A stretch of DNA of 64,000 nucleotides from a virus: the IMG/VR virus record IMGVR_UViG_3300044451_000434, positions 64,001 to 128,000 of that record; one strand, given 5' to 3'. Made by a program: the position numbers and the translations under genes. This document shows positions 1-64,000 of this stretch, piece after piece. The notes beneath the pieces were generated by a model. It was given only the letters and a program-made list of their open reading frames with translations. It searched no databases and was not told the DNA's origin. Each line of letters opens with the position of its first letter. The stretch's first letter is position 1.

Positions 1-1
1 A

Positions 2-793
2 ATCAGCATGATTGGGATGAGATTTTCTGAAAGCAATATTCTGATGGAGTTGATTGACAGCAGTGACCTCACCAAGCAACACTCTGTCTGAAGTTTGTAG
101 AGACCTAGCCAGAGATTCAAGCCCAGCATGACTGAGTGTTCCTGCATTCTTTAATTCAGAATGTTTCATCCTTGGCATGCGCTCATATGCTATCTGACCA
201 GACGCTATCTGCTCAGCATCTAAGTCACCCACCCTAGCCCCTGGAAGAAAATTCTTAACCTCTCTGAGGAGATCTATTCTTGAAGGTGAGCCGCGATGCT
301 TATGCTTGGCTATTTCAGAAAGCACGAGAGATCGAAATGATATTTGCTGCTTGACGGAATTATCAATCTGATTGATGACGCCTGCCCCAGATGTGACCTT
401 AGCAAGCCTGATGGCATTTGGCAGACTGTATATGGGAGACCAAAATATTGAACCATTGCTTGGACCAAAGCCTGGAACAACTCGGAGGAAAACATAAACA
501 GTGTCATCTGAAGGCAATCCAGAAAGTTGGGCAGGGCTGTCTATGTATAAGGCTCTACCTTGGGCAAAAGCCACACCAGGAGACACATACACATTCGTAC
601 CACCCTGAGAACTGATTGCTGTGGTAACAGACATTCCTGAAACCACACCGTTCCCAAAAAGGGAGTACATGCCAAAGATTTGTCTATCAATCGTTAGGAA
701 TCTTTCCTGCTCCAAACGCACGCTTACAGCCGCGTCTAGCCTGTCGCGGAAGTCAAAGTATCCCAAACCGTAATAGGGCGTCCGACCTGCCAC
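2..793 (-). CDS. Partial tail-tip/baseplate or fibre-anchoring protein (runs off the window start; not in the ORF track)
   Basis: Translated by hand. GTG at 793 with GAGG upstream; open frame MAGRTPYYGLGYFDFRDRLD...FGNGVVSGMSV...VSPGVA...HKH. The GxGVxxG/VxPGxA pattern is typical of baseplate or fibre N-termini. Confidence 0.65.
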   Translation of the reverse strand, partial: MAGRTPYYGLGYFDFRDRLDAAVSVRLEQERFLTIDRQIFGMYSLFGNGVVSGMSVTTAISSQGGTNVYVSPGVAFAQGRALYIDSPAQLSGLPSDDTVYVFLRVVPGFGPSNGSIFWSPIYSLPNAIRLAKVTSGAGVINQIDNSVKQQISFRSLVLSEIAKHKHRGSPSRIDLLREVKNFLPGARVGDLDAEQIASGQIAYERMPRMKHSELKNAGTLSHAGLESLARSLQTSDRVLLGEVTAVNQLHQNIAFRKSHPNHAD

Positions 794-795
794 TT

Positions 796-1002
796 TTACC
801 TCGACACGGTGCCGTTTCTAACTCCAATCCTTGCCTCGCCTGCCGAATTTATGGAAGACAGCGGAGTCAGGCTAGTTCCTAGCGTTCCTTCTAACTCTCT
901 CTGAGCAGCATCATTTCCTTGAGTCTTCCCCAATTCTTCTAGAATTACAGCACGTATAGTCTGCATCATATACCTGCCTGCGTCATTAATTTTTTCATTC
1001 AT
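796..1002 (-). CDS. Hypothetical 68-aa protein in the tail module
   Basis: ATG with a GAGGAG Shine-Dalgarno; the stop is 2 nt from the next start. Confidence 0.6.
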   Translation of the reverse strand: MNEKINDAGRYMMQTIRAVILEELGKTQGNDAAQRELEGTLGTSLTPLSSINSAGEARIGVRNGTVSR

Positions 1003-1053
1003 GATTGTCTCCTCGATTGTTTCACTTTTTTTAGACTATAACCTACAAAGTTT

Positions 1054-4000
1054 TTAAGTTGTAGTACCACCAACTTGGTTACCTGTCGAATTACTAACAG
1101 ATCCGTCAGTATTAACCGTCCAAAGGGCAGAGCCATTCAATTTGACTGTCTCTCCAGGTATGAAGTAGAGGCCGGTTACCGTTGTTTCCCACTTGTTATC
1201 AGCAGCAACAATATCATTTTTAATCTCACCAATTAATAATTTGGTTGGCCCAGCGGAACCGAACCCATTGAATTCGATTATCTGCATAGGACGCAGCCCA
1301 GTCCTTCCTGGAACAGTAAATGTAATCTCTACTGGAGCATTAAACATCTTTGAATATCTTGATAACTGTCCTTCCAGGGTATCTTTGGAACCAAAAACAG
1401 CTTGAGCTTGGAAGAACATCTTTTTATAACCTATGAAGCTTGGACTAGCTGGATCAACTATAGAACTTTTATTTAGATGACCAGCAATCATCTTAGACAT
1501 ATTGGGAGTAGAAGATATCAAGCGTATTTCATTAACAACATCCTTGGTCATGCGCTTGAAAGAATAACTGCCCCCACTGACAACATTCCACCATTTATAA
1601 TTAGATCCGGCAATCGGAGAATTAGCATTTGCGGTCGATTCACCGCTTGCTCCAGAAATATCTGACGGAGTCTCTGCAGACGCTTGAGCAGGGGAACCCG
1701 AGCCCCCCGATGCTCCCAATCTCAACCTTGAGTCACGAGGAGACCAACTAAAGTAGTCAACTGGCTTCAACTGTGGAAACCCCTGAGTTTGTTGAGTAGA
1801 TCTGTCAATCTGCTGCATCTCAGCCTCATCAACAGGTATGTCAAAGTGAAATACGCCGTTGGCATCAAAAAACATTGTTTTTCCCATCATTTTTGCCCAA
1901 GTTTCTAATATACCTATATAGGCGTCTGACACCTTGGGTTTAAACATCGGAGAATTGAGAGTTGCATATTTACCTGGAAGGACATTATCGTTCCATATTA
2001 TTTGCTCATCTCCAAACTGCACAACCAAATAATCACTTTGTGGCTTGATGGATGCCAACTCTTTTATTAGCCTTCCTGGGTCTGTTAGAGATGCACTAGA
2101 CCCAGCGCGTGAGCCACCACTTGCGCTATCGTTACCGTTTTCAGATGAAGAATTACCTCCACCAAGTTTAAATCCCGCTTGGCATATTACATCAAGAACT
2201 GCGTTGTAATCTCGCATAGCATCATAGTATGGAGCATTCAACCACCGCATGTGCTCAAGAACCATGAAGTAATCTCGCAAATTACAGGTCATTATAATCT
2301 TGGTTGCCTCAGTCTGAAAACTTACATCATTACATATACCTGTAAACATGGCTCTTCTTGACTTTTTACCTGCACTAGATGCAAGAGTGGTGTACATTGA
2401 TCCATCAAAATACCCCGCCCCTTCACGCCACGCATAAACAGTGATGTAGAAATAGCGATCTTGCAAAGAAGCCAAGTAATCACTCTTGTCTGCTTGGCTG
2501 CTGTTTGTGTCCTGTCCTCCAACGCTACTATCAACAGGATACTGCTCACCAGTGACAGAAACTGGCTTTATTGTTTCGAAGTTGCCCTGAGCCTCACCCT
2601 TTGTAAGATACAGCTTCATGGTTCCTTGGTGGTTAATGCGATATCGTTCATTTCGTGTCCAATTCTCTTGAAAATCGATAACATGATTTGTTATATCAAC
2701 AGGCTCTGAAATCCACCTGTCTGATTCATCTTCTTTAATGAATACAGTAAAACTTGTACACAATGGTCTGAAACAGTTTTCTAAAATATATGGCTCGGAG
2801 CCACCTAACAATGCCAAAGATCCAGCATTTAATGTTATTGACGGCGTGATGTTTATTGAACTTGGATTATTTGGGTTTGCAGAATCTTTATAGCTAGCTT
2901 TTATGACTGAAGGTCTATCAACCTTAAAGCCTGCGTATGAAGATGCGTCAGAGGATGCTGCTCCATAGGTGTCTCCGGAAATGGTCTTGCGAACATCTAA
3001 AGAAAACTTGTCAGAAGAAAACTTTTGGGAATTACCACCTATAATCTCTTCGATTTCTAAACAGGACTGAAACCAATAAGCGGGCTCCTCTCCAGAGAAT
3101 CCCACAGCAGTACCATTCTCAATATCTTCAGCGTTCTTTGTGGCGTCTCGAGAACCCTTTGCCCTAAGCAGGATGCTCAAAGCCAGCTTGTCATATTGCG
3201 GATTTAACAATGCAACTGACGATGACTGCGCGCTAGGCTTTTCACGTGGCGGGATGGCTATGTCAAGAACAGTTACGGGAAACTGGGTAGTCACGCTTAC
3301 AGAAGGTACATACTGCAGTGGGCTAAAGTTGAATGCACCACGGTAATTTCCCATATGAACCCTAATCTTGCCAGACAACTTGATGGGAGAAAAATACTGA
3401 TTGTTTCCAGACTTGTTTTCTGAATCTAGAGCTTGAAGCTGACTCTCTGTTAACATTTGCTTTCTTGCCATTTCTCGTATGCTTTCTGGCCATCTGTTTC
3501 TTTCTATTACTAGAGGCTCACTGCCATCGATTGATATCTGTAAACGACCAAAATAATGCTGCACACTTATTTCGAATGCATCCATTTTGAGAATAGACGC
3601 ACCGCTTTTTTTCATAGTTGCAAGCAATCGAGAATGATTTCTATCTCCACGTAAAACCGTAGTTTGCTGAGCGCTGTTTCCAGTCAGAGCAGAAACCCAT
3701 TCAGGATCTCTAGTCACCTCATATACAGAAACGTCTGATTCATTAGTTATGCATATAAAAAATCTGTTTTCTTCGCCACCGTCTACTTCAATAATAATGT
3801 ACGGCTGTTCAGCAAGATAGTTTTTTTCTGCATCAGACGGTATAACGAAACCCGGAGTAGTATTCTCTCCATTTTCCACAGCAGTCCTGCAGACAGGACG
3901 AGCCACTCCGAAATTTTTCTCAACTCTAGCAGCATCAGATATTGTGTTGTCTGGAACAACACTAGGAGACGAAGATGCGCTATATACGATATTCCCATCT

Positions 4001-5106
4001 GTGTCATCAGAGTCTATATAAAGAGGATCAAGGTAGCAATAATCATCTCTCATTAAAAAAGCGGCTGTAGCCACCTTTCTGCCATCTTCAGGAGCTTGAG
4101 AATTTACCTTGTCCAAGTTGACCTTCGGAAATTGCCCAGTCGTGTTGTGAAACCTGAAAGAAAAATCTAGACCAGCGAAAAGATCAGTGACCTTTTCATA
4201 ACTCACATGCATGCCAGGGTTCAAATTTTTATATGAATTTTTTCTAGGCACTGTAGTTCCTATGGGCTCTCCAATTGTCTGCGCACGACCGCCATTAAAA
4301 AGTTGAGAATCTGATATCTCTTCGCCTAGTTTCTCAAATAAATTACCTACAAAACTTGTCGTAAGTTGGACATATGGCAATTCAGAACCAAATTGCTGAT
4401 CTGCACTGACAGTAACCTCTTGACCGGGCATGCGTTTTTGACCCTTTTTTTTGGGCTCAGATATATTTCTCGTTCTGCTCACAGGCACCAAGTCTTCCAA
4501 GGGAGATTTTGCGTTTTCTCTTTGCTGACCAGATGAATTGACTAGTCCTTTTATCTTGTCCCTATCAATAAGATCAGTGAATAACCCAGGAACATGTCTA
4601 AACAATTGATGTATGAAAAAACTCTCATTTTCTGATCTTACACTATCTGCTATTTCATCAATGCCCTCGACATCTATACCAAGAGATGTTTGATTCGAAT
4701 TTGAAGTAAACTCTAGTGGGCTATTAGAAACCACTTCAGAAGTGGCTGTATCAAAAAGTGATGCACCCGATCGAGAAACAAACACCTTCTCAGCAAAACA
4801 AGTTGGCAAGCGACCATATTGAGCTCTTTTCAATGTAATGCCGACAGACGAACCCACATCTATAGCTTCAACATCATCTTTCTTGCTAGCGTTTAAGAAC
4901 TGAAGGTTGTTTTTTGTAAATAAAAATTCGTGTACTTGCCTGACGCGCTTTGAAAATGGACATCTGCCAGCCTCAAATAGCACCACCTGCATTTTGACAG
5001 TACCCAAGACCCCTATAGAGCCATGGCCACTACCATGCGCGCCATCAGCAAATGTAGCGCTTTTTAGAGTTGTGTCTTCGCCAAGATTACTGCGAAAGTT
5101 GGGCAT
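1054..5106 (-). CDS. Large tail-tip/baseplate hub-like protein (~1350 aa)
   Basis: Long ORF, likely ATG at 5106 (MPNFRS). The C-terminus ITFTVPGRTGLRPMQIIEF...WETTVTG resembles hub proteins of the T4 gp27/Mu gp44 type. Lies downstream of the tape measure gene. Confidence 0.55.
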   Translation of the reverse strand: MPNFRSNLGEDTTLKSATFADGAHGSGHGSIGVLGTVKMQVVLFEAGRCPFSKRVRQVHEFLFTKNNLQFLNASKKDDVEAIDVGSSVGITLKRAQYGRLPTCFAEKVFVSRSGASLFDTATSEVVSNSPLEFTSNSNQTSLGIDVEGIDEIADSVRSENESFFIHQLFRHVPGLFTDLIDRDKIKGLVNSSGQQRENAKSPLEDLVPVSRTRNISEPKKKGQKRMPGQEVTVSADQQFGSELPYVQLTTSFVGNLFEKLGEEISDSQLFNGGRAQTIGEPIGTTVPRKNSYKNLNPGMHVSYEKVTDLFAGLDFSFRFHNTTGQFPKVNLDKVNSQAPEDGRKVATAAFLMRDDYCYLDPLYIDSDDTDGNIVYSASSSPSVVPDNTISDAARVEKNFGVARPVCRTAVENGENTTPGFVIPSDAEKNYLAEQPYIIIEVDGGEENRFFICITNESDVSVYEVTRDPEWVSALTGNSAQQTTVLRGDRNHSRLLATMKKSGASILKMDAFEISVQHYFGRLQISIDGSEPLVIERNRWPESIREMARKQMLTESQLQALDSENKSGNNQYFSPIKLSGKIRVHMGNYRGAFNFSPLQYVPSVSVTTQFPVTVLDIAIPPREKPSAQSSSVALLNPQYDKLALSILLRAKGSRDATKNAEDIENGTAVGFSGEEPAYWFQSCLEIEEIIGGNSQKFSSDKFSLDVRKTISGDTYGAASSDASSYAGFKVDRPSVIKASYKDSANPNNPSSINITPSITLNAGSLALLGGSEPYILENCFRPLCTSFTVFIKEDESDRWISEPVDITNHVIDFQENWTRNERYRINHQGTMKLYLTKGEAQGNFETIKPVSVTGEQYPVDSSVGGQDTNSSQADKSDYLASLQDRYFYITVYAWREGAGYFDGSMYTTLASSAGKKSRRAMFTGICNDVSFQTEATKIIMTCNLRDYFMVLEHMRWLNAPYYDAMRDYNAVLDVICQAGFKLGGGNSSSENGNDSASGGSRAGSSASLTDPGRLIKELASIKPQSDYLVVQFGDEQIIWNDNVLPGKYATLNSPMFKPKVSDAYIGILETWAKMMGKTMFFDANGVFHFDIPVDEAEMQQIDRSTQQTQGFPQLKPVDYFSWSPRDSRLRLGASGGSGSPAQASAETPSDISGASGESTANANSPIAGSNYKWWNVVSGGSYSFKRMTKDVVNEIRLISSTPNMSKMIAGHLNKSSIVDPASPSFIGYKKMFFQAQAVFGSKDTLEGQLSRYSKMFNAPVEITFTVPGRTGLRPMQIIEFNGFGSAGPTKLLIGEIKNDIVAADNKWETTVTGLYFIPGETVKLNGSALWTVNTDGSVSNSTGNQVGGTTT

Positions 5107-8100
5107 CGAGGATAAACCTATCTCCAATTAGGAATCCAGCACGCACAGATTCTTTAGCAGAATAGTATAGTCTAAATATACCATTTTGAAGGGGAACGAT
5201 TGTTGGCATAGATCCACCAAGGTCAACACCTAAATTCTGTTCAAGTTTACTTGGATCTCCCAAATATGTTTTGTCCAATCTTACAAACGACCTCTCCGTG
5301 AGAAGTTCTTCTGATATTTCAGATGGCAAAGGCCCTAAAATGTAAAATGGTCTCATGAATCTATGGTCTTCTGCGGAAAGCCAAGCAGTTGTGAATATTT
5401 TTGATGCCTCAGCAGACCTGTTCATTATGGAAACACAAGGAACACGTTGACCAAAAATACATCCTTCGATATTGTATGCTATCAAAACAAATTCTCCAAA
5501 TTTGTCCACGCACATCGTCAGATTGTCTAAGGGGAGTGTATCTCCCAAACTCGCAGAAACATTCTCAAAATTGTAAATGCTATCTGCGTCAGAGATTTTA
5601 TACTTTATTGGCCTGATTGGAAATGAATAGTCTCTGAAGGCCGGATTCCATGTTTTTCCACAATCAGAACTTACGAATGCATATGCAGAACCCTCATGTG
5701 TCATCATGCAGAAAAGACTTCCGTTGGGCATAACCTCAAACGCGTATGGTCCCATTGGATCAAAATCAAATCTACCCGATGTGCCAACACAAAGTTTGGG
5801 GTTTTCTACGAACGATGTGGATATTCTTGGATAGAAAGTTTTTTTGGACAATTCGCTCGACGAAATGCCAGAAGAACTTGTGAATTTCCTGCTTGTCAAG
5901 ATTCTAAAATTGGCTGCCTCTTCCTTGTATGCCGGGTTTTCTGCAAAATCAGCATAAACCACATGGCAAGGTGCTAGTCTAACTTTCATCATTCCAAGAT
6001 TTATATTAACATTATTTTGATTCTGAGAAAATCCATTAGTCTTGTATGGCTCTTCTGAAATTGAGTAAACATCTAAGCCGTCTGCATATCCAACCCTAAA
6101 CTTTTCTTTAGGCATCGACTTCGGCAATCGGCATAAATCAGTACTCATATCAGAGTCATCTATTCTCTTACACAGTAGCATGCCGTCTTTTTTAAACATA
6201 CAGTATGTGCAGGATAAATTATGATCTGATTTTACTACAATGTCGCTGAATGATTCGCCACTAAAGCCCTGCATCACATGCGTCATTAGATTCCAACGCA
6301 AATCGCCATCACAAGACATATAGCAACTCAATCCCATATCTTCATTCTGCGATGCGAAATACATACCATAACAGCCATATGAGTCTATGAATGGGGATGC
6401 ACTCGTCATTTCGGGATACCAAATGTCGGCCTTAGACTTTTCTATCCATCTCACCTTTACATTTGCAGTAATTGATCCAGAAATGGGAGACGAAGAAGAT
6501 ATGATTAAATTCATAGATGATCCGTAATGCGGACCACGTATTTTTACTGTACCTAAATCGTCAACCTTATACCAAAGCATCATCTTGCTGCCGCTTGGCG
6601 GATAGAAAGAAACCGAATCTGACAAAAATGAACCATCTATGCATGCAGAAATGAACATTTTCTTCAATTGTTCTTTAGATTGATTTTTTAAATAAATATC
6701 AATCCCGGCTATATAATAATTTGGGTTGGACGGAATTGATGCTGATGCTCCATCGCCACTGACTGAAAATAATATATTATAATCATTTTCAACAAAATTT
6801 GGCAAATTACTCGGCTGCTCACGGAATGCATCGGCTTCATTGACAACTGCCTTGAAGCCTGGATAAACGACTGGCACCATGTCAAAAGGAAAACCGAAAG
6901 CGGCTTTCGATCTTATTGGGTTGGCAAGGTCAGTGATTTTTTTATCTCGCCATATGACAGATTCATCATCAATACGCTCATTGATAAATGAACATGCCGA
7001 AGTAATCTTTTGAGTTTGTATCGAGTTGATGGGCATAAGCGCAAAGTTCTGATCATCCCTAACGGTCAAAACACCGAAACTGTTATTATAATTCATCGCA
7101 GAACGCATGCCTTCAAATAATGTTCCCGTTGTAAATACAAAAACCGCACCATTTGTCTCTTGTTGGCTGTTTAGATTCTCTATGGTTATCCTACTAGTCC
7201 TAGAAAGATTAATGTTTTTAATACTTCCAGCAGATCTGAGAAAATTTATTGATGCATTACCAGTTGTTATATCAATAGCAGCACTTCCCTGATTCACGTT
7301 TGGCATTGTTAAGATTATCCGAGTGTCAAACTCTGCTAGCGACAAATCTGGAAAGTCCGCATCTCCATATGAAGGAATCGTCCCACCAACTCTTATCTGC
7401 GTGCTAGAGTATGGCTCAAAAAAATCAAGCCTAGGTATGCCAATGCCGCCCCTTATGCCATTTGATTCGTATTTTGATGACTTCTGTATTGCTAGCGCAA
7501 GATCTTTGTGGTACGGTATCTTGAGGTCGTCTGGAAGACAACTGTTGCATGCTTCAGATATGTCAAAATACATGTCTCCTAAATACATTTCATCAATCAC
7601 AAATTCACTTATGTTTGCAAGATTTTTACTGTACCAATCAGTATTCAAAGAGCCTGGGGAAAAAAGTTTAAATGGCTCATCCCACGGAGACATAATATAT
7701 ATACCAGTCTTATCTCCAAAAAAAAAGCCTTTTGGAAAATTAAATTTTCTTAGTGTTGGTAGTCTTGTATATATCCGTGATATACGCGGCAATTCAACAG
7801 ATATTGGAGATCCCACAATGTCAATGTTAAGGTCTGCTGAATCAGTTGAACCACCGGGGGGGTCAAGCGGATTTCCAAAGTTAGGACGACCTATGCCAAT
7901 ATTTATCGATTGTCTCACCCTGTCGCAAATCTCTTTAAATTTTTCATCTGATGAAATATAAGATTCATATGAACTTGATCCAATTTCAACACACTTAAGA
8001 TAAGCAAGATAAGAAAAAGACCTCAATTCAACTCCGGCGCTAGATAAACTAGGCAGCCTGCCATAATAATTGGAAGTAAAATCTCCTTGTAAAGATCTCC

Positions 8101-9634
8101 ATGAGCACAATTCTCCAAATGCTTCCGCTTCGCGAACAATTGTTTTACATGGAGAGAAATGATATACTCCACTTTTCGTAGAACCTATCAATAGAGCCCC
8201 AGGTAATTGCAGTATCATTGATCTGTCCAAATTAATCCTTCTTGCAAGAACTTTTTCCGCAGCTTGATAGGTGATATATATTGAGTTATAGTACTTATCA
8301 GTTGATATGAATGTTCTAGTCGGTGTGTTTTCATCTCCGCCACCAGTTGAACTCATAGATGCTGTTATTGCAGGGAAGAAAACAACAAGATAACGCTTGG
8401 TTGGATCTACATCCTCATTTACTGAAAAAACAGGTGTATGACCAGAATCAAAACTGGTTCCCGTCATTGAGATACCTGGAGTCTGCGCATTACCACCAGC
8501 CATGATATATTTTTTTAATTTTGCTCCGGATATATAAGCAAAATTTAGAGGTATCGCTTCTTCAACTACTGAAGAAGGAACTCCGTTTCTCGGGTCTTCA
8601 GCATTAACACCATCAACTATGCCCTTGCCAAGGTATTGAATTGAAGCTCCAAAGTTTACCGGTTTCCATGTTACACACAGCACAGAAGCATAGCCATCTG
8701 GAACTTTGATTATGAGTGCCCTTCCTTGTCCTTGCGGGAAAATGGGCCAGTTGGCACTTCCATCAGCAAATTCTTCTTCTCCCCTGCGTATTGCGTTACC
8801 ACGACTTATATCACTTTCTAGTGAAGCAAAATCAAAAATAGTATTTATGCCAACTTTTCTATTAACCTCAGTTTTGCCATCGTGTATAAAATATCCGTAT
8901 TTATACGAAAGTAATTTCATTGCCGTGTTTTGTTGAGAGCTTGCGGAATCTAAAGCAGAAAGAGCGGATAGCACATTTGACCCGATTGACTGAAGTGAAT
9001 CTAACAAACTAAGACTCTGTAAAGTCAATTTTACGAACGACTGTATTTCTATACTTATCGAACTTGATGGAAGCATTCTGATACGGGCACCAACAAAATA
9101 TGGGACATCATATGCAGGACCAAATAGAGAATTAATCGTCAAATCATCAGACGGCCCACCATATTCTGGAATAATATAAAAAACTACAGTACTCCCTCTT
9201 TGCACTGCTTTGCTAGTTGAAAATTGTGAGCCTTCTTCTTCCTCTGTCGGTGCTTCACTCATAATTTTCACTGAAAGACCAACTCTGCGCAAAGTGCCCT
9301 GAAGAAGATCTAGAACTCCATTTCTATTATAATACCATCCATATTCTAAATAAATTTTTATAACACGAGATTCAGTTCCGCCAGAGATCATGGCATCCGT
9401 GAGATCTTCTACACTCGTCTGCAATTTGATTTTAAAACCATCGAATGTACGCTCTGCTCCAGATGAAGATACCACTTTTTTAGATGCCTCTGAAGAAATT
9501 TCAATCGATGGCGAAAATGCAGGCATCTCTGAAGGTCTAAGCGGACGCGTGACCACCGTGGGGATGCTGCCCTTGGCCAAAACTTGAGAGTTGTCAAGAG
9601 CGAGTATGCCATTAGGCAAGCCGCCAGTACTCAT
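5087..9634 (-). CDS. 1515-aa virion protein with a C-terminal Asp-box (BNR) beta-propeller-like region
   Basis: Asp-box-like motifs SSDCGKTW and SCDGDLRW; directly downstream of the tape measure gene. Confidence 0.5.
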   Translation of the reverse strand: MSTGGLPNGILALDNSQVLAKGSIPTVVTRPLRPSEMPAFSPSIEISSEASKKVVSSSGAERTFDGFKIKLQTSVEDLTDAMISGGTESRVIKIYLEYGWYYNRNGVLDLLQGTLRRVGLSVKIMSEAPTEEEEGSQFSTSKAVQRGSTVVFYIIPEYGGPSDDLTINSLFGPAYDVPYFVGARIRMLPSSSISIEIQSFVKLTLQSLSLLDSLQSIGSNVLSALSALDSASSQQNTAMKLLSYKYGYFIHDGKTEVNRKVGINTIFDFASLESDISRGNAIRRGEEEFADGSANWPIFPQGQGRALIIKVPDGYASVLCVTWKPVNFGASIQYLGKGIVDGVNAEDPRNGVPSSVVEEAIPLNFAYISGAKLKKYIMAGGNAQTPGISMTGTSFDSGHTPVFSVNEDVDPTKRYLVVFFPAITASMSSTGGGDENTPTRTFISTDKYYNSIYITYQAAEKVLARRINLDRSMILQLPGALLIGSTKSGVYHFSPCKTIVREAEAFGELCSWRSLQGDFTSNYYGRLPSLSSAGVELRSFSYLAYLKCVEIGSSSYESYISSDEKFKEICDRVRQSINIGIGRPNFGNPLDPPGGSTDSADLNIDIVGSPISVELPRISRIYTRLPTLRKFNFPKGFFFGDKTGIYIMSPWDEPFKLFSPGSLNTDWYSKNLANISEFVIDEMYLGDMYFDISEACNSCLPDDLKIPYHKDLALAIQKSSKYESNGIRGGIGIPRLDFFEPYSSTQIRVGGTIPSYGDADFPDLSLAEFDTRIILTMPNVNQGSAAIDITTGNASINFLRSAGSIKNINLSRTSRITIENLNSQQETNGAVFVFTTGTLFEGMRSAMNYNNSFGVLTVRDDQNFALMPINSIQTQKITSACSFINERIDDESVIWRDKKITDLANPIRSKAAFGFPFDMVPVVYPGFKAVVNEADAFREQPSNLPNFVENDYNILFSVSGDGASASIPSNPNYYIAGIDIYLKNQSKEQLKKMFISACIDGSFLSDSVSFYPPSGSKMMLWYKVDDLGTVKIRGPHYGSSMNLIISSSSPISGSITANVKVRWIEKSKADIWYPEMTSASPFIDSYGCYGMYFASQNEDMGLSCYMSCDGDLRWNLMTHVMQGFSGESFSDIVVKSDHNLSCTYCMFKKDGMLLCKRIDDSDMSTDLCRLPKSMPKEKFRVGYADGLDVYSISEEPYKTNGFSQNQNNVNINLGMMKVRLAPCHVVYADFAENPAYKEEAANFRILTSRKFTSSSGISSSELSKKTFYPRISTSFVENPKLCVGTSGRFDFDPMGPYAFEVMPNGSLFCMMTHEGSAYAFVSSDCGKTWNPAFRDYSFPIRPIKYKISDADSIYNFENVSASLGDTLPLDNLTMCVDKFGEFVLIAYNIEGCIFGQRVPCVSIMNRSAEASKIFTTAWLSAEDHRFMRPFYILGPLPSEISEELLTERSFVRLDKTYLGDPSKLEQNLGVDLGGSMPTIVPLQNGIFRLYYSAKESVRAGFLIGDRFILDAQLSQ

Positions 9635-9659
9635 GCACCCACCGCAGCCTTCATGTCAA

Positions 9660-12600
9660 CTATGCCCTTGCCAAGGTCCTAATGGCCATGGCAAATCCGT
9701 CAATTATGGCTGGAACCACCTGGTCCTTAGCCATGGCGGCAACTTGGCTAGATATGCTGCCAAAAACACTATCATCAAGACGAAGTTGACCAGTCGATGC
9801 AGATGCACCAGCCGTAGACGATGTCGCTGCAGCAGCAGGAGTTGCCGCAGGAGGCGTGCCCACCACAGACCCTGCAGCACCCCCCGCTGCAGCGGCTGCG
9901 ATTGCAGTCTGATCCATTCTGTATTCTATGCTTGCAACACCGTCAGTAGACATTTCAGTGTCCCTGTCAAGCCAAATGTGATGTTCCCGCGCCTGTCTTC
10001 TGTCAATTGTCAAAATGGCTGGAACCAACTGTTTGAGATAATCAGTGATAGCTATCTGTTCCTTAGCTATGGCGGCAACTTGGCTAGATATGCTGTCAAC
10101 AATCGAGTCAGAAACTATGCCTGCTGCTGTTGCAGCTTCTGCACTATTATCAAGACGAAGTTGACCAGTCGATGCAGATGCACCAGCCGTAGACGATGTC
10201 GCTGCAGCAGCAGGAGTTGCCGCAGAAGGCGTGCCCACCACAGACCCTGCAGCACCCCCCGCTGCTGCAGTCTGATCCATAGCGGCTCCCATTCTGTCTG
10301 CATTTAGGCTTGCAACATCGCCAGTTGCCCTGCCAGCTATCTGTTTGAGATAATCAGTGATTTCAGGCATTTGACTGCTAACCAACTCGTTGGTGTAACT
10401 AGCCATGTCCCTAGACCACTCGCCAGCCTGTATCCCACCAACTCCAAATGTGGACATCTCTGCCCCCCGTCCGTCGGCTGCGCCTGTTCGCAAACTGGTG
10501 GGCATGTCTTTTGCAGTCCTGAGAAGAGTCCCTAGGTTTTTCTCTTGGTCAACAACGATTTCCGCAAATACTCCAGCTCCTTCCATCATGGAGCTCAGGG
10601 CATCGAGATAGCCCTCCCTGATCTGCTTTGTCATCTCAAGTTGCTGCTTGATCAGACCGAGACGCGTGGTGTCAGCTTCGTTAAGCTTCTTTTGAGCATC
10701 AGCAGCTGCTTCCTTGAATGCCATAATCTCCCTATTTGCAGCTTCTATTTCTCCCGATTTACCATCGGCTTGAGCCTTGACAAGCTTCTGCTCGGCCTCT
10801 GCGGCTTTGTTGAGAAAATCTTGCTGGGTTTTAGTGAGTGCTGCCATTTCATTTTCAGTAGTTGATATCTGCTCACCAATCGTCTGAACGGCAGCGGCGC
10901 GCATCTCAGCACTGGCCCCAATTCCACTCGCCACACTGTCCATCAGGGATAGTTGAGCCTCAATCTGAGAAACTTCTGACTTCCTGTATTCGGATTCTTT
11001 ATTAAACCTAGCAACGCTAGCATCCAAGATTGTTTTGTTATTGTCTCTAATAGTCTTGGTGACATCATTAGATGCGCTTATTGCCTTTTGACGCTGCTTC
11101 TCAAGCATTGTCAAAACCTGATCAGCATTACCTTTTTTGACGGCCTCTACAACCGCTTCGGCGTCAAGTATTGCCTTTTTTAACTCTTGCTGTGCTGCTT
11201 CCTTTTTTTTCGGGTCTTGCTCAGCGTCAATCAGCTCTTGGGCTTGCTTGACCGTTTCTTTAAACCCGTACTGAAGTTCTTGTGCGGCATTCATTCGATC
11301 TTCAGGATTCTGGAGGGCAATTTGCCCTCTCTGAATAAATCCTAGTCTGGTTGCTTCTATTTCAGCGATCGCCGCCTTTGCCTTCACCTGCCTTTCCATG
11401 CTTTCTTTCATTTGCGAGGAGTACTCAGAATCATTAGCGGACTGATCTCCTATGTATCCACCTATTCCACTAATTTTTCCGAGCATCTCTGCCTGTATGG
11501 TGTACGCTTCGTTGATAGCCGTCACAACATCGCCGTGCACCTTTGCTTGGTCCGTAAGTTGCTCCTGCGCAAGCCTCAGACGATCCAGGGTCTGAAGCCG
11601 TAATGAACCAGTAACCATGCTAGCCAATTCGGCTGTAACGCCAGCTTTCATCGCCTTGTTAATTGCATTCTCCATTTTTTGTTGAGCTAGTTTAGTATTT
11701 ATTCTGCCCCTTTCCATTTTATCGAGGGCATCAGTCACATCTTTTTGATCAAGCATGTATTCCAACATAGCCTTAGCATCTTCCCCGCCTTCCGATGCAG
11801 CCTTCATCATTTCAGACTTAGCCTGAGATAGATCCATACCCTTGGCAAACAATTGTTCAAAAGAAGCAATCGTATCAGCGCTCAATTCTTTCTTCAATGC
11901 GGATGCACCTTCGGTGTCGACGTCCAAGTCTGAAACACCCTTATACCCTCCAGACGTCATCTTTTTCATCATTTCAGCAGTGGCCGCACCAGGGGCTAGG
12001 GTAAGACCCTTTACAAACTCTTGAACAGCAGGAATATTCCCTATCATAGAATACATGATCTTGCTCTCATTTGCAAGAACATTACTAGCCATTGTCGCAG
12101 TTTCCGCAAGACCAAGACGCTTCTTGGCCTGCTCGCTCAATCCTTCAGTGGTTCTCATTATGCTGGCAAGTTGATCTCTGTTGATCTCATTCATCGCATA
12201 CATCATTTCGGCATTTGCTTTTGTGATTTGACCTTGCCTCATGAGCGAATCACTAAGTTTGTCAACATCGGCAGCACCAGCACGTTGAGCAGCCTTAAGC
12301 TTGTCAGCAGCATCAATCATCAACAACTGATCTTCGTATGCTAAGCGCGTTTTCTGACTAAAATCCTCAAGCCTAGTCATATATGCCTTAATCGCCTCTG
12401 AAGTCATGCCAAAGCGATCACCAGCAAACTGCACCACAGCAGCTATCTTTTCCTGCCCAGTGATTGCCACAGGCATATTCATGGCAAGATCCTGCTGTAT
12501 CTTCAACAGGTCTTCGTATGGAAGAGAGAATTGACGAGAAAGATTGGCAGTACTCGCGGCAATTCCGTCGGCAGTTTTACCATACAGTGCAAGAGTGCGC

Positions 12601-12761
12601 TCAGCTCCCACAAGGCTAACATTTATCTTGTTGCCGAACTCCAATAAATTAGACATGGAAAGCCCGAGACCCCCCATGCTTTGAATGGCATTATTTGCTG
12701 CCACGCCCATGTTGGCTAAAGTGCCAGAAATTGCTTCGATTTTGCCTGCAATATCAGTCAA
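9660..12761 (-). CDS. Tail tape measure protein
   Basis: 1033 aa, Ala/Gln/Lys/Met-rich and helical/coiled-coil in character; follows the tube and chaperone genes; TTG start. Confidence 0.8.
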   Translation of the reverse strand: MTDIAGKIEAISGTLANMGVAANNAIQSMGGLGLSMSNLLEFGNKINVSLVGAERTLALYGKTADGIAASTANLSRQFSLPYEDLLKIQQDLAMNMPVAITGQEKIAAVVQFAGDRFGMTSEAIKAYMTRLEDFSQKTRLAYEDQLLMIDAADKLKAAQRAGAADVDKLSDSLMRQGQITKANAEMMYAMNEINRDQLASIMRTTEGLSEQAKKRLGLAETATMASNVLANESKIMYSMIGNIPAVQEFVKGLTLAPGAATAEMMKKMTSGGYKGVSDLDVDTEGASALKKELSADTIASFEQLFAKGMDLSQAKSEMMKAASEGGEDAKAMLEYMLDQKDVTDALDKMERGRINTKLAQQKMENAINKAMKAGVTAELASMVTGSLRLQTLDRLRLAQEQLTDQAKVHGDVVTAINEAYTIQAEMLGKISGIGGYIGDQSANDSEYSSQMKESMERQVKAKAAIAEIEATRLGFIQRGQIALQNPEDRMNAAQELQYGFKETVKQAQELIDAEQDPKKKEAAQQELKKAILDAEAVVEAVKKGNADQVLTMLEKQRQKAISASNDVTKTIRDNNKTILDASVARFNKESEYRKSEVSQIEAQLSLMDSVASGIGASAEMRAAAVQTIGEQISTTENEMAALTKTQQDFLNKAAEAEQKLVKAQADGKSGEIEAANREIMAFKEAAADAQKKLNEADTTRLGLIKQQLEMTKQIREGYLDALSSMMEGAGVFAEIVVDQEKNLGTLLRTAKDMPTSLRTGAADGRGAEMSTFGVGGIQAGEWSRDMASYTNELVSSQMPEITDYLKQIAGRATGDVASLNADRMGAAMDQTAAAGGAAGSVVGTPSAATPAAAATSSTAGASASTGQLRLDNSAEAATAAGIVSDSIVDSISSQVAAIAKEQIAITDYLKQLVPAILTIDRRQAREHHIWLDRDTEMSTDGVASIEYRMDQTAIAAAAAGGAAGSVVGTPPAATPAAAATSSTAGASASTGQLRLDDSVFGSISSQVAAMAKDQVVPAIIDGFAMAIRTLARA
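9767..10265. repeat. Direct repeat in the tape measure 3' end: 9767-9890 vs 10142-10265 (122/124 identical)
   Basis: Aligned by eye at offset 375, with mismatches at 9773/10148 and 9851/10226. Shorter repeats: 9724-9759 vs 10060-10095 and 10029-10049 vs 10341-10361. Confidence 0.95.
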
Positions 12762-12804
12762 GACAGAGTCCGCCTCTCTGTCTATTTTCTAACACAATGC
12801 ATAC

Positions 12805-13185
12805 TCACCTCTCCGAGACGAGAGAGGTGAGGAATATGGCGGCGTCTTCGGAAAGGCTGCCTATCTTTTCCTCGTTGCAGGGTATTGCGTTACCCTCTGA
12901 GTCTGTGAACGACCAGCCTATCATCATCTTTTTGAACCTAGCCGATCGGAATGTGATGGGATCAAAAACAAGCCTTGATCCATCGTTTCTCATAGAGGAC
13001 TCCTGAATCTTCAGAGAAGCGGCGTATGAAATTGGTCGACACATGACGTGGTGCTGCTGAAAATTACCTTCGCCCAAGGCTGCCAATGCCTCTTCCTTGG
13101 TTTTGAAGAACACTGCTTTACCTGCCTGGAAACCAACCCAGAAATCAATCTTGAACTCGTCCGATTTTGAGATGAATATCGACAT
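12805..13185 (-). CDS. Tail assembly chaperone-like protein (second copy)
   Basis: 126 aa; FDP...IGWSFTDSEGNAIPCNEEKIGSL is typical of phage tail chaperones; immediately upstream of the tape measure gene. Confidence 0.65.
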   Translation of the reverse strand: MSIFISKSDEFKIDFWVGFQAGKAVFFKTKEEALAALGEGNFQQHHVMCRPISYAASLKIQESSMRNDGSRLVFDPITFRSARFKKMMIGWSFTDSEGNAIPCNEEKIGSLSEDAAIFLTSLVSER

Positions 13186-13186
13186 G

Positions 13187-13413
13187 TTAGATCCTTGCTC
13201 CCATCATCATACTGAACACTTTTACTATATCGGCATTTTTTAATCTTGACCCCAACATTGCCATGTTGGAAAAGGCATAAAAATCTGAAACCCTCAGATT
13301 TCTTATGTCTTCTATTGTCCATCCGTAGTGGTGGGCCATTATGTATTCTCTCAGGCGATCAGTCACGAGCGGGATGTCTTCGTCCCGCCACAGGTGACCG
13401 ACCGCCTCTATGG
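13187..13413 (-). CDS. gpT-like -1 frameshift extension of the tail assembly chaperone (G-T fusion; not in the ORF track)
   Basis: The -1 frame reads TIEAVGHLWRDEDIPLVTDRLREYIMAHHYGWTIEDIRNL...MMMGARI*. It fills the gap exactly and stops 1 nt before the next ATG. AxxxGWTxxxIxxL is typical of chaperone extensions. Confidence 0.85.
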
Positions 13414-13420
13414 TTTTCCC
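13355..13420 (-). promoter_or_regulatory. Programmed -1 ribosomal frameshift signal: G_GGA_AAA (13420-13414), 8-nt spacer, 12-bp stem
   Basis: In-frame CCG GGA AAA CCA TAG. Downstream GCGGTCGGTCAC pairs with GTGACTGATCGC and encloses a GCGGGA/TCCCGC stem. Confidence 0.85.
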
Positions 13421-13824
13421 GGGTCGGGGTCCTCATCTGTAAACATTAATTTTTCGTATGCAGACACCAAGGAATCGAATACATCAGAATCCATCTTTGT
13501 AATGTCGCCATTGTCAAATGACCCTGACTTTTCCCCTTCGTGCCAAGAGCCACAAACCAAGCCAGTCTGTGCCATGAGAGACCTGTAAGCCATAGGGTCA
13601 ATAACATAGTCCCCCTGTATTGGATCGAAGCGCCTGGCGCCCGAAACAACCTGAGCACGCTGACCCCAAGTTACGGTTTTCCATTTACAAGTCACATACA
13701 TGTGCACAAGCGCTCCTGGAGCCTGTCCGTTCCAAGAGCCGACAAGCGACCACCGCCTGCCCTGCTTTTCACTGCGGACAAAACCAGTACATGTGGTGAA
13801 TTCTGCGCCAAAGGGTCCAGTCAT
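13408..13824 (-). CDS. Tail assembly chaperone (gpG-like)
   Basis: Follows the tail tube gene and ends at the slippery site (...DPGKP*). Confidence 0.75.
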   Translation of the reverse strand: MTGPFGAEFTTCTGFVRSEKQGRRWSLVGSWNGQAPGALVHMYVTCKWKTVTWGQRAQVVSGARRFDPIQGDYVIDPMAYRSLMAQTGLVCGSWHEGEKSGSFDNGDITKMDSDVFDSLVSAYEKLMFTDEDPDPGKP

Positions 13825-13844
13825 GAACCTATTTTATCGGATGA

Positions 13845-14849
13845 TTATAGAGGGAATGGGTGTGGCTGATCTCCCATACTCCACGGTTCACCACCATAAT
13901 CAGATATCGCAAGATACCTGCCGGCGTCGGTACCTAAAGAAACAAATGCCATGGGTGTCTCGATGATTCCGTTGGTGAGTTCTGTGCTGTCCAACTGGAA
14001 GACGCAGCCGAAGAACTTCACAAGAGTTGTCGGGGTTGGTCCGATTTTGGCCTGCAACATAAGATTGACATGCGGGATATTTTCGCCCGGATCATCTTCC
14101 CGATTTTTTGCCTGATCGGCCAAGGTTGATGGGCGACCAAAAAATGTTATACTACCAGTTATCTTACGCTTCTTTGGCAGGATGTCGTATGGAGCCAACT
14201 GCCCCGCGATGACATACACCTCTTCCGACTGGTTGTCAATTGTTACATTGAATTGCTTAATTAATTTGAACTCATTTTGATTGACACCACCATTGTTCAT
14301 GTTCTCCATGCCGATGGTTACATCGTTGTAAGAGATAACACGGAGAGGAGATTCCGCATCTGCAGTTGTTAAGTTGGGAAGAGCATCCGCTGCTGTTGCT
14401 GCCCGACGACCCCTGCCTCGGAATTCAGCAGTGCAATCCAAGGTACCATTGGCAGATATATCCAGTGTTATTTTGTCAACGACCATGTCTTCGTATACAA
14501 ATGTGAAACCAGAGTGGTAATGAACCACCACATCAACAGTTTTCGCGAATTTGCCATCTGCCGTTCTCCTGCCTGCAGCAGTCCACAACTCCGCGAAGGT
14601 GTCGAGGTTTCCGCCATCCTGTGCCTTATCTAGGGTGAACTTTACTTGGCCTGATGCCTTAAAATTGCCCATCTTGTATCTGGTCATGTCAATGCTGCCG
14701 TCGATATCCTCAACTGGTTCAATTGACTGTTCACCCTTGATGTTGCAAGTCGTTACACGCAGGATACTCCCGTTGATGGCCACCACGCCAGGGAATCCAG
14801 CACGCACGGGAAAATTTTGGTTACTAATAGGTTCCTCAAATGATGGCAT
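13845..14849 (-). CDS. Major tail (tube) protein
   Basis: 334 aa, beta-rich, with tube-like motifs (ITLDISANGTLDCTAEFRG; FNVTIDN; RKITGSITF). GAGG SD. Directly upstream of the chaperones. Confidence 0.75.
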   Translation of the reverse strand: MPSFEEPISNQNFPVRAGFPGVVAINGSILRVTTCNIKGEQSIEPVEDIDGSIDMTRYKMGNFKASGQVKFTLDKAQDGGNLDTFAELWTAAGRRTADGKFAKTVDVVVHYHSGFTFVYEDMVVDKITLDISANGTLDCTAEFRGRGRRAATAADALPNLTTADAESPLRVISYNDVTIGMENMNNGGVNQNEFKLIKQFNVTIDNQSEEVYVIAGQLAPYDILPKKRKITGSITFFGRPSTLADQAKNREDDPGENIPHVNLMLQAKIGPTPTTLVKFFGCVFQLDSTELTNGIIETPMAFVSLGTDAGRYLAISDYGGEPWSMGDQPHPFPL

Positions 14850-14890
14850 TATTTTACCTCATCTCGTCGATGATCGTGAGAACAGACTCA

Positions 14891-15259
14891 TCAGGATTCA
14901 ATGTTGTCTGCACTGATGGTGAAGCCTAAATTTGAACTCAACTCCGCAAAAACTGGGTCAACTTGAATGTCGCCTGCCTGCAAGAAACTGTCAAGAGAAG
15001 CATTTGTCCTGCGCAACACATGGTTGTTTAGGGCTGCCACGGCAGAATTCAGGGTCGTGGTTGCCTGTGTGTTCGCGGTCACTGCTTCATAACTGCTGAA
15101 AAAAGGTGACAAGAGGTCAATTGAAGGCTGGACCGTGTCAAATAGCGCAATTTCGTACACAGCGCTATACACAGAATCCTTAGCCAGCAACAAGGTCGCC
15201 TTACACTCTGCAATATAATCCGAAAGATTCTTGTATTCTGCTGCTGAAATTACTGCCAT
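14891..15259 (-). CDS. Hypothetical virion protein (122 aa)
   Basis: Strong GGAGGAG SD; lies in the tail operon. Confidence 0.6.
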   Translation of the reverse strand: MAVISAAEYKNLSDYIAECKATLLLAKDSVYSAVYEIALFDTVQPSIDLLSPFFSSYEAVTANTQATTTLNSAVAALNNHVLRRTNASLDSFLQAGDIQVDPVFAELSSNLGFTISADNIES

Positions 15260-15275
15260 TTGCTCCTCCGATGGT

Positions 15276-16361
15276 TCATAATGATGTTACACTTTCTACA
15301 TCAAGTTTCCCTGCTTCCCTTCTTGAGATTAATGGCAGCAATTTGATAAAAATATCAAGATGGTTGGGAATAGCCGAAAGATCGCAAGGTCGCGAGGGTT
15401 CTGATAGGGACGATAAGGCCACCAATGTCTCTGAAAGAGCCCCTGGAATCGGTATATGCAGCAACTTGCCTGGCGCAGACATGAACGGGACAGATGGAAG
15501 GAGATGGCTGCATCCAAGGGCCCGGAAGACTGGGCAGTCGGTCACCACCGAATCAACCCCAAATTTGGCGGCTTCAACCACAGAAACCGCAGAAGACGGG
15601 CATAGGACAGGGAAAATCGCCGCCCAAGCGCCAGCAAGCGTCTGCGCGTACAGGAGGTCGTCCACCCCGTACTCCACAGAAGAGGCCGCCCAAGCCTGCC
15701 TAGAGCCTGCTGGTAGTCTCCCACGACCAAGGTCAAAATCTCCAGGATCAGCCCCATTTGTTCCGATCACAAGCTCCCATCCACCGCTAGACAGACCAGA
15801 CTTCTCCCATTCCGACAGAAGGTATGAAAAATTATTAGACTCAAAGTTTCTCATGGGTGCAAAAAAATACTTCCCCCTCTTGATCCCGTGCACATCCTGC
15901 GAAAGCATGGCGGTTGACGGTATAGAAACTTGAACATTTTTTGCACCAGATCTGGTAGCTTGGTTTGCTGCCATCCTGCTGCAGGCTATGACCGCATCAG
16001 CTAGAGGACATGAATCGTAGGGTCTGTCAACATGTCTTTCGCAGTCGTTCAATATGTGCAACCATCCAAAATCGCCAATCCCGACCACCCTACAGGCTGC
16101 GACATGGGCGGCATCTGCGTCATCCCCAAAAGATATCACCAGATCTGGTTTCGCTGATTCGCAAAATGCGCCAAAGTTGACCGCTGCCGCAACCCCTCTT
16201 GGCAACGGCAAGCACCTTGGGATGTCTAAATCAGCAGATAGATCAAAAAACACCCCAACATGTTCGGGAAAAGATTTTTGAACATGTCGCCATATGACAT
16301 CGCCAATTCTTGAGTTGGCGGTCAACAGATGAGGGCTGCAACCTGTCACGGCAACAATCAT
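15276..16361 (-). CDS. Divergent GT-B (GT4-like) glycosyltransferase
   Basis: Likely ATG at 16361 (TGATG coupling). Shows KPDLVISFGD, ADAVIACS and a degenerate nucleotide-sugar motif PSSAVSVVEAAKFGVDSVVTD. Confidence 0.5.
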   Translation of the reverse strand: MIVAVTGCSPHLLTANSRIGDVIWRHVQKSFPEHVGVFFDLSADLDIPRCLPLPRGVAAAVNFGAFCESAKPDLVISFGDDADAAHVAACRVVGIGDFGWLHILNDCERHVDRPYDSCPLADAVIACSRMAANQATRSGAKNVQVSIPSTAMLSQDVHGIKRGKYFFAPMRNFESNNFSYLLSEWEKSGLSSGGWELVIGTNGADPGDFDLGRGRLPAGSRQAWAASSVEYGVDDLLYAQTLAGAWAAIFPVLCPSSAVSVVEAAKFGVDSVVTDCPVFRALGCSHLLPSVPFMSAPGKLLHIPIPGALSETLVALSSLSEPSRPCDLSAIPNHLDIFIKLLPLISRREAGKLDVESVTSL

Positions 16362-17269
16362 CACGGAGGCTGCCTCCAAGAATCGCCAAATCCGTATGGA
16401 GGGTGCATCTGGGCTTCGGTTGCACTCCAACTTATTTTAGCAGCCTTCAGCAATGTGTCCTTATGGACGAATCCATACTCAATATTTCTTGGCCAACATT
16501 TGTACAAAAATCTTTCAACAAGTATGGCCTTGGGGTCATTTACTACAAGATACTCGTTTTTTGCAGGCTCAGACAGCCTGATCACCTGACCGTCGACGAT
16601 CTCAGCCACATGGCAATCTTCAGATATGAATACACTGTCCAACAAAATGAACTGACCTGCAGTAATGCCGTCTGTATCTGCAAGCCTCACAAAAACATCA
16701 CCCTGCTCAATATCAGCTATGATTGACACATATCCCTTATCGCCAGCAATAGCAACAGGATTTTTCTTTAGACCTGTTTCTATAATGTTGGTAAGATGTA
16801 AAAGATACTCATAGCCCTCCTCTTGGGCGGCATCCGCAACATAGCAGACGATGTCAACCTCGTATGTTTCGTTGCTTACCTCCAAACCAATCCATTCAGA
16901 GTTCTTGCTCTTGCCATTTATCGTTATTGCAGGGTATTTTATGATAGTGTTTGGATCCCCAAGATATATACCCTGAATAAATTGCCCCTTCACAGCCTTG
17001 CGCAAATTGCAGCTCCCAACATTCCAATCAGAAAATCTGACACCATCTTGAAGAACTACATGCGTATCATCAGGAATCTCAACAACAATATGAGGATATT
17101 CAAATTCTTCACCATCGGTGATCAGCACATCATCGCCAACCTTGAAGCGATGAGAAGTTCTCAGCGTCAAAACATTGTCACCAACAGCTATGGGCTCCGT
17201 TATGGGAGATTGAAAGTTAACCCATCTGTGTATAATCTGTCGGAGACTAGTGAGAACCTTATACATCAA
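16361..17269 (-). CDS. Tail terminator/neck protein with two inserted beta-domains
   Basis: IYLGDPNTIIKYPAITING and YEVDIVCYV resemble gpU-like terminators; position upstream of the tube gene. Confidence 0.55.
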   Translation of the reverse strand: MMYKVLTSLRQIIHRWVNFQSPITEPIAVGDNVLTLRTSHRFKVGDDVLITDGEEFEYPHIVVEIPDDTHVVLQDGVRFSDWNVGSCNLRKAVKGQFIQGIYLGDPNTIIKYPAITINGKSKNSEWIGLEVSNETYEVDIVCYVADAAQEEGYEYLLHLTNIIETGLKKNPVAIAGDKGYVSIIADIEQGDVFVRLADTDGITAGQFILLDSVFISEDCHVAEIVDGQVIRLSEPAKNEYLVVNDPKAILVERFLYKCWPRNIEYGFVHKDTLLKAAKISWSATEAQMHPPYGFGDSWRQPP

Positions 17270-17529
17270 AGTGGGTATTTCATTATTTTTTCAACAACCC
17301 TATCAAGCATATCTTCCACAATCGCATTTATCTTGTCCATCTTGGCAGCATCTTCGGGCGAAGCGCTTCTTACTGCAGCGTCTTGAGTTGCCTCTTCTCT
17401 AGAGGAAAATATTCTTGTGCTAGCATATATGCGAGATGGAGCACTAGAAGACTCGGCAGACCCATCTTTTATGGCATTGATCTGCGCTAGAGCCGAGCTG
17501 ACAATATCTCTCATTTCTGCCATGATCAC
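17266..17529 (-). CDS. Hypothetical 87-aa protein
   Basis: Start and stop overlap both neighbours. Confidence 0.55.
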   Translation of the reverse strand: MIMAEMRDIVSSALAQINAIKDGSAESSSAPSRIYASTRIFSSREEATQDAAVRSASPEDAAKMDKINAIVEDMLDRVVEKIMKYPL

Positions 17530-18251
17530 ATCTCAGGAATGTCTCTAGTCGAATCCTGATCAGTATTGGGTAGTGCATATCTACTCAGAAGCGTGGGGTT
17601 GGCAAATCTGCTTGAGATTCTATTCTGACCATGAAGAACAGTTCTCCCATTCAATATATTGCTCAACATGATGCGTGCCTGATTTCTCAACCCTTTGCCA
17701 TATTCGCTGTTTCCAGTCGCGCTCATGTAAGAGAAGTACCTGTCAAATAGACTGGCGACACAGAGACGTGCTGATGTCCCCGGGACAGGATCGGGGAATT
17801 TCACGCGCAGCAATCGTGATTCTGCGGCTGAAAAATCCACCAAGAAAGGTTCATTGACGATGAGGTTTGTTCCGTTCGCAACATCAGCGACTGTTCTTCT
17901 CTCATTAATAAATCCATTTGTCAACACAATCACATCACCAGGAACGAATACATTTGCATTTGGACTCATGATGACAACATCTGTGTTGTAGGGATCAATG
18001 TCTACCACAAGTTCAAATTCCACATCACTTATCTCTCTCAGTGGAGTGCTGTACATGGAGCTCAAAATAGAGTTTATGTACTGGTCGGCGAGAACAATGT
18101 GCTGATCAAGAATCTCGTCGGTTATCACATTCCCCTTGAGCATGTTACCAAAGTTGACGAGATCGCCTTTCTGAGTGAGCGTTGGATCTGTTGCAGTCGT
18201 AAAAGACTGGGCAAAAACACGCTTGCAAAGGTCTCGCGTTGCATATCCCAT
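17526..18251 (-). CDS. Head-tail adaptor (Mu gp36/DUF1320-like) with an inserted domain
   Basis: MGYAT...ADQYINSILSSMYSTPL...ARIMLSNILNG pattern. Confidence 0.65.
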   Translation of the reverse strand: MGYATRDLCKRVFAQSFTTATDPTLTQKGDLVNFGNMLKGNVITDEILDQHIVLADQYINSILSSMYSTPLREISDVEFELVVDIDPYNTDVVIMSPNANVFVPGDVIVLTNGFINERRTVADVANGTNLIVNEPFLVDFSAAESRLLRVKFPDPVPGTSARLCVASLFDRYFSYMSATGNSEYGKGLRNQARIMLSNILNGRTVLHGQNRISSRFANPTLLSRYALPNTDQDSTRDIPEM

Positions 18252-19423
18252 CAGACCTGATCCCTAGTTATAATTCCCTTGACAAGTCTATTCTTCACAA
18301 TCTGAGCAGATGTTAAAAGCCCAGAGCAAACCGCGTTTCGCGGGTCTGCAGCCTTGCGAACATCGCCAATTTTGAACGGCAAATTTATTGAAGACATGAT
18401 TCTTTCCAATTTCTTATCGAAACCGTTTGGCATAGAAGTGCCTCCGGCGATCACCACATCAAGAGGCTTATCAAACTGACTCTTAACTTCTGTAAACTTC
18501 TTAGCAAACAAACCCACGACATGACGGAGCATAGCATCGTAATATGCGTCAAGGGCAAAAGCTGTGTCATTGTCTTCGTCTATATTTTTAAAATCAAGAA
18601 CTCGCTCTTTGAAGTCAATCACCTGAGACATAGGTACTGCAGTCTGCTCTGAAACCTGTTTATCTACCCAATCTCCGCTCCTGCTGACAGACATACCAAG
18701 AACCTGCATGCCCTTGTATGCCAAAACGCAGTTTGCCCTACCAGCACCAAATGACATTCCTATTCCACTGAACGGCACTTCTGTACCGTCATCAAGAACA
18801 ACAGACGGCCTCTCGCTGAGGATGACAGCAAGACCTTCTTCTATGACCTTTACATTCCAGCCAAGGCGGGTAAACATGGCCTTGAGGCGAGCTGCATGGA
18901 AAGTACTGTCCTGCCCACCGTCAGCGCACGGACTCGACACGCATGTGCAAACAACGGAATTTTCGTCAGGGGCCTTACCAAGAGAAGATTCTATAATGCC
19001 AGAAAGAACCAAACTCTTCTTTGGTTCATCTCTATTGAGCACTCCATCTTGAAGAGGACGACGAATCTCCACCGAACCAGGAAATAACTTGGCAACCTGC
19101 ATGGAGTCATCTCCAACGACAAAATACTGCATTCCGTCGTTTACATATCTCCAGCCATTTCTAGTCAAGATCTCTTCCAATTCTGATGAATATGGGATTT
19201 CTACAAATGCGTTCCTGACCGCAGAGACGCTTATCTTGTCATCAATGAGCTCTGCTGTCTGAAAAAACATAGTTCCCACATCAACTCCCACTGCTCGGGC
19301 GTGTGACTCTTGCGCCTGTACCGATTCAGCCTTGTTGGCAGTTTGCACAGGGGTATTCGGATTCACTGACGACCGAAGCTTTAGGGAGGCAAAATTCTGC
19401 ATGGCTTTTTCCTTGGCACTCAT
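18251..19423 (-). CDS. Actin-like ATPase (MreB/ParM/Alp superfamily)
   Basis: All five actin-fold motifs in order: VGVDVGT, IEEGLA, GMSFGAG, IAGGTS, AVCSG; 390 aa. Confidence 0.85.
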   Translation of the reverse strand: MSAKEKAMQNFASLKLRSSVNPNTPVQTANKAESVQAQESHARAVGVDVGTMFFQTAELIDDKISVSAVRNAFVEIPYSSELEEILTRNGWRYVNDGMQYFVVGDDSMQVAKLFPGSVEIRRPLQDGVLNRDEPKKSLVLSGIIESSLGKAPDENSVVCTCVSSPCADGGQDSTFHAARLKAMFTRLGWNVKVIEEGLAVILSERPSVVLDDGTEVPFSGIGMSFGAGRANCVLAYKGMQVLGMSVSRSGDWVDKQVSEQTAVPMSQVIDFKERVLDFKNIDEDNDTAFALDAYYDAMLRHVVGLFAKKFTEVKSQFDKPLDVVIAGGTSMPNGFDKKLERIMSSINLPFKIGDVRKAADPRNAVCSGLLTSAQIVKNRLVKGIITRDQV

Positions 19424-19950
19424 CAGAGAAGACCCTCCAATTCATCTAATTTTTTCTTCATATCGGACGCGTCCTTAGATTTGCCTTTTTGAGGTTCCAT
19501 ATTGGTGGAAAGATTAGACGCCATTCGTGAAACAACTTTTTCATGTATAGCTATAAGGTTTTCGGCTTGCGGCTCAGATATTGATTCTACAACATCAATC
19601 TTTTCAACCCGAGATGAAACATGAACAACTTGAGGGGCAGGCATGGAAGATAACATATTTTTTAGCTCTGCTAATGATTCTGCTATGGCAGATATGGCCT
19701 TGCCGTCATTTTCTTCTCTGACTATTTTTCTCAATACGTCCATGTCTATGGTATTCTGGCGCCCACGGCTAGAATCTTTTGCCACCACTCTCAGATACCC
19801 GGCGACCACGGCTTTCTTGACTGAAGGACTTGCCTCGACAATTCTCCTGTCAGCAACAATGTCAAGATCTATAGACTGACTTGGAGACAAAATGACCTTT
19901 AGGTCTCCAAGCGACAAATGCTGCCTAGTTGTATTTACTACCAAAAACAT
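19423..19950 (-). CDS. Hypothetical protein with an N-terminal ~55-aa domain ending in GYL
   Basis: Likely ATG at 19950 (TGATG coupling with the upstream gene). Confidence 0.6.
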   Translation of the reverse strand: MFLVVNTTRQHLSLGDLKVILSPSQSIDLDIVADRRIVEASPSVKKAVVAGYLRVVAKDSSRGRQNTIDMDVLRKIVREENDGKAISAIAESLAELKNMLSSMPAPQVVHVSSRVEKIDVVESISEPQAENLIAIHEKVVSRMASNLSTNMEPQKGKSKDASDMKKKLDELEGLL

Positions 19951-20165
19951 CAGCCCTGCAATCTGGTTCGCGGTAAAGGTTTGAAATTTTTTGATGGATC
20001 TACAATCATCGTCGAACTCTTTTTGCACGATGGACAAACCATGTGAATCGTGCCCTGTGAGAAGTTGATCTCCACGTTGCCACGAGCCGCCGTACTAGAG
20101 AAACACGCAGGACACACCACCCTGAACTCCTCAGACTCATGGACCACCTCCTCTGGTTTAGGCAA
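19950..20165 (-). CDS. Zinc-ribbon protein (71 aa)
   Basis: CPAC...CPSC; coupled to its neighbours. Confidence 0.65.
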   Translation of the reverse strand: MPKPEEVVHESEEFRVVCPACFSSTAARGNVEINFSQGTIHMVCPSCKKSSTMIVDPSKNFKPLPRTRLQG

Positions 20166-22416
20166 GGAACAAACTCCTTGCCAATTTTAACATGCAACCC
20201 CTTACATCTTCGTGATTGCATTCTGCCTCTTTGACTAAGAACTCTTCATCTATAAATGCCATTCGGTCTCGAGCTCGATTTGCACTGCCTAGACCAGATA
20301 GCCGCCAAGCCTTGCTGTCTGGCTCTTCCCCAATGAAATTTATCAGTGCGACAGTTTCTGCATCACTAATGAAATGCGGTCTTAAGCTAAAAGCCAAGCT
20401 AGCAATCACTCTTGCAGCATCTCGGCTATCATTGTTTCTGCTAGTCGCCTTATTGAATGCTTCCACAAGAGCATTATCTAACTTATTCTGCTCTTGAGGA
20501 TCAGCATTTGTCAACGATTCTCGCCATGCCTCAATACTGAATGCATTAACAACCTGCTGCAGTTTTTCGTATATCAAATTATAGGCATTCGGCCCACTTT
20601 TTGGAATGCGCTCAACGGTTCTGTTCGTGTTGTCTTTCAACAACTGCGCCATACACTCAGCCATTTCTTTACTGCTGATGGCATCTTTGATCTGCTGCAC
20701 CTTCTCCTCAAAAGGAAGACTAGAAATTCTTGGAGCCAATTCGTGCACCAGTAATTGTTTGCAACGACGCTTAGCCTGTTCTTTTTTGGAAGGAGTTTTC
20801 GGTCGACTCTGCTGAAGACTGTGAAGGTCAGATTTGTCGTAATTATCAGGTGCGAATTTCATCCAATCTCTCGGAGGATCAGCCCTATTTACCCTAACAA
20901 TGGCATTCAAAACCTTAATGCCCCCATTAACATCACCACTTTGTGTGGTGATTACAATTTGACCGTGATTGTGGTTGACATACGCTGTCTTCTTTTTGTC
21001 AAACAGCGACTTTAGCATGGTCAGTGCAGGAATTGAATAGCCACGATTAGCAACATTCATAAGCGTATCAAACCTTCCGATGAGCCTGTCACGTGCTATC
21101 TTTGCATCTCCGAGAGACTCCTTAAAAATATTTTTCATAGGATTTACGGCCGCCTGCCTATCCTTCATCTGTTCAGCACCAATCGTATCAACGGAAAGTC
21201 TATCAAGTATGCCCTTCAAAGAGCTAATATGGGTGTCAAGTTTGATGGCGAGTTGATTTTTAAATTCTTCAAGAATTTTGATAGCTTTATCGTTGTATTC
21301 AGAAAGAGGCTGACGCTCAAGATTTTGAATTTCACTCTGAATGTAGACATCAAGATCTCTATCTCCGCCTTGCCTGTCCGCGATCATGTCAAGACCTCGC
21401 TGCTCATTTGCGTCTACTCCCATTGCAAGAGTAGAGTCGTACTCATCCCGCTCGAATCGATTGACTCCAATTTCACTCCGACGCTTGTCAATCACATATG
21501 CGAACATATGTGCAACCACATCTTCGTCGCCACCCTGCAGGAGATTTACAAGCCTGCATAGAAGCGTGATGCCAACAACATCAAAACTAGTTGATATTCC
21601 TTGCATCTGATCAATAGTTTTATTAGATATTGCATGAACATTTTTCTTTTTAGAACGATTTAATTCATCTTGGACACGCCGAGGCATCTTTTCACGATGC
21701 CCATCAAAAAAACTATATACAAAGTTTCCCTTAGATCTATGAAAATCAGAAACATCTATGACTGCTCTCCCTCTTTCAATATCATTTAAATATTCAAGAT
21801 ATTGAGGATCTGATCTTCTTTTAAACCAGTCAGTTCCCAAGCCATTCCTAACACATACTGCACGAGCAGCGCTTTGATGGTTGGCAAGAGCTTGCCTGCC
21901 GAATTCTGGCAAATCGCCTTTAGATACCACATCATTCAGATGTGCGATGATGCTTTGCAGGTCATCTTGTCCTTCAGGAAATGTTGAACATGGAGACTCG
22001 TCGTGATTTACATTCGGCACCTCTCTCATGTGCCTTAAGGGCGCGGCTCCGCCCCGAATAGGTTGGGAACCACGATCACCCTGTATGGACACCTCGGGGG
22101 TCTGCAACAACTCTTTTAAACATGTAAGATTGTCAGTTAAAACATCTCGTGCCGCTTCGAGAACATGTTCCTGATTCTCGAGACCATGAATTCTTTCAAA
22201 AGCATCCTCAATCAGGCTATTCAACTCCTGACTCCGAACATCAACATGCTTAGTATGATCATCGGAAGCCCGCTGCATGGCGTCGACCACTTCAGTCAGG
22301 TATTTGTACAATTTATCGTTGCGATTCTTGATCAAATTAAGCTTCTGGGTCACCGATTCGCAAGCACCAAATGCGGTTTTTTGCAATTTCTGTGAAAACA
22401 TGATATACTTTTCCAT
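20158..22416 (-). CDS. Large helical hypothetical protein, candidate internal head protein
   Basis: About 750 aa; KxA motifs near both ends (LQKTAF, LVKEAE, MLKLAR); start uncertain (22416 or 22401). Confidence 0.6.
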   Translation of the reverse strand: MEKYIMFSQKLQKTAFGACESVTQKLNLIKNRNDKLYKYLTEVVDAMQRASDDHTKHVDVRSQELNSLIEDAFERIHGLENQEHVLEAARDVLTDNLTCLKELLQTPEVSIQGDRGSQPIRGGAAPLRHMREVPNVNHDESPCSTFPEGQDDLQSIIAHLNDVVSKGDLPEFGRQALANHQSAARAVCVRNGLGTDWFKRRSDPQYLEYLNDIERGRAVIDVSDFHRSKGNFVYSFFDGHREKMPRRVQDELNRSKKKNVHAISNKTIDQMQGISTSFDVVGITLLCRLVNLLQGGDEDVVAHMFAYVIDKRRSEIGVNRFERDEYDSTLAMGVDANEQRGLDMIADRQGGDRDLDVYIQSEIQNLERQPLSEYNDKAIKILEEFKNQLAIKLDTHISSLKGILDRLSVDTIGAEQMKDRQAAVNPMKNIFKESLGDAKIARDRLIGRFDTLMNVANRGYSIPALTMLKSLFDKKKTAYVNHNHGQIVITTQSGDVNGGIKVLNAIVRVNRADPPRDWMKFAPDNYDKSDLHSLQQSRPKTPSKKEQAKRRCKQLLVHELAPRISSLPFEEKVQQIKDAISSKEMAECMAQLLKDNTNRTVERIPKSGPNAYNLIYEKLQQVVNAFSIEAWRESLTNADPQEQNKLDNALVEAFNKATSRNNDSRDAARVIASLAFSLRPHFISDAETVALINFIGEEPDSKAWRLSGLGSANRARDRMAFIDEEFLVKEAECNHEDVRGCMLKLARSLFLA

Positions 22417-22503
22417 AAATAGTATTTCTGACTTGTTGCGACCTATCCTTGTGCGGAGGTGTGGGGCAGAAAACGAACCCCGCCCCACACCGCCGCAGTG
22501 ATG

Positions 22504-23193
22504 TCAGTTTTTTTCCTTGTATTTGAGGTCTATCTTAGAAACAAGACCATGTCGCTGGCAAGATTCTGGGGGGAATTGGAAACGACTAATCCCATCCACG
22601 CTCTTGAGCCTTCTAAGAGCATCTGTCAAGCCATTCCTAGACGACCTGCAATCTAGATCGCACTGGAATTCGTCACCTGCGACAACTGCTTTAGATGATT
22701 TACCAAGCCTAGTGAGGAAAAGGTGCATCTGCTCAGGAGTGCTGTTTTGCGCCTCGTCCATGATCATGAAAGTGTTTTCAAAAGTGACGCCACGCATGAA
22801 GGCAAGAGGGAGTATTTGAATTTCATCAGATGCCATCATTCTGCTAGCCGTGCTCTTCCCAAGAATTTTCTCCATAATCATCCTGATTGGAGCAACAAAA
22901 GGATCGAACTTTTGCTCAAGAGATCCAGGAAGGTATCCTAGTCTTTCGCCAGCGCTCACGTAAGGACGTGTAAGAATAATTTTGCTTATTCGTTTTTCAC
23001 TCAACATCCGCAAAGCCATGCCAGTGGCAATTGTTGTTTTTCCTGTACCCGCCATTCCATATAACATGGTCACTGCGCTGTCCTCAATTATTTTCACAGC
23101 TTGCCTCTGATGTTCATCAAGTGGCTTGAATGCTATATGGGACCCAGGACGACTGCTCTCAATCAACTGCTTGCGCTTGGACTTGTTGCTCAT
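22504..23193 (-). CDS. phoH: PhoH-family ATPase
   Basis: GMAGTGKT, LTRP, LGYLPG, FMRG, DEAQN, TRLG, QRH motifs. Confidence 0.95.
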   Translation of the reverse strand: MSNKSKRKQLIESSRPGSHIAFKPLDEHQRQAVKIIEDSAVTMLYGMAGTGKTTIATGMALRMLSEKRISKIILTRPYVSAGERLGYLPGSLEQKFDPFVAPIRMIMEKILGKSTASRMMASDEIQILPLAFMRGVTFENTFMIMDEAQNSTPEQMHLFLTRLGKSSKAVVAGDEFQCDLDCRSSRNGLTDALRRLKSVDGISRFQFPPESCQRHGLVSKIDLKYKEKN

Positions 23194-23615
23194 GTCGCTT
23201 TTCCTCCCAATGTTAAGATGACAAAATCAGACGAACGAGAATCACGGCGGCACACAACACCATCCGTGAGCATCGCAACATATAAAGAGTCCACATCCTC
23301 CATACGCGATACGATTTCGTCCCAAACGGGCGAAGGGAGGCGGATACGCCTCCCTTCAAGCAACTGTAGTCTTATTTTTATTGGATTGAAGTTTGTCAAA
23401 GACTCAACCTGCACCAAAAAGTTGTCAAATTCATTAGCCAATTCCAACTGCCAAAAACCAGATTCGTCTCTTGATCGTCTCAACTGGTTTATCTGCTCGT
23501 CTCCCATACACTCTCGTAGATAGGCCAACTGATCTGCATTAAGCAGACGAGTCAATCTGCAAAATTCTGGATATGATTCAAAAATAGGTTCGTCTTTAGC
23601 TTTTTTTCTTTTCAT
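23190..23615 (-). CDS. Hypothetical protein (~141 aa)
   Basis: Likely ATG at 23615 (ATGA overlap). Confidence 0.55.
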   Translation of the reverse strand: MKRKKAKDEPIFESYPEFCRLTRLLNADQLAYLRECMGDEQINQLRRSRDESGFWQLELANEFDNFLVQVESLTNFNPIKIRLQLLEGRRIRLPSPVWDEIVSRMEDVDSLYVAMLTDGVVCRRDSRSSDFVILTLGGKAT

Positions 23616-23908
23616 GCTTGGATGTTTATGGGAGCGTTGAGCATGATATGGCACATGTTCAACACATGGGTGGTATCCGCGTCTGCTTCACCAGCAGCGA
23701 ACTTAACCAACAACCCGTTTTCAAGAGCAATACCCCTCCCTGAAAGCAAAGTGTTTCTGAAATTTTTGGGCATCCTATTCACTGCAGGATCATCACCATT
23801 GATGATATAATTCTTCATCTCTTCAGTAGCAAGGGCGTAGAAGAAACAATCACCATCCCCTGCAACCTTGTCAAGCAACTCTCGCAAAACTTTCTTGTTT
23901 ACGATCAT
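23612..23908 (-). CDS. Hypothetical protein (~98 aa)
   Basis: Likely ATG at 23908 (ATGA overlap). Confidence 0.55.
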   Translation of the reverse strand: MIVNKKVLRELLDKVAGDGDCFFYALATEEMKNYIINGDDPAVNRMPKNFRNTLLSGRGIALENGLLVKFAAGEADADTTHVLNMCHIMLNAPINIQA

Positions 23909-24903
23909 ACACCACCACCTGTAAATATGTATCTGAACCATCTGCTCCTGCCGCCAGGTAGAGCGTATTCAGGAGTGACAATATTTCTAGTCTTGGGATA
24001 TGGACCAAGTTTCTTGCCATCCAAGAAGCCTTTAACGCTCTCTTCATAATTCTTTTTCAAAGTGTCTAGGCTGCTCGAAAGATTTGAAGCACGCTCAGCA
24101 CTACCAAAAACAAGTTGCGGCTCCTGAAAAGTTAAAGACAGCATAATTTCTCTCATTGCATCTGCTGCAGCGCCGTAAAGAACAGCCGGGACAATCTCGC
24201 ATGGCACTGAAGCAAGACTGTAATTGCTTCTAGGCGGGTAAAAATTAAACCTGCCAAGAGCATTCGCCAAAAATCTGTACAGTTGATCATCGGAAAACCA
24301 TCTGAAATTGTAGTCGGCATTCACAATGTCATATGATGTAAATGGCGTGTTAAAAGTAACTGTACCACGAAAATAATTCGTAGAAAAGCCATCGTCTACG
24401 ATGTTGTTGTTCCTATAGATTCTGACGCCTGCTGACTGATTCCACCTCGGAAAAGAAAACGCAAAAGTGGCGTTGTCTTTTGACGGACGACCCTGCTCAA
24501 AATACACAGGTATGTTCATGGTTGGTCTTATGTGATATTCAAGAGCAACTATAAGATCCCTAATCTGCCCAAAATAAACACTTTCTGGATCGGGCCTCTC
24601 ATTTATGACAACCTCTTGAGTAATCGTGTTTATTCCAACACCATCATCATATGACCAGGTTAAATCCCATCGACCCACTTCTGCATCAGATGCAACCGAC
24701 CATATGTATGCATAATAACCATCAGATATGGTGATTGCAACATCTCCATCGACATCAACCTCTCCAGACGGACTGGTCAGAGTGACAGACACATCGGTGG
24801 CTGCGACAGGCTGAGAATTGAGAGATGTCAATCTCAGAAACAAACTGTTTGAAGTGCCTTGGGTAAATGTTCCTTGAGACTCTGTCGATTGACTTAGTGC
24901 CAT
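23905..24903 (-). CDS. Head-tail connector-like protein with an N-terminal Ig-like domain
   Basis: Ig-like N-terminus (VSVTLTSPSG...GYYAYIW...GRWDLTW) and adaptor-like helical C-terminus (WFSDDQLYRFL...VLYGAAADAM). Confidence 0.55.
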   Translation of the reverse strand: MALSQSTESQGTFTQGTSNSLFLRLTSLNSQPVAATDVSVTLTSPSGEVDVDGDVAITISDGYYAYIWSVASDAEVGRWDLTWSYDDGVGINTITQEVVINERPDPESVYFGQIRDLIVALEYHIRPTMNIPVYFEQGRPSKDNATFAFSFPRWNQSAGVRIYRNNNIVDDGFSTNYFRGTVTFNTPFTSYDIVNADYNFRWFSDDQLYRFLANALGRFNFYPPRSNYSLASVPCEIVPAVLYGAAADAMREIMLSLTFQEPQLVFGSAERASNLSSSLDTLKKNYEESVKGFLDGKKLGPYPKTRNIVTPEYALPGGRSRWFRYIFTGGGV

Positions 24904-25676
24904 CAGAATTTCCTCAAGTCTTGCGAGGTTCTGCCTGTTGATGTTACTTCAATACGGCCAGGAATACCTGCCCGAGAAACCTGAACACCCGGCATCGGAG
25001 AGCCAAACCCAACAACTGCTCCAGAGGGAGCTTCAAAACACAAGGCATACATTCCGGATTTTACTGCCACCGCCATAGCATCATTCAATTCATTAAACCT
25101 CAAAGATCCGTATGGAGGATTGTAGGAAACCCGCTTGAGTTCTTGAGTAGTTCTGAGAGCCGCATCTACCATACGCAATGACACCCTGCTAACCTGTGCA
25201 GTTGATGCTCCTGCAGAAACCTTTGCGTATACAACTTTTTCATTGAAAGGATAGAACACAGATGCAGATCCGACCCTAGCTCCAGACATGAAAAAGTTGT
25301 CAAGCCTACTGCTCTCTTCAGATAGAAAGGCTCGCAAAGCAACCTGCGAAGGATCATCACCGCGAAGAGCCACGCCAAGAATTGGATCCCACAACAACTC
25401 TTCGTGAGACAAAAGCAGATCATCAACTGCTGGCGAAACTCCCATCCTTTCATAGATGCAAACATTTACCCTGTCATTTTTAATTCCGTCAGCCTTTATT
25501 GAAGCACCGTACATCGGGAAACGAAGCAATTCTAAAGAGATAACTGCAGAAGCATGCGTTATGGTAGATGAAAAAATACCTGAAGATGGATTGAGCTTTA
25601 GACCATCTTCTGATGTGCAGATACAGTAAAAAACAGATTGTCTTGGTGCAATAAATCTCACCGGAAATGATGGCAT
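24903..25676 (-). CDS. Hypothetical protein (257 aa)
   Basis: Coupled ORF in the operon. Confidence 0.6.
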   Translation of the reverse strand: MPSFPVRFIAPRQSVFYCICTSEDGLKLNPSSGIFSSTITHASAVISLELLRFPMYGASIKADGIKNDRVNVCIYERMGVSPAVDDLLLSHEELLWDPILGVALRGDDPSQVALRAFLSEESSRLDNFFMSGARVGSASVFYPFNEKVVYAKVSAGASTAQVSRVSLRMVDAALRTTQELKRVSYNPPYGSLRFNELNDAMAVAVKSGMYALCFEAPSGAVVGFGSPMPGVQVSRAGIPGRIEVTSTGRTSQDLRKF

Positions 25677-25679
25677 GAC

Positions 25680-26462
25680 TTATATTTCCATCATTTTATT
25701 GACTATGCCTCTTGAATCCATATCGGAACTAGCAGCAATAATATTTGCAGCAACACCAGCAACAAAAGCATTGGCAAAACTAGAGCCTATAGAATCCATA
25801 AATCTGTCTCCAACGGTCATGGTATCATATGTCCAATTAGGCATGGTTATCTTGATCCCGTCAGCAGATGGGGATTTAACTTCGCCTACTGCGACTGAAA
25901 TAACTCCAGAAGCCGAAGACGGGAAGGCATAAGAACGCGTATCAGAAACCGCAGAAAATATCAATATTTCTTTTGCAAGCAATTTTTTAATCACTTCTGA
26001 AGCGAGATGCTCTTCTTCAGAAGATGTTAGGCTGCAAACCACAATATCGCACCTTGAAGCCATGCACCACAAAAGTCCTCCGACAAGAGCAGATATATCT
26101 CCCGACCTGTCAGACTTTGCACACTTGGCGTGAAAGAAAGTGGCTTCATGACAAAGACCAGGAATACCTGAGGCATGAGATGAAGATAAAATGCCCGATA
26201 CAGAAGTGCCGTGACCATCTCGGTCATATGGCTCTTCGCCATTAACCATACTAACCTGCCTACTCTGATTGTTTAACTTGATATCTCTATGTGTGGGAGC
26301 ACCCGTGTCTACTATTCCGATTTTGAGACCTGAACAGTCAGTTCTTTCCACCCTAAATCCTCCATGTGCTGGCAGCACAACCTGTCTGACTCTAGGTGAT
26401 ATCCTAAGTCTTCCATCTGGAGGGGAATCACCCAACACCATCGGACACAATCTCCTCTTCAA
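25680..26462 (-). CDS. Subtilisin-like serine protease (family S8)
   Basis: Catalytic motifs in D-H-S order: IGIVDTG, GHGTSVSGI, GSSFANAFVAG. Confidence 0.85.
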   Translation of the reverse strand: MKRRLCPMVLGDSPPDGRLRISPRVRQVVLPAHGGFRVERTDCSGLKIGIVDTGAPTHRDIKLNNQSRQVSMVNGEEPYDRDGHGTSVSGILSSSHASGIPGLCHEATFFHAKCAKSDRSGDISALVGGLLWCMASRCDIVVCSLTSSEEEHLASEVIKKLLAKEILIFSAVSDTRSYAFPSSASGVISVAVGEVKSPSADGIKITMPNWTYDTMTVGDRFMDSIGSSFANAFVAGVAANIIAASSDMDSRGIVNKMMEI

Positions 26463-27153
26463 CCATTTCTACAAAACTAAAAACAGGGCTACAAGATCTT
26501 GAAGACCTGAGCAGAAGGGCTCTTCCACCACCCGAAGCACAGCCCCATGCACACACAGGATCATCTGTAACCAAAGCAGAGACGGTTCTGCTCTCTTCAA
26601 TTCTCTTCACTAAACTCTTGCGAACAGGCACATGCCAAAGTCTGCCTGTCTCAAAAAATTTTGACTTTACAGCCATGCGAAGGGAGTCATTGGAGATTGA
26701 AACACCCTGCCTGTCATGCATTTTTGTAGAAAACTTGGTGTGGAAACTTGGCAGGACAACATCATCAATATGAAATGCCTTAGACAAAGAATACAGAATA
26801 GGTTGCCCCTCAAGATATGCAGAAAGTATATGAGAAAACCTTGCCTCTGTTGCCACTATAGATGCACCATCAAGAACCAAGCCATAGGCGCCAAGACTTA
26901 ACGCATGACGACAGTCAACCACGGAGTCAGAAACGCACACAATCTCATCAAACTGATCCCTAGAAATAGTGTGCAGATGAGCAAAATATGGCTTACCGGG
27001 AAGAATTTTTTGAAGTCCGTCCTCCCATCCAGCTGAGGATGAAATTGTGAATTCACACTGTCCACCATAGATGCGCTTCATGATTTGAAGCAATGAAGAA
27101 GTTACAAGTATCCCCCATTCAGATGGAGATGGAATCAGGCATATTTTTTTCAT
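26428..27153 (-). CDS. Divergent GT9 (heptosyltransferase-like) glycosyltransferase
   Basis: N-terminus KKICLI..S..GILVTSSLLQIMKRIY and C-terminus ALVTDD..AWGCASGG loosely match GT9 patterns. Confidence 0.4.
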   Translation of the reverse strand: MKKICLIPSPSEWGILVTSSLLQIMKRIYGGQCEFTISSSAGWEDGLQKILPGKPYFAHLHTISRDQFDEIVCVSDSVVDCRHALSLGAYGLVLDGASIVATEARFSHILSAYLEGQPILYSLSKAFHIDDVVLPSFHTKFSTKMHDRQGVSISNDSLRMAVKSKFFETGRLWHVPVRKSLVKRIEESRTVSALVTDDPVCAWGCASGGGRALLLRSSRSCSPVFSFVEMVEEEIVSDGVG

Positions 27154-27154
27154 G

Positions 27155-27742
27155 TCATAGCCTTATTTCGGCTGCGTTTCTGATCCCGCTAGGTAAAATA
27201 TCATCATCTGTTCCTGTGTCAACATCATCTTTCCTTCGTATGGAGCCTCGAGATTTCCTACTTGCTTTTTGAGCCTCTTTCTTGAGTTTTAATTGCTCAC
27301 TGTGCGCCTGACGCATAACTGACAATTCTTGCCCAGACAACCTAACGAGATGACCCGAAGATATCAGAGACAGAATCTGAGCAGGAATATCACCATATTC
27401 TTTTTTGATGAATGATGCAGATTTTCCGTCTATTTTGCCATCAAACTTTAAAGGAGGCTGCAACTTGCTCAATATCAAACATCCATCTTTGGCAGGAGCT
27501 ATAAAGTCTTTTTCTTGCGACACCTGAGTATCAAGAGAGACAACTCTAGAAATAGCAGGATTAGACTGCGGGACAGATACGGTTCCAAGAACTAACTCTT
27601 TGAGAGTAATCAGGCCGCCATCAACTACGGCAGGCACGTTCATCAACTCTGGATGAACCATTACCCTATCGATTGGGAGAGAATAGACTTTTTCTCCCAT
27701 AAACACAACCCTGCCAAAATCTCTGTCGTAAAATGCTTTCAT
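27155..27742 (-). CDS. Hypothetical protein (~195 aa)
   Basis: Likely ATG at 27742 (ATGA overlap). Confidence 0.6.
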   Translation of the reverse strand: MKAFYDRDFGRVVFMGEKVYSLPIDRVMVHPELMNVPAVVDGGLITLKELVLGTVSVPQSNPAISRVVSLDTQVSQEKDFIAPAKDGCLILSKLQPPLKFDGKIDGKSASFIKKEYGDIPAQILSLISSGHLVRLSGQELSVMRQAHSEQLKLKKEAQKASRKSRGSIRRKDDVDTGTDDDILPSGIRNAAEIRL

Positions 27743-29085
27743 AATTTTGTTACCAAGCCTTTGAATTGCGAAACAACGGCGTCCGCAGAGCACATGTCAG
27801 CCAATTTTGACGCTGCTCTTGAAGCCATCAAGTTTCTCTTTTTAGGGGATGTAGACCAACATATTCTCATGGACGCACCAAGTCTTTGAATAAATTCTAC
27901 ACTCACCGTATCCGCCATGACGGTGCCATCCCATAAAATTGTACCAGTTGTACCATTTTTAATAGTTGTCCTGTCAACATCGACCAAAAATGCTGAAGAA
28001 TCATCAAGGAAATCAAGTTGACCACCAAACCTTGGAGCAACTGAAGGTATCCCGCACATGGCTGCTTCTGCATACGGAAGACAAAATCCTTCTCCCCTTG
28101 CAGCTAGAACGCATGCATCTACAGACCTGTACAACTTGGCAAGATCTGCTTCAGTAATGTTTTTAGACATTCTGACCACGAGTGGAGGATGCTTTTTGCC
28201 ACAACTTGACACCAAATCAGAAACCACATCTGCGAATTTTTTTTGAGCTTCTTCTCCGCGCTTGTCTCTATGCGCCACGATGAGACATACATCATCTGAT
28301 GGATCAAATTCCTTAAGAAATGACTCAATTACATTGGTGCCAACCTTTCTAGAGCTAATTCCAAATATAGTTAAAAACTTGAAACTTGGCAATGGAGATG
28401 AGAATTGATATTCTGCTCCTTTTGCACAAAAAATGTCATTATTAATGTGTGGACTCAAAACTCCCGCGTCAATATCATACTTCCCAAAAGTGTCACAGCA
28501 GAATCTACTTACACACCAAACCATTTCATATTTCTTTGCAGAAGCTGCAACAGCAACAGGCAGAGTTTCTGACTCGATAGTAGTGTAGAGCACCCTCATG
28601 CCAGATGGACCTGGAGAGCCAAATGTGGGTACCACACTATTTATATCAAGCATGCCTTGGCATCTTGGCCTTATGGGCAGTCCGCATCTTGCATCTTCGT
28701 ACAAAAGCTGTGGTTTCCCAAGGTCTACTGGGTCAACACTTACTGAAATGTTTTTTGTAGTAAGTGCTTTGACCAAACCTCTATTGACCTTTCCATATCC
28801 TGAATAGTCTAAAAACTGGCCTCTGATTACGACATCATCAAGCATGGCATCACCAGATGGCTTCTTTGCTTTCGCTGACATTTTTGCCAATGCTGCCTGT
28901 ATCCCATCGGCTTGGTCATGATCCAACACAACCACATAACCCTTTGCAACAGCCGAACGAAGAGATGGCGCTGATCTAACACGATCTGATGATATCTCAA
29001 ATTTATCACCACTATCACCAGCAGGGATGCGATCATCCCATTCGGGAACATATACAGGTATGCCAAGGACATTTCTTACTATCAT
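27739..29085 (-). CDS. GT4 glycosyltransferase with an extra N-terminal domain
   Basis: SGYG, RK and RGEGFCLPYAEA (E-x7-E) motifs; likely ATG at 29085. Confidence 0.9.
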   Translation of the reverse strand: MIVRNVLGIPVYVPEWDDRIPAGDSGDKFEISSDRVRSAPSLRSAVAKGYVVVLDHDQADGIQAALAKMSAKAKKPSGDAMLDDVVIRGQFLDYSGYGKVNRGLVKALTTKNISVSVDPVDLGKPQLLYEDARCGLPIRPRCQGMLDINSVVPTFGSPGPSGMRVLYTTIESETLPVAVAASAKKYEMVWCVSRFCCDTFGKYDIDAGVLSPHINNDIFCAKGAEYQFSSPLPSFKFLTIFGISSRKVGTNVIESFLKEFDPSDDVCLIVAHRDKRGEEAQKKFADVVSDLVSSCGKKHPPLVVRMSKNITEADLAKLYRSVDACVLAARGEGFCLPYAEAAMCGIPSVAPRFGGQLDFLDDSSAFLVDVDRTTIKNGTTGTILWDGTVMADTVSVEFIQRLGASMRICWSTSPKKRNLMASRAASKLADMCSADAVVSQFKGLVTKL

Positions 29086-29109
29086 GGTATATTTATCGGA
29101 AAATAAATT

Positions 29110-29706
29110 ATGCCTATTGATCAATCAGGATATTCAGACGAGAATATAATATTTGGCGGATTTGGAAATGTAAAATTAAGTGTCGGATTTTCAAAAACAT
29201 GTAGACTTGAGCCAATATGCACTGATGCTATAGCTGACGGATATTCTTACATATCTTTGGGGGGGTTCAGAATAGGAACATCAACCTACGGGCAGGGAAG
29301 AGCATTGTGGGTGTACCGTCCTGCAAATATGACTCTAGATGATGTATATGTAACAATATGGAAAGGTGTAGAATTTGAGGTTGCAGCAGACACTAATCAT
29401 AAATCTTTCTGCTCATACAATATCGTCTACAACTCAGAGATCCCAAATTCTAACAATATGATCAGACTAGGAGGAGGCAGTATATCTCTTGATGTATCGG
29501 GAAAAATTTTGTGTGTAGATAAAGGATTTCCAGAAGATGAAAAAGAAGCCATCATAGGCTCTAGGCTAATAACACTCGGAAGATTTGACAACATGTGGGC
29601 GATATCGCTCTATTCTGTTTTTCCGCAAAGTTCATCTTCTAGCAGCGGTCATGACTCGGATCCGCCTGACGCTAATCCGGAAGATCCTCCTTTTAAGGAG
29701 GGTTGA
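29110..29706 (+). CDS. Hypothetical protein, a lone opposite-strand gene
   Basis: 198-aa ORF that fills an otherwise empty gap after the capsid terminator. Confidence 0.6.
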   Translation: MPIDQSGYSDENIIFGGFGNVKLSVGFSKTCRLEPICTDAIADGYSYISLGGFRIGTSTYGQGRALWVYRPANMTLDDVYVTIWKGVEFEVAADTNHKSFCSYNIVYNSEIPNSNNMIRLGGGSISLDVSGKILCVDKGFPEDEKEAIIGSRLITLGRFDNMWAISLYSVFPQSSSSSSGHDSDPPDANPEDPPFKEG

Positions 29707-29794
29707 TGGGGAAACAGGAATTATTTATATTTTACTTGATTAACTTGCCATATTCAACAACAAAAAAATAAACAACTTTCATATCAAAAATCGT

Positions 29795-29830
29795 GAAAAA
29801 TAACTACCCACCCCTTTCGGGGTGGGTAGT
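29795..29830 (-). terminator. Rho-independent terminator after the major capsid gene
   Basis: Perfect 12-bp stem ACTACCCACCCC-GAAA-GGGGTGGGTAGT followed by TATTTTT, 26 nt after the capsid stop. Confidence 0.9.
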
Positions 29831-29856
29831 CGTGCTTCAAGATTCACCCAAACTTA

Positions 29857-30726
29857 TCAGGTGGTGGTGGGATCCACGGTGATGACGGACACGGCATAGT
29901 CGTTCATGACCACGATGCCGACCTCCTCATAGATCACCCAGCCAAGACGCAGCTTCTTTGGATCATCGGCGGGAAGGACAGTGATGTCCTGGCGGATGGG
30001 GAATGCGCCAACGGTGTCTGGGCTAGCAGTGACGATAATCTTGGTGTCATCGAGCTGGCTTGACACATGGATGTCAGCCGTCCACAGGTGACCGTAAAGA
30101 CCAGTGGTGAGGATCTCACGGGTGGTGGCCTCATCATAGAAGTCCTTTCCAAAGCTGCGGACTGCTGAGTAAGACTCAGGATGCATGACCACCTTTGAGG
30201 CCACCAGATCGTGGGTCTCAATATACTTGTAGGCAGTGTTCAAAGACGCAGTCTCCAAAGTGCCCACATTGGTGATCTCCTGAGCTGCTGGAGCAGCAGC
30301 AATCAGAGCGTTGAAGATGTTGCGATCCTCTTCCTTCTGGATTGCCTCCTTTGCCTTGATCTGTGCACGGTCAACGATGTAGAAGCGACGTGCTTTGATC
30401 TCGGACAGACGGATGGTGGGGTGTGCTGCAATCTCGAAGGTGGGGACAAGAACTTCCTCTCCCTCGGTGATCTGATCAGGCACTGCACCCTGACGGGCAA
30501 CGATTGTGGCCACGGAGGCAACATCGCGCTCGTAGCGGGGAAGAGCGCCTTGGGGGAGCTCGTCCACCATCAGGAGCTTGCGACCGACGGCCTGGTACTC
30601 CAGGGAACGCCGAATCGGCTCCACCATCGCTTGAGCAAGGGCAACACGCCCCTCCTCGGTCGACAAGGCCTGTGCAATCACGGCCTCTTTCTCGTCGTAA
30701 GTCAAACCATCTTTGTTGATGCTCAT
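29857..30726 (-). CDS. Major capsid protein (HK97 fold), 289 aa
   Basis: ATG at 30726 with AAAGGA SD. Position after the protease and decoration genes, strong GC3 codon bias, terminator downstream. GRVALAQAMVEPIRRSLEYQAVGRKLLMVDELPQG N-terminus. Confidence 0.85.
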   Translation of the reverse strand: MSINKDGLTYDEKEAVIAQALSTEEGRVALAQAMVEPIRRSLEYQAVGRKLLMVDELPQGALPRYERDVASVATIVARQGAVPDQITEGEEVLVPTFEIAAHPTIRLSEIKARRFYIVDRAQIKAKEAIQKEEDRNIFNALIAAAPAAQEITNVGTLETASLNTAYKYIETHDLVASKVVMHPESYSAVRSFGKDFYDEATTREILTTGLYGHLWTADIHVSSQLDDTKIIVTASPDTVGAFPIRQDITVLPADDPKKLRLGWVIYEEVGIVVMNDYAVSVITVDPTTT

Positions 30727-30740
30727 TGTGTTTTTCCTTT

Positions 30741-30784
30741 CTCCGACACCCCCTGATTCACGCATCAGGGTGGTAGGTCGGAAG
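30741..30784 (-). promoter_or_regulatory. Long hairpin between the decoration and capsid genes, adjacent to the capsid RBS
   Basis: TCCGAC..CCCTGAT-GCGTGA-ATCAGGG..GTCGGA. Confidence 0.55.
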
Positions 30785-30789
30785 ATTCA

Positions 30790-31374
30790 TTAGGCGGATT
30801 GAATGTTCAGGGCAATTCGAATGAAATTGCCCAGCGAGGTAGCTCCGTCAATATCGGTGCCAGGAACGCCACTTGGATAGGAGTTCTGTGCAGCGATGAG
30901 ATAGCCAACCTTGTTACCGTTGTTTGTGGCAATTTTGGTGAATTTGCCAGCATTCGTGCTGCTCTGAACAATATAGAGCGCACTTCCTGCATCATTGTCA
31001 GTATGTGCGTCAAAATCGGCGGTTACATACTGGTCAGTCAAGAACTCACCCACGCCCATGTAGACGGTGATCTTGCCAGAAGCAAGGGTCTCGTCGAACA
31101 TGTCGCTCGCGCGATTGGTGGTGGTGCGGGTGCTGCCAGAGCCATTGACAACAACAGACGCAGAGTATGCGCTGCCGCTGGAACTGGAGAGTTTGCTGTC
31201 GCCGGCCAAACCGATGGTGAAACCATCGTTGGTGTCGGGCAGCTTGACATAGGGCCTCAAGTCAGTTGCGGTGTCGGCTGCAAGTGCCACACCCATGCCC
31301 TCTGTGATGTTGCCGCTGCCACTAGCGACGGCAAACTGGGTTGCGATTGTGTGATGAACTGGAATCAGTGCCAT
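30790..31374 (-). CDS. Capsid decoration/cement protein
   Basis: ATG at 31374 with AAAGGA SD; 194 aa; IGLAGD...SGKITVY...EFLTDQY; directly upstream of the capsid gene. Confidence 0.7.
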   Translation of the reverse strand: MALIPVHHTIATQFAVASGSGNITEGMGVALAADTATDLRPYVKLPDTNDGFTIGLAGDSKLSSSSGSAYSASVVVNGSGSTRTTTNRASDMFDETLASGKITVYMGVGEFLTDQYVTADFDAHTDNDAGSALYIVQSSTNAGKFTKIATNNGNKVGYLIAAQNSYPSGVPGTDIDGATSLGNFIRIALNIQSA

Positions 31375-31426
31375 GTTGGGTTCCTTTACCCTTTTTTGGT
31401 GAAAAATACTCTCAAACCGTCGGTCT

Positions 31427-34400
31427 TCACTTGAAGACCCGACGCAGTACGTTGCTCTCAGTCTGATCCGCCAACTCCACCTGCTGCTGCAGGCGGAACA
31501 TGGACGCGATCTTGGACTTGAGATCTCCATACGCATTACGCTCACTCTTCTGCTCGGGGATCACAAAAGCCGTTTCTGACCCTGCCGAAGCCGTCTTCAG
31601 GCCCTTGGCGACGACACCCTCTGCGAACATTGCCTTCTCAAGGTCCATGAGCTGAGCCACCTTGTAGCCCATCAACTCCTTGGCTTTTGCAGGAAGATTG
31701 TCTGCAGAGATCATCCCCGCAGCCACCATCTTGCCAGCAACCTTGAGAGCCAACTCGCTGGAATCTTCACCAGCCTTCTTTTTTGCATAGCCGCCAACTG
31801 GACCGGATTTGCCGGAGCCAACTTGGCCGCCTGTCATGAGATTCTGCTTCTCTGCACCGTTCTGACCGCCAACCGGAATGGAAGGCAGGCTCAGACCTGC
31901 AGACTCGTTGCCCTCTGGAACTTCAAGTTCTTCCATGCCCTCAAGACCCTCAGAGGTGCCCACGTCGCCAAGATCTGCCTGGTTCTGCACCAGTTCAGTC
32001 TTGAGACCAAGTTCAGATGCGAGTTTGGCCAAGGAGTCGGAGAATGCTGCCTTCCGATTATCAAGTTTGCTAGAGGCAGACTTTCCTGATCCCTGAACGC
32101 CGCCTGTGGCCATGTTGCCCTTCTCACCCTTGATCTTGTCACCCTTGAAGCTAGGGCCGTCAACGGGAACCTTGGGCATGTCTGCATCGAAGCCGTCGCC
32201 GTGCTCGCTGCTGAGCGGCTTGCCGCCATTCTCAACGACCTTTAGCGACTTCAGACCAGCCTTGCCAGTCATGACGGTGCCAAGTTCTGGCTGCTTCTGT
32301 GCATGACCTATCTCCACAGCCTTCTCTCCCGCCTCCTTGGTAAGGGCAGATGCAAGGCGGGATATGTCAAGTTCCAACTTGCCTACGCCAACGACCCTGC
32401 CACGACGTAGAGCCATAGCCTCCTTCTCAATCTCATAGGATTTGTCTGACTTCGAACTAGCCTCATTTGGAGCAGTCTTTTTCATGACTGCCTCTTTCTC
32501 TTCTTTTTCTCCATCAGAATAATCACGGCCTTCGGCTCCAACCATGTGTGAAACCTCGGCAGGCTCTTCTGCATCCATGTCTTCAGTGTCTTCGGTGTCT
32601 TCAGTGTCTTCAGTGTCTTCAGTGTCTTCGGTGTCTTCAGTGTCTTCAGTGTCTTCAGTGTCTTCAGTGTCTTCAGTGTCTTCAGTGTCTTCAGTGTCTT
32701 CAGTGTCTTCAGTGTCTTCAGACCCATCCATGTCAAAATCATCAGACATCTCTGGCTCCATATCGACTTCCGTGTCCATGTCGACATCGTCTTCACCATG
32801 AGCCTTAGCTAGAGCCTTCTGTATCTGCTCTTCAATCTGCTCAAGAACATCTGGGGTCACGTCGAGGCTGATGGAAACTGTCTTTTGATTGTCATTCTCA
32901 AAACCATCCTCGCCATCGAATGGATCTGATTCTTCCATTTCGTCATCTCCGTGTGATTCTGTTTCGCCATCTTCTTCTGTCAGATCTTCAGCGAGGTATT
33001 CCTCATCCTCAGCATAGGCAGCCTTGATCATCTCACAGGCGCTAGAAGCCTGCTTAATACCCATGCCTTCGCGAACGAGATCCTCAACACATTCGCACAT
33101 GGGATCGGGCTGCGCCCAAGATGAAGCAACTTTGTCAGCCACAGTCGTGCTGTATATGTTTGCACTAGCGAGCTTGCTGCACACGCAATCAGGCAGTGTG
33201 TTTCCACGACAGGGGCCGCTGAGCGCCACAGAATCAGCGCCGTATCTCCTAGCGAGTTTTTCCATGCACTCATTCATTGGGAACTCACCATGCATGGTGA
33301 ATGCCTTCTTGAATGATCCGATGGCGGTGTCTTCTTTAGAGGCTATCTTGACATGTTTTACAGCACCCATGCTCAATGCCTTGTTCAGAACTTCAGCCTT
33401 CTTTACAACAGACATGCTGTCGAATTTTGCACGATCAATTCCCACAGAAGTGAGAGCGTAATTGATCGATGCACGCTTGCGGGCGCAACTGCTGCATGAT
33501 GCCTTCTTGAACTCTGGCACCCACTCCCACTGGGCATACGCGTCCTTGGGAGAAGTGGCTGATGCAGCAAGACGAACCTTGTACATCTGCCCAGAGTCCA
33601 AACACATCCATGTTTCATTGTCGAGCTTAACTGTATTTCTATTTCCAGTGATTGGACTCACAGATCCTAGAGGACCTTTGCTAGCGATCTTCCTGAGTGT
33701 TTCTGGAGTGAGGCGCGTGGATGCAGCAACAGGTGGTAGTCCGGGCGCACCTGCAGGAGGCATGCCGGGCGGCATTTCGGCGCCAATCCCGCCAAGACCC
33801 TTGTCTGGCTCTGCAGGGTTGTCGCCGCTAACATCATCTTGGTCAACATCTCCGTCAGTAATTTTGTCAAGAAGAGATGCGTCTGGAATAACCTTGATTG
33901 TGAATCCACTGCCACAACCTGGACCCTTGCACTGGCTCTTACCGCCAGAAACATCAACATCTTGGTTGCCGCACACGACGCAAACCGCAGCAGGCGGCTT
34001 GGCTTTGCCGGGTTGGTCATACCCAGCATCAAGACCGAGAGGATCCTGAGGAGCTGGAGCAGGAGCTGCTGGCATACCAGCGGGAGCTGCTGGTGCTGGA
34101 GGGGCGCCTGTCAGCGCCTCTGCGCCAGGAATCCCTGGAGGCATAGCGCCAGGAACTGCTGCGCTAGCACCCATGCCTGCCGGGTTGAGAGCGCTAGGCA
34201 TGGCACCTCCAACCTGAGCCTTCTTCTCAAGCCGCTCAATCTCTTCAAGCAATTTCGCACGGCGAGATATCCTTTCCTCGCGGGAATCAAATGAATCAAC
34301 AGAAGTAGTTGCGACATTCGTCTTCAATGACTTATTTTTCATGTTCTCCTCATCGGATGTAAACTTGTGGTATGCATCCTCCTCTTCGGGTGTCAGCATG

Positions 34401-37141
34401 CTTGCCTCTTTGACCACTGCCTCAACGATCCCATTAGCTTCATCAAAATCTATTGACATCGGAACAATATCAACACCAGGGAAACGGTCGGATATCATCC
34501 CTTGGGCAAACTTGGTGACCTCTGCTATGAAGTTGATGCGGTCTGCAGGATCTGAAGAAATGTCCTCGCCAACGGTGCAGCAGACCTTATACATACCATC
34601 TTCAGGACGGAATGCCTGACGCACAGCGTCCTCAAACGAAGCTTCTTTGGCCATAACTTCAGTAGCATCAGAAGCCATCTTTATGGCCTGCTCAACAGCC
34701 AAATCGTTGCTAGCGCAGTGAACAAATGCCCGAATCGCATCTTCGGCGGAAACATTTTTTGCATTATCTGCGATGGAGGCCAAAACGAGGTCGATTGGCT
34801 CAGCCATGAGACCTGCGGAAGCTCCCTTGGTCATCTCGGAGTTTCTTTCGGCAACTTCACGACGCTGAGACACAGTCCAAGGGGCTGCATTTATGGAAAC
34901 CATGAATGCAGCCTTGGCAGATCTTGATGGCTTGCCCGATATGTACTGCGCGACCTTTGAGATGTCAAAAGGATCCAAACCGTATATCGCTATGCCATCG
35001 GCAAGCGCACGAGTTGCGATCTTAACAAGATCAACTGCGCTTGCCTTCTTAGACATCGATCCGAGTTGAGCCTCTGTGGTTGCGGTTGGCTCGATCCACT
35101 TATGATCTTTGCGGAGCATATCGAGCTGGGCAGACTGCACATGGTCTGTCCACTCTGCTGGTATCTTGGCAAAAATCTCGCGGGCTGCATCCTCCCACTG
35201 ACCCTCTGTGATGGTTTCTGGGAAAGAATTCCAGCGGGCCATGAATCCGTTGGATCCGCTAGCAAGCTGCATCTCTGTGGTGCCATCAGGCGATCCAGAC
35301 CTCACCTGCGGTGATGCACTAGAGACATCTGCGAACGCAGGCTTTGATGCGCCAAGACGACTATCTGACTCGATGATCTCAGTGTATTCCGCACCAGTGC
35401 GTGCGCCTATGCCTTTGCCATCAACAAATTGCCCTTCAGTGGTGGTCGGGGGAGAGTTGTCGGTGCGATTTGAAGCTGTTTTAACGGTGCGGTTGTTGGT
35501 ATTCAATTCAGGCTCCTTACTAGAGTTAATGTTTTCTTGTGTTTCGAGGGATGCGAGAATGATGCGAGCTGCGCCTTCGGGATCTTCGGCAATTGCTCTC
35601 CTCAAGTTATGAGGAAATGCATCTGCAGATGATGCTCTGACGACACGCCCGTCAACCACTTCTGTTACGAATGATTCGCCGTCAGAGTCGGCGGATATCA
35701 CAACAGAGCAGTTGGCTGATGCAATTTTTGCAATGATTTGATTCTGTGCCAAAAGATCCTCCGAAGGAAAGTGCTCGCCATCCTCCACGCGGATGGCAAG
35801 TCCTTTGCCTCTATTATTATTTTTTTTCCAAACTTCCTCCCCAAAAGCTGCTCTTGGAATAAAAGTTGGTTTAGTAACCCTACCTATGTCATCACCCACA
35901 TCTTGGAGAGACGGAGTTCCCAAAGAAATCGGCCTTGTGGGGGATTGCTGAGGCACAGACATGGGGGCGACTGCAGTGGGCGCCATTGAAGATGGCGTGG
36001 TTTGTGATATTTTTCCACCATCGACGGGTGATGCGGGGGCAGATGTGCCTTTAGCCATTTGTTCAGAAGATGGAGATGGCAGTTGTGCATAGCCCATTTC
36101 TATAAGTTCGTCTGTGGTTTTTTGCACATTAGACATGACCTTTACAAGATCGCTGACATACTCCATAGAAACTGCCTGTTTTTGTGCCATCATGGACCTA
36201 GCAACACGTTCAAGCAGATTCATTGCCTCATTCAATTCCCCAATCTCTTGTCGACCAGCCACCTTTTCCATTCCACAAACCCCGTCCTTGCAGAATGTTT
36301 CCTCTGCCACCTTGCTGAAACCCTCATTTACGGCTCTAACTTTCTCAACAAGGCTAGCAATCTTTTTGCGAACACCTTCTGGATTCAATATTTCATGAAC
36401 TAGACAATCGTGACATGCTGGGTTGACCACAAAACTGTCTTCTATAAATTTGACTCCGAAATTATGTTCAAAAATCTGTTGATCTTTGTGGATGTGAACT
36501 TTCTTTTCATCCTTTTTGCATCCGCAAACTGGACAGGGTTCTTCACTAGCGTTAGGAGATTCATGATACTTGCAGAGATGTTCGCCATTGAATCGCTTCT
36601 TCTTACGTTCTTTGATGTGTGAGCAAAATTCTTTTGCTGTCGCGGCTCTGTGATGGCATATACTGCAGCATGAATACTGCACCTGACAACCCATCGATGT
36701 GCCATTCACATATCCCTGTTCTATTCCTCTAGCAAGCCTAGGAAAAGCAACGCGATCAACCATATTGATGGTATATATGCCGCCTGCGGCATCGTCGTAC
36801 CATGCATGGACAACCTTGCCCCTTGCCTTCTCAATATCGTCATTTTGGTGGTTGACAAAAACTGGAACCCCGATGAATGTTTTGGCAGCATGTTTCAGTT
36901 CAGTCTCGCTAAACCAGTCACCATTGTCATTAACCTCATCCTTCTTTATAGCAAATACTTTGACAAATAGATGATCAGGGTGCTCCTTAACGGCTGCAGT
37001 TATGTCGAATCCATTCAGATCAACACCAACCTTAGCCGCCTGCTTCTGCAATACATTAGTGTTGAATTCCTCCCAATCCTCAGGTACATTAAGAGCAGTA
37101 ACCTGCCTGACTCCGGAAATGGCAAACTTGTTGGGAATCAT
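31427..37141 (-). CDS. Prohead maturation protease (HK97/herpes assemblin fold) fused to a giant scaffold/internal polyprotein
   Basis: N-terminal VNDNGDWF, VFVNH (His), GTSMGC (Ser), FIEDSFVVNPA. Followed by CxxC clusters, Pro/Gly and acidic low-complexity tracts. Lies between the portal and capsid genes. Confidence 0.85.
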   Translation of the reverse strand: MIPNKFAISGVRQVTALNVPEDWEEFNTNVLQKQAAKVGVDLNGFDITAAVKEHPDHLFVKVFAIKKDEVNDNGDWFSETELKHAAKTFIGVPVFVNHQNDDIEKARGKVVHAWYDDAAGGIYTINMVDRVAFPRLARGIEQGYVNGTSMGCQVQYSCCSICHHRAATAKEFCSHIKERKKKRFNGEHLCKYHESPNASEEPCPVCGCKKDEKKVHIHKDQQIFEHNFGVKFIEDSFVVNPACHDCLVHEILNPEGVRKKIASLVEKVRAVNEGFSKVAEETFCKDGVCGMEKVAGRQEIGELNEAMNLLERVARSMMAQKQAVSMEYVSDLVKVMSNVQKTTDELIEMGYAQLPSPSSEQMAKGTSAPASPVDGGKISQTTPSSMAPTAVAPMSVPQQSPTRPISLGTPSLQDVGDDIGRVTKPTFIPRAAFGEEVWKKNNNRGKGLAIRVEDGEHFPSEDLLAQNQIIAKIASANCSVVISADSDGESFVTEVVDGRVVRASSADAFPHNLRRAIAEDPEGAARIILASLETQENINSSKEPELNTNNRTVKTASNRTDNSPPTTTEGQFVDGKGIGARTGAEYTEIIESDSRLGASKPAFADVSSASPQVRSGSPDGTTEMQLASGSNGFMARWNSFPETITEGQWEDAAREIFAKIPAEWTDHVQSAQLDMLRKDHKWIEPTATTEAQLGSMSKKASAVDLVKIATRALADGIAIYGLDPFDISKVAQYISGKPSRSAKAAFMVSINAAPWTVSQRREVAERNSEMTKGASAGLMAEPIDLVLASIADNAKNVSAEDAIRAFVHCASNDLAVEQAIKMASDATEVMAKEASFEDAVRQAFRPEDGMYKVCCTVGEDISSDPADRINFIAEVTKFAQGMISDRFPGVDIVPMSIDFDEANGIVEAVVKEASMLTPEEEDAYHKFTSDEENMKNKSLKTNVATTSVDSFDSREERISRRAKLLEEIERLEKKAQVGGAMPSALNPAGMGASAAVPGAMPPGIPGAEALTGAPPAPAAPAGMPAAPAPAPQDPLGLDAGYDQPGKAKPPAAVCVVCGNQDVDVSGGKSQCKGPGCGSGFTIKVIPDASLLDKITDGDVDQDDVSGDNPAEPDKGLGGIGAEMPPGMPPAGAPGLPPVAASTRLTPETLRKIASKGPLGSVSPITGNRNTVKLDNETWMCLDSGQMYKVRLAASATSPKDAYAQWEWVPEFKKASCSSCARKRASINYALTSVGIDRAKFDSMSVVKKAEVLNKALSMGAVKHVKIASKEDTAIGSFKKAFTMHGEFPMNECMEKLARRYGADSVALSGPCRGNTLPDCVCSKLASANIYSTTVADKVASSWAQPDPMCECVEDLVREGMGIKQASSACEMIKAAYAEDEEYLAEDLTEEDGETESHGDDEMEESDPFDGEDGFENDNQKTVSISLDVTPDVLEQIEEQIQKALAKAHGEDDVDMDTEVDMEPEMSDDFDMDGSEDTEDTEDTEDTEDTEDTEDTEDTEDTEDTEDTEDTEDTEDTEDTEDMDAEEPAEVSHMVGAEGRDYSDGEKEEKEAVMKKTAPNEASSKSDKSYEIEKEAMALRRGRVVGVGKLELDISRLASALTKEAGEKAVEIGHAQKQPELGTVMTGKAGLKSLKVVENGGKPLSSEHGDGFDADMPKVPVDGPSFKGDKIKGEKGNMATGGVQGSGKSASSKLDNRKAAFSDSLAKLASELGLKTELVQNQADLGDVGTSEGLEGMEELEVPEGNESAGLSLPSIPVGGQNGAEKQNLMTGGQVGSGKSGPVGGYAKKKAGEDSSELALKVAGKMVAAGMISADNLPAKAKELMGYKVAQLMDLEKAMFAEGVVAKGLKTASAGSETAFVIPEQKSERNAYGDLKSKIASMFRLQQQVELADQTESNVLRRVFK
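32579..32720. repeat. 9-bp tandem repeat (GTCTTCAGT) x ~16 encoding (EDT)n
   Basis: Directly visible; two units carry a synonymous A>G change. Confidence 0.97.
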
Positions 37142-37551
37142 GCCTTCAATGTTCTCGGAATTTTCACATCGAACAAATGGTTCAATGTGTAGTTGAATTG
37201 ATTCTTAGGATATGGTATTCTGTATTTTTCTGAAAGAAAAGACAGAGCAGAATATATATTGCTAAAATATTTGCCATACGGACTGTATACTTTCGACTCA
37301 AATTTTTGCCAATCGAATGGCAATTTTTTGATGCCTGCGAAAAATGACTTCTTGAGATCTCTAGTTCTTGCTGGCGAGCAGACAACATAATAATCTGAGT
37401 TGGTGGTATAGTCGTGTCCCTCCCACCTATGGTACGCCCCAGGACCAATATCCCTCTCGTATCTCTTCTTGAGAGGCTCCGTGCGCTGCGTGTATGCCTC
37501 TTCCCAAGTGATGTTGCGGTCACGTATCCTGCGTGCTGAAATCTTCAGCAT
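37138..37551 (-). CDS. Hypothetical basic/aromatic protein (~137 aa)
   Basis: Likely ATG at 37551; the stop overlaps the protease start (ATGA). Confidence 0.65.
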   Translation of the reverse strand: MLKISARRIRDRNITWEEAYTQRTEPLKKRYERDIGPGAYHRWEGHDYTTNSDYYVVCSPARTRDLKKSFFAGIKKLPFDWQKFESKVYSPYGKYFSNIYSALSFLSEKYRIPYPKNQFNYTLNHLFDVKIPRTLKA

Positions 37552-39730
37552 GGGATTCACCTGCTGGCAAGAAAATTTCTGCCACATCTGTGGAAATGAC
37601 ACGGGGCTCTCCATTATATAAAGATGCAGCAGTTTTGCTCAAAATCCTCCGCTCTTCTATCGCTTCTCTTATATTTGACATGACAACTTGAGAAACTTCA
37701 TCCGCTCGACTGTTGAGAGCGTTCTCTTTTATCCTTATAACCCTCCACCCGAGTTGCGCGAGCTTAATGTCCCTTGCTCGGTCACGCTCGATGGCTTCTG
37801 GGTCTGAATGCCACATTTCTCCATCTGCTTCCAAATCGACCCCTATTTGGGGATATGCAAAATCTAGAAGGAAAGGTTGTCTCTGACCGGGCATGTACTG
37901 CTTAAATTGTGCAAAAAGTGGATAAGGAACCGCAAGTTGGTTGAGAATAGATGCCAATTTCTGCTCAGGCTTTGTCAAAAATATCTGCGTGGGTTGTGAA
38001 TGCTTAGGCATATCTTTTGTCTTGTAACCCTTGCCCTTTTTGAATATCTTTCCAGGCAAAACAGATGCGACTGACGCCATAGGCGGAACTCCAAAGTCGC
38101 CACCAGGAGCAGGGGCTGCGGGCGGAACGCCACCAGGAGGAGAAATCCCCAAATCCATTGGCGGTGCTCCTGACCCAATGGGCGCAGGAGCGGATGGCAT
38201 GCCTCCGCCCATGCCTCCCAACCCTCCAAGATCTCCAATTCCTCCCCCGCCAATGCCACCAGAGCCGCCACCTGAAGTGGCACCAAGAACTTGGCCTCCA
38301 GCACCAGCCATAACCTGTTCTTCCCTCATGCGTGAAATCTCAACGTCGAAGTCTATGTCAAACATATCAAGTAACTTTTGTCTGCTGATAACCGTCTTGT
38401 CATACAACTGCAGGATCTTGTTCAAATATTCAGAGTTGTCACGTAGGCGAAGATCGTTCCACTTTATTTTTGGATACAACCACACGGTTTCATTCAACTG
38501 CTTCGACTTTGCCGTATCAACAAAACCCTGCATTTGAGCAACAGGCAAGAATATGTTTCTCTCGGCCCAATGCGCCAATTCCATTCGCCAAGTTTCAAGT
38601 CTTCTGATGAGAGTCTCCACGCCGACAGCAGCACCAGAATAAGCCTGCATCTCTCCGTTGAGCAAGGTTTGATTGAGCATCAAACCGTCAAGCATCTCCT
38701 TGCCAATATATTCCATCTGATTGCTTATGTCATGGATTTTCCCAGTTGCACCCTCCCAAGTCATCTCGAATGCGTTGTGAGTAACAATGGTCAAATTTGG
38801 ATCATTTGCGACTGCAGCTAGTTGAGCCTGCACATCTGCAATATCCGTCTCATTTGCAGGGCGCTCGGCAGTTCCCACCTTAACTATTCTTATTGGCAAT
38901 ATATGGCGCTCTGCCACGATCCAGTTCGCTGTCATCAACTTGGTTTTGTATGCAATCGTCATGAAGAGTCGACGCAGCAATGACTCTCCATAAGTTCCAT
39001 AAGGACTCCCCTTGTGTCGCAAATGACTCACGCAGCGCGGACTGAGAGGTATGGCCTGCCCAGCAGCAACAAGATCACGAATCTGCGGAGATATCTTGTC
39101 ATAGACATCCTTCGGCTTCTTCTGCTGAACCACTCTACGCAAATCATCATCTGGCAGCATGGCAATTGTTGGGTGGTCAGCAAGTTGCGTGTTTTGAACC
39201 TCAACGAAATCTGGATTGAGAATCATCAGTCTTTTGAATGTTCCACCAGGATGATTGCACACCCTTCCATCGGGAAGTGTTGCTTTGCCTCCACACACTG
39301 GGCAGTCTATTTCCAAAAACACAAAAACATCACCAAGTAAAAAATATTCGTGTGATATCTTTCTGAACCAGTAATCAAGGTTGAGTTTTTCGATCATGTG
39401 CTCAAAATAGTTTAAGACCTTTCGATCTCTGCATTCTAATTTGAATCCATTCATAGGAAATGTTGCATAAAAATCTATGCCACCAGCAGCCTTAGGCTCG
39501 TTTTCATAATAAAAACGTGCCCACTGGTAAACTTCTTTACGCCTGCTTGCAATCTGCCAACTCTGTGGCGTATGCAGGGGAGAGAAAAACATCGGTTGGG
39601 TGAATATGGTGGATACATTCCCGCCCACATACTGAGCCGCTTTGGTCAGCGGCAACGGAACTATTGTTCCGTTTGCATACATCTTGTTGTCCGCAACGAA
39701 TTCACTACTTGTTTTTTTCTTGTTTGCCAT
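37520..39730 (-). CDS. Portal protein with a zinc-ribbon insertion and a C-terminal DUF559/Vsr-like endonuclease domain
   Basis: Portal motifs (EYFLLGDVFVF, SHLRH..SPYGTYGES.L, LYPKIKW..L.L, ISRQKLL). CPVC..CNH insertion, Gly/Pro linker, then PEQKL...LDFAYP..GVDLEADGEMWH....RD..RD..L...GWRVIRI. Confidence 0.88.
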   Translation of the reverse strand: MANKKKTSSEFVADNKMYANGTIVPLPLTKAAQYVGGNVSTIFTQPMFFSPLHTPQSWQIASRRKEVYQWARFYYENEPKAAGGIDFYATFPMNGFKLECRDRKVLNYFEHMIEKLNLDYWFRKISHEYFLLGDVFVFLEIDCPVCGGKATLPDGRVCNHPGGTFKRLMILNPDFVEVQNTQLADHPTIAMLPDDDLRRVVQQKKPKDVYDKISPQIRDLVAAGQAIPLSPRCVSHLRHKGSPYGTYGESLLRRLFMTIAYKTKLMTANWIVAERHILPIRIVKVGTAERPANETDIADVQAQLAAVANDPNLTIVTHNAFEMTWEGATGKIHDISNQMEYIGKEMLDGLMLNQTLLNGEMQAYSGAAVGVETLIRRLETWRMELAHWAERNIFLPVAQMQGFVDTAKSKQLNETVWLYPKIKWNDLRLRDNSEYLNKILQLYDKTVISRQKLLDMFDIDFDVEISRMREEQVMAGAGGQVLGATSGGGSGGIGGGGIGDLGGLGGMGGGMPSAPAPIGSGAPPMDLGISPPGGVPPAAPAPGGDFGVPPMASVASVLPGKIFKKGKGYKTKDMPKHSQPTQIFLTKPEQKLASILNQLAVPYPLFAQFKQYMPGQRQPFLLDFAYPQIGVDLEADGEMWHSDPEAIERDRARDIKLAQLGWRVIRIKENALNSRADEVSQVVMSNIREAIEERRILSKTAASLYNGEPRVISTDVAEIFLPAGESHAEDFSTQDT

Positions 39731-39757
39731 GAGATAATACCCTGTAGTGGTTTTTCG

Positions 39758-39946
39758 TCATGATGCCTGCACAGCAACAATCTTGGCTATAGATGCACCA
39801 CAGTTAATACAATTGGACGCTGTTGGGTTGTTGCAACCATTACAAACCGGACAATTTTTCTTCCAGCCTGCCATTGGCTTTTTTTTCTTGCCATCACTAA
39901 AAGGGGTCGAAAAGGGGTCAAATGCGGCGGTTTTAGATGCTGTCAA
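39758..39946 (-). CDS. Small zinc-ribbon ORF, possibly a -1 frameshift extension of the upstream gene
   Basis: CPVC...CINC; weak TTG start immediately after A_AAA_AAG. Confidence 0.65.
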   Translation of the reverse strand: MTASKTAAFDPFSTPFSDGKKKKPMAGWKKNCPVCNGCNNPTASNCINCGASIAKIVAVQAS

Positions 39947-40914
39947 CCCTTTTTTTTTGATGCAGAAAAATTAAATGGGGCGAAAGTAACGCGACCATCG
40001 TTGCCCTTCAAATCTCCGCGTGCTGCAGACATCCTGGCTTCAAAAGAACGAAACTCAGGAATAAATGGACGTGAACTGCCATCAGCTGGCACACGCAGAT
40101 CATTACCGACTGGTATAACCTTATTTACCTCAAAACGATCCTCGATGTAACCGCCGCCCGAAAGACCATGATCTCCATCGAAAGGACGATAATACTTGTC
40201 CATCACATTGCCACGCCACAATGTTTCAAAATCTATGTCGTAAATACCACCGAAGAAAAACTGATTGCTTTTGTTACGCTCGAGAGCAGAGAGATTGCTC
40301 TCCACATCTCTTATGATCGGACTTGGTCGAACCTGTGTTGGACCAAAAATAACAGTTTTGTCCATATCACCATGTGAGGCCTGCTTGGTCAAGTTGAAAA
40401 CATTTTCCTTGGAAGCAGTCTTGACTGTTTTAATACTCTTCGCAACCCGCTCCGCAAGGATAGCAATCTGCTCATCTGAAGCTTCCACTACCCTGTCAAC
40501 GGCAGTTGCTGCTTTTTCAATTGCATCCACTGGAACCACAGATGGAGAAATCATATCAGAATATATTAGGAATGCCCTGTCAACAACATCAGCAGAACTT
40601 TCTGAATTTTCATCCTGCTGATAAAAATCTTTAAGAGCCTCTTCAAACATGGAGGCGTTAGGTGATGCGCCGAGACGAGGGGCGAAAAAACCATTCCACA
40701 CCTCATTGTAACCAGATCCAGGCTCGTTTTCCCTTCTGAAACTATTCAGGAAATCAAACATTTCCGTGTGATTTGAGAATGACGGCAACTCCACTTGTTC
40801 CAAGCCCGCAGTCTGTGGGGCAACCGGATTCGTGGCAAGTGGGTATTCAGGTATGAGCGGCTGCTCTACCTCCGTCGTTCTTGTCTGCGCAAATTTGGAA
40901 AGATTGAATTTCAA
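39943..40914 (-). CDS. Hypothetical protein, candidate head protein (323 aa)
   Basis: KFAQ, KTAS, KQAS motifs; lies in the terminase-portal cluster. Confidence 0.75.
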   Translation of the reverse strand: MKFNLSKFAQTRTTEVEQPLIPEYPLATNPVAPQTAGLEQVELPSFSNHTEMFDFLNSFRRENEPGSGYNEVWNGFFAPRLGASPNASMFEEALKDFYQQDENSESSADVVDRAFLIYSDMISPSVVPVDAIEKAATAVDRVVEASDEQIAILAERVAKSIKTVKTASKENVFNLTKQASHGDMDKTVIFGPTQVRPSPIIRDVESNLSALERNKSNQFFFGGIYDIDFETLWRGNVMDKYYRPFDGDHGLSGGGYIEDRFEVNKVIPVGNDLRVPADGSSRPFIPEFRSFEARMSAARGDLKGNDGRVTFAPFNFSASKKKG

Positions 40915-41552
40915 TTGGATTTCTTGCCTTTTAGCGCTTCAAACATTCTTGTTACGGCACCAGCATCAGAAGACGAATATCTTCTTGACGCATGCCTCGA
41001 TGCCAAAGAGTCAAACATGGAAGCAGCCATATCTTTGCTGTTGACTGGAGACTGTGGCTGGGCTTCTTGACGTTCGGCGACAGGCAGAGCAACCACGGGA
41101 GCATCTTTGATGTGGGAGAATGCCTCCTTGTCAAAGATGCTGACAGAGTCTTTGCGAATGAGACCTCTGCCGCCAGATTTGCTAGAAAGAGATGAGACAT
41201 GAGCGGCCATCCGCTCCGCAGAGGTAGGCAAGGGCTCTTCCTCTTTGAAAGCATGCTCCTCAACGCTATCCGCAGCAACCCGTGGAGCAGGTGGATCCTT
41301 GAACCCAAAAAGTGTGTCTGATGCAGCTTTTACTCTAAGACTCCCAATATGACCACCTGCATCAATGGTGTGTGAACCTAAAAGTTTATTGCGAATTAAT
41401 CCGCCCCTAGAAACCTCTGCCTCATGAGTGCCAGCCACCTTGCGGGCAAAACCTTCAAGCCAAGAGGGCCTGTAAGGCTCGTCGGCCAATTTTTCAACCT
41501 TGTCTCCAAAAAGCTCAGACCGACCTTCATTTTGATTCTTGAAAATTCTCAT
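40911..41552 (-). CDS. Hypothetical protein (213 aa)
   Basis: Coupled ORF; KLAD, KVAG, KAAS. Confidence 0.7.
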   Translation of the reverse strand: MRIFKNQNEGRSELFGDKVEKLADEPYRPSWLEGFARKVAGTHEAEVSRGGLIRNKLLGSHTIDAGGHIGSLRVKAASDTLFGFKDPPAPRVAADSVEEHAFKEEEPLPTSAERMAAHVSSLSSKSGGRGLIRKDSVSIFDKEAFSHIKDAPVVALPVAERQEAQPQSPVNSKDMAASMFDSLASRHASRRYSSSDAGAVTRMFEALKGKKSN

Positions 41553-42160
41553 ATTCGGAAACCTGCTTTCTTCAGAGCATCTGCTATGGCAGATTTTCTC
41601 ATCACGAAGGCATCATGATGTGCCGAAGCAGCCTTTGTTGGGGCATCTCCTGCAAGATCTGCAAACGAATCATTTTCAGTCGAAGGCTTGATGGCTTCGG
41701 GCTTTTTGCTGCGGAAATTAACTAAATAGTTCCGCCCCTCATGGCTCATTTCTCCATCCAATCCAAACATTGCACAGATCTGACGGCCAATTTCTGAAGC
41801 CCTAGACTCTGTGATGCGAGACTTTTCAGTCGCCGAAGGTATCATGAAAGACCCACTCAACTGACCTGATCCAATCGAAGATCTCTGCTGAAATATTTTT
41901 CTAGAGATCTTCGGGTCTGTCAAATGCCTTGGCTGAACACCAAGATCTTCTAAGACTGAAAAAACATGCTCCCTCAAAGACATATCCATTCCCCCGTTCG
42001 ATGCAGGCGCCTGATCCTGTGACGGGGCGGATAGAGGAGCTGAACTGCCCGTATCCATATAGACAGACCCTATGTCAGGCTGGGGTATCTGTTCATCTGC
42101 CAACTTGAAAAGTTGGCTCTGCATATGCCTGCGTCGACCTACCGGCAGGAAAGACATCAC
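41549..42160 (-). CDS. Hypothetical protein (203 aa)
   Basis: Coupled ORF; KLAD, KAAS. Confidence 0.7.
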   Translation of the reverse strand: MMSFLPVGRRRHMQSQLFKLADEQIPQPDIGSVYMDTGSSAPLSAPSQDQAPASNGGMDMSLREHVFSVLEDLGVQPRHLTDPKISRKIFQQRSSIGSGQLSGSFMIPSATEKSRITESRASEIGRQICAMFGLDGEMSHEGRNYLVNFRSKKPEAIKPSTENDSFADLAGDAPTKAASAHHDAFVMRKSAIADALKKAGFRI

Positions 42161-42844
42161 TCAGTTCTCCGTGTCAAGAACAGCGTCTATAAATTCCTTG
42201 GGCCAAACATTGGACCAATATGAACGGAACTTGCCCTTCTGCTTTTCAGTGAGATTGGCTATCTTTACAAACTTCGGAGACCTAGACGCAGCCTTCGCTG
42301 ACCAACCGGCCTCCTCGGTCATACCGCTAACTTCTTCAGCATCGTCGGCAGCATAAGATGTGCCGCATGCCTCGCATGAGCCTGACTCCTTTGAGTCATA
42401 GCCACACCCAGTGGCAGAAACAGCACCCATAGCCTCTGCGATTGCCTCGTCAGTAGAGTCGTCTTCAATTTCCACATCGGTATCGCAATCCTCCGCCAAA
42501 ACGAGCAAGACTTCATCGTCATTAACCTTGATCACATCGGCAACCTTGACGGTGTGATACGATTCTGCTTCCTTCTTCTTCTTCTTCTTATATTTGGCGA
42601 GTTGCGGAGAAACCGCGCCCTTCACAGTCTCCTTGCCAACAGATTTTTTTTCCTCATTACCCTCACGCTCCTCGATCTTCTCCCTGATGAAGGCGGGCAA
42701 TTCTTTCTTAGCCTCTTTCTTAAATACTTGGTGCGCATCGACTGCAGATGCCTGCTTTTTCATCCCTCCTGCGACATCCTGTATGATGTCATTAAAACTG
42801 CGGGACGGACCACTAACTGAAATTTTGTTGCTGAAGAACTTCAT
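42161..42844 (-). CDS. Hypothetical charged protein, scaffold/core-like (227 aa)
   Basis: AAGGAG SD; KQAS, KEAK, KVAD, KAAS, KIAN; basic and acidic blocks. Confidence 0.75.
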   Translation of the reverse strand: MKFFSNKISVSGPSRSFNDIIQDVAGGMKKQASAVDAHQVFKKEAKKELPAFIREKIEEREGNEEKKSVGKETVKGAVSPQLAKYKKKKKKEAESYHTVKVADVIKVNDDEVLLVLAEDCDTDVEIEDDSTDEAIAEAMGAVSATGCGYDSKESGSCEACGTSYAADDAEEVSGMTEEAGWSAKAASRSPKFVKIANLTEKQKGKFRSYWSNVWPKEFIDAVLDTEN

Positions 42845-42881
42845 AATTGCTCCTTTGTTGCTCTTTTCTCTCGAACCTTGA

Positions 42882-43472
42882 TCACATCCCGTCAGGGAGT
42901 GATGTTTTAGTGATTTCCCATGCCTCGTCTCTCAAGCAGGAAGCTGCCACACGCAGCCTGCCTGCAGTCGAAGGATCTTTCGACTGTATATAAGAGGCTA
43001 CTCTGCCCATTTCGTTTGAACATCGAACCATTCTGTCAGGAATAGCCATTGAATGCTCTGCTACAGCTTCAGGAATGGCAATCCCCTTCGGAGTACCAGA
43101 TGCCACCTTCGTCTCAATTATGGTCTGAAGGTTAAAATCTCCACCCATAGGTTCCTTTTCCCATGATTCACCCGAAGACGCATACTTATTCCAAGTCTTA
43201 ACATCACCAGAAATAGCAGACACGTATTCGCTATGACACTCACTCCATGCCTCCTGAGGGCGCATGCCTTGGGCACGCTTGTGTCTAAAACATCCCTGCC
43301 AGCATCTGCTGTTGCGTACAGCAACCCCCTGTATGCCCATATACTGAGCAGTCTTGACCATACATAGATCAGATGCAACCTTGTCAAGCACGACCGCCTG
43401 CGGTTTACTGCCCTTGGCGTCAAGTCCGTTGGCGATGAGAACGATGTCCTTGATGATATCTGATATTTCCAT
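42882..43472 (-). CDS. Hypothetical protein (196 aa)
   Basis: KVAS x2, KTAQ, KYAS; CWQGC...AW.EC motif. Confidence 0.75.
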   Translation of the reverse strand: MEISDIIKDIVLIANGLDAKGSKPQAVVLDKVASDLCMVKTAQYMGIQGVAVRNSRCWQGCFRHKRAQGMRPQEAWSECHSEYVSAISGDVKTWNKYASSGESWEKEPMGGDFNLQTIIETKVASGTPKGIAIPEAVAEHSMAIPDRMVRCSNEMGRVASYIQSKDPSTAGRLRVAASCLRDEAWEITKTSLPDGM

Positions 43473-43476
43473 GACT

Positions 43477-44319
43477 TTAGGTAACTACAAATTTACGAGT
43501 AAATGTCCTGCTTGGGAAAGAAAATCTAACGATTCTATTCAACAAATAATTTCTCGGCTCGCCAACGGTAGTGTCCCACGAAACAACCACCTGCCTGCGA
43601 CTGGCTTGAGAAAAATGCATATCATGTGGTTCAATCTCTCTTGAAATCATTTTGCCACCCTCTGTCAAGTATTCCACAAGCATTGACTGTCTGTTTACTA
43701 CAGACCACCTGACTGCATCGCCAACTCCTGAAAAATTGGGAATTGGAATAGACGTAGAAATCGCAGAATCTGCTCCAGATCTAGCTGGATCTGTGGTTAT
43801 TTCGACCCTATCTACGGGAACCTTGTCTGCCTGAGGCGGCGGGATTGAGGCAGCGATCTCCCCTTCAAAAGGCTGGAAAACCTTTTCTGGATCTACGATT
43901 TCGGGCTTCAAAGATGTTAGGGGCATTTTTTGGGCAATCTTATAACTTCTACTAAATATGCAACAGGGCGGATTTTCCTCTCTGCTGAGATAACACTCAT
44001 CTCCAACCCTAAAACCATTTTTGGAAAGCCAGCCATCAGGCAGTTCAACAGCCAAGTTGCATGGCTCAGAGGCCGCAACAGATGTCAAGTCGTGGGGCTT
44101 TATCCTGCCAACCGTCACAATTTTACCTGAAGGATTTACAAAGACCACGTCCAATGGCAAAAATGTATTCATGCCCCAAAAACTATGTCGATCTGGTCGG
44201 TCAAACACAAAAGCCATACCATGACCGTCTTCCAATTCATGTCTGAACATCAAACCCCTCTCTCTCAGGTGTGGTTTGTCTGCCAACTCAACCACAACTC
44301 TAGAAAACGGGCTATGCAT
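43477..44319 (-). CDS. DUF192-like domain fused to a C-terminal WYL-like domain
   Basis: RGLMFR..L..GHGMAFVF..P...FW.MNT.LPLDVVF...AVELP.GW (DUF192); VEY......REIEP...SWD.....RNY.L.RI (WYL). Likely ATG at 44319. Confidence 0.8.
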   Translation of the reverse strand: MHSPFSRVVVELADKPHLRERGLMFRHELEDGHGMAFVFDRPDRHSFWGMNTFLPLDVVFVNPSGKIVTVGRIKPHDLTSVAASEPCNLAVELPDGWLSKNGFRVGDECYLSREENPPCCIFSRSYKIAQKMPLTSLKPEIVDPEKVFQPFEGEIAASIPPPQADKVPVDRVEITTDPARSGADSAISTSIPIPNFSGVGDAVRWSVVNRQSMLVEYLTEGGKMISREIEPHDMHFSQASRRQVVVSWDTTVGEPRNYLLNRIVRFSFPSRTFTRKFVVT

Positions 44320-44530
44320 ATTCGGAGACAAAGAAGCCCCCACGAACAAGTCGATCAGCGAAGTCCTCGCACTCATTTTCATCATCAAATTCGAGACGAT
44401 ATCCAGATCCATGACGAAAAACATCGGCTCCGGCACCGCGAGCCTGCCTAACCGCTTTATCCAAGTTCCAAGCACGCTCAAAAGATCCTGAGAGTCTAGA
44501 TGGTCTGTCTTTCAGTATTAAAATTCTCAT
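44312..44530 (-). CDS. Hypothetical 72-aa protein
   Basis: ATGA overlap upstream; the stop overlaps the next start by 8 nt. Confidence 0.55.
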   Translation of the reverse strand: MRILILKDRPSRLSGSFERAWNLDKAVRQARGAGADVFRHGSGYRLEFDDENECEDFADRLVRGGFFVSEYA

Positions 44531-44874
44531 CGACGTGATATTCCTGTTTTAGCTGTGTTCTTGATGGCAAAAACACAATCGTCATCGTTAAGAATAACCG
44601 CTTCTAGGAGCCGCTTGCCACTTGCGGTAATCTTTATCATTTCACCTTGCCATTCTGCAAATCCCAAACTCTCTAGATTGATCAACTCGTCAGTTCTCAA
44701 GCCAAAAGGTCTTTTGAATGTGAGAGGCTCCAATCCAGCTTCGCCAGACTTGAAAAGTGAATATAAGACCTTTGCTGCCTTGCCTTTAGGATCACCGAAT
44801 CCAGATATTGCAGACCCCGATCTCTCACGCATAATGAAATCAAGGATAGAACTGTTTGCTACTTTTGGATTCAT
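44527..44874 (-). CDS. Winged-helix-like small protein
   Basis: LINLESLGFAEW.GEMIKITASGKRLL; likely ATG at 44874. Confidence 0.5.
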   Translation of the reverse strand: MNPKVANSSILDFIMRERSGSAISGFGDPKGKAAKVLYSLFKSGEAGLEPLTFKRPFGLRTDELINLESLGFAEWQGEMIKITASGKRLLEAVILNDDDCVFAIKNTAKTGISRR

Positions 44875-45626
44875 CCCAAATGCCTCCACAGGTATTCCCT
44901 GTACTTGTACGGACTTTCATTTTTCGCGTTATCTATAAGATATGGCTCTGTTGCCAACTCTCTCCAATAAAACCCAGGTCTGAAACGAGGTTCATTGTAT
45001 GCTTCAGTCCAAGAGCGATATCTGTATTGACTCTTGCGAGCGGTCGAATCACCCTCAATGCTCTCCTCTATATCCCTCCATGGAATCACGCGATCACCCA
45101 TAGGAAGATCTAGACGACCGTATGGACCATCCATAACAGAAGCAGTTTTTTGGGGGGATGAAGCACCGAACAACCCGTGCTTATATGAAAGGCGTGCAAT
45201 CATGTACTCATGAAGAGATATTTTGGAAAGCAGCGCAGATATTTCTGAACAAGTAGGAGTTGGCAGTTTTGCCACATCGAATGAAGCCATAAAGTTTATT
45301 ATAATTTCATGCTTCATCTGATCATTTAGCCGATCCTTGGCTGACATGGTGCACAACCCTTCAAGAGCACACACAGCCATTCTTGAACCAACTACAGAGC
45401 ATGAACCCGCAGAGGGAATAGATTCAAGAATGCTGCAAAGTGCTGTCCACAGGTCTTCAAGCACAAGAGCCAATTCATCGGCCCTTTTGGAGAGTGCTGA
45501 TGGGTAATCTGAAGCAAGAACCTGAATCTGAATCTGTGGATCAAAAACAACATCAACGCCAATCTCAACGCCGAGTCGTGCGAGTTCGATCTTAGCCTGA
45601 TCAGGACTTATCTTTGGAGTTGCCAT
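44871..45626 (-). CDS. Hypothetical protein (251 aa)
   Basis: AGGAG SD; KTAS motif before an aromatic-rich C-terminus. Confidence 0.7.
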   Translation of the reverse strand: MATPKISPDQAKIELARLGVEIGVDVVFDPQIQIQVLASDYPSALSKRADELALVLEDLWTALCSILESIPSAGSCSVVGSRMAVCALEGLCTMSAKDRLNDQMKHEIIINFMASFDVAKLPTPTCSEISALLSKISLHEYMIARLSYKHGLFGASSPQKTASVMDGPYGRLDLPMGDRVIPWRDIEESIEGDSTARKSQYRYRSWTEAYNEPRFRPGFYWRELATEPYLIDNAKNESPYKYREYLWRHLG

Positions 45627-45762
45627 CGCACTTTGCTCCTACCAAAGAACTAGAATAATCCTTGTCGTAGATAAGGGTGAAATAACGGCACAAATTCTTG
45701 TGGTTTTTTATTCGCAGATTCTTCAGCACACGAGTTAATTTGTCCGTTGCGATTCTGACCAT

Positions 45763-46284
45763 TCAACCTATCTCCGTGTTCATCATCCCAAAAATGGAAT
45801 CATCAACAATTGCTGCTTTAGATTTTTTAGTTCGGAACGATTTACGTGTAACCTTCTTTTCGGATTGTGGTTGTTTGTCTTTATTTACACACTCATGCTC
45901 GCTAGCAGCATCGGAAGAAACCGAAGCCAAGGGAGAGGAGCATGACAGATATCCGACACTCACTAGTTTCATAGCAGTCTCCATATTTGGATCAGACTTT
46001 TTCAGTATGAAACGCTGGTTGGGGGCCAATGTTCTCTTCAAAAAAGCGACCATGATACCACCCCCCTTAACATTCAAAAACTCTATTTCATCCTCGGATG
46101 TCTTGCTAGACACCCCCTCATCCGCAGAATCAAATGATATGTAGCCTTTCTTCTTAGCCCACAACACATCCTCGTGAGATGCCAATTCGTCTGGCAAATC
46201 AACAACAACACCAGGCTTGAACTTCTTTTTTATCGAAGATAAAATCAATTCACCCTTTAGTGTTTTAGAAACTATTACTTTCAT
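45763..46284 (-). CDS. Hypothetical protein with two tandem ~50-aa domains ending GY(I/L)S
   Basis: Internal repeat ...KKKGYISF / ...VSVGYLSC; GGAG SD. Confidence 0.7.
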   Translation of the reverse strand: MKVIVSKTLKGELILSSIKKKFKPGVVVDLPDELASHEDVLWAKKKGYISFDSADEGVSSKTSEDEIEFLNVKGGGIMVAFLKRTLAPNQRFILKKSDPNMETAMKLVSVGYLSCSSPLASVSSDAASEHECVNKDKQPQSEKKVTRKSFRTKKSKAAIVDDSIFGMMNTEIG

Positions 46285-46727
46285 ATCTTTCTCCTCCTGT
46301 GTAACATTTTTTCCATGCTGCCCGAATTAGGAGCAGCCTCAAATATGGCTCTTCCACGAGAAATTGGAGACGACGGGTCTGCCCATGTTCCATCAGCAGT
46401 TCCCTCTCCATATTCAGTCTCGCCTTCAAGTCTTTCTCGACCCGAGAACGGACTCTCTGGATCACCATAGTCAAAATTGTGATGATATTCTTCCTTATGC
46501 TCGCTAGGGCCCTGTTCCCAAAGCATGAAGTCAGCAGCCATGTCAGGTGGGTCTTCGGCAACACCCTGAGACATGGGCGTTGTAATTTTATTACCCTCTC
46601 CGCTGTTGGGGCCCCGATACAATTTGTATGGATCAACCCTATCAAAGGGGTGAAGAAATGTATTTGGCACAGTTGTACCAAGGTTGGCAACCTTGACACG
46701 CCAACTGTAGCTCTCAAGGTTAAGCAT
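46281..46727 (-). CDS. Hypothetical acidic protein (148 aa)
   Basis: Coupled ORF; N-terminal W.VKVAN. Confidence 0.65.
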   Translation of the reverse strand: MLNLESYSWRVKVANLGTTVPNTFLHPFDRVDPYKLYRGPNSGEGNKITTPMSQGVAEDPPDMAADFMLWEQGPSEHKEEYHHNFDYGDPESPFSGRERLEGETEYGEGTADGTWADPSSPISRGRAIFEAAPNSGSMEKMLHRRRKI

Positions 46728-46730
46728 CAG

Positions 46731-47423
46731 TCACCCAATATCCATATAGGAAGACAATATGTTTTTCTTACGACTGTTCAACTTCAATATTTCAGATGCT
46801 TCATCCTTGTGCAACTGCCTTTCCTCTGAAGCAGCAGCAAGCCTGATTTCAAAAAGTCTTCTGTCAATCGAAAGTAGATTTGACTGAGCTTCCTTTATAA
46901 CGACATCTTTACCTATATTCTTGAGATTTGATGGCGCATCTTCAATAGGAAGATAGCCAGTGTTACTTATACGCCCTGCTCTGTTAGCAACAAGCGAATC
47001 TTCTATATCCACAGGATCAACATCAGGACTACCAGTATTGAAGTGCAGCGAAAACAGATCTCTCTCGCCCTTCTTTGCCTCTGCGTATGCATTCCTGAAT
47101 TTCTGGTCGAAAGCTTCACTTGTCATGTTTATATCAGAAACAGGAGAAGAATCGCGAGATTTACGGGAAACAAGATCGCTATCCTCGCCTGAAGAATACT
47201 CATCGAGGCGTGCCTCAACAACCCTTGTGGCATATTTTTCATCCCGCTCTGCCAACATCTGAGCAACCGACTTGTCAGCTTCGTCGCCATGAGATTCATC
47301 TATTGCCCGAGGAAGACTCGTGTCATTTATGAACGATGTCTCGTTGTCTTTCCTGTTCTGCTCCAAAAGTTGTTCTCTTGATGCAGATTTAATCAAACCC
47401 ATACGTCTCAAAAAGTTAAACAT
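46731..47423 (-). CDS. Hypothetical protein (~230 aa)
   Basis: ATG at 47423 with GAGGAG SD; KSAS, KEAQ. Confidence 0.7.
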   Translation of the reverse strand: MFNFLRRMGLIKSASREQLLEQNRKDNETSFINDTSLPRAIDESHGDEADKSVAQMLAERDEKYATRVVEARLDEYSSGEDSDLVSRKSRDSSPVSDINMTSEAFDQKFRNAYAEAKKGERDLFSLHFNTGSPDVDPVDIEDSLVANRAGRISNTGYLPIEDAPSNLKNIGKDVVIKEAQSNLLSIDRRLFEIRLAAASEERQLHKDEASEILKLNSRKKNILSSYMDIG

Positions 47424-47425
47424 TT

Positions 47426-49309
47426 TCAGCTCCTCATGTCCTTTGCCACCCTTTGACCTAAACCAACACCATACGGAACACCCTGCATAGATCTCCACAC
47501 GGTTTGATCCGCACCCATAGTTACTGACAATCTAGCCAGTCTACCTTGCGGCAAACGAGATTGATCCTGATCGGACGTGACAAAACAGGCTCCGGCAAGG
47601 GCGTCGACAAGATCATCTGTTCTGACCATTCCGTCCCTCTTTGCAAAAACTCTATATCCTGTAGGCATGTATTTTCTTTGCAAATATAACATTTCATTCT
47701 TCAAAAGATCGTGGTGTGGTATCAATAATTTCCCGCTAGAAGCCAAATCATAAAGATAATCATAAATAATTACTTTGTAGCGTTTAGTAAAGCGCGTCAA
47801 TTTGGCAGGGATTCCCTTCGCTTGCAAACTTTTTATACTCGCTGCTGAGTTCCATTGGTCAAATGACACCTGGGAAAAATAAAATCTTCTGCTCAATTTA
47901 ATTATATATGACTCTATCTCTTCATTTACTATGGGTTTGTCTTTAGAAGGTTGCCAAAACTTTATGTGGTCAATAACTATCTTAAAATCCATCTTACCAG
48001 TATCTTTCTTTATAAATTGTTCTCTATGACAGACCACAAGGGCATAATTATGACTTGAAGTGGCTGGATCAAGATGACAAAAATACATTTGACCAGGCTC
48101 TCCATACTCTTTTAGTTGCAGAGATGGCTTAAAACAGGCCTCGACTATATCCCTTGAAAAAAAAGACTGCCCAGCTGTACCTGCAAATTCGGCGCCAAAT
48201 TCCATGCCAAACTCTTCTTCCTGCATTTGGGAAAACATAGTTCGCAGCCCATCTCGACTCTGATTTATATTGACGACCCATGTTGGTAACCGCAAAGACA
48301 TTCTCTGTGGAACATTTGGCGAAGTTTTGAACAATTCGTAAAAAACACCCTCTTTTCCACGAGGGCTAGAGATGCATACGATCTTGCCGTCGTAAATAAA
48401 TTTTTCTTGCTCTATTCCCTCTTTATCGATGTACTTCTCTCTACGAACATATGTCGCAGTGGCAGGTGCCAAAGTTCTATATATCGCCTCTCCACCGCTT
48501 GATCCAGGTGTCTGCTTGTAAAGACCAATCTCATCGAGCATGAGGCAGTAGCAACCTATACCTGCAAGAGAATCAGAATTTGAGTGACCTGACCTGATGA
48601 CCACAGAGCCAGGAGAAATCGGAAGATCCCTTGATCTCATCTCTTCGTTTCTTTTTCTGTCTGCAGGAGTCATAAGGTATATGGTGTCCTGAAGAATCCC
48701 ATCTTGACTGATCTTGTCAGAAAAATACACGCTCTTAAAAACTTTATCCCTAATTTCTTGAAAAAGTATTTCTGCCTGCTTGGAAGAGTTCGCGATAGTG
48801 ATGATGGTAAATGGAGCACCAGTGCTTAACCCGTACAGCGCGTGAGGATCTCCGTTTGGGGACTCAATTAACCTGAGAGCCTCATAAAGCGCCAAAATAG
48901 ATATGACAAAATCCTTTCCAGAACGACGCCCCCACACAAGCACCAATTCCTGAAAAAGATTTCCGCTTTCATATTTTTTTAGAAGATCACCCTGTTCAAA
49001 GTCAGGGTCATCAAGACCATGCTGTTTGCACAACTCAATCTCTTCATCAGTCAATTTTAGGTCTTCGTTGCCCTTCGTGCCCCTATAGAAAGCTTTAAGT
49101 GCAATTTTCTGGAATGGAAACAACTCAATCGGAGTTGGCTCATAATGGCTCATGCCCAAATATTCACGACTCTCAATAAATTCAACTATTGAAGGTATTT
49201 TCCCCGATGAAGATATTTGACCGCCTGTCTCGTTTTCAAGAGATTGACGAAAAGCCGTCAACTCAGCGATAAGTGGATTGTTTTTGGAAGGACGACCGCG
49301 CTTAGCCAT
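47426..49309 (-). CDS. terL: Terminase large subunit
   Basis: PFQ adenine motif, Walker A GRRSGK, Walker B LMLDE, coupling motif ISSP; RNase H-like nuclease HLDPA, FDQWNS, DDLVDA. Confidence 0.93.
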   Translation of the reverse strand: MAKRGRPSKNNPLIAELTAFRQSLENETGGQISSSGKIPSIVEFIESREYLGMSHYEPTPIELFPFQKIALKAFYRGTKGNEDLKLTDEEIELCKQHGLDDPDFEQGDLLKKYESGNLFQELVLVWGRRSGKDFVISILALYEALRLIESPNGDPHALYGLSTGAPFTIITIANSSKQAEILFQEIRDKVFKSVYFSDKISQDGILQDTIYLMTPADRKRNEEMRSRDLPISPGSVVIRSGHSNSDSLAGIGCYCLMLDEIGLYKQTPGSSGGEAIYRTLAPATATYVRREKYIDKEGIEQEKFIYDGKIVCISSPRGKEGVFYELFKTSPNVPQRMSLRLPTWVVNINQSRDGLRTMFSQMQEEEFGMEFGAEFAGTAGQSFFSRDIVEACFKPSLQLKEYGEPGQMYFCHLDPATSSHNYALVVCHREQFIKKDTGKMDFKIVIDHIKFWQPSKDKPIVNEEIESYIIKLSRRFYFSQVSFDQWNSAASIKSLQAKGIPAKLTRFTKRYKVIIYDYLYDLASSGKLLIPHHDLLKNEMLYLQRKYMPTGYRVFAKRDGMVRTDDLVDALAGACFVTSDQDQSRLPQGRLARLSVTMGADQTVWRSMQGVPYGVGLGQRVAKDMRS

Positions 49310-49652
49310 TAAATTTCCTCAACCTGTAACCAATAGATGAAATACAATCCTTAAAATCAACCTCTTGTCCGATGTTTTTTATTGAGGCTGCTGCATTGGT
49401 CTCCAAAAGAATTCCTGTTTCCCCATCAACCCTCCAAAAAAAGAATCTGTCTAAACGCTCAGGATCCATCATATAAACATATTTCATCAAATTTTCTGGT
49501 ATAGATGAACAGGCTACACATGTCGGTTCTGCATTTGAAACTGCAACACAAGACCAACAAAATATGTCATTTCTATCAAGCATTTTGGTAGAGATAGCGG
49601 CCTTCACAATCTCTGCCTGCTTTAGAGGCATCACCACATGGAAGACATCCAT
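49302..49652 (-). CDS. Hypothetical protein (~116 aa)
   Basis: ATG at 49652 with a strong GGGAGAGG SD; overlaps the terminase start. Confidence 0.5.
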   Translation of the reverse strand: MDVFHVVMPLKQAEIVKAAISTKMLDRNDIFCWSCVAVSNAEPTCVACSSIPENLMKYVYMMDPERLDRFFFWRVDGETGILLETNAAASIKNIGQEVDFKDCISSIGYRLRKFNG

Positions 49653-49960
49653 GAGACCACCACCTCTCCCAAAAACATCTACCCAAAAACGCCAGAAATA
49701 CCTCCACAAAAACAATATGTACTTGATGCTCCTTGGGTAGACTTTGAGATTATGGCTATCTTGGAGACTGCTCATGCGGCACATCTTTCTCAGCATACAA
49801 GCGCCAATAGAACACAACTCCGATACACTATCGGTCGCAACTATTATCGCCAATATGCAATCGACCTCGTAGAGAGATATTGAAGTTGGCGTATGCGTCT
49901 CGGTCATTGTTGTGGTTGCAACTTTGACATACGAAGCGCCTGTCGCGTGACTGAGTATAT

Positions 49961-50258
49961 TCACAGGCAATTTAAACTTTGTTCATGTTCTACTGAGGTG
50001 GCTGCCTGTGTCAAATATTCCGAATCAGCACTTGAAGATTGAATGTGAAGTTTTGTCAACATGATGCGAATATGTGCGGAATTTCTAGCGATTGCTTTTT
50101 TTTGAGTTCAGTTGCATTGGCGCATTTTCTTCTATGAGAAAAGAACCGTTAGTTAGAGTTTTAATTGTATTGACGCTGTGCTGCAAAGCACTCAAGTCTT
50201 TTTCAGTTTGTTCCGCAGAAACTTCATCTGATACAGGAAAAATTCTAGGATTTGGCAT
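49961..50258 (-). pseudogene. Fibre-associated small gene interrupted by a frameshift in an A8 run (50096-50103)
   Basis: ATG at 50258 stops at 50085 (57 aa). Removing one A gives a ~98-aa ORF continuing AIARNSAHIRIMLTK... to TGA at 49961. Confidence 0.55.
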
Positions 50259-50275
50259 TTAGTTTACTTTCGTGT

Positions 50276-50704
50276 TTAGTTCGCAAACATTTCAAATGTA
50301 TCAAACTGAACACCACCAAGTGATACGATAACTGTATCAGGATCACTGTCCGAGGCAAAAGTGATCCATTGCCCATTGGAAACTGTTATTTCAAAACCAT
50401 CGGGTGGAATTGTATCCATGGAAGGTAGAATAAATGTTGGTTCTGATGGGCCCACACCTAGTATCCCGAAATCTTGTGTGCCCGCAGGTTGAGAGTTTGT
50501 TACTTTGTAGTACAGTTGCGATCTAGAATTGTCGTAGTAGACCGTGAAAGTTACTGGCTGATTTATGCCCTTAATCTGCCTGGAAGAACCGTTGTACTGA
50601 GTACCAAATCCCGTATCGGTAGTTCCAACATCTGCCCATTGAACAGCATTGGGAGTCACATCCCTAACATTGGCGTGGCCTCGTAAACCCACAATGTGTC
50701 TCAT
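50276..50704 (-). CDS. Fibre-associated hypothetical protein (142 aa)
   Basis: ATGA overlap with the upstream fibre gene; beta-rich. Confidence 0.65.
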   Translation of the reverse strand: MRHIVGLRGHANVRDVTPNAVQWADVGTTDTGFGTQYNGSSRQIKGINQPVTFTVYYDNSRSQLYYKVTNSQPAGTQDFGILGVGPSEPTFILPSMDTIPPDGFEITVSNGQWITFASDSDPDTVIVSLGGVQFDTFEMFAN

Positions 50705-52368
50705 GTTCCTAGTGCTCCTGCAAGATTAAATGTGTTGGCAACATAGGCAACAAGAGAGGCGGATGCGTGTTGGCCTGCGGTTTTGGTGTAAGATCCAAAC
50801 GAGTTAATTGTGGTTCCTGATGCAGAGAAAGTTACTTGACCTGCTCCCAATTGAATTACGGTAACACTGTAACCGGCACCAAGTCCACTAGGAACAGTAA
50901 CCGTGATTGAACTCGCGTTGTTCATTGTGATTACTTTACCGTTATCTGATGCAGCAAGTGTGTATGTTGTGCCTGTTTGAGCATTTATTCCACTAGAAGA
51001 AAGTGCGTAAGCAGAGGCATTTACTCCACCTGGCGCGGTCACAGTTCCGTAAATAGTGGCAGATGTTTGTGAGGTGGCACCAATCACGGCGGTGTTGCTG
51101 CCTAGACCCACAGCCTCAGAACCAATCACAATTTCAGAACTTGGAGCATCACCGCTTGCCCGCGAGTTATAACCAATGTAGATGTTATTTGTGCCGCCAG
51201 AGGTATGATTGGTGTTGCTGCTTGTTTTATAACGAGCAGCACCACCACCGATTGCGGTGACGCCCGTTCCGCTTGTAGCGTTTCTTAAAGCAGAATTACC
51301 AATCGCGGAGTTGTCTGAGCCATTTATAGAAAAGAGTGCTTCTGCGCCCACCGCAGTGTTTTGTTGGCCTGTGGTGAGCGTGTAGAGGGCATTAATGCCG
51401 ATTGCTGCGTTGTACGATCCAGATGTGTTGCTTAGCATTGAGTTGTAGCCGATGCTCACATTGCCAATGGAAGTCACAGAGGCACTTCCAAACAACGCTT
51501 GATATCCGATGGCAGTATTCGTTCGTGCCGTGGTGGCTCGATACATGGCGCTCGTACCAACGGCTAGATTGCCGTAGGCAGTAGTGGTGCCGTCGCCGTT
51601 GAGATTCAACAATGCTTGGGAACCAATCGCCACATTGTCAACGCCTGCGGTGTTAGCAGCCAAACTTGAAGAGCCGACACCAACATTGCGAGCACCCGTC
51701 GTATTGGCGTTGACGGCAGAAGAACCGATGGCAACATTCGTGCTGACATCTCCTGCACCGCGACCGACTCGCAATCCGTTTACGAAACAATCCTTTGCCA
51801 CGCCAATACCGCCCGAGACAACAAGTGCGCCCGTGGTACTGTTACTGCTCGCCGTTGTCGCCGCAGCCGTAAGCACGCCCGCGAAGTTGCCCGTGCCGCC
51901 CACGAACAGCGCACCCGACACACCGATGCCACCTGTCACAAGAAGCGCACCCGTTGTGGTGCTCGTGCTCGCCGTGCCGCTTGTCGCTCGCAGTTGACCA
52001 CCTGCGGCAACAGTGCTAGAGCCCGTGATGGCACCGTCTGCGTCGATATTGCCTGTTGAGGTAACGCTCGAAAACTCTGCGAAAGTAGCGAAGATATCTC
52101 CAATGACCGTTAATGTATTATTTGCCGTAACTGCACCGTCAAATATTTTTTCTCCAACAATAGTTTGCGTTGTTGCTATGGTGACTAGATTTTCCGTCAG
52201 GTCAGTTGTTGCTGACAGCTTTTTGACTGTACCGCTAGTGTTTTTGATGAAGAGCGCCTCGTCTGCAACGTTGATTGCAATTTCTCCAAGTTCTAGTGTG
52301 GCATCTGGCTGCGAAGAAGCATAAGTGGAGTACAGGTGCTGAATTATACTTTCTCTAGTTACTGGCAT
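50701..52368 (-). CDS. Virion fibre/adhesin protein (555 aa)
   Basis: N-terminal LELGEIAIN anchor, STTTGAL.V.GGIGV repeats, YadA-like N.AIG..AL repeats, C-terminal INAQTGTTYTL..SD.GK domain. Confidence 0.85.
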   Translation of the reverse strand: MPVTRESIIQHLYSTYASSQPDATLELGEIAINVADEALFIKNTSGTVKKLSATTDLTENLVTIATTQTIVGEKIFDGAVTANNTLTVIGDIFATFAEFSSVTSTGNIDADGAITGSSTVAAGGQLRATSGTASTSTTTGALLVTGGIGVSGALFVGGTGNFAGVLTAAATTASSNSTTGALVVSGGIGVAKDCFVNGLRVGRGAGDVSTNVAIGSSAVNANTTGARNVGVGSSSLAANTAGVDNVAIGSQALLNLNGDGTTTAYGNLAVGTSAMYRATTARTNTAIGYQALFGSASVTSIGNVSIGYNSMLSNTSGSYNAAIGINALYTLTTGQQNTAVGAEALFSINGSDNSAIGNSALRNATSGTGVTAIGGGAARYKTSSNTNHTSGGTNNIYIGYNSRASGDAPSSEIVIGSEAVGLGSNTAVIGATSQTSATIYGTVTAPGGVNASAYALSSSGINAQTGTTYTLAASDNGKVITMNNASSITVTVPSGLGAGYSVTVIQLGAGQVTFSASGTTINSFGSYTKTAGQHASASLVAYVANTFNLAGALGT

Positions 52369-52407
52369 GCATAACCCTCAATTGTACCACAAAATTATAC
52401 GATCAGA

Positions 52408-54564
52408 TCAGGTGAAGATTCCACCCCTGATGTTGGCAATAAGTGTTCCAACCGTGTATCCGGTTGCGCTAGTGTTGACGGTGGTGCTAGGTTCCGATTG
52501 AGAATCCACAAAAAGCCTGAACTTGCCGTCCGAAGCGTCTCGGAAAAGACCGCAATATAGGTCTAGCGAGCCACTTGTGTCATAGAGACCGTAGAAACCG
52601 ATATCAACACTGTCAGCGGTACTGTTGCCATTAGCGAGTTTTATGAGTGGGTCCTCAACCGACAAGATCGAGGTATTAACTGTGACGGCGGTTCCGTTGA
52701 CAGTTAGATCACCAGTCACGGTCAAGTTGTTTCCAACTGTAGCATTGTAGCCAAATGCAACAGTGCCGCCTGCAGCAGATCCTATGTTCACATTTGTGGT
52801 TGACCCAGATGCTCCGTTTGCACCCATATTTATTGTATTGGTGAATCCATTTCCGGTAGCACCGTTGGAAATTCCAGTGGTCGCGCTAGATGCCCCATTA
52901 TACCCAAAACCAAGTGTGGTGGCTGCACCGAAGGCATTCACCGTTGTTGCAGTAGTATTAAAGACATTCTGGGTCGTTGCGTTCCCAACAAGTGTACCAC
53001 CGCGAAGGTTGATTGTTGCTGTTGTGGAATCACCCATGGTGATGGCGGTGGCTGCGCCACCGATGTTCAGAGTTGTTGCTGTACCGTTAAGCAGATTGAA
53101 TGTTGCGGCTGATGTTGTGAGGCCTCCGCCATTGACGGCGAGGTCACCAGTGATCGTGAGGGTGTCCGTCGTCTTGTTATAGGTTAGACCAGAGTCTCCA
53201 CCTAGGGCGGAACCTCCGTCATTGAACATCACTTGGGTGTCGGAACCAGCTACAAGAGCAACTGTGCCAGTGGCATCGGGCAGGGTGATCGTGCGGTCGG
53301 CGGTTGGGTCGGCAACAGTGAGGGTGGTCTCAAAACCATTAGATGTTACGCCCTCCCATATGATGTTCACGGGGGTTACAACAGGAGTTAGATCATCTGT
53401 TTGTTTTGTACCCAAATATATGTCACCACCCAAAAAATCTGTAGTTGATCCATTTCCAGAATTTACTTTTATAAGTGGAACGCTTCCTTCAAAAAAAACG
53501 GAACTAGTAGTGCTCAACGCGAGTGTACCCGTGGGCGCAATCGTAATATAATTAGAACCACTGTTTGTCGTTACATACGCGTTTGTATTGCCAAGCTTGA
53601 GGGTTGAATTTCTTATATGTGCTACTCCTGTGCTAGTGGAACCAATTGTAACGGCTGTGGCTGCGCCAAAGGCATTTACAGTTGTTGCAGTGTTATTAAA
53701 GACATGCTGTGTCGTTAAATTGCCAACAAGGGTGCCGCCACGGATGACGGTGGTGGCTATTGTTGAATCACCCATGGTGATGGCGGTGGCTGCGCCACCG
53801 AGATTCAGGGTGGCAACCGTACTGTCCAGCAGATTGAATGTTGCGGCTGATGTTGTGAGGCCTCCGCCGTTGACGGCGAGGTCGCCTGCAATGGTGAGGG
53901 TGTCTCCGTTGACGGCGAGGTCGCCTGCAATGGTGAGGGTGTCTGTCAACGAGTTGTAGGTCAGGCCATTACTGTCCACCCTCACTGCGGTGGCGCCAGA
54001 GGTGGCATTGGTGAATGCTATGTATGCAGTTGTGGTGGCATCATCATTTGTGACGCTCACGTTCGTGGCGGTGCCTGTGCTTGACCAGCTGAGGACACCG
54101 TTGCCGTCCGTGGTCAGAACCTCTGCCGCATCACCATCATTTACCGGCAGGGTGAATGTGTATGCTGCATTCGAAGTGGTGGCAGTAGGCGCCTGGAGGA
54201 TCACCGTTCCACCACCGTTGCCACGAGCTGTGAATACTATTTCACTCGTTGTCCCGAGGGTCAAGTCCCCGGTAAGCGATCCGCCGGAAAGCGGCAGATA
54301 ATTTCCAGCAAGGCTTTTTACGGCATACTGGGTTGCCAACTTATTGTTTTCACTGCTGACACTCGACCAGTTGATGGCTGCTTGGTCTTCGATGATCGCA
54401 CCAACCCAGTTGGAAGTGTTGTTGCCGCCGGAACCTACGAAAAGCTTCTTGTTACTACCTGACCCGTTGGCAAAAGCCAACTCGCCATCATACAGATCAG
54501 AAGGGGCTGTCGTTGCAGAAGACCCGTACAGGACGGTTATCAGTGATTCTCTTGACGTTGGCAT
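52408..54564 (-). CDS. Virion fibre protein (718 aa)
   Basis: N-terminal LYDGELAFAN anchor, GDL.VNG repeats, PTADRTITLPDATGTVAL, VEDPLI.L C-terminal module; Thr/Gly/Ala-rich. Confidence 0.85.
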   Translation of the reverse strand: MPTSRESLITVLYGSSATTAPSDLYDGELAFANGSGSNKKLFVGSGGNNTSNWVGAIIEDQAAINWSSVSSENNKLATQYAVKSLAGNYLPLSGGSLTGDLTLGTTSEIVFTARGNGGGTVILQAPTATTSNAAYTFTLPVNDGDAAEVLTTDGNGVLSWSSTGTATNVSVTNDDATTTAYIAFTNATSGATAVRVDSNGLTYNSLTDTLTIAGDLAVNGDTLTIAGDLAVNGGGLTTSAATFNLLDSTVATLNLGGAATAITMGDSTIATTVIRGGTLVGNLTTQHVFNNTATTVNAFGAATAVTIGSTSTGVAHIRNSTLKLGNTNAYVTTNSGSNYITIAPTGTLALSTTSSVFFEGSVPLIKVNSGNGSTTDFLGGDIYLGTKQTDDLTPVVTPVNIIWEGVTSNGFETTLTVADPTADRTITLPDATGTVALVAGSDTQVMFNDGGSALGGDSGLTYNKTTDTLTITGDLAVNGGGLTTSAATFNLLNGTATTLNIGGAATAITMGDSTTATINLRGGTLVGNATTQNVFNTTATTVNAFGAATTLGFGYNGASSATTGISNGATGNGFTNTINMGANGASGSTTNVNIGSAAGGTVAFGYNATVGNNLTVTGDLTVNGTAVTVNTSILSVEDPLIKLANGNSTADSVDIGFYGLYDTSGSLDLYCGLFRDASDGKFRLFVDSQSEPSTTVNTSATGYTVGTLIANIRGGIFT
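53867..53944. repeat. Perfect 39-bp tandem duplication (DTLTIAGDLAVNG x2)
   Basis: CCGTTGACGGCGAGGTCGCCTGCAATGGTGAGGGTGTCT occurs twice in tandem. Confidence 0.97.
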
Positions 54565-54707
54565 GGTTTTTTATCCTTAAAGTTTAAATTATGCGTTAAT
54601 CTCTATACATTTTTTTCGACAAAATACTTCCATGTAGATTTTTTTTACCAAACATGCCTGAAAATCGCTATAATAAATTGTTTTTTAATGCTACATTCTC
54701 ACCGTAC

Positions 54708-56504
54708 TCATTCAACAGTTATGTTGCCCTGCGAACTGATCACATTCCATTCTGTGTTTGCGACGCTGCATACTAGTTCGACGCAATCTTTTGGATCGTT
54801 GCTCGCTAGATATCCCGAAACACCAACGGTTGTATCCATGTTTCCAAAATGGATGATCTGACCGTGGTTCTGTGCAATACGCCATGTGTTTTGGAGACCA
54901 CTCACCCTCACTATTTTGCCCACCGCAGAAGAAGAAGGTAGTGTGAGAACGAGCGTTCCTTCATTCTTGTTGGCAAAAACTCCGGTGTCAACCGAAAGAC
55001 CCTGATCGTCTGTGACGACGCTCCAGATAATCATGCCACCGCCTGTAACGGTCGACCAAGACAACTCGGCGACTGAGTCATCCACCGAAGCAATGGTGAG
55101 AACTTGGTTTGTCGAACCAATCGATGGGGGCATGACATATGTGGAATCAGATGGCAAGGAAGACGGAGCCCTAACCGCCACGCAGCTTGAAGAATCTGCA
55201 TCTGCAAGACGAACAGACCCGACCGCGTCGAGCTGAAGATTACCATCGGACAAAATCGCAAAAGTTCCAGATTTGTCTGGAAGTGTCAGAGTTCTGTCAA
55301 CTGTTGGTTCTTCTGTCTGGATCGTTGTTTGGTACGAGTTGATCGTGCCGCTGTCAAAAACAAGATTGCTACCGATGATGCGTATGTCACCATCGCCCAC
55401 GACACGTCCCTGATCGTCAACCTCAAATACCGTATGACCGTCAATGTCTCTCACCTGAAATGCTGTCGAGCCATCGAAGGTTGTCGCACGGATTGCGAGT
55501 GAGCCACAGAAGCTGACATGCTGACAATTGTTTGAATAGGGGTCATAATAAGGGTCTTCTGCAGGCCAAGACCAGTTATGAAACCAACCTGCCCTAGTAA
55601 TCTTCTGTCTTGTATATCCGTCGAGATAAGCGGCATCAACCCCATATATCAGTGATCCATCTGCAGATTGGTACTTGAGAAAACTTTCGAAGGTAGGAAC
55701 ATCTCCTGCTCCGTTGCCAACATCTCTAGTTGCAGCCGTACCAAGCCCGAGCGTGGTTCTCTGGGTGTAGGCATCGGGATCATCAAGCAGAGCCTTGCCT
55801 GCTACCGTGATATCTCCGCCGAGTTTGGATGTTGAAACCACTCCGAAATCAATCGTCCATGTGGATCCAAAGTTACTGACGGTAATGTCGCCCTTGTCTC
55901 CGTCTGTGATGCCTAAGCCACCAGACGGAGAAGATGCCACCCATGCAGAACCAGTCCATGTGGGAACCTGCCCAGATGTTGCACCACTCTGTGCTATTTT
56001 TGATAGCGGCACGGAAGACACGGAAACTGTTACTGCACCATCATTGGATGATGACACGGATATGGTTCCGTCTTGGTTTGACAGACCATCAAGTCTTGGG
56101 GGAGACAAAAGCCGCCAAACTGTGCCGTCCCACTGCCATTTACGTCGGCCGTGAATGATGATCTGACTGACTACCTGAGACTGGGCCAATACGAGCGGCG
56201 TGGTGGCTGCAGAAAGTTGTAAGAAGTCTCCCTCAGAACCGAACTCGACCCACGCAGACCTTCCCTGTGAATCTGTGTACCACACTGCCTCCCTGCCGGT
56301 TACTGGATTTATCCAGCGTTCTCCTGAATACGGCGATGGAGGGGGAGTGGGCGATATTTCAGTATGCTGACTACTAGCGGCGCCGGGAACCCACTTTTCT
56401 TGAGCTTGGTTCCACACCAGAGTGTTTCCATCCTGCGGCTGCTGTCTTGCTATATCAGCGAGATCTCTCAGTCTCGAAATCTGTACATTTGGAGGTATAG
56501 CCAC
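54708..56504 (-). CDS. Modular virion fibre protein (598 aa)
   Basis: LxDLxD..P.DG..LVW repeat, P.P..GE.W module, DGDKGDITV, PTVDRTLTLPDKSGT, C-terminal LTLP.S.AVG module. Confidence 0.8.
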   Translation of the reverse strand: MAIPPNVQISRLRDLADIARQQPQDGNTLVWNQAQEKWVPGAASSQHTEISPTPPPSPYSGERWINPVTGREAVWYTDSQGRSAWVEFGSEGDFLQLSAATTPLVLAQSQVVSQIIIHGRRKWQWDGTVWRLLSPPRLDGLSNQDGTISVSSSNDGAVTVSVSSVPLSKIAQSGATSGQVPTWTGSAWVASSPSGGLGITDGDKGDITVSNFGSTWTIDFGVVSTSKLGGDITVAGKALLDDPDAYTQRTTLGLGTAATRDVGNGAGDVPTFESFLKYQSADGSLIYGVDAAYLDGYTRQKITRAGWFHNWSWPAEDPYYDPYSNNCQHVSFCGSLAIRATTFDGSTAFQVRDIDGHTVFEVDDQGRVVGDGDIRIIGSNLVFDSGTINSYQTTIQTEEPTVDRTLTLPDKSGTFAILSDGNLQLDAVGSVRLADADSSSCVAVRAPSSLPSDSTYVMPPSIGSTNQVLTIASVDDSVAELSWSTVTGGGMIIWSVVTDDQGLSVDTGVFANKNEGTLVLTLPSSSAVGKIVRVSGLQNTWRIAQNHGQIIHFGNMDTTVGVSGYLASNDPKDCVELVCSVANTEWNVISSQGNITVE

Positions 56505-56625
56505 AAAGGATGTTTCATAAAAAATGAGTCTTTTCCCCCGTCAACAAACTTCTTCATATGGATAAGTTGATGAATTTTAAAGATTTTTCCGTTTTCGAAC
56601 ACCCAAAGGACGAAATAATTGGATA

Positions 56626-56886
56626 GGTCTCTCGCCTGTATCGGAGACCAAAATCTTGGTTTGGCGATTAGGGGGGTCGCCTGATGGGTTTTGAGCAAAC
56701 GCCCCCGACGGACGAAAGTCTGGTCCAATAGCTCAAGTATGCTCAGGAGTCGGGAGCTGTGAAGCATGATGCGTACACAAGACGCATGTGCACCGATGGG
56801 GTTTCTACAGACTGCAGGAAGTCTGCCCGCACACCATCCCAGGTGTGCTGATGAGACATGTCGACCAACCATGGTCGGATGGGATG
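56626..56886 (+). ncRNA. Candidate structured non-coding RNA of unknown class
   Basis: GC-rich intergenic island with at least 7 stems. G-U pairs and a GAAA tetraloop consistently fit the + strand; two possible pseudoknots. Confidence 0.5.
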
Positions 56887-56908
56887 ATGCATTGTGATGG
56901 AGGATGAC

Positions 56909-57098
56909 CTCTTGCCAGTTTTTACATGCATTAAAATATTTTTGGCAAGAGTGGCAAATACAAGGGGATATTCTATCAACCCCCAAGGGTTATGTAATAA
57001 TCTTAAACCCACATATAAATATAATTTAACTCTACACCGTTGGACCTTCGGTCCAACGGCTGTGGTGCACATCCGGCGTAGCCAGGATGGTGCACCAC
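56909..57098. other. Inverted-repeat cluster in AT-rich DNA (possible origin, terminator or protein-binding sites)
   Basis: CTCTTGCCA/TGGCAAGAG (56909-56951); CCGTTGGACC-TTC-GGTCCAACGG (57037-57059); GTGGTGCAC...GTGCACCAC (57062-57098). Confidence 0.7.
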
Positions 57099-57187
57099 TA
57101 CTTGTTTGGATTTGTATTTTATTGAGTTATTCTCTGTGTAAAGAAGAAATGGACCATTATTTTCTGAACTATGAGTTCAGAAAACAT

Positions 57188-58060
57188 TTATTCAGAAGAT
57201 GCATCAGACCAATCTGGATGCATTTTCTGCATGTCGATCAGAGATGATTCACCCCACATACTGCGGACAGTTCTCAGTATGCTATCACTATGTGTTGTGC
57301 ACAGAAACTGTGTTTGGGGGAATTGGATGTTGAGAGCCCTGACTAGACGAGGATGTCTTCGAAAATAGACATGCATCTCAAGATTGTCAATAAGAGCCAT
57401 TCCCCTGTCATCGCTCAATTTGGTACAGATGTTACGCAACAGTGTTGCTATCTTTTTCTCTCCATCGCTCATCCTCTTGTGGTGAACCCTGGTAGATCCC
57501 TTTCTGATGCAGAAATCTTGGTAGAAATCAATCCTTTCACCCGATTCGTTTGTTGTCACAAGTTTCCCCAGTTCACAAGGCAATCCATAGACTTCATCAG
57601 CCAAATGAAGAAACTTTTCCCCCAAATTCGATGGGAGTTGAAACTTGTACATATTCATGGGGTGGTCTGCATCACAATATGCAGCCCAACCATCTGATCC
57701 CGAAGGAGCTTCTTCAAGTCCGTTTTCAACTATTTCTCCTCCCATGATGGAGACATTGAACACTCCATGTTTATGAACAAATTCTGCATGCATACTACAT
57801 GGCTCTGAAGGGGGGATGTAGGCAGCCATTGTCGGGTCATAATCAGGGTTGTATGTTAATTTTCTGAACAACATAGAATTATCACGACCCCGCAGCATCC
57901 TTGGGGTGGAAACAATCCTGATGGCGTGCATGAGAGTTGATTTACCCGTACCGTTTGGTCCGAAAAAAACAGAGAACGGTCTGTTTTCTGGATTGAAGTC
58001 AAAACTCACATCCCTCAATCCACAAAAATTCTTCAGTTTCAAACTTTTGAGCCAATACAT
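57188..58060 (-). CDS. Stand-alone ABC/SMC-like ATPase (AAA_21/AAA_15 type)
   Basis: LKSLKLKNF, GPNGTGKST, signature MSDGEK, Walker B ALIDNLEMH, H-loop TTHS. Confidence 0.88.
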   Translation of the reverse strand: MYWLKSLKLKNFCGLRDVSFDFNPENRPFSVFFGPNGTGKSTLMHAIRIVSTPRMLRGRDNSMLFRKLTYNPDYDPTMAAYIPPSEPCSMHAEFVHKHGVFNVSIMGGEIVENGLEEAPSGSDGWAAYCDADHPMNMYKFQLPSNLGEKFLHLADEVYGLPCELGKLVTTNESGERIDFYQDFCIRKGSTRVHHKRMSDGEKKIATLLRNICTKLSDDRGMALIDNLEMHVYFRRHPRLVRALNIQFPQTQFLCTTHSDSILRTVRSMWGESSLIDMQKMHPDWSDASSE

Positions 58061-58724
58061 GCAGATGAAAACCTTTCAACAACTTTTATCGGAAATCGAT
58101 CCACACAAAGCAGCAGAAGAAATAGTCACCTATGCTTTTGACAGAGCTATACAGCCTGATAGTATCATCGCCGAATTCGATGTGAGTGGAGGGACAATGA
58201 GTGCAAAAGGCAAGGCAAACACATGGATAAGATTTGACTGCAATCCAGGTATTATAAAAAACCTGATCCAAATCATGTCTGAAGTTGACGAGGTTTGCGA
58301 CGATGATGTGGAAGCCATGGACAAATGGAGAGGCGAGGTGTCTAAAATCCTAGAAACTGACATGCTGCACAGTATTCGCGAAGCAATAAGAGGAAGGATA
58401 TTGGGTGGAGCCCCGTCAGAAGTGATACCGCTTCACGATATAAATATAAAGGACGTCGACATAACTGACCTTCCTGAAGACGATTGTGTACTAGTGATCA
58501 AGAAGTCAGCACCCCAAGGGGAGGAAACAAGCCCTGTGGCTGATGACATATTTAGAGAGAAGGGTCGTACTGGAGAGACAGTACAGCAGGTGTTTGACCG
58601 CAGGAAACGGGAGTGTGATCCGAGGTACAGATGGGTTGTGGGCGTGGATCAGAGAAAGCACTTTTTTGAGGTGACTGTGTCAATTTCGGCTGACTACTCA
58701 TTCCGCAAAAAAGAGGATAATTAA
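58059..58724 (+). CDS. Hypothetical acidic protein (~220 aa)
   Basis: Likely ATG at 58059 or 58065; the longer ORF start would overlap the ATPase gene. Confidence 0.65.
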   Translation: MQMKTFQQLLSEIDPHKAAEEIVTYAFDRAIQPDSIIAEFDVSGGTMSAKGKANTWIRFDCNPGIIKNLIQIMSEVDEVCDDDVEAMDKWRGEVSKILETDMLHSIREAIRGRILGGAPSEVIPLHDINIKDVDITDLPEDDCVLVIKKSAPQGEETSPVADDIFREKGRTGETVQQVFDRRKRECDPRYRWVVGVDQRKHFFEVTVSISADYSFRKKEDN

Positions 58725-58763
58725 AACATATCTATAAATTTATAATATAGAAGGCTTTTTTCC

Positions 58764-59099
58764 ATGATGAAATTGATTTCTGACCATGTTGACATAAAAA
58801 AAAATGCAGCAAAGTACCATGGCAAAGAGGTGCCGCTGAGGAAGATTCTTCCCGGAGATGTGAAGAAATTCAAGGTGTATGTCAAAGATCCATCCTCTGG
58901 AAATATCAAGAAGGTAAATTTCGGTCATGGCGGATCATCTGCGAAGGCTAGGGGTGAAAAGACCCTGTCAATAAAGAGGAACGAGGATGAAAGACAGAAG
59001 AGCTTTCTAGCACGTCACAAGTGCGATACCGCAAAAGATCCCACAACGCCAAGGCATTGGTCATGCAAGGCATGGCATCGTAAAACAAAACTACCCTGA
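58764..59099 (+). CDS. Small basic protein, DUF5754-like
   Basis: KKFKVYVK...KKVNFG......R.KSFLARH.C....TPRHWSCK.W pattern, recalled as common in large phages and viruses. Confidence 0.7.
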   Translation: MMKLISDHVDIKKNAAKYHGKEVPLRKILPGDVKKFKVYVKDPSSGNIKKVNFGHGGSSAKARGEKTLSIKRNEDERQKSFLARHKCDTAKDPTTPRHWSCKAWHRKTKLP

Positions 59100-59109
59100 A
59101 AGGAAAAAT

Positions 59110-60078
59110 ATGGCTCATATTAAAACAGCAAGTGACGGAACACAGAAGATTTCAATGTCCACTGTAGAGTGGATTGATATTGGCCTGAAGCGTGGTCTGC
59201 TCTCTATTGATCCTCGGGCTCCGAGATTCGCTGCAAATCTTGCAAAAAGTGCTGGTCTCCAACCTGGTAAGGCTAGCTATACAACCATCAAGAAAGCCAT
59301 GCAGAATGAAGAGATCATGGCAAAGATAGCAAAAAACCTTGAAAGAAGTGCGCTAATTAAGACTGCTCAACAGGTAGGTGAGAACACAGGAGGCCCAGGT
59401 TGGGGCACCGCTGCCCTTGGAGCCGCAGGTCTCGCTGCTGCTGCGCCACTCGCCTTCCAGGGCGGAAGAGATATGTATAGAAATATTGGTGCAGGTCTTT
59501 CGAGTGCAGGAAATAGTTCAGCACAAACCATGTCTGGTCTTGGTTCTGCATTTGGCCAAGGATTTGGCGGTAACCCTGTCGGTGGCGCTGCCACATCATT
59601 TGGAAATATTGCAAAAGGGGTGGGCAACTTTGCAGCCCGAGCTGCCATGCCAGCTCTCGGTCTTGCTGGCGGTTTTTTGGGCAGCAAGTACCTGATTAAT
59701 CACTTTAAGGACAAATTAGCAGGCGATTCGGCCCCAAGTCCACAACTTATGGCAGACCCCCAAAAACAGAAGTCAGTTATGAGGTCGATATATCATTTCA
59801 ACCAGTTGGCTCCAACAATGAAGGGCATGTCTAGCAGCATTGACAAGCAACTTGACACCATAGCGGCAGCAGTAACCGACACTATTCAGAAAATGCAGGA
59901 GGCGCAGAACACTGTCATGACTCCCACCATTGTAACCCCTGAAGAGCAGAGGGCAAAAGAGATAGCAGATGCTCAAGCAGCTCAGAATGCTGCTCAGGCA
60001 GCATATATGAAATCTATGGCAGGTCCACAGGTTCAGGCCCCCGCTGGTTTGCCATCCGTTACTGCTCCAGCAAGTTAA
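59110..60078 (+). CDS. Gly/Ala-rich candidate internal virion (ejection) protein
   Basis: AAGGA SD; KTAS and KTAQ motifs; glycine-zipper-like hydrophobic segments. Confidence 0.6.
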   Translation: MAHIKTASDGTQKISMSTVEWIDIGLKRGLLSIDPRAPRFAANLAKSAGLQPGKASYTTIKKAMQNEEIMAKIAKNLERSALIKTAQQVGENTGGPGWGTAALGAAGLAAAAPLAFQGGRDMYRNIGAGLSSAGNSSAQTMSGLGSAFGQGFGGNPVGGAATSFGNIAKGVGNFAARAAMPALGLAGGFLGSKYLINHFKDKLAGDSAPSPQLMADPQKQKSVMRSIYHFNQLAPTMKGMSSSIDKQLDTIAAAVTDTIQKMQEAQNTVMTPTIVTPEEQRAKEIADAQAAQNAAQAAYMKSMAGPQVQAPAGLPSVTAPAS

Positions 60079-60100
60079 TCACATTCAGAAAGAACGAAAA

Positions 60101-60736
60101 ATGAGCGACAATAAAATGATCAAAATATCAGATCGTCAGTGGATGGAGGCAGGTATCAAGAAGGGGTATCTTACAAAAGGCCCAGAAGGTATAATGCTGC
60201 GCAAAGAAGCACTAGGATTCTTGCCTGCCCTTGGTATAGGCGCTGCTATACCTGCTGCTTGGGAAGGGGGCAAGTGGCTGTGGAACAAAGCCACAGGCAA
60301 TCGCAGCTTGGGAGAACTTTTTTCCGGATATAGCGTTGATCCCCAGAAATTTCAACAGATCCAAAAAAACTACAAGTTGCTCATGAGGCACCTTGACGAG
60401 TTGTCTACGATGTCTCCGCGTGTGGCGCAAGCGGTCGCGGCAGCAAAAACCGAAATCGCTGCCAAGATGAACGACATGGCACGACAGATTGGGGTTGCAG
60501 GAGGTTCTGCCTCTTTCGGCGGTCAACAACTTGAGGACGAAACCACTGAAGCACATAAGAAACAGCTAGAGGACATAAAGAAGAAGACTCAGATGTATGG
60601 CGCTCTTGGCAAAGGCCCTGGAGGAGAACTTCCAAAAGACTTCAATCCGCAGGCCCCTAGCAAGCCCGCTAGCGGGGCACCCCTTCAATCTGCCACGGCA
60701 GCCGCACCTACTCCACCAAGCACTCCTGGAGCCTAA
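60101..60736 (+). CDS. Candidate internal virion (ejection) protein, N-terminal paralogue of the previous gene
   Basis: KIS..W...G.K.G.L leader, then KEA-LGFLPALGIGAAIPAAW. Confidence 0.6.
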   Translation: MSDNKMIKISDRQWMEAGIKKGYLTKGPEGIMLRKEALGFLPALGIGAAIPAAWEGGKWLWNKATGNRSLGELFSGYSVDPQKFQQIQKNYKLLMRHLDELSTMSPRVAQAVAAAKTEIAAKMNDMARQIGVAGGSASFGGQQLEDETTEAHKKQLEDIKKKTQMYGALGKGPGGELPKDFNPQAPSKPASGAPLQSATAAAPTPPSTPGA

Positions 60737-60741
60737 TCACT

Positions 60742-61221
60742 ATGGATAGGATTGCTCAGTCACCTGCAGCATCCGGCGCCCAGAGGATGAGGGCTCGTGA
60801 CGTTAGCTCTTCCGGCAGCGCCGCCAAGCCTGTGGTTCCCTCGGCAAGAGACATCGCAGCCCAAAATACAAACAGACCTATGGGAGGGGTATCTGTCGCA
60901 GCAGCATCCACAAAACCATCTGTCAGCACCCCGCTTGGCAACAGGGGAACCATCCCCAGCATGACTCAGCGCCAGCAGGAGCAGGTGGCTGCTGCACAAA
61001 CACCCCAGCAGCAGCAGCAGCAGTCATTATGGCAATACAATCCAAAAGCAACTCAGGTCTCCCCTCCGACTAAGGTTGGAGAGGATTTATATGAAACTTG
61101 GACTGGCCCACACCAATATTCAGGTCAGCCAGTTGATATGAAATGGGTACTTTCGCCAGACACAGGTGGACAGTGGCAGCCGACTCAGCAACTCAGATAT
61201 AGCCAATCAGATAGGAGTTAA
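60742..61221 (+). CDS. Low-complexity Gln/Pro/Ala-rich protein
   Basis: In-operon ORF starting MDRIAQ. Confidence 0.6.
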   Translation: MDRIAQSPAASGAQRMRARDVSSSGSAAKPVVPSARDIAAQNTNRPMGGVSVAAASTKPSVSTPLGNRGTIPSMTQRQQEQVAAAQTPQQQQQQSLWQYNPKATQVSPPTKVGEDLYETWTGPHQYSGQPVDMKWVLSPDTGGQWQPTQQLRYSQSDRS

Positions 61222-61222
61222 A

Positions 61223-62164
61223 ATGGATAAAATTTACACAGGTTTTGGCCCGCTTACCACTTTAACAAATCCCAAAGAGGCAAGCATGACCCTCAACATG
61301 TTTAAGGATATTGCACGCTCAAAGCAGGCACAGTCTATCAATCAGATTGCCACTGAACAACAGAATGAGATCACGGCCGAAGAAGCAAGGAAACGGGTTG
61401 ATAACAAAGAAATATATATGATAAATATCGCTGGATTGCACTACCGACTTCTTGATCCTGAAAGAAAGAAAAAGGTACTCAATCATTTCATAAATGAAAT
61501 ATCAACTGGTCGCTCGGCTGAGAAAAATATTGAATATGCGTTCAGAAATAGTAATATTATCCTTCCTTTGTCGATGGCAGAAAAGAAAGCGATGGCTCTC
61601 GCAATACTCAAAGGTGAGTTGGTCAATATCCAGTCTACCCCCAAACAGCCTGCAGAACAGCCTAGAGATCAGCAGCAGCCCAAGGCTCAGGAAGCTCCAT
61701 CAGCAGGTTCGGCTAACGCAGACAGTTCAAGACAATCACCAGTCGCTGTAGATAACAATGCAGGCAGTAAGGTAGACACTAAGCAGACTCAGCAGACTGC
61801 TGCAGGTGGAGAGTCAAAAAATAAAACCCCTAGTCAGGGAAGCGGTTTTGGTGCTGGACTTCTGTCTCTCGTCGGGCAGGGTCTAGTAGCCGTTATTGAT
61901 GCAATCAAAAAGTTGCCGTCTGCGCCCAAAGTTTCCGATCAGGTTCTTGCTCAAATGATTGTAGCAGATCAGCCGCAATATTGGTTCCCGAACAACGCGG
62001 TGTCAGAAACTGGTTTTTATGGACCGTTTATCCGTGGACAGAACATTTTCTGGGCAGAAATAGAGTATAACGGTGAAGCCGAACAATTCATGTACAGTGG
62101 TAGATATGCATCGGTTCCTGTTGTGGCATCTCAGGCAGTTAAGGAATCTGCTCGGGGCACCTAA
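61223..62164 (+). CDS. Hypothetical protein (~313 aa)
   Basis: ATG at 61223 with AGGAG SD; KEAS, KQAQ; hydrophobic GFGAGLLSLVGQGLVAVI segment. Confidence 0.7.
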   Translation: MDKIYTGFGPLTTLTNPKEASMTLNMFKDIARSKQAQSINQIATEQQNEITAEEARKRVDNKEIYMINIAGLHYRLLDPERKKKVLNHFINEISTGRSAEKNIEYAFRNSNIILPLSMAEKKAMALAILKGELVNIQSTPKQPAEQPRDQQQPKAQEAPSAGSANADSSRQSPVAVDNNAGSKVDTKQTQQTAAGGESKNKTPSQGSGFGAGLLSLVGQGLVAVIDAIKKLPSAPKVSDQVLAQMIVADQPQYWFPNNAVSETGFYGPFIRGQNIFWAEIEYNGEAEQFMYSGRYASVPVVASQAVKESARGT

Positions 62165-62178
62165 AAATATTCTACTCT

Positions 62179-62214
62179 AAAAAAGGGGGCTGTCCACTAG
62201 GCTGCCACTTTTTT
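62179..62214. terminator. Possible bidirectional terminator between convergent genes
   Basis: A6-G...GGC.GTC-loop-GGC.GCC...C-T6; imperfect stem. Confidence 0.4.
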
Positions 62215-62227
62215 CTTATGATTTCGC

Positions 62228-62377
62228 TTATTTGCTCTGTTTCTTCACATAATTAACACAACGTTCGTATTTCTTTTTGTCATCTCTGCCGACAGATACT
62301 GTGCAAATAGCCCACGGATTGGGGTCATATTCTTTTTTATTCTTTTTGGCCAGCTTATGCCAATTGCCGTCATTCAT
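62228..62377 (-). CDS. 49-aa protein with an NPWAIC...YERCV motif (below the ORF-track cutoff)
   Basis: Translated by hand: MNDGNWHKLAKKNKKEYDPNPWAICTVSVGRDDKKKYERCVNYVKKQSK*; ATGA overlap with the upstream gene. Confidence 0.75.
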   Translation of the reverse strand: MNDGNWHKLAKKNKKEYDPNPWAICTVSVGRDDKKKYERCVNYVKKQSK

Positions 62378-63006
62378 CGCCTTGTCCTTGGTCTCGACCG
62401 GTTTTTTCTAGCCATTGCTATTGCTGCTTCTGATTGTGCTGCTATTGCTGCTTTTGCTTCTGCTGCTTTTTGCTTCCGTGCTGCTGCTTCTTCTTGCTTC
62501 TGTCTGTCAGCGTTGTTTTTGATATTGATATTATTTATGACCATTTTTGTGTACGGTTCAACAAGATCACCATTTGTGTTATACTGATAGATGTACTCCC
62601 TTACCCTATCTGAATACATTTCAATTGTTTCACCACGCTGCATTTTTGGTACGCTTTTTAAAAAAGCATCTCTTGTAGCAACATAGTCCTCGGCACTCAT
62701 TTGTGAAAGGACGGCCTCATCTCCCTCAAGTATTGCCATGATCTGTTCTTGGACACCGATCCTGCCACTCTCTCTAGAAATTGTGTAAGCTTCGCCTTGC
62801 TTTTTCCACAAATGTTTCCACTCTGCTTTCAGTTGCTCTATCTGTTGCTGTCTCTGTTGTTCAAGTTGTGGATCTTTATTTTGGGGCTGATTATTAAGAT
62901 TATTCAACTGTCTAGAAATCTCATTCATTCTATAAGATATGTCAACGATTGTAGCATTCCCCTGATGTCCATGTTGTGCTGTCTTTGAAATGTTATATAT
63001 ACCCAT
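62374..63006 (-). CDS. Coiled-coil hypothetical protein (~210 aa)
   Basis: Likely ATG at 63006 (MGIYNISKTAQ). Confidence 0.65.
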   Translation of the reverse strand: MGIYNISKTAQHGHQGNATIVDISYRMNEISRQLNNLNNQPQNKDPQLEQQRQQQIEQLKAEWKHLWKKQGEAYTISRESGRIGVQEQIMAILEGDEAVLSQMSAEDYVATRDAFLKSVPKMQRGETIEMYSDRVREYIYQYNTNGDLVEPYTKMVINNINIKNNADRQKQEEAAARKQKAAEAKAAIAAQSEAAIAMARKNRSRPRTRR

Positions 63007-63050
63007 ACAAGGTATTTTGCATGCAATGGTCGAAAAACCTCTAGGATAAC

Positions 63051-63551
63051 ATGTCAAAAGACAAAGATGATACATTGACAGAAACGGGTATGCAGATTGC
63101 CGAAGACGCCATTATTCATATTTCAGCGGGACTTGATGAATTCAACCACAACCCTCTCCCCTCAAAAATTACAAATGATATAAGTGTTAATCTTGCTCTA
63201 CATGGTCCCGACGGTACAGACTATGACAGAAGTTGGTTGTCATCACTGATAAAAAATATTATTGAAGAAATTGAACAATCAATAACAATGACGTATATCA
63301 GGCTTGAAAAACCCGCAAGGTTCTTTGGAAAAATGCATTTCAGAAAATCTTGTCCTGAAGTCAAAGACATGAATGTAAAGAATGATTACCAATCCCAAAG
63401 GCGGGCAACTCCTAGTGAGATAGCATCATTGGTTCAGATCTTAAATATAATTAAAATAAAAGATTTTGTCTATAATGTTAGAAATTGTTGTATGTCCGTT
63501 GATAGGGCATGCAGGCAACTAGAATTGGCTGTTGAAAGATTTTCTCGATGA
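63051..63551 (+). CDS. Hypothetical protein (166 aa)
   Basis: AGGA SD; divergent from the previous gene. Confidence 0.6.
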   Translation: MSKDKDDTLTETGMQIAEDAIIHISAGLDEFNHNPLPSKITNDISVNLALHGPDGTDYDRSWLSSLIKNIIEEIEQSITMTYIRLEKPARFFGKMHFRKSCPEVKDMNVKNDYQSQRRATPSEIASLVQILNIIKIKDFVYNVRNCCMSVDRACRQLELAVERFSR

Positions 63552-64000
63552 AAGAAATCATATCGAAATCATATTCAGAAAAGAAAGCATCTCTCGGCGA
63601 ATCAATGTCTCGTGGTTTTGACATGTTCTCAAGGATGACAAACCATCCTTTGTGGAGGAGTTTTTGGAGAGGAACCCACTTGGACGCAAAGTCTGGTATG
63701 CTTGGGCAGGGGCTGAAAGCCCTTGAAATATATGGGGTGACAGACAGGGAGGGTCGAGAGTTAGCCTCGGCCACTAGAGACATGGTTTCTCTTATCGATG
63801 CCACTGAACCAGAATGCTTCAAGATACCAGATTCTCTGAAAGATGTGCTTGAGAAAATGAACTCCAATACGTCATCTATAATTAAAGATTATAAAAATAA
63901 ATCTAAACGGTGGAGAAATTGGTGTAATGAGAATTTTGATTTTGGTCCATTCTCCTCTGCGTACAATAGATACATAAAAAAACACACCAATGAAATCGGC
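63548..64000 (+). CDS. Partial hypothetical protein (runs off the window end)
   Basis: ATGA overlap at 63548; open for 151 codons, MKEIISKSYSEKKASLG... Confidence 0.65.
   Translation, partial: MKEIISKSYSEKKASLGESMSRGFDMFSRMTNHPLWRSFWRGTHLDAKSGMLGQGLKALEIYGVTDREGRELASATRDMVSLIDATEPECFKIPDSLKDVLEKMNSNTSSIIKDYKNKSKRWRNWCNENFDFGPFSSAYNRYIKKHTNEIG

What the first reader, a model, noticed from the sequence alone, without database searches (positions are those of the whole stretch)
31427..64000. Proteome-wide K-x-A-(S/Q/G/A) motif: candidate prohead-protease maturation code defining a head-internal proteome
Seen: the 1904-aa protease polyprotein has about 40 K-x-A and about 19 K-x-A-S by eye (KIAS x5, KTAS x2, KEAS x2, KKAS x2, KLAS x2, KVAS, KQAS and others); composition alone would predict only a few KxAS. 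The motif recurs near N-termini or domain junctions of otherwise unrelated proteins: portal (LTKAAQ, LSKTAAS), 39943 (LSKFAQ, VKTAS, LTKQAS), 42161, 42882 (LDKVAS, MVKTAQ, WNKYAS), 43477 (YKIAQ), 44871, 46731 (LIKSAS, IKEAQ), 58764 (KKNAA), 59110 (IKTAS, LIKTAQ), 60101, 61223, 62228, 62374 (ISKTAQ), 63548 (EKKAS) and 20158. KxAS was not noticed in the tube, terminase, PhoH, actin or capsid proteins. Established: T4 gp21 and phiKZ gp175 cut many head proteins at short Glu-ending motifs, and herpesvirus assemblin (same fold as the HK97 protease) cuts Ala|Ser bonds (e.g. YVKA|S). Inference: this phage uses a herpes-like K-x-A|S specificity to process about 20 packaged proteins, so the motif predicts which hypothetical proteins are in the head.
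Basis: partly seen in the sequence, partly recalled or inferred. Interest (0 to 1): 0.85.

Follow-up and report, generated by a model that had tools for sequence, protein, structure and literature searches.

The report
Lys-x-Ala cut signal in phage heads
In this uncultured lake jumbo phage related to phage G, a short signal (Lys, any residue, Ala, then usually Ser or Gln) is concentrated and conserved in the head-assembly proteins, and most likely marks where the phage's own capsid protease cuts, a specificity I found no report of for phages, though no cut has been measured.

Summary
The motif is real but confined to the head module, not proteome-wide. The 1904-aa ORF has 19 KxAS (1.25 expected). 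KxA[SQ] is enriched 8.5-fold in 11 neighbouring head ORFs and 3.7-fold in a plus-strand cluster, but not in tail proteins, enzymes, terminase or capsid protein; eight related contigs repeat this. At several sites Lys and Ala are kept while x and the flanks vary. The N-terminal domain has the T4 gp21/herpes assemblin fold with an invariant His-Ser-Glu set, and a K-x-A follows it in all 11 proteases of its clade examined, including cultured phage G, Bxz1, E3 and Tunturi_5. A conserved internal ribosome-binding site and start at residue 546 gives a nested scaffold-like product, as in herpes UL26/UL26.5. Best reading: cut sites of this protease, after Ala (about 0.65). Cleavage is inferred only, and many sites lie in predicted helices. 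A single hit does not predict head location: 12 of 39 tail-side ORFs carry one. About 7-9 substrates are supported, not 20; ORF 20158 lacks the motif. This scan noted the same motif before in many other genomes; no paper was found.

The parts
31427..37141 (-). 1904-aa prohead protease-scaffold/core polyprotein; 44 KxA, 19 KxAS
   Evidence: 173 long homologues
36368..37033 (-). Protease domain, residues about 37-258, T4 gp21/assemblin fold with Cys/His (probable zinc) inserts; invariant H98 (36848-36850), S149 (36695-36697), E234 (36440-36442)
37034..37045 (-). K33-x-A35 site in front of the protease domain (K 98%, x 2%, A 100% kept in 97 distant homologues)
36353..36364 (-). K260-x-A262 site just after the protease domain (candidate release site); matching K-x-A in phage G gp19, Bxz1 gp95, E3 gp77, Tunturi_5 gp331
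35504..35518 (-). Internal Shine-Dalgarno AAGGAG, 6 nt spacer, in-frame TTG at residue 546; ATG with strong SD at the same place in relatives
31427..35506 (-). Predicted nested 1359-aa scaffold/core protein made from the internal start
   Evidence: inferred
35471..35482 (-). K554-x-A556: N-terminal tag of the nested product; K and A about 85% kept where flanks are 9% conserved
35060..35446 (-). Four [IT]-T-E-x-Q repeats, a second conserved motif of unknown role
34817..34828 (-). K772-x-A site in a low-confidence loop
34214..34225 (-). K973-x-A-Q at a helix end before a long disordered Gly/Pro linker
33338..33349 (-). K1265-x-A-S in a loop; K and A invariant, x 6% kept
33122..33133 (-). K1337-x-A-S, highly conserved but inside a confidently predicted helix
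37520..39730 (-). Portal with C-terminal DUF559-like nuclease domain; leader site K30 (39632-39643, kept 25/30) and tail site K699 (37625-37636, 21/35); K80 and K656 lie inside recognised domains and are probably structural
39943..40914 (-). Head-cluster ORF; K7 kept 25/29, K177 kept 31/31
41549..42160 (-). Head-cluster ORF; K19 kept 8/11, K176 kept 9/11
42161..42844 (-). Head-cluster ORF; K30 kept 19/19, K194 kept 18/19
42882..43472 (-). Head-cluster ORF, 5 KxA[SQ] vs 0.18; K40 and K96 kept 14/14
43477..44481 (-). DUF192 + WYL protein; K181-x-A-Q lies between the two domains, kept 11/16
46731..47423 (-). ORF next to terminase with an N-terminal K-x-A-S (kept 2/3; similar leaders in three related contigs)
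58764..64000 (.). Cluster of small lineage-specific ORFs with N-terminal [KR]-x-A-[SQ] tags (59110, 60742, 61223, 62374, 63548; weaker 58764, 60101, 62228): candidate cargo, only one close relative available
29857..30726 (-). Major capsid protein, about 51% identical to phage G gp27 (PDB 6WKK); no propeptide and no motif
30790..31374 (-). Probable decoration protein (by position, as phage G gp26); no motif
   Evidence: inference from synteny

Best explanation
K-x-A-(S/Q, sometimes G/A) is the recognition site of the phage's prohead serine protease, read as P3 Lys, P2 free (often Val/Thr/Ile/Leu), P1 Ala, cut, small or polar P1'. One gene makes a protease-scaffold precursor and, from an internal start at residue 546, a protease-free scaffold/core protein. 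After prohead assembly the protease trims itself (K33, K260), cuts the scaffold/core into pieces (median 43 residues if all 29 sites are cut) and trims leaders or tails from the portal and about 6-8 neighbouring internal head proteins; short N-terminal tags ending in K-x-A on unrelated small proteins may also be cut. Shown by computation: enrichment, confinement to the head module, conservation, fold, invariant catalytic residues, conserved internal SD and start. Inferred: protease activity, cleavage, register, use of the internal start, virion location of substrates.
For: Enrichment 13x in the polyprotein and 8.5x in 11 head-cluster ORFs, none in tail or enzymes; same split in eight related contigs: head cluster 80 vs 15.2, polyprotein 106 vs 13.4, terminase 0 vs 2.4, capsid/decoration 0 vs 1.3, tails 12 vs 14.1 and 23 vs 17.5. 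K and A kept with free x and diverged flanks. K..A excess only at spacing 2 (2.5x; spacings 3, 4, 7 about 1.0; reverse order 1.1), so not helix periodicity. Fold matches VZV assemblin (Z 10.5, rmsd 2.5, 114 aligned) and T4 gp21 (Z 10.1, rmsd 2.9, 128 aligned); H98, S149, E234 invariant in 107 sequences. K-x-A follows the protease domain in all 11 members of its clade examined. Same motif shape as the measured SPN3US site: fixed P3 and P1, free P2, Ser preferred at P1' (PMC10052503); Ala|Ser/Thr cutting and an R-site after the protease in assemblin (PMC4498786). Scaffolds of the sister clade keep Ala-small and change the first residue (V/T in RSL1 and Saruman, E in GR11A; corrected p 0.005-0.03), which favours Ala as P1.
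Against: No cleavage has been measured for any member in papers I could reach. In the model of residues 690-1400 more than half of the 22 KxA lie in confident helices, including conserved ones (K707, K743, K877, K1295, K1337); K83-x-A sits inside the protease fold. P1' also takes Gln, Tyr and Phe. Some tags put the basic residue at position 3-5, leaving very little to remove. The K-x-A label arises once on the tree, so this is shared descent, not repeated co-evolution. The contig is about 39% complete, so another protease is not excluded.
Confidence: 0.65

Rival explanations
1. The motif is a docking or capsid-targeting signal (binding the scaffold core, portal or coat) and is mostly not cut.
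For: Enriched at N-termini: 27 vs 10.5 in the first 29 residues of 799 ORFs of relatives, 6 vs 1.5 outside the head cluster here; very short tags such as MNWYK-x-AQ on unrelated ORFs; many sites in helices. T4 internal proteins use a 10-20 residue targeting leader (PMC5694885).
Against: Sites bracket the protease domain even where it is a separate gene (phage G gp19, Tunturi_5 gp331); about 29 copies along the scaffold fit T4-like scaffold fragmentation. T4's leader ends in the cut site, so targeting and cutting can coexist.
Confidence: 0.17
2. It is a cut site of this protease but the bond is Lys|x, as in HK97 (Lys|Ser; own knowledge), with x-A-S on the primed side.
For: Third catalytic residue is Glu and the weak Pfam hits are to S78 families; Lys is as well kept as Ala.
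Against: x is mostly Val/Thr/Ile/Leu, unlike the small P1' of SPN3US and assemblin sites; sister-clade scaffolds keep Ala-small and lose Lys.
Confidence: 0.07
3. Another protease (phage-encoded elsewhere, or host) reads the motif.
For: Contig about 39% complete; phage G also encodes ClpP/ClpX and other proteases (PMC12484599); an earlier scan note proposed a cysteine protease for KVAS linkers in another genome (untested here).
Against: The motif is densest in the protease's own gene and flanks its domain; no second copy of this protease and no ClpP in the contig held.
Confidence: 0.06
4. A structural habit (helix caps or packing) of related helical head proteins with no signalling role.
For: Many sites in confident helices; portal K80 and K656 lie in folded domains.
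Against: Strict i+2 spacing and direction; conservation in disordered linkers with 9% flank identity; presence in unrelated folds and at extreme N-termini.
Confidence: 0.05

Closest known systems
T4 gp21 (MEROPS S77) and phiKZ gp175 / SPN3US gp245 prohead proteases
   Same: Fold (5JBL, Z 10.1); His-Ser-acid catalytic set; short P3-x-P1 motif repeated in scaffold, portal and internal proteins; self-trimming (PMC5694885, PMC10052503).
   Different: They cut after Glu (I/L-x-E, A-x-E); here the enriched motif is K-x-A. Their proteases are separate genes and they process the capsid protein, which here has no propeptide or motif.
Herpesvirus assemblin UL26/UL26.5 (MEROPS S21)
   Same: Fold (1VZV, Z 10.5); protease fused to scaffold, nested in-frame scaffold start, site after the protease domain, Ala followed by Ser/Thr (PMC4498786).
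   Different: Assemblin uses Ser-His-His and an Arg-Arg oxyanion loop; here Glu234 and no Arg pair. Herpes sites have a hydrophobic P3 and only two main sites; here Lys at P3 and about 20-30 sites.
Phage G gp19 / Bxz1 gp95 / Rhodococcus E3 gp77 / Tunturi_5 gp331 head maturation proteases
   Same: Direct homologues, same module order, K/R-x-A enrichment in linked head genes (G gp7 8 vs 1.5; Tunturi gp332 8 vs 1.7, gp328 12 vs 2.2).
   Different: Protease is a separate gene in G and Tunturi_5, and a shorter fusion in Bxz1/E3; no cleavage site published in papers held.
Lambda C/Nu3 and Mu I/Z nested protease/scaffold genes (own knowledge)
   Same: Internal in-frame start giving a protease-free scaffold.
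   Different: Much shorter scaffolds; lambda C is a ClpP-like (S49) protease.
T4 capsid-targeting sequence (CTS)
   Same: Short N-terminal leader ending in the protease motif on unrelated small proteins.
   Different: The leaders here are shorter and less uniform; targeting is untested.

Membership tests
Clan SH prohead proteases (T4 gp21, HK97 gp4, phiKZ gp175) | Assemblin-type beta-barrel fold | tested here: met
   Model pLDDT 81.7; best matches 1VZV Z 10.5 and 5JBL Z 10.1, well above unrelated rows
Clan SH prohead proteases (T4 gp21, HK97 gp4, phiKZ gp175) | His, Ser and acidic catalytic residues in that order | tested here: met
   H98, S149, E234 invariant in 107 sequences and aligned in 16 distant proteases; roles assigned by analogy
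Clan SH prohead proteases (T4 gp21, HK97 gp4, phiKZ gp175) | Gene between portal and major capsid genes | tested here: met
Clan SH prohead proteases (T4 gp21, HK97 gp4, phiKZ gp175) | Proteolytic activity on head proteins | not testable with these tools
   needs biochemistry or virion proteomics
Pfam Peptidase_S78 (HK97 type) | Score over the curated cut-off | tested here: not met
   No hit for the protein; only sub-threshold hits in homologues, S78_2 in 55 and S78 in 13 of 107; PHROG 18299 head maturation protease E 2.6e-14
T4/phiKZ Glu-specific proteases | Substrates enriched in a P3-x-Glu motif | tested here: not met
   Top pattern in polyprotein and head ORFs is KxAS/KxAQ; no x-x-E cut-type motif ranks near it
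Herpes assemblin (S21) | Ser-His-His triad | tested here: not met
   Third position is Glu234
Herpes assemblin (S21) | Two consecutive Arg in the oxyanion loop | tested here: not met
   The matching stretch reads V-V-N-P-A-C
Herpes assemblin (S21) | Nested in-frame scaffold gene | tested here: met
   Strong SD plus start at the same place in 27 of 27 sequences; mean dG -6.8 vs -2.1 control; translation not shown
Herpes assemblin (S21) | Cleavage between Ala and Ser/Thr at R and M sites | not testable with these tools
   A K-x-A follows the domain in the whole clade, but the cut is not shown
T4 capsid-targeting sequence | Shared short N-terminal leader ending in the protease motif | tested here: inconclusive
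   N-terminal excess 27 vs 10.5; leaders vary in length and sequence
T4 capsid-targeting sequence | Leader suffices to package a passenger protein | not testable with these tools
   needs fusion experiments

The most novel reading that the evidence does not exclude
The phage G/Bxz1/RSL1 protease family cuts after Ala with a lineage-specific P3 residue (Lys here, Val/Thr or Glu in sister lineages), and very short N-terminal leaders ending in K-x-A act as a portable load-and-cut tag that puts unrelated, fast-changing proteins into the head, so injected cargo of uncultured jumbo phages could be read from sequence.
Probability: 0.3. Interest if true: 0.75.

Novelty: new variant of a known kind. 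Interest (0 to 1): 0.58.

Why it matters
Multi-substrate head processing has been mapped only for Glu-cutting T4 and phiKZ-type phages. An Ala-cutting, Lys-anchored specificity with a nested protease/scaffold gene would be the closest phage counterpart to herpesvirus UL26/UL26.5 maturation and would cover a large lineage (2041 representative proteins at E<=1e-10), including cultured phage G, Bxz1 and Tunturi_5, where existing or cheap virion proteomics can test it. It gives a ranked list of probable internal head proteins among hypothetical ORFs, and bears on CBASS sensors that are switched on by prohead-protease cleavage at specific motifs (PMC12991175).

Tried and rejected
Co-folding the protease domain with the K554 segment gave no verdict (0.31, mark 0.32) and is not used either way. 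Fold searches of residues 690-1400 in BFVD and PDB found no match at E<=0.001, nor did an Atlas feature search of 546-975 or profile searches of body segments against phage G, Bxz1 and E3 proteins; these blanks show nothing about novelty. No RNA holder was listed. The phage G structure/proteomics paper (PMC7316594) is not held; PMC12484599, PMC5646251, PMC7150772, PMC7412058 and the Matilda preprint gave no mapped cut sites; a search for K-x-A with maturation protease found no paper. Rejected: DNA-level repeat (codons vary); helix periodicity; composition alone (shuffles 0/2000); 'proteome-wide'; tape-measure-like 9660 as substrate (sites not conserved); 44871 and 40911 sites are not kept in distant orthologues (2/12, 0/6). 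Only three close relatives of 59110 were found, so the plus-strand cluster could not be tested by deep conservation. My first ORF selection took a wrong frame near 57188-58724; the later call (73) corrects it and the class counts are not affected.

Full report
Setting. The window is part of a 164-kb phage contig, about 39% complete, held in lake-water metagenomes. Its capsid protein is about 51% identical to phage G gp27; homologues of the 1904-aa ORF lie on contigs up to 498 kb. Order on the minus strand: terminase (47426), about ten hypothetical ORFs, portal (37520), the 1904-aa ORF, decoration, capsid.

Observation. The 1904-aa ORF has 44 KxA (15.7 expected), 19 KxAS (1.25) and 29 KxA[SQGA] (4.8). 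KxAS ranks first among all gapped patterns tested, and first again in the other head ORFs taken alone. By class, KxA[SQ] is 23 vs 1.8 in the polyprotein, 19 vs 2.2 in 11 head-cluster ORFs, 8 vs 2.1 in the cluster at 58764-64578 (p 0.002, but chosen after the fact), 7 vs 3.8 and 10 vs 7.8 in tail regions, 1 vs 1.6 in enzymes and 0 in capsid, decoration, terminase and ORF 20158. Eight related contigs give the same split. So the signal belongs to the head module and is not proteome-wide. A single hit is a poor predictor: 12 of 39 tail-side ORFs have one (8.9 expected), against 10 of 13 in the head cluster (2.8 expected).

Shape and conservation. In 120 homologues KxAS averages 9.3 per protein against 1.2; the context is (Leu/Arg/Met)-x-Lys-(Val/Thr/Ile/Leu)-Ala-(Ser/Tyr/Gln/Phe), with Pro and Gly disfavoured at x. 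In 97 distant homologues Lys and Ala are kept while x varies at K33, K260, K554, K772, K973, K1265 and K1337; at K554 the flanks are 9% conserved. Other copies, including several KxAS, are lineage-specific. Orthologues keep sites in the portal (K30, K699), 39943, 41549, 42161, 42882 and 43477, where the site separates a DUF192 from a WYL domain. The excess is specific to Lys two residues before Ala (2.5x), not to helical spacings or the reverse order, and codons vary. KxA[SQ] is also in excess near N-termini (27 vs 10.5 in relatives; 6 vs 1.5 here outside the head cluster), often as short leaders on unrelated ORFs.

The protease. Residues 37-258 fold like VZV assemblin and T4 gp21. H98, S149 and E234 are invariant. 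The third residue is acidic as in T4-type enzymes (PMC5694885), not His, and the herpes Arg-Arg loop (PMC4498786) is absent, so it is a phage clan-SH protease, not an assemblin. Its cultured relatives are phage G gp19, Bxz1 gp95, E3 gp77 and, more distantly, Tunturi_5 gp331. In a tree of 16 domains, the 11 members of this clade (support 100/99) all carry K-x-A just after the domain; the RSL1/Saruman/Motura/PaBG/Y3 clade does not. That is one change on the tree and so shows shared descent only. Scaffolds of the sister clade are modestly enriched in V/T-x-A-small or E-x-A-S instead, while Y3 shows none; if these are their cut sites, Ala is the constant residue.

Nested start. Residue 546 is a TTG six bases after AAGGAG; 93% of homologues have Met within four residues. 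All 27 non-redundant sequences checked have a strong SD plus start there, more than at any other position (next best 15), although AAGGAG is the rarest of the four Lys-Glu codon pairs. E3 gp77 has a similar internal start. The predicted 1359-aa product begins with a short leader ending in K554-x-A. This mirrors herpes UL26/UL26.5. Its body is not a plain coil: residues 690-940 and about 1050-1390 form confident, mostly helical domains joined by disordered linkers.

Mechanism. Most likely the protease reads P3 Lys, P1 Ala and cuts after Ala, freeing itself, fragmenting the scaffold/core and trimming the portal and several internal proteins, as T4 gp21 does with its Glu motif. The measured SPN3US motif has the same layout, with Ser preferred at P1'. 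Against: no cut is measured; more than half of the sites in the modelled segment lie in helices, some well conserved, so only a subset may be cut, or cutting follows unfolding; and the shortest leaders suit a docking role as well. I put cleavage after Ala by this protease at 0.65, docking without cutting at 0.17, cutting after Lys at 0.07, another protease at 0.06, structure only at 0.05.

Novelty. Multi-site head processing and nested protease/scaffold genes are known kinds. A Lys-x-Ala specificity was not found in the papers I could search. The scan has noted the same motif in many other genomes and, once by eye, the nested start; these notes are leads, not support. Verdict: new variant of a known kind, interest 0.58.

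Noticed in passing
window 35060-35446 (-): Four [IT]-T-E-x-Q-[LFW] repeats right after the nested start; up to six copies and often the top motif in distant homologues. Could be a coat- or core-binding repeat.
   Followed up: partly
window 59110, 60101; genome 139806-140243: Unrelated small ORFs share an N-terminal module K-[IL]-S-x3-W-x2-x-G-x3-G-[aromatic/Leu], followed by a K-x-A-like site; a second candidate leader.
   Followed up: partly
window 37520-39730 (-): Portal carries a C-terminal DUF559/Vsr-like nuclease domain after a Gly/Pro linker, with no K-x-A between portal core and nuclease.
   Followed up: partly
homologues P0018, P0019, P0021, P0081, P0114 and others: Many homologues carry inteins in the protease domain just after the catalytic Ser motif; this one has none.
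   Followed up: no
window 32579-32725 (-): Sixteen-fold Glu-Asp-Thr tandem repeat in an acidic stretch of the polyprotein.
   Followed up: no
window 43477-44481 (-): DUF192 + WYL fusion inside the head module, conserved in about 20 relatives.
   Followed up: partly
L119:17256-18749, L118:22927-24555, L125:5426-7132, L124:8834-10909: Scaffold-position genes of GR11A, RSL1, BcepSaruman and Y3 carry their own repeated short motifs (E-x-A-S; V/T-x-A-A; S-E-S-S/G), some annotated 'ATPase' in databases.
   Followed up: partly
L120:18848-21331: Tunturi_5 gp328, annotated DNA ejection protein, has 12 KxA[ASG] vs 2.2 expected, while its tail proteins have almost none.
   Followed up: partly
genome 9095-73634: Run of very large Ser-rich ORFs (up to 4092 aa), probably tail or baseplate; not annotated here.
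   Followed up: no
genome 141715, 145873, 147940: Further ORFs outside the window with N-terminal K-x-A leaders; 147940 resembles window ORF 60101.
   Followed up: no
window 57188-58060 (-): AAA/ABC-type ATPase (AAA_21, SMC_N hits) next to the tagged cluster.
   Followed up: no
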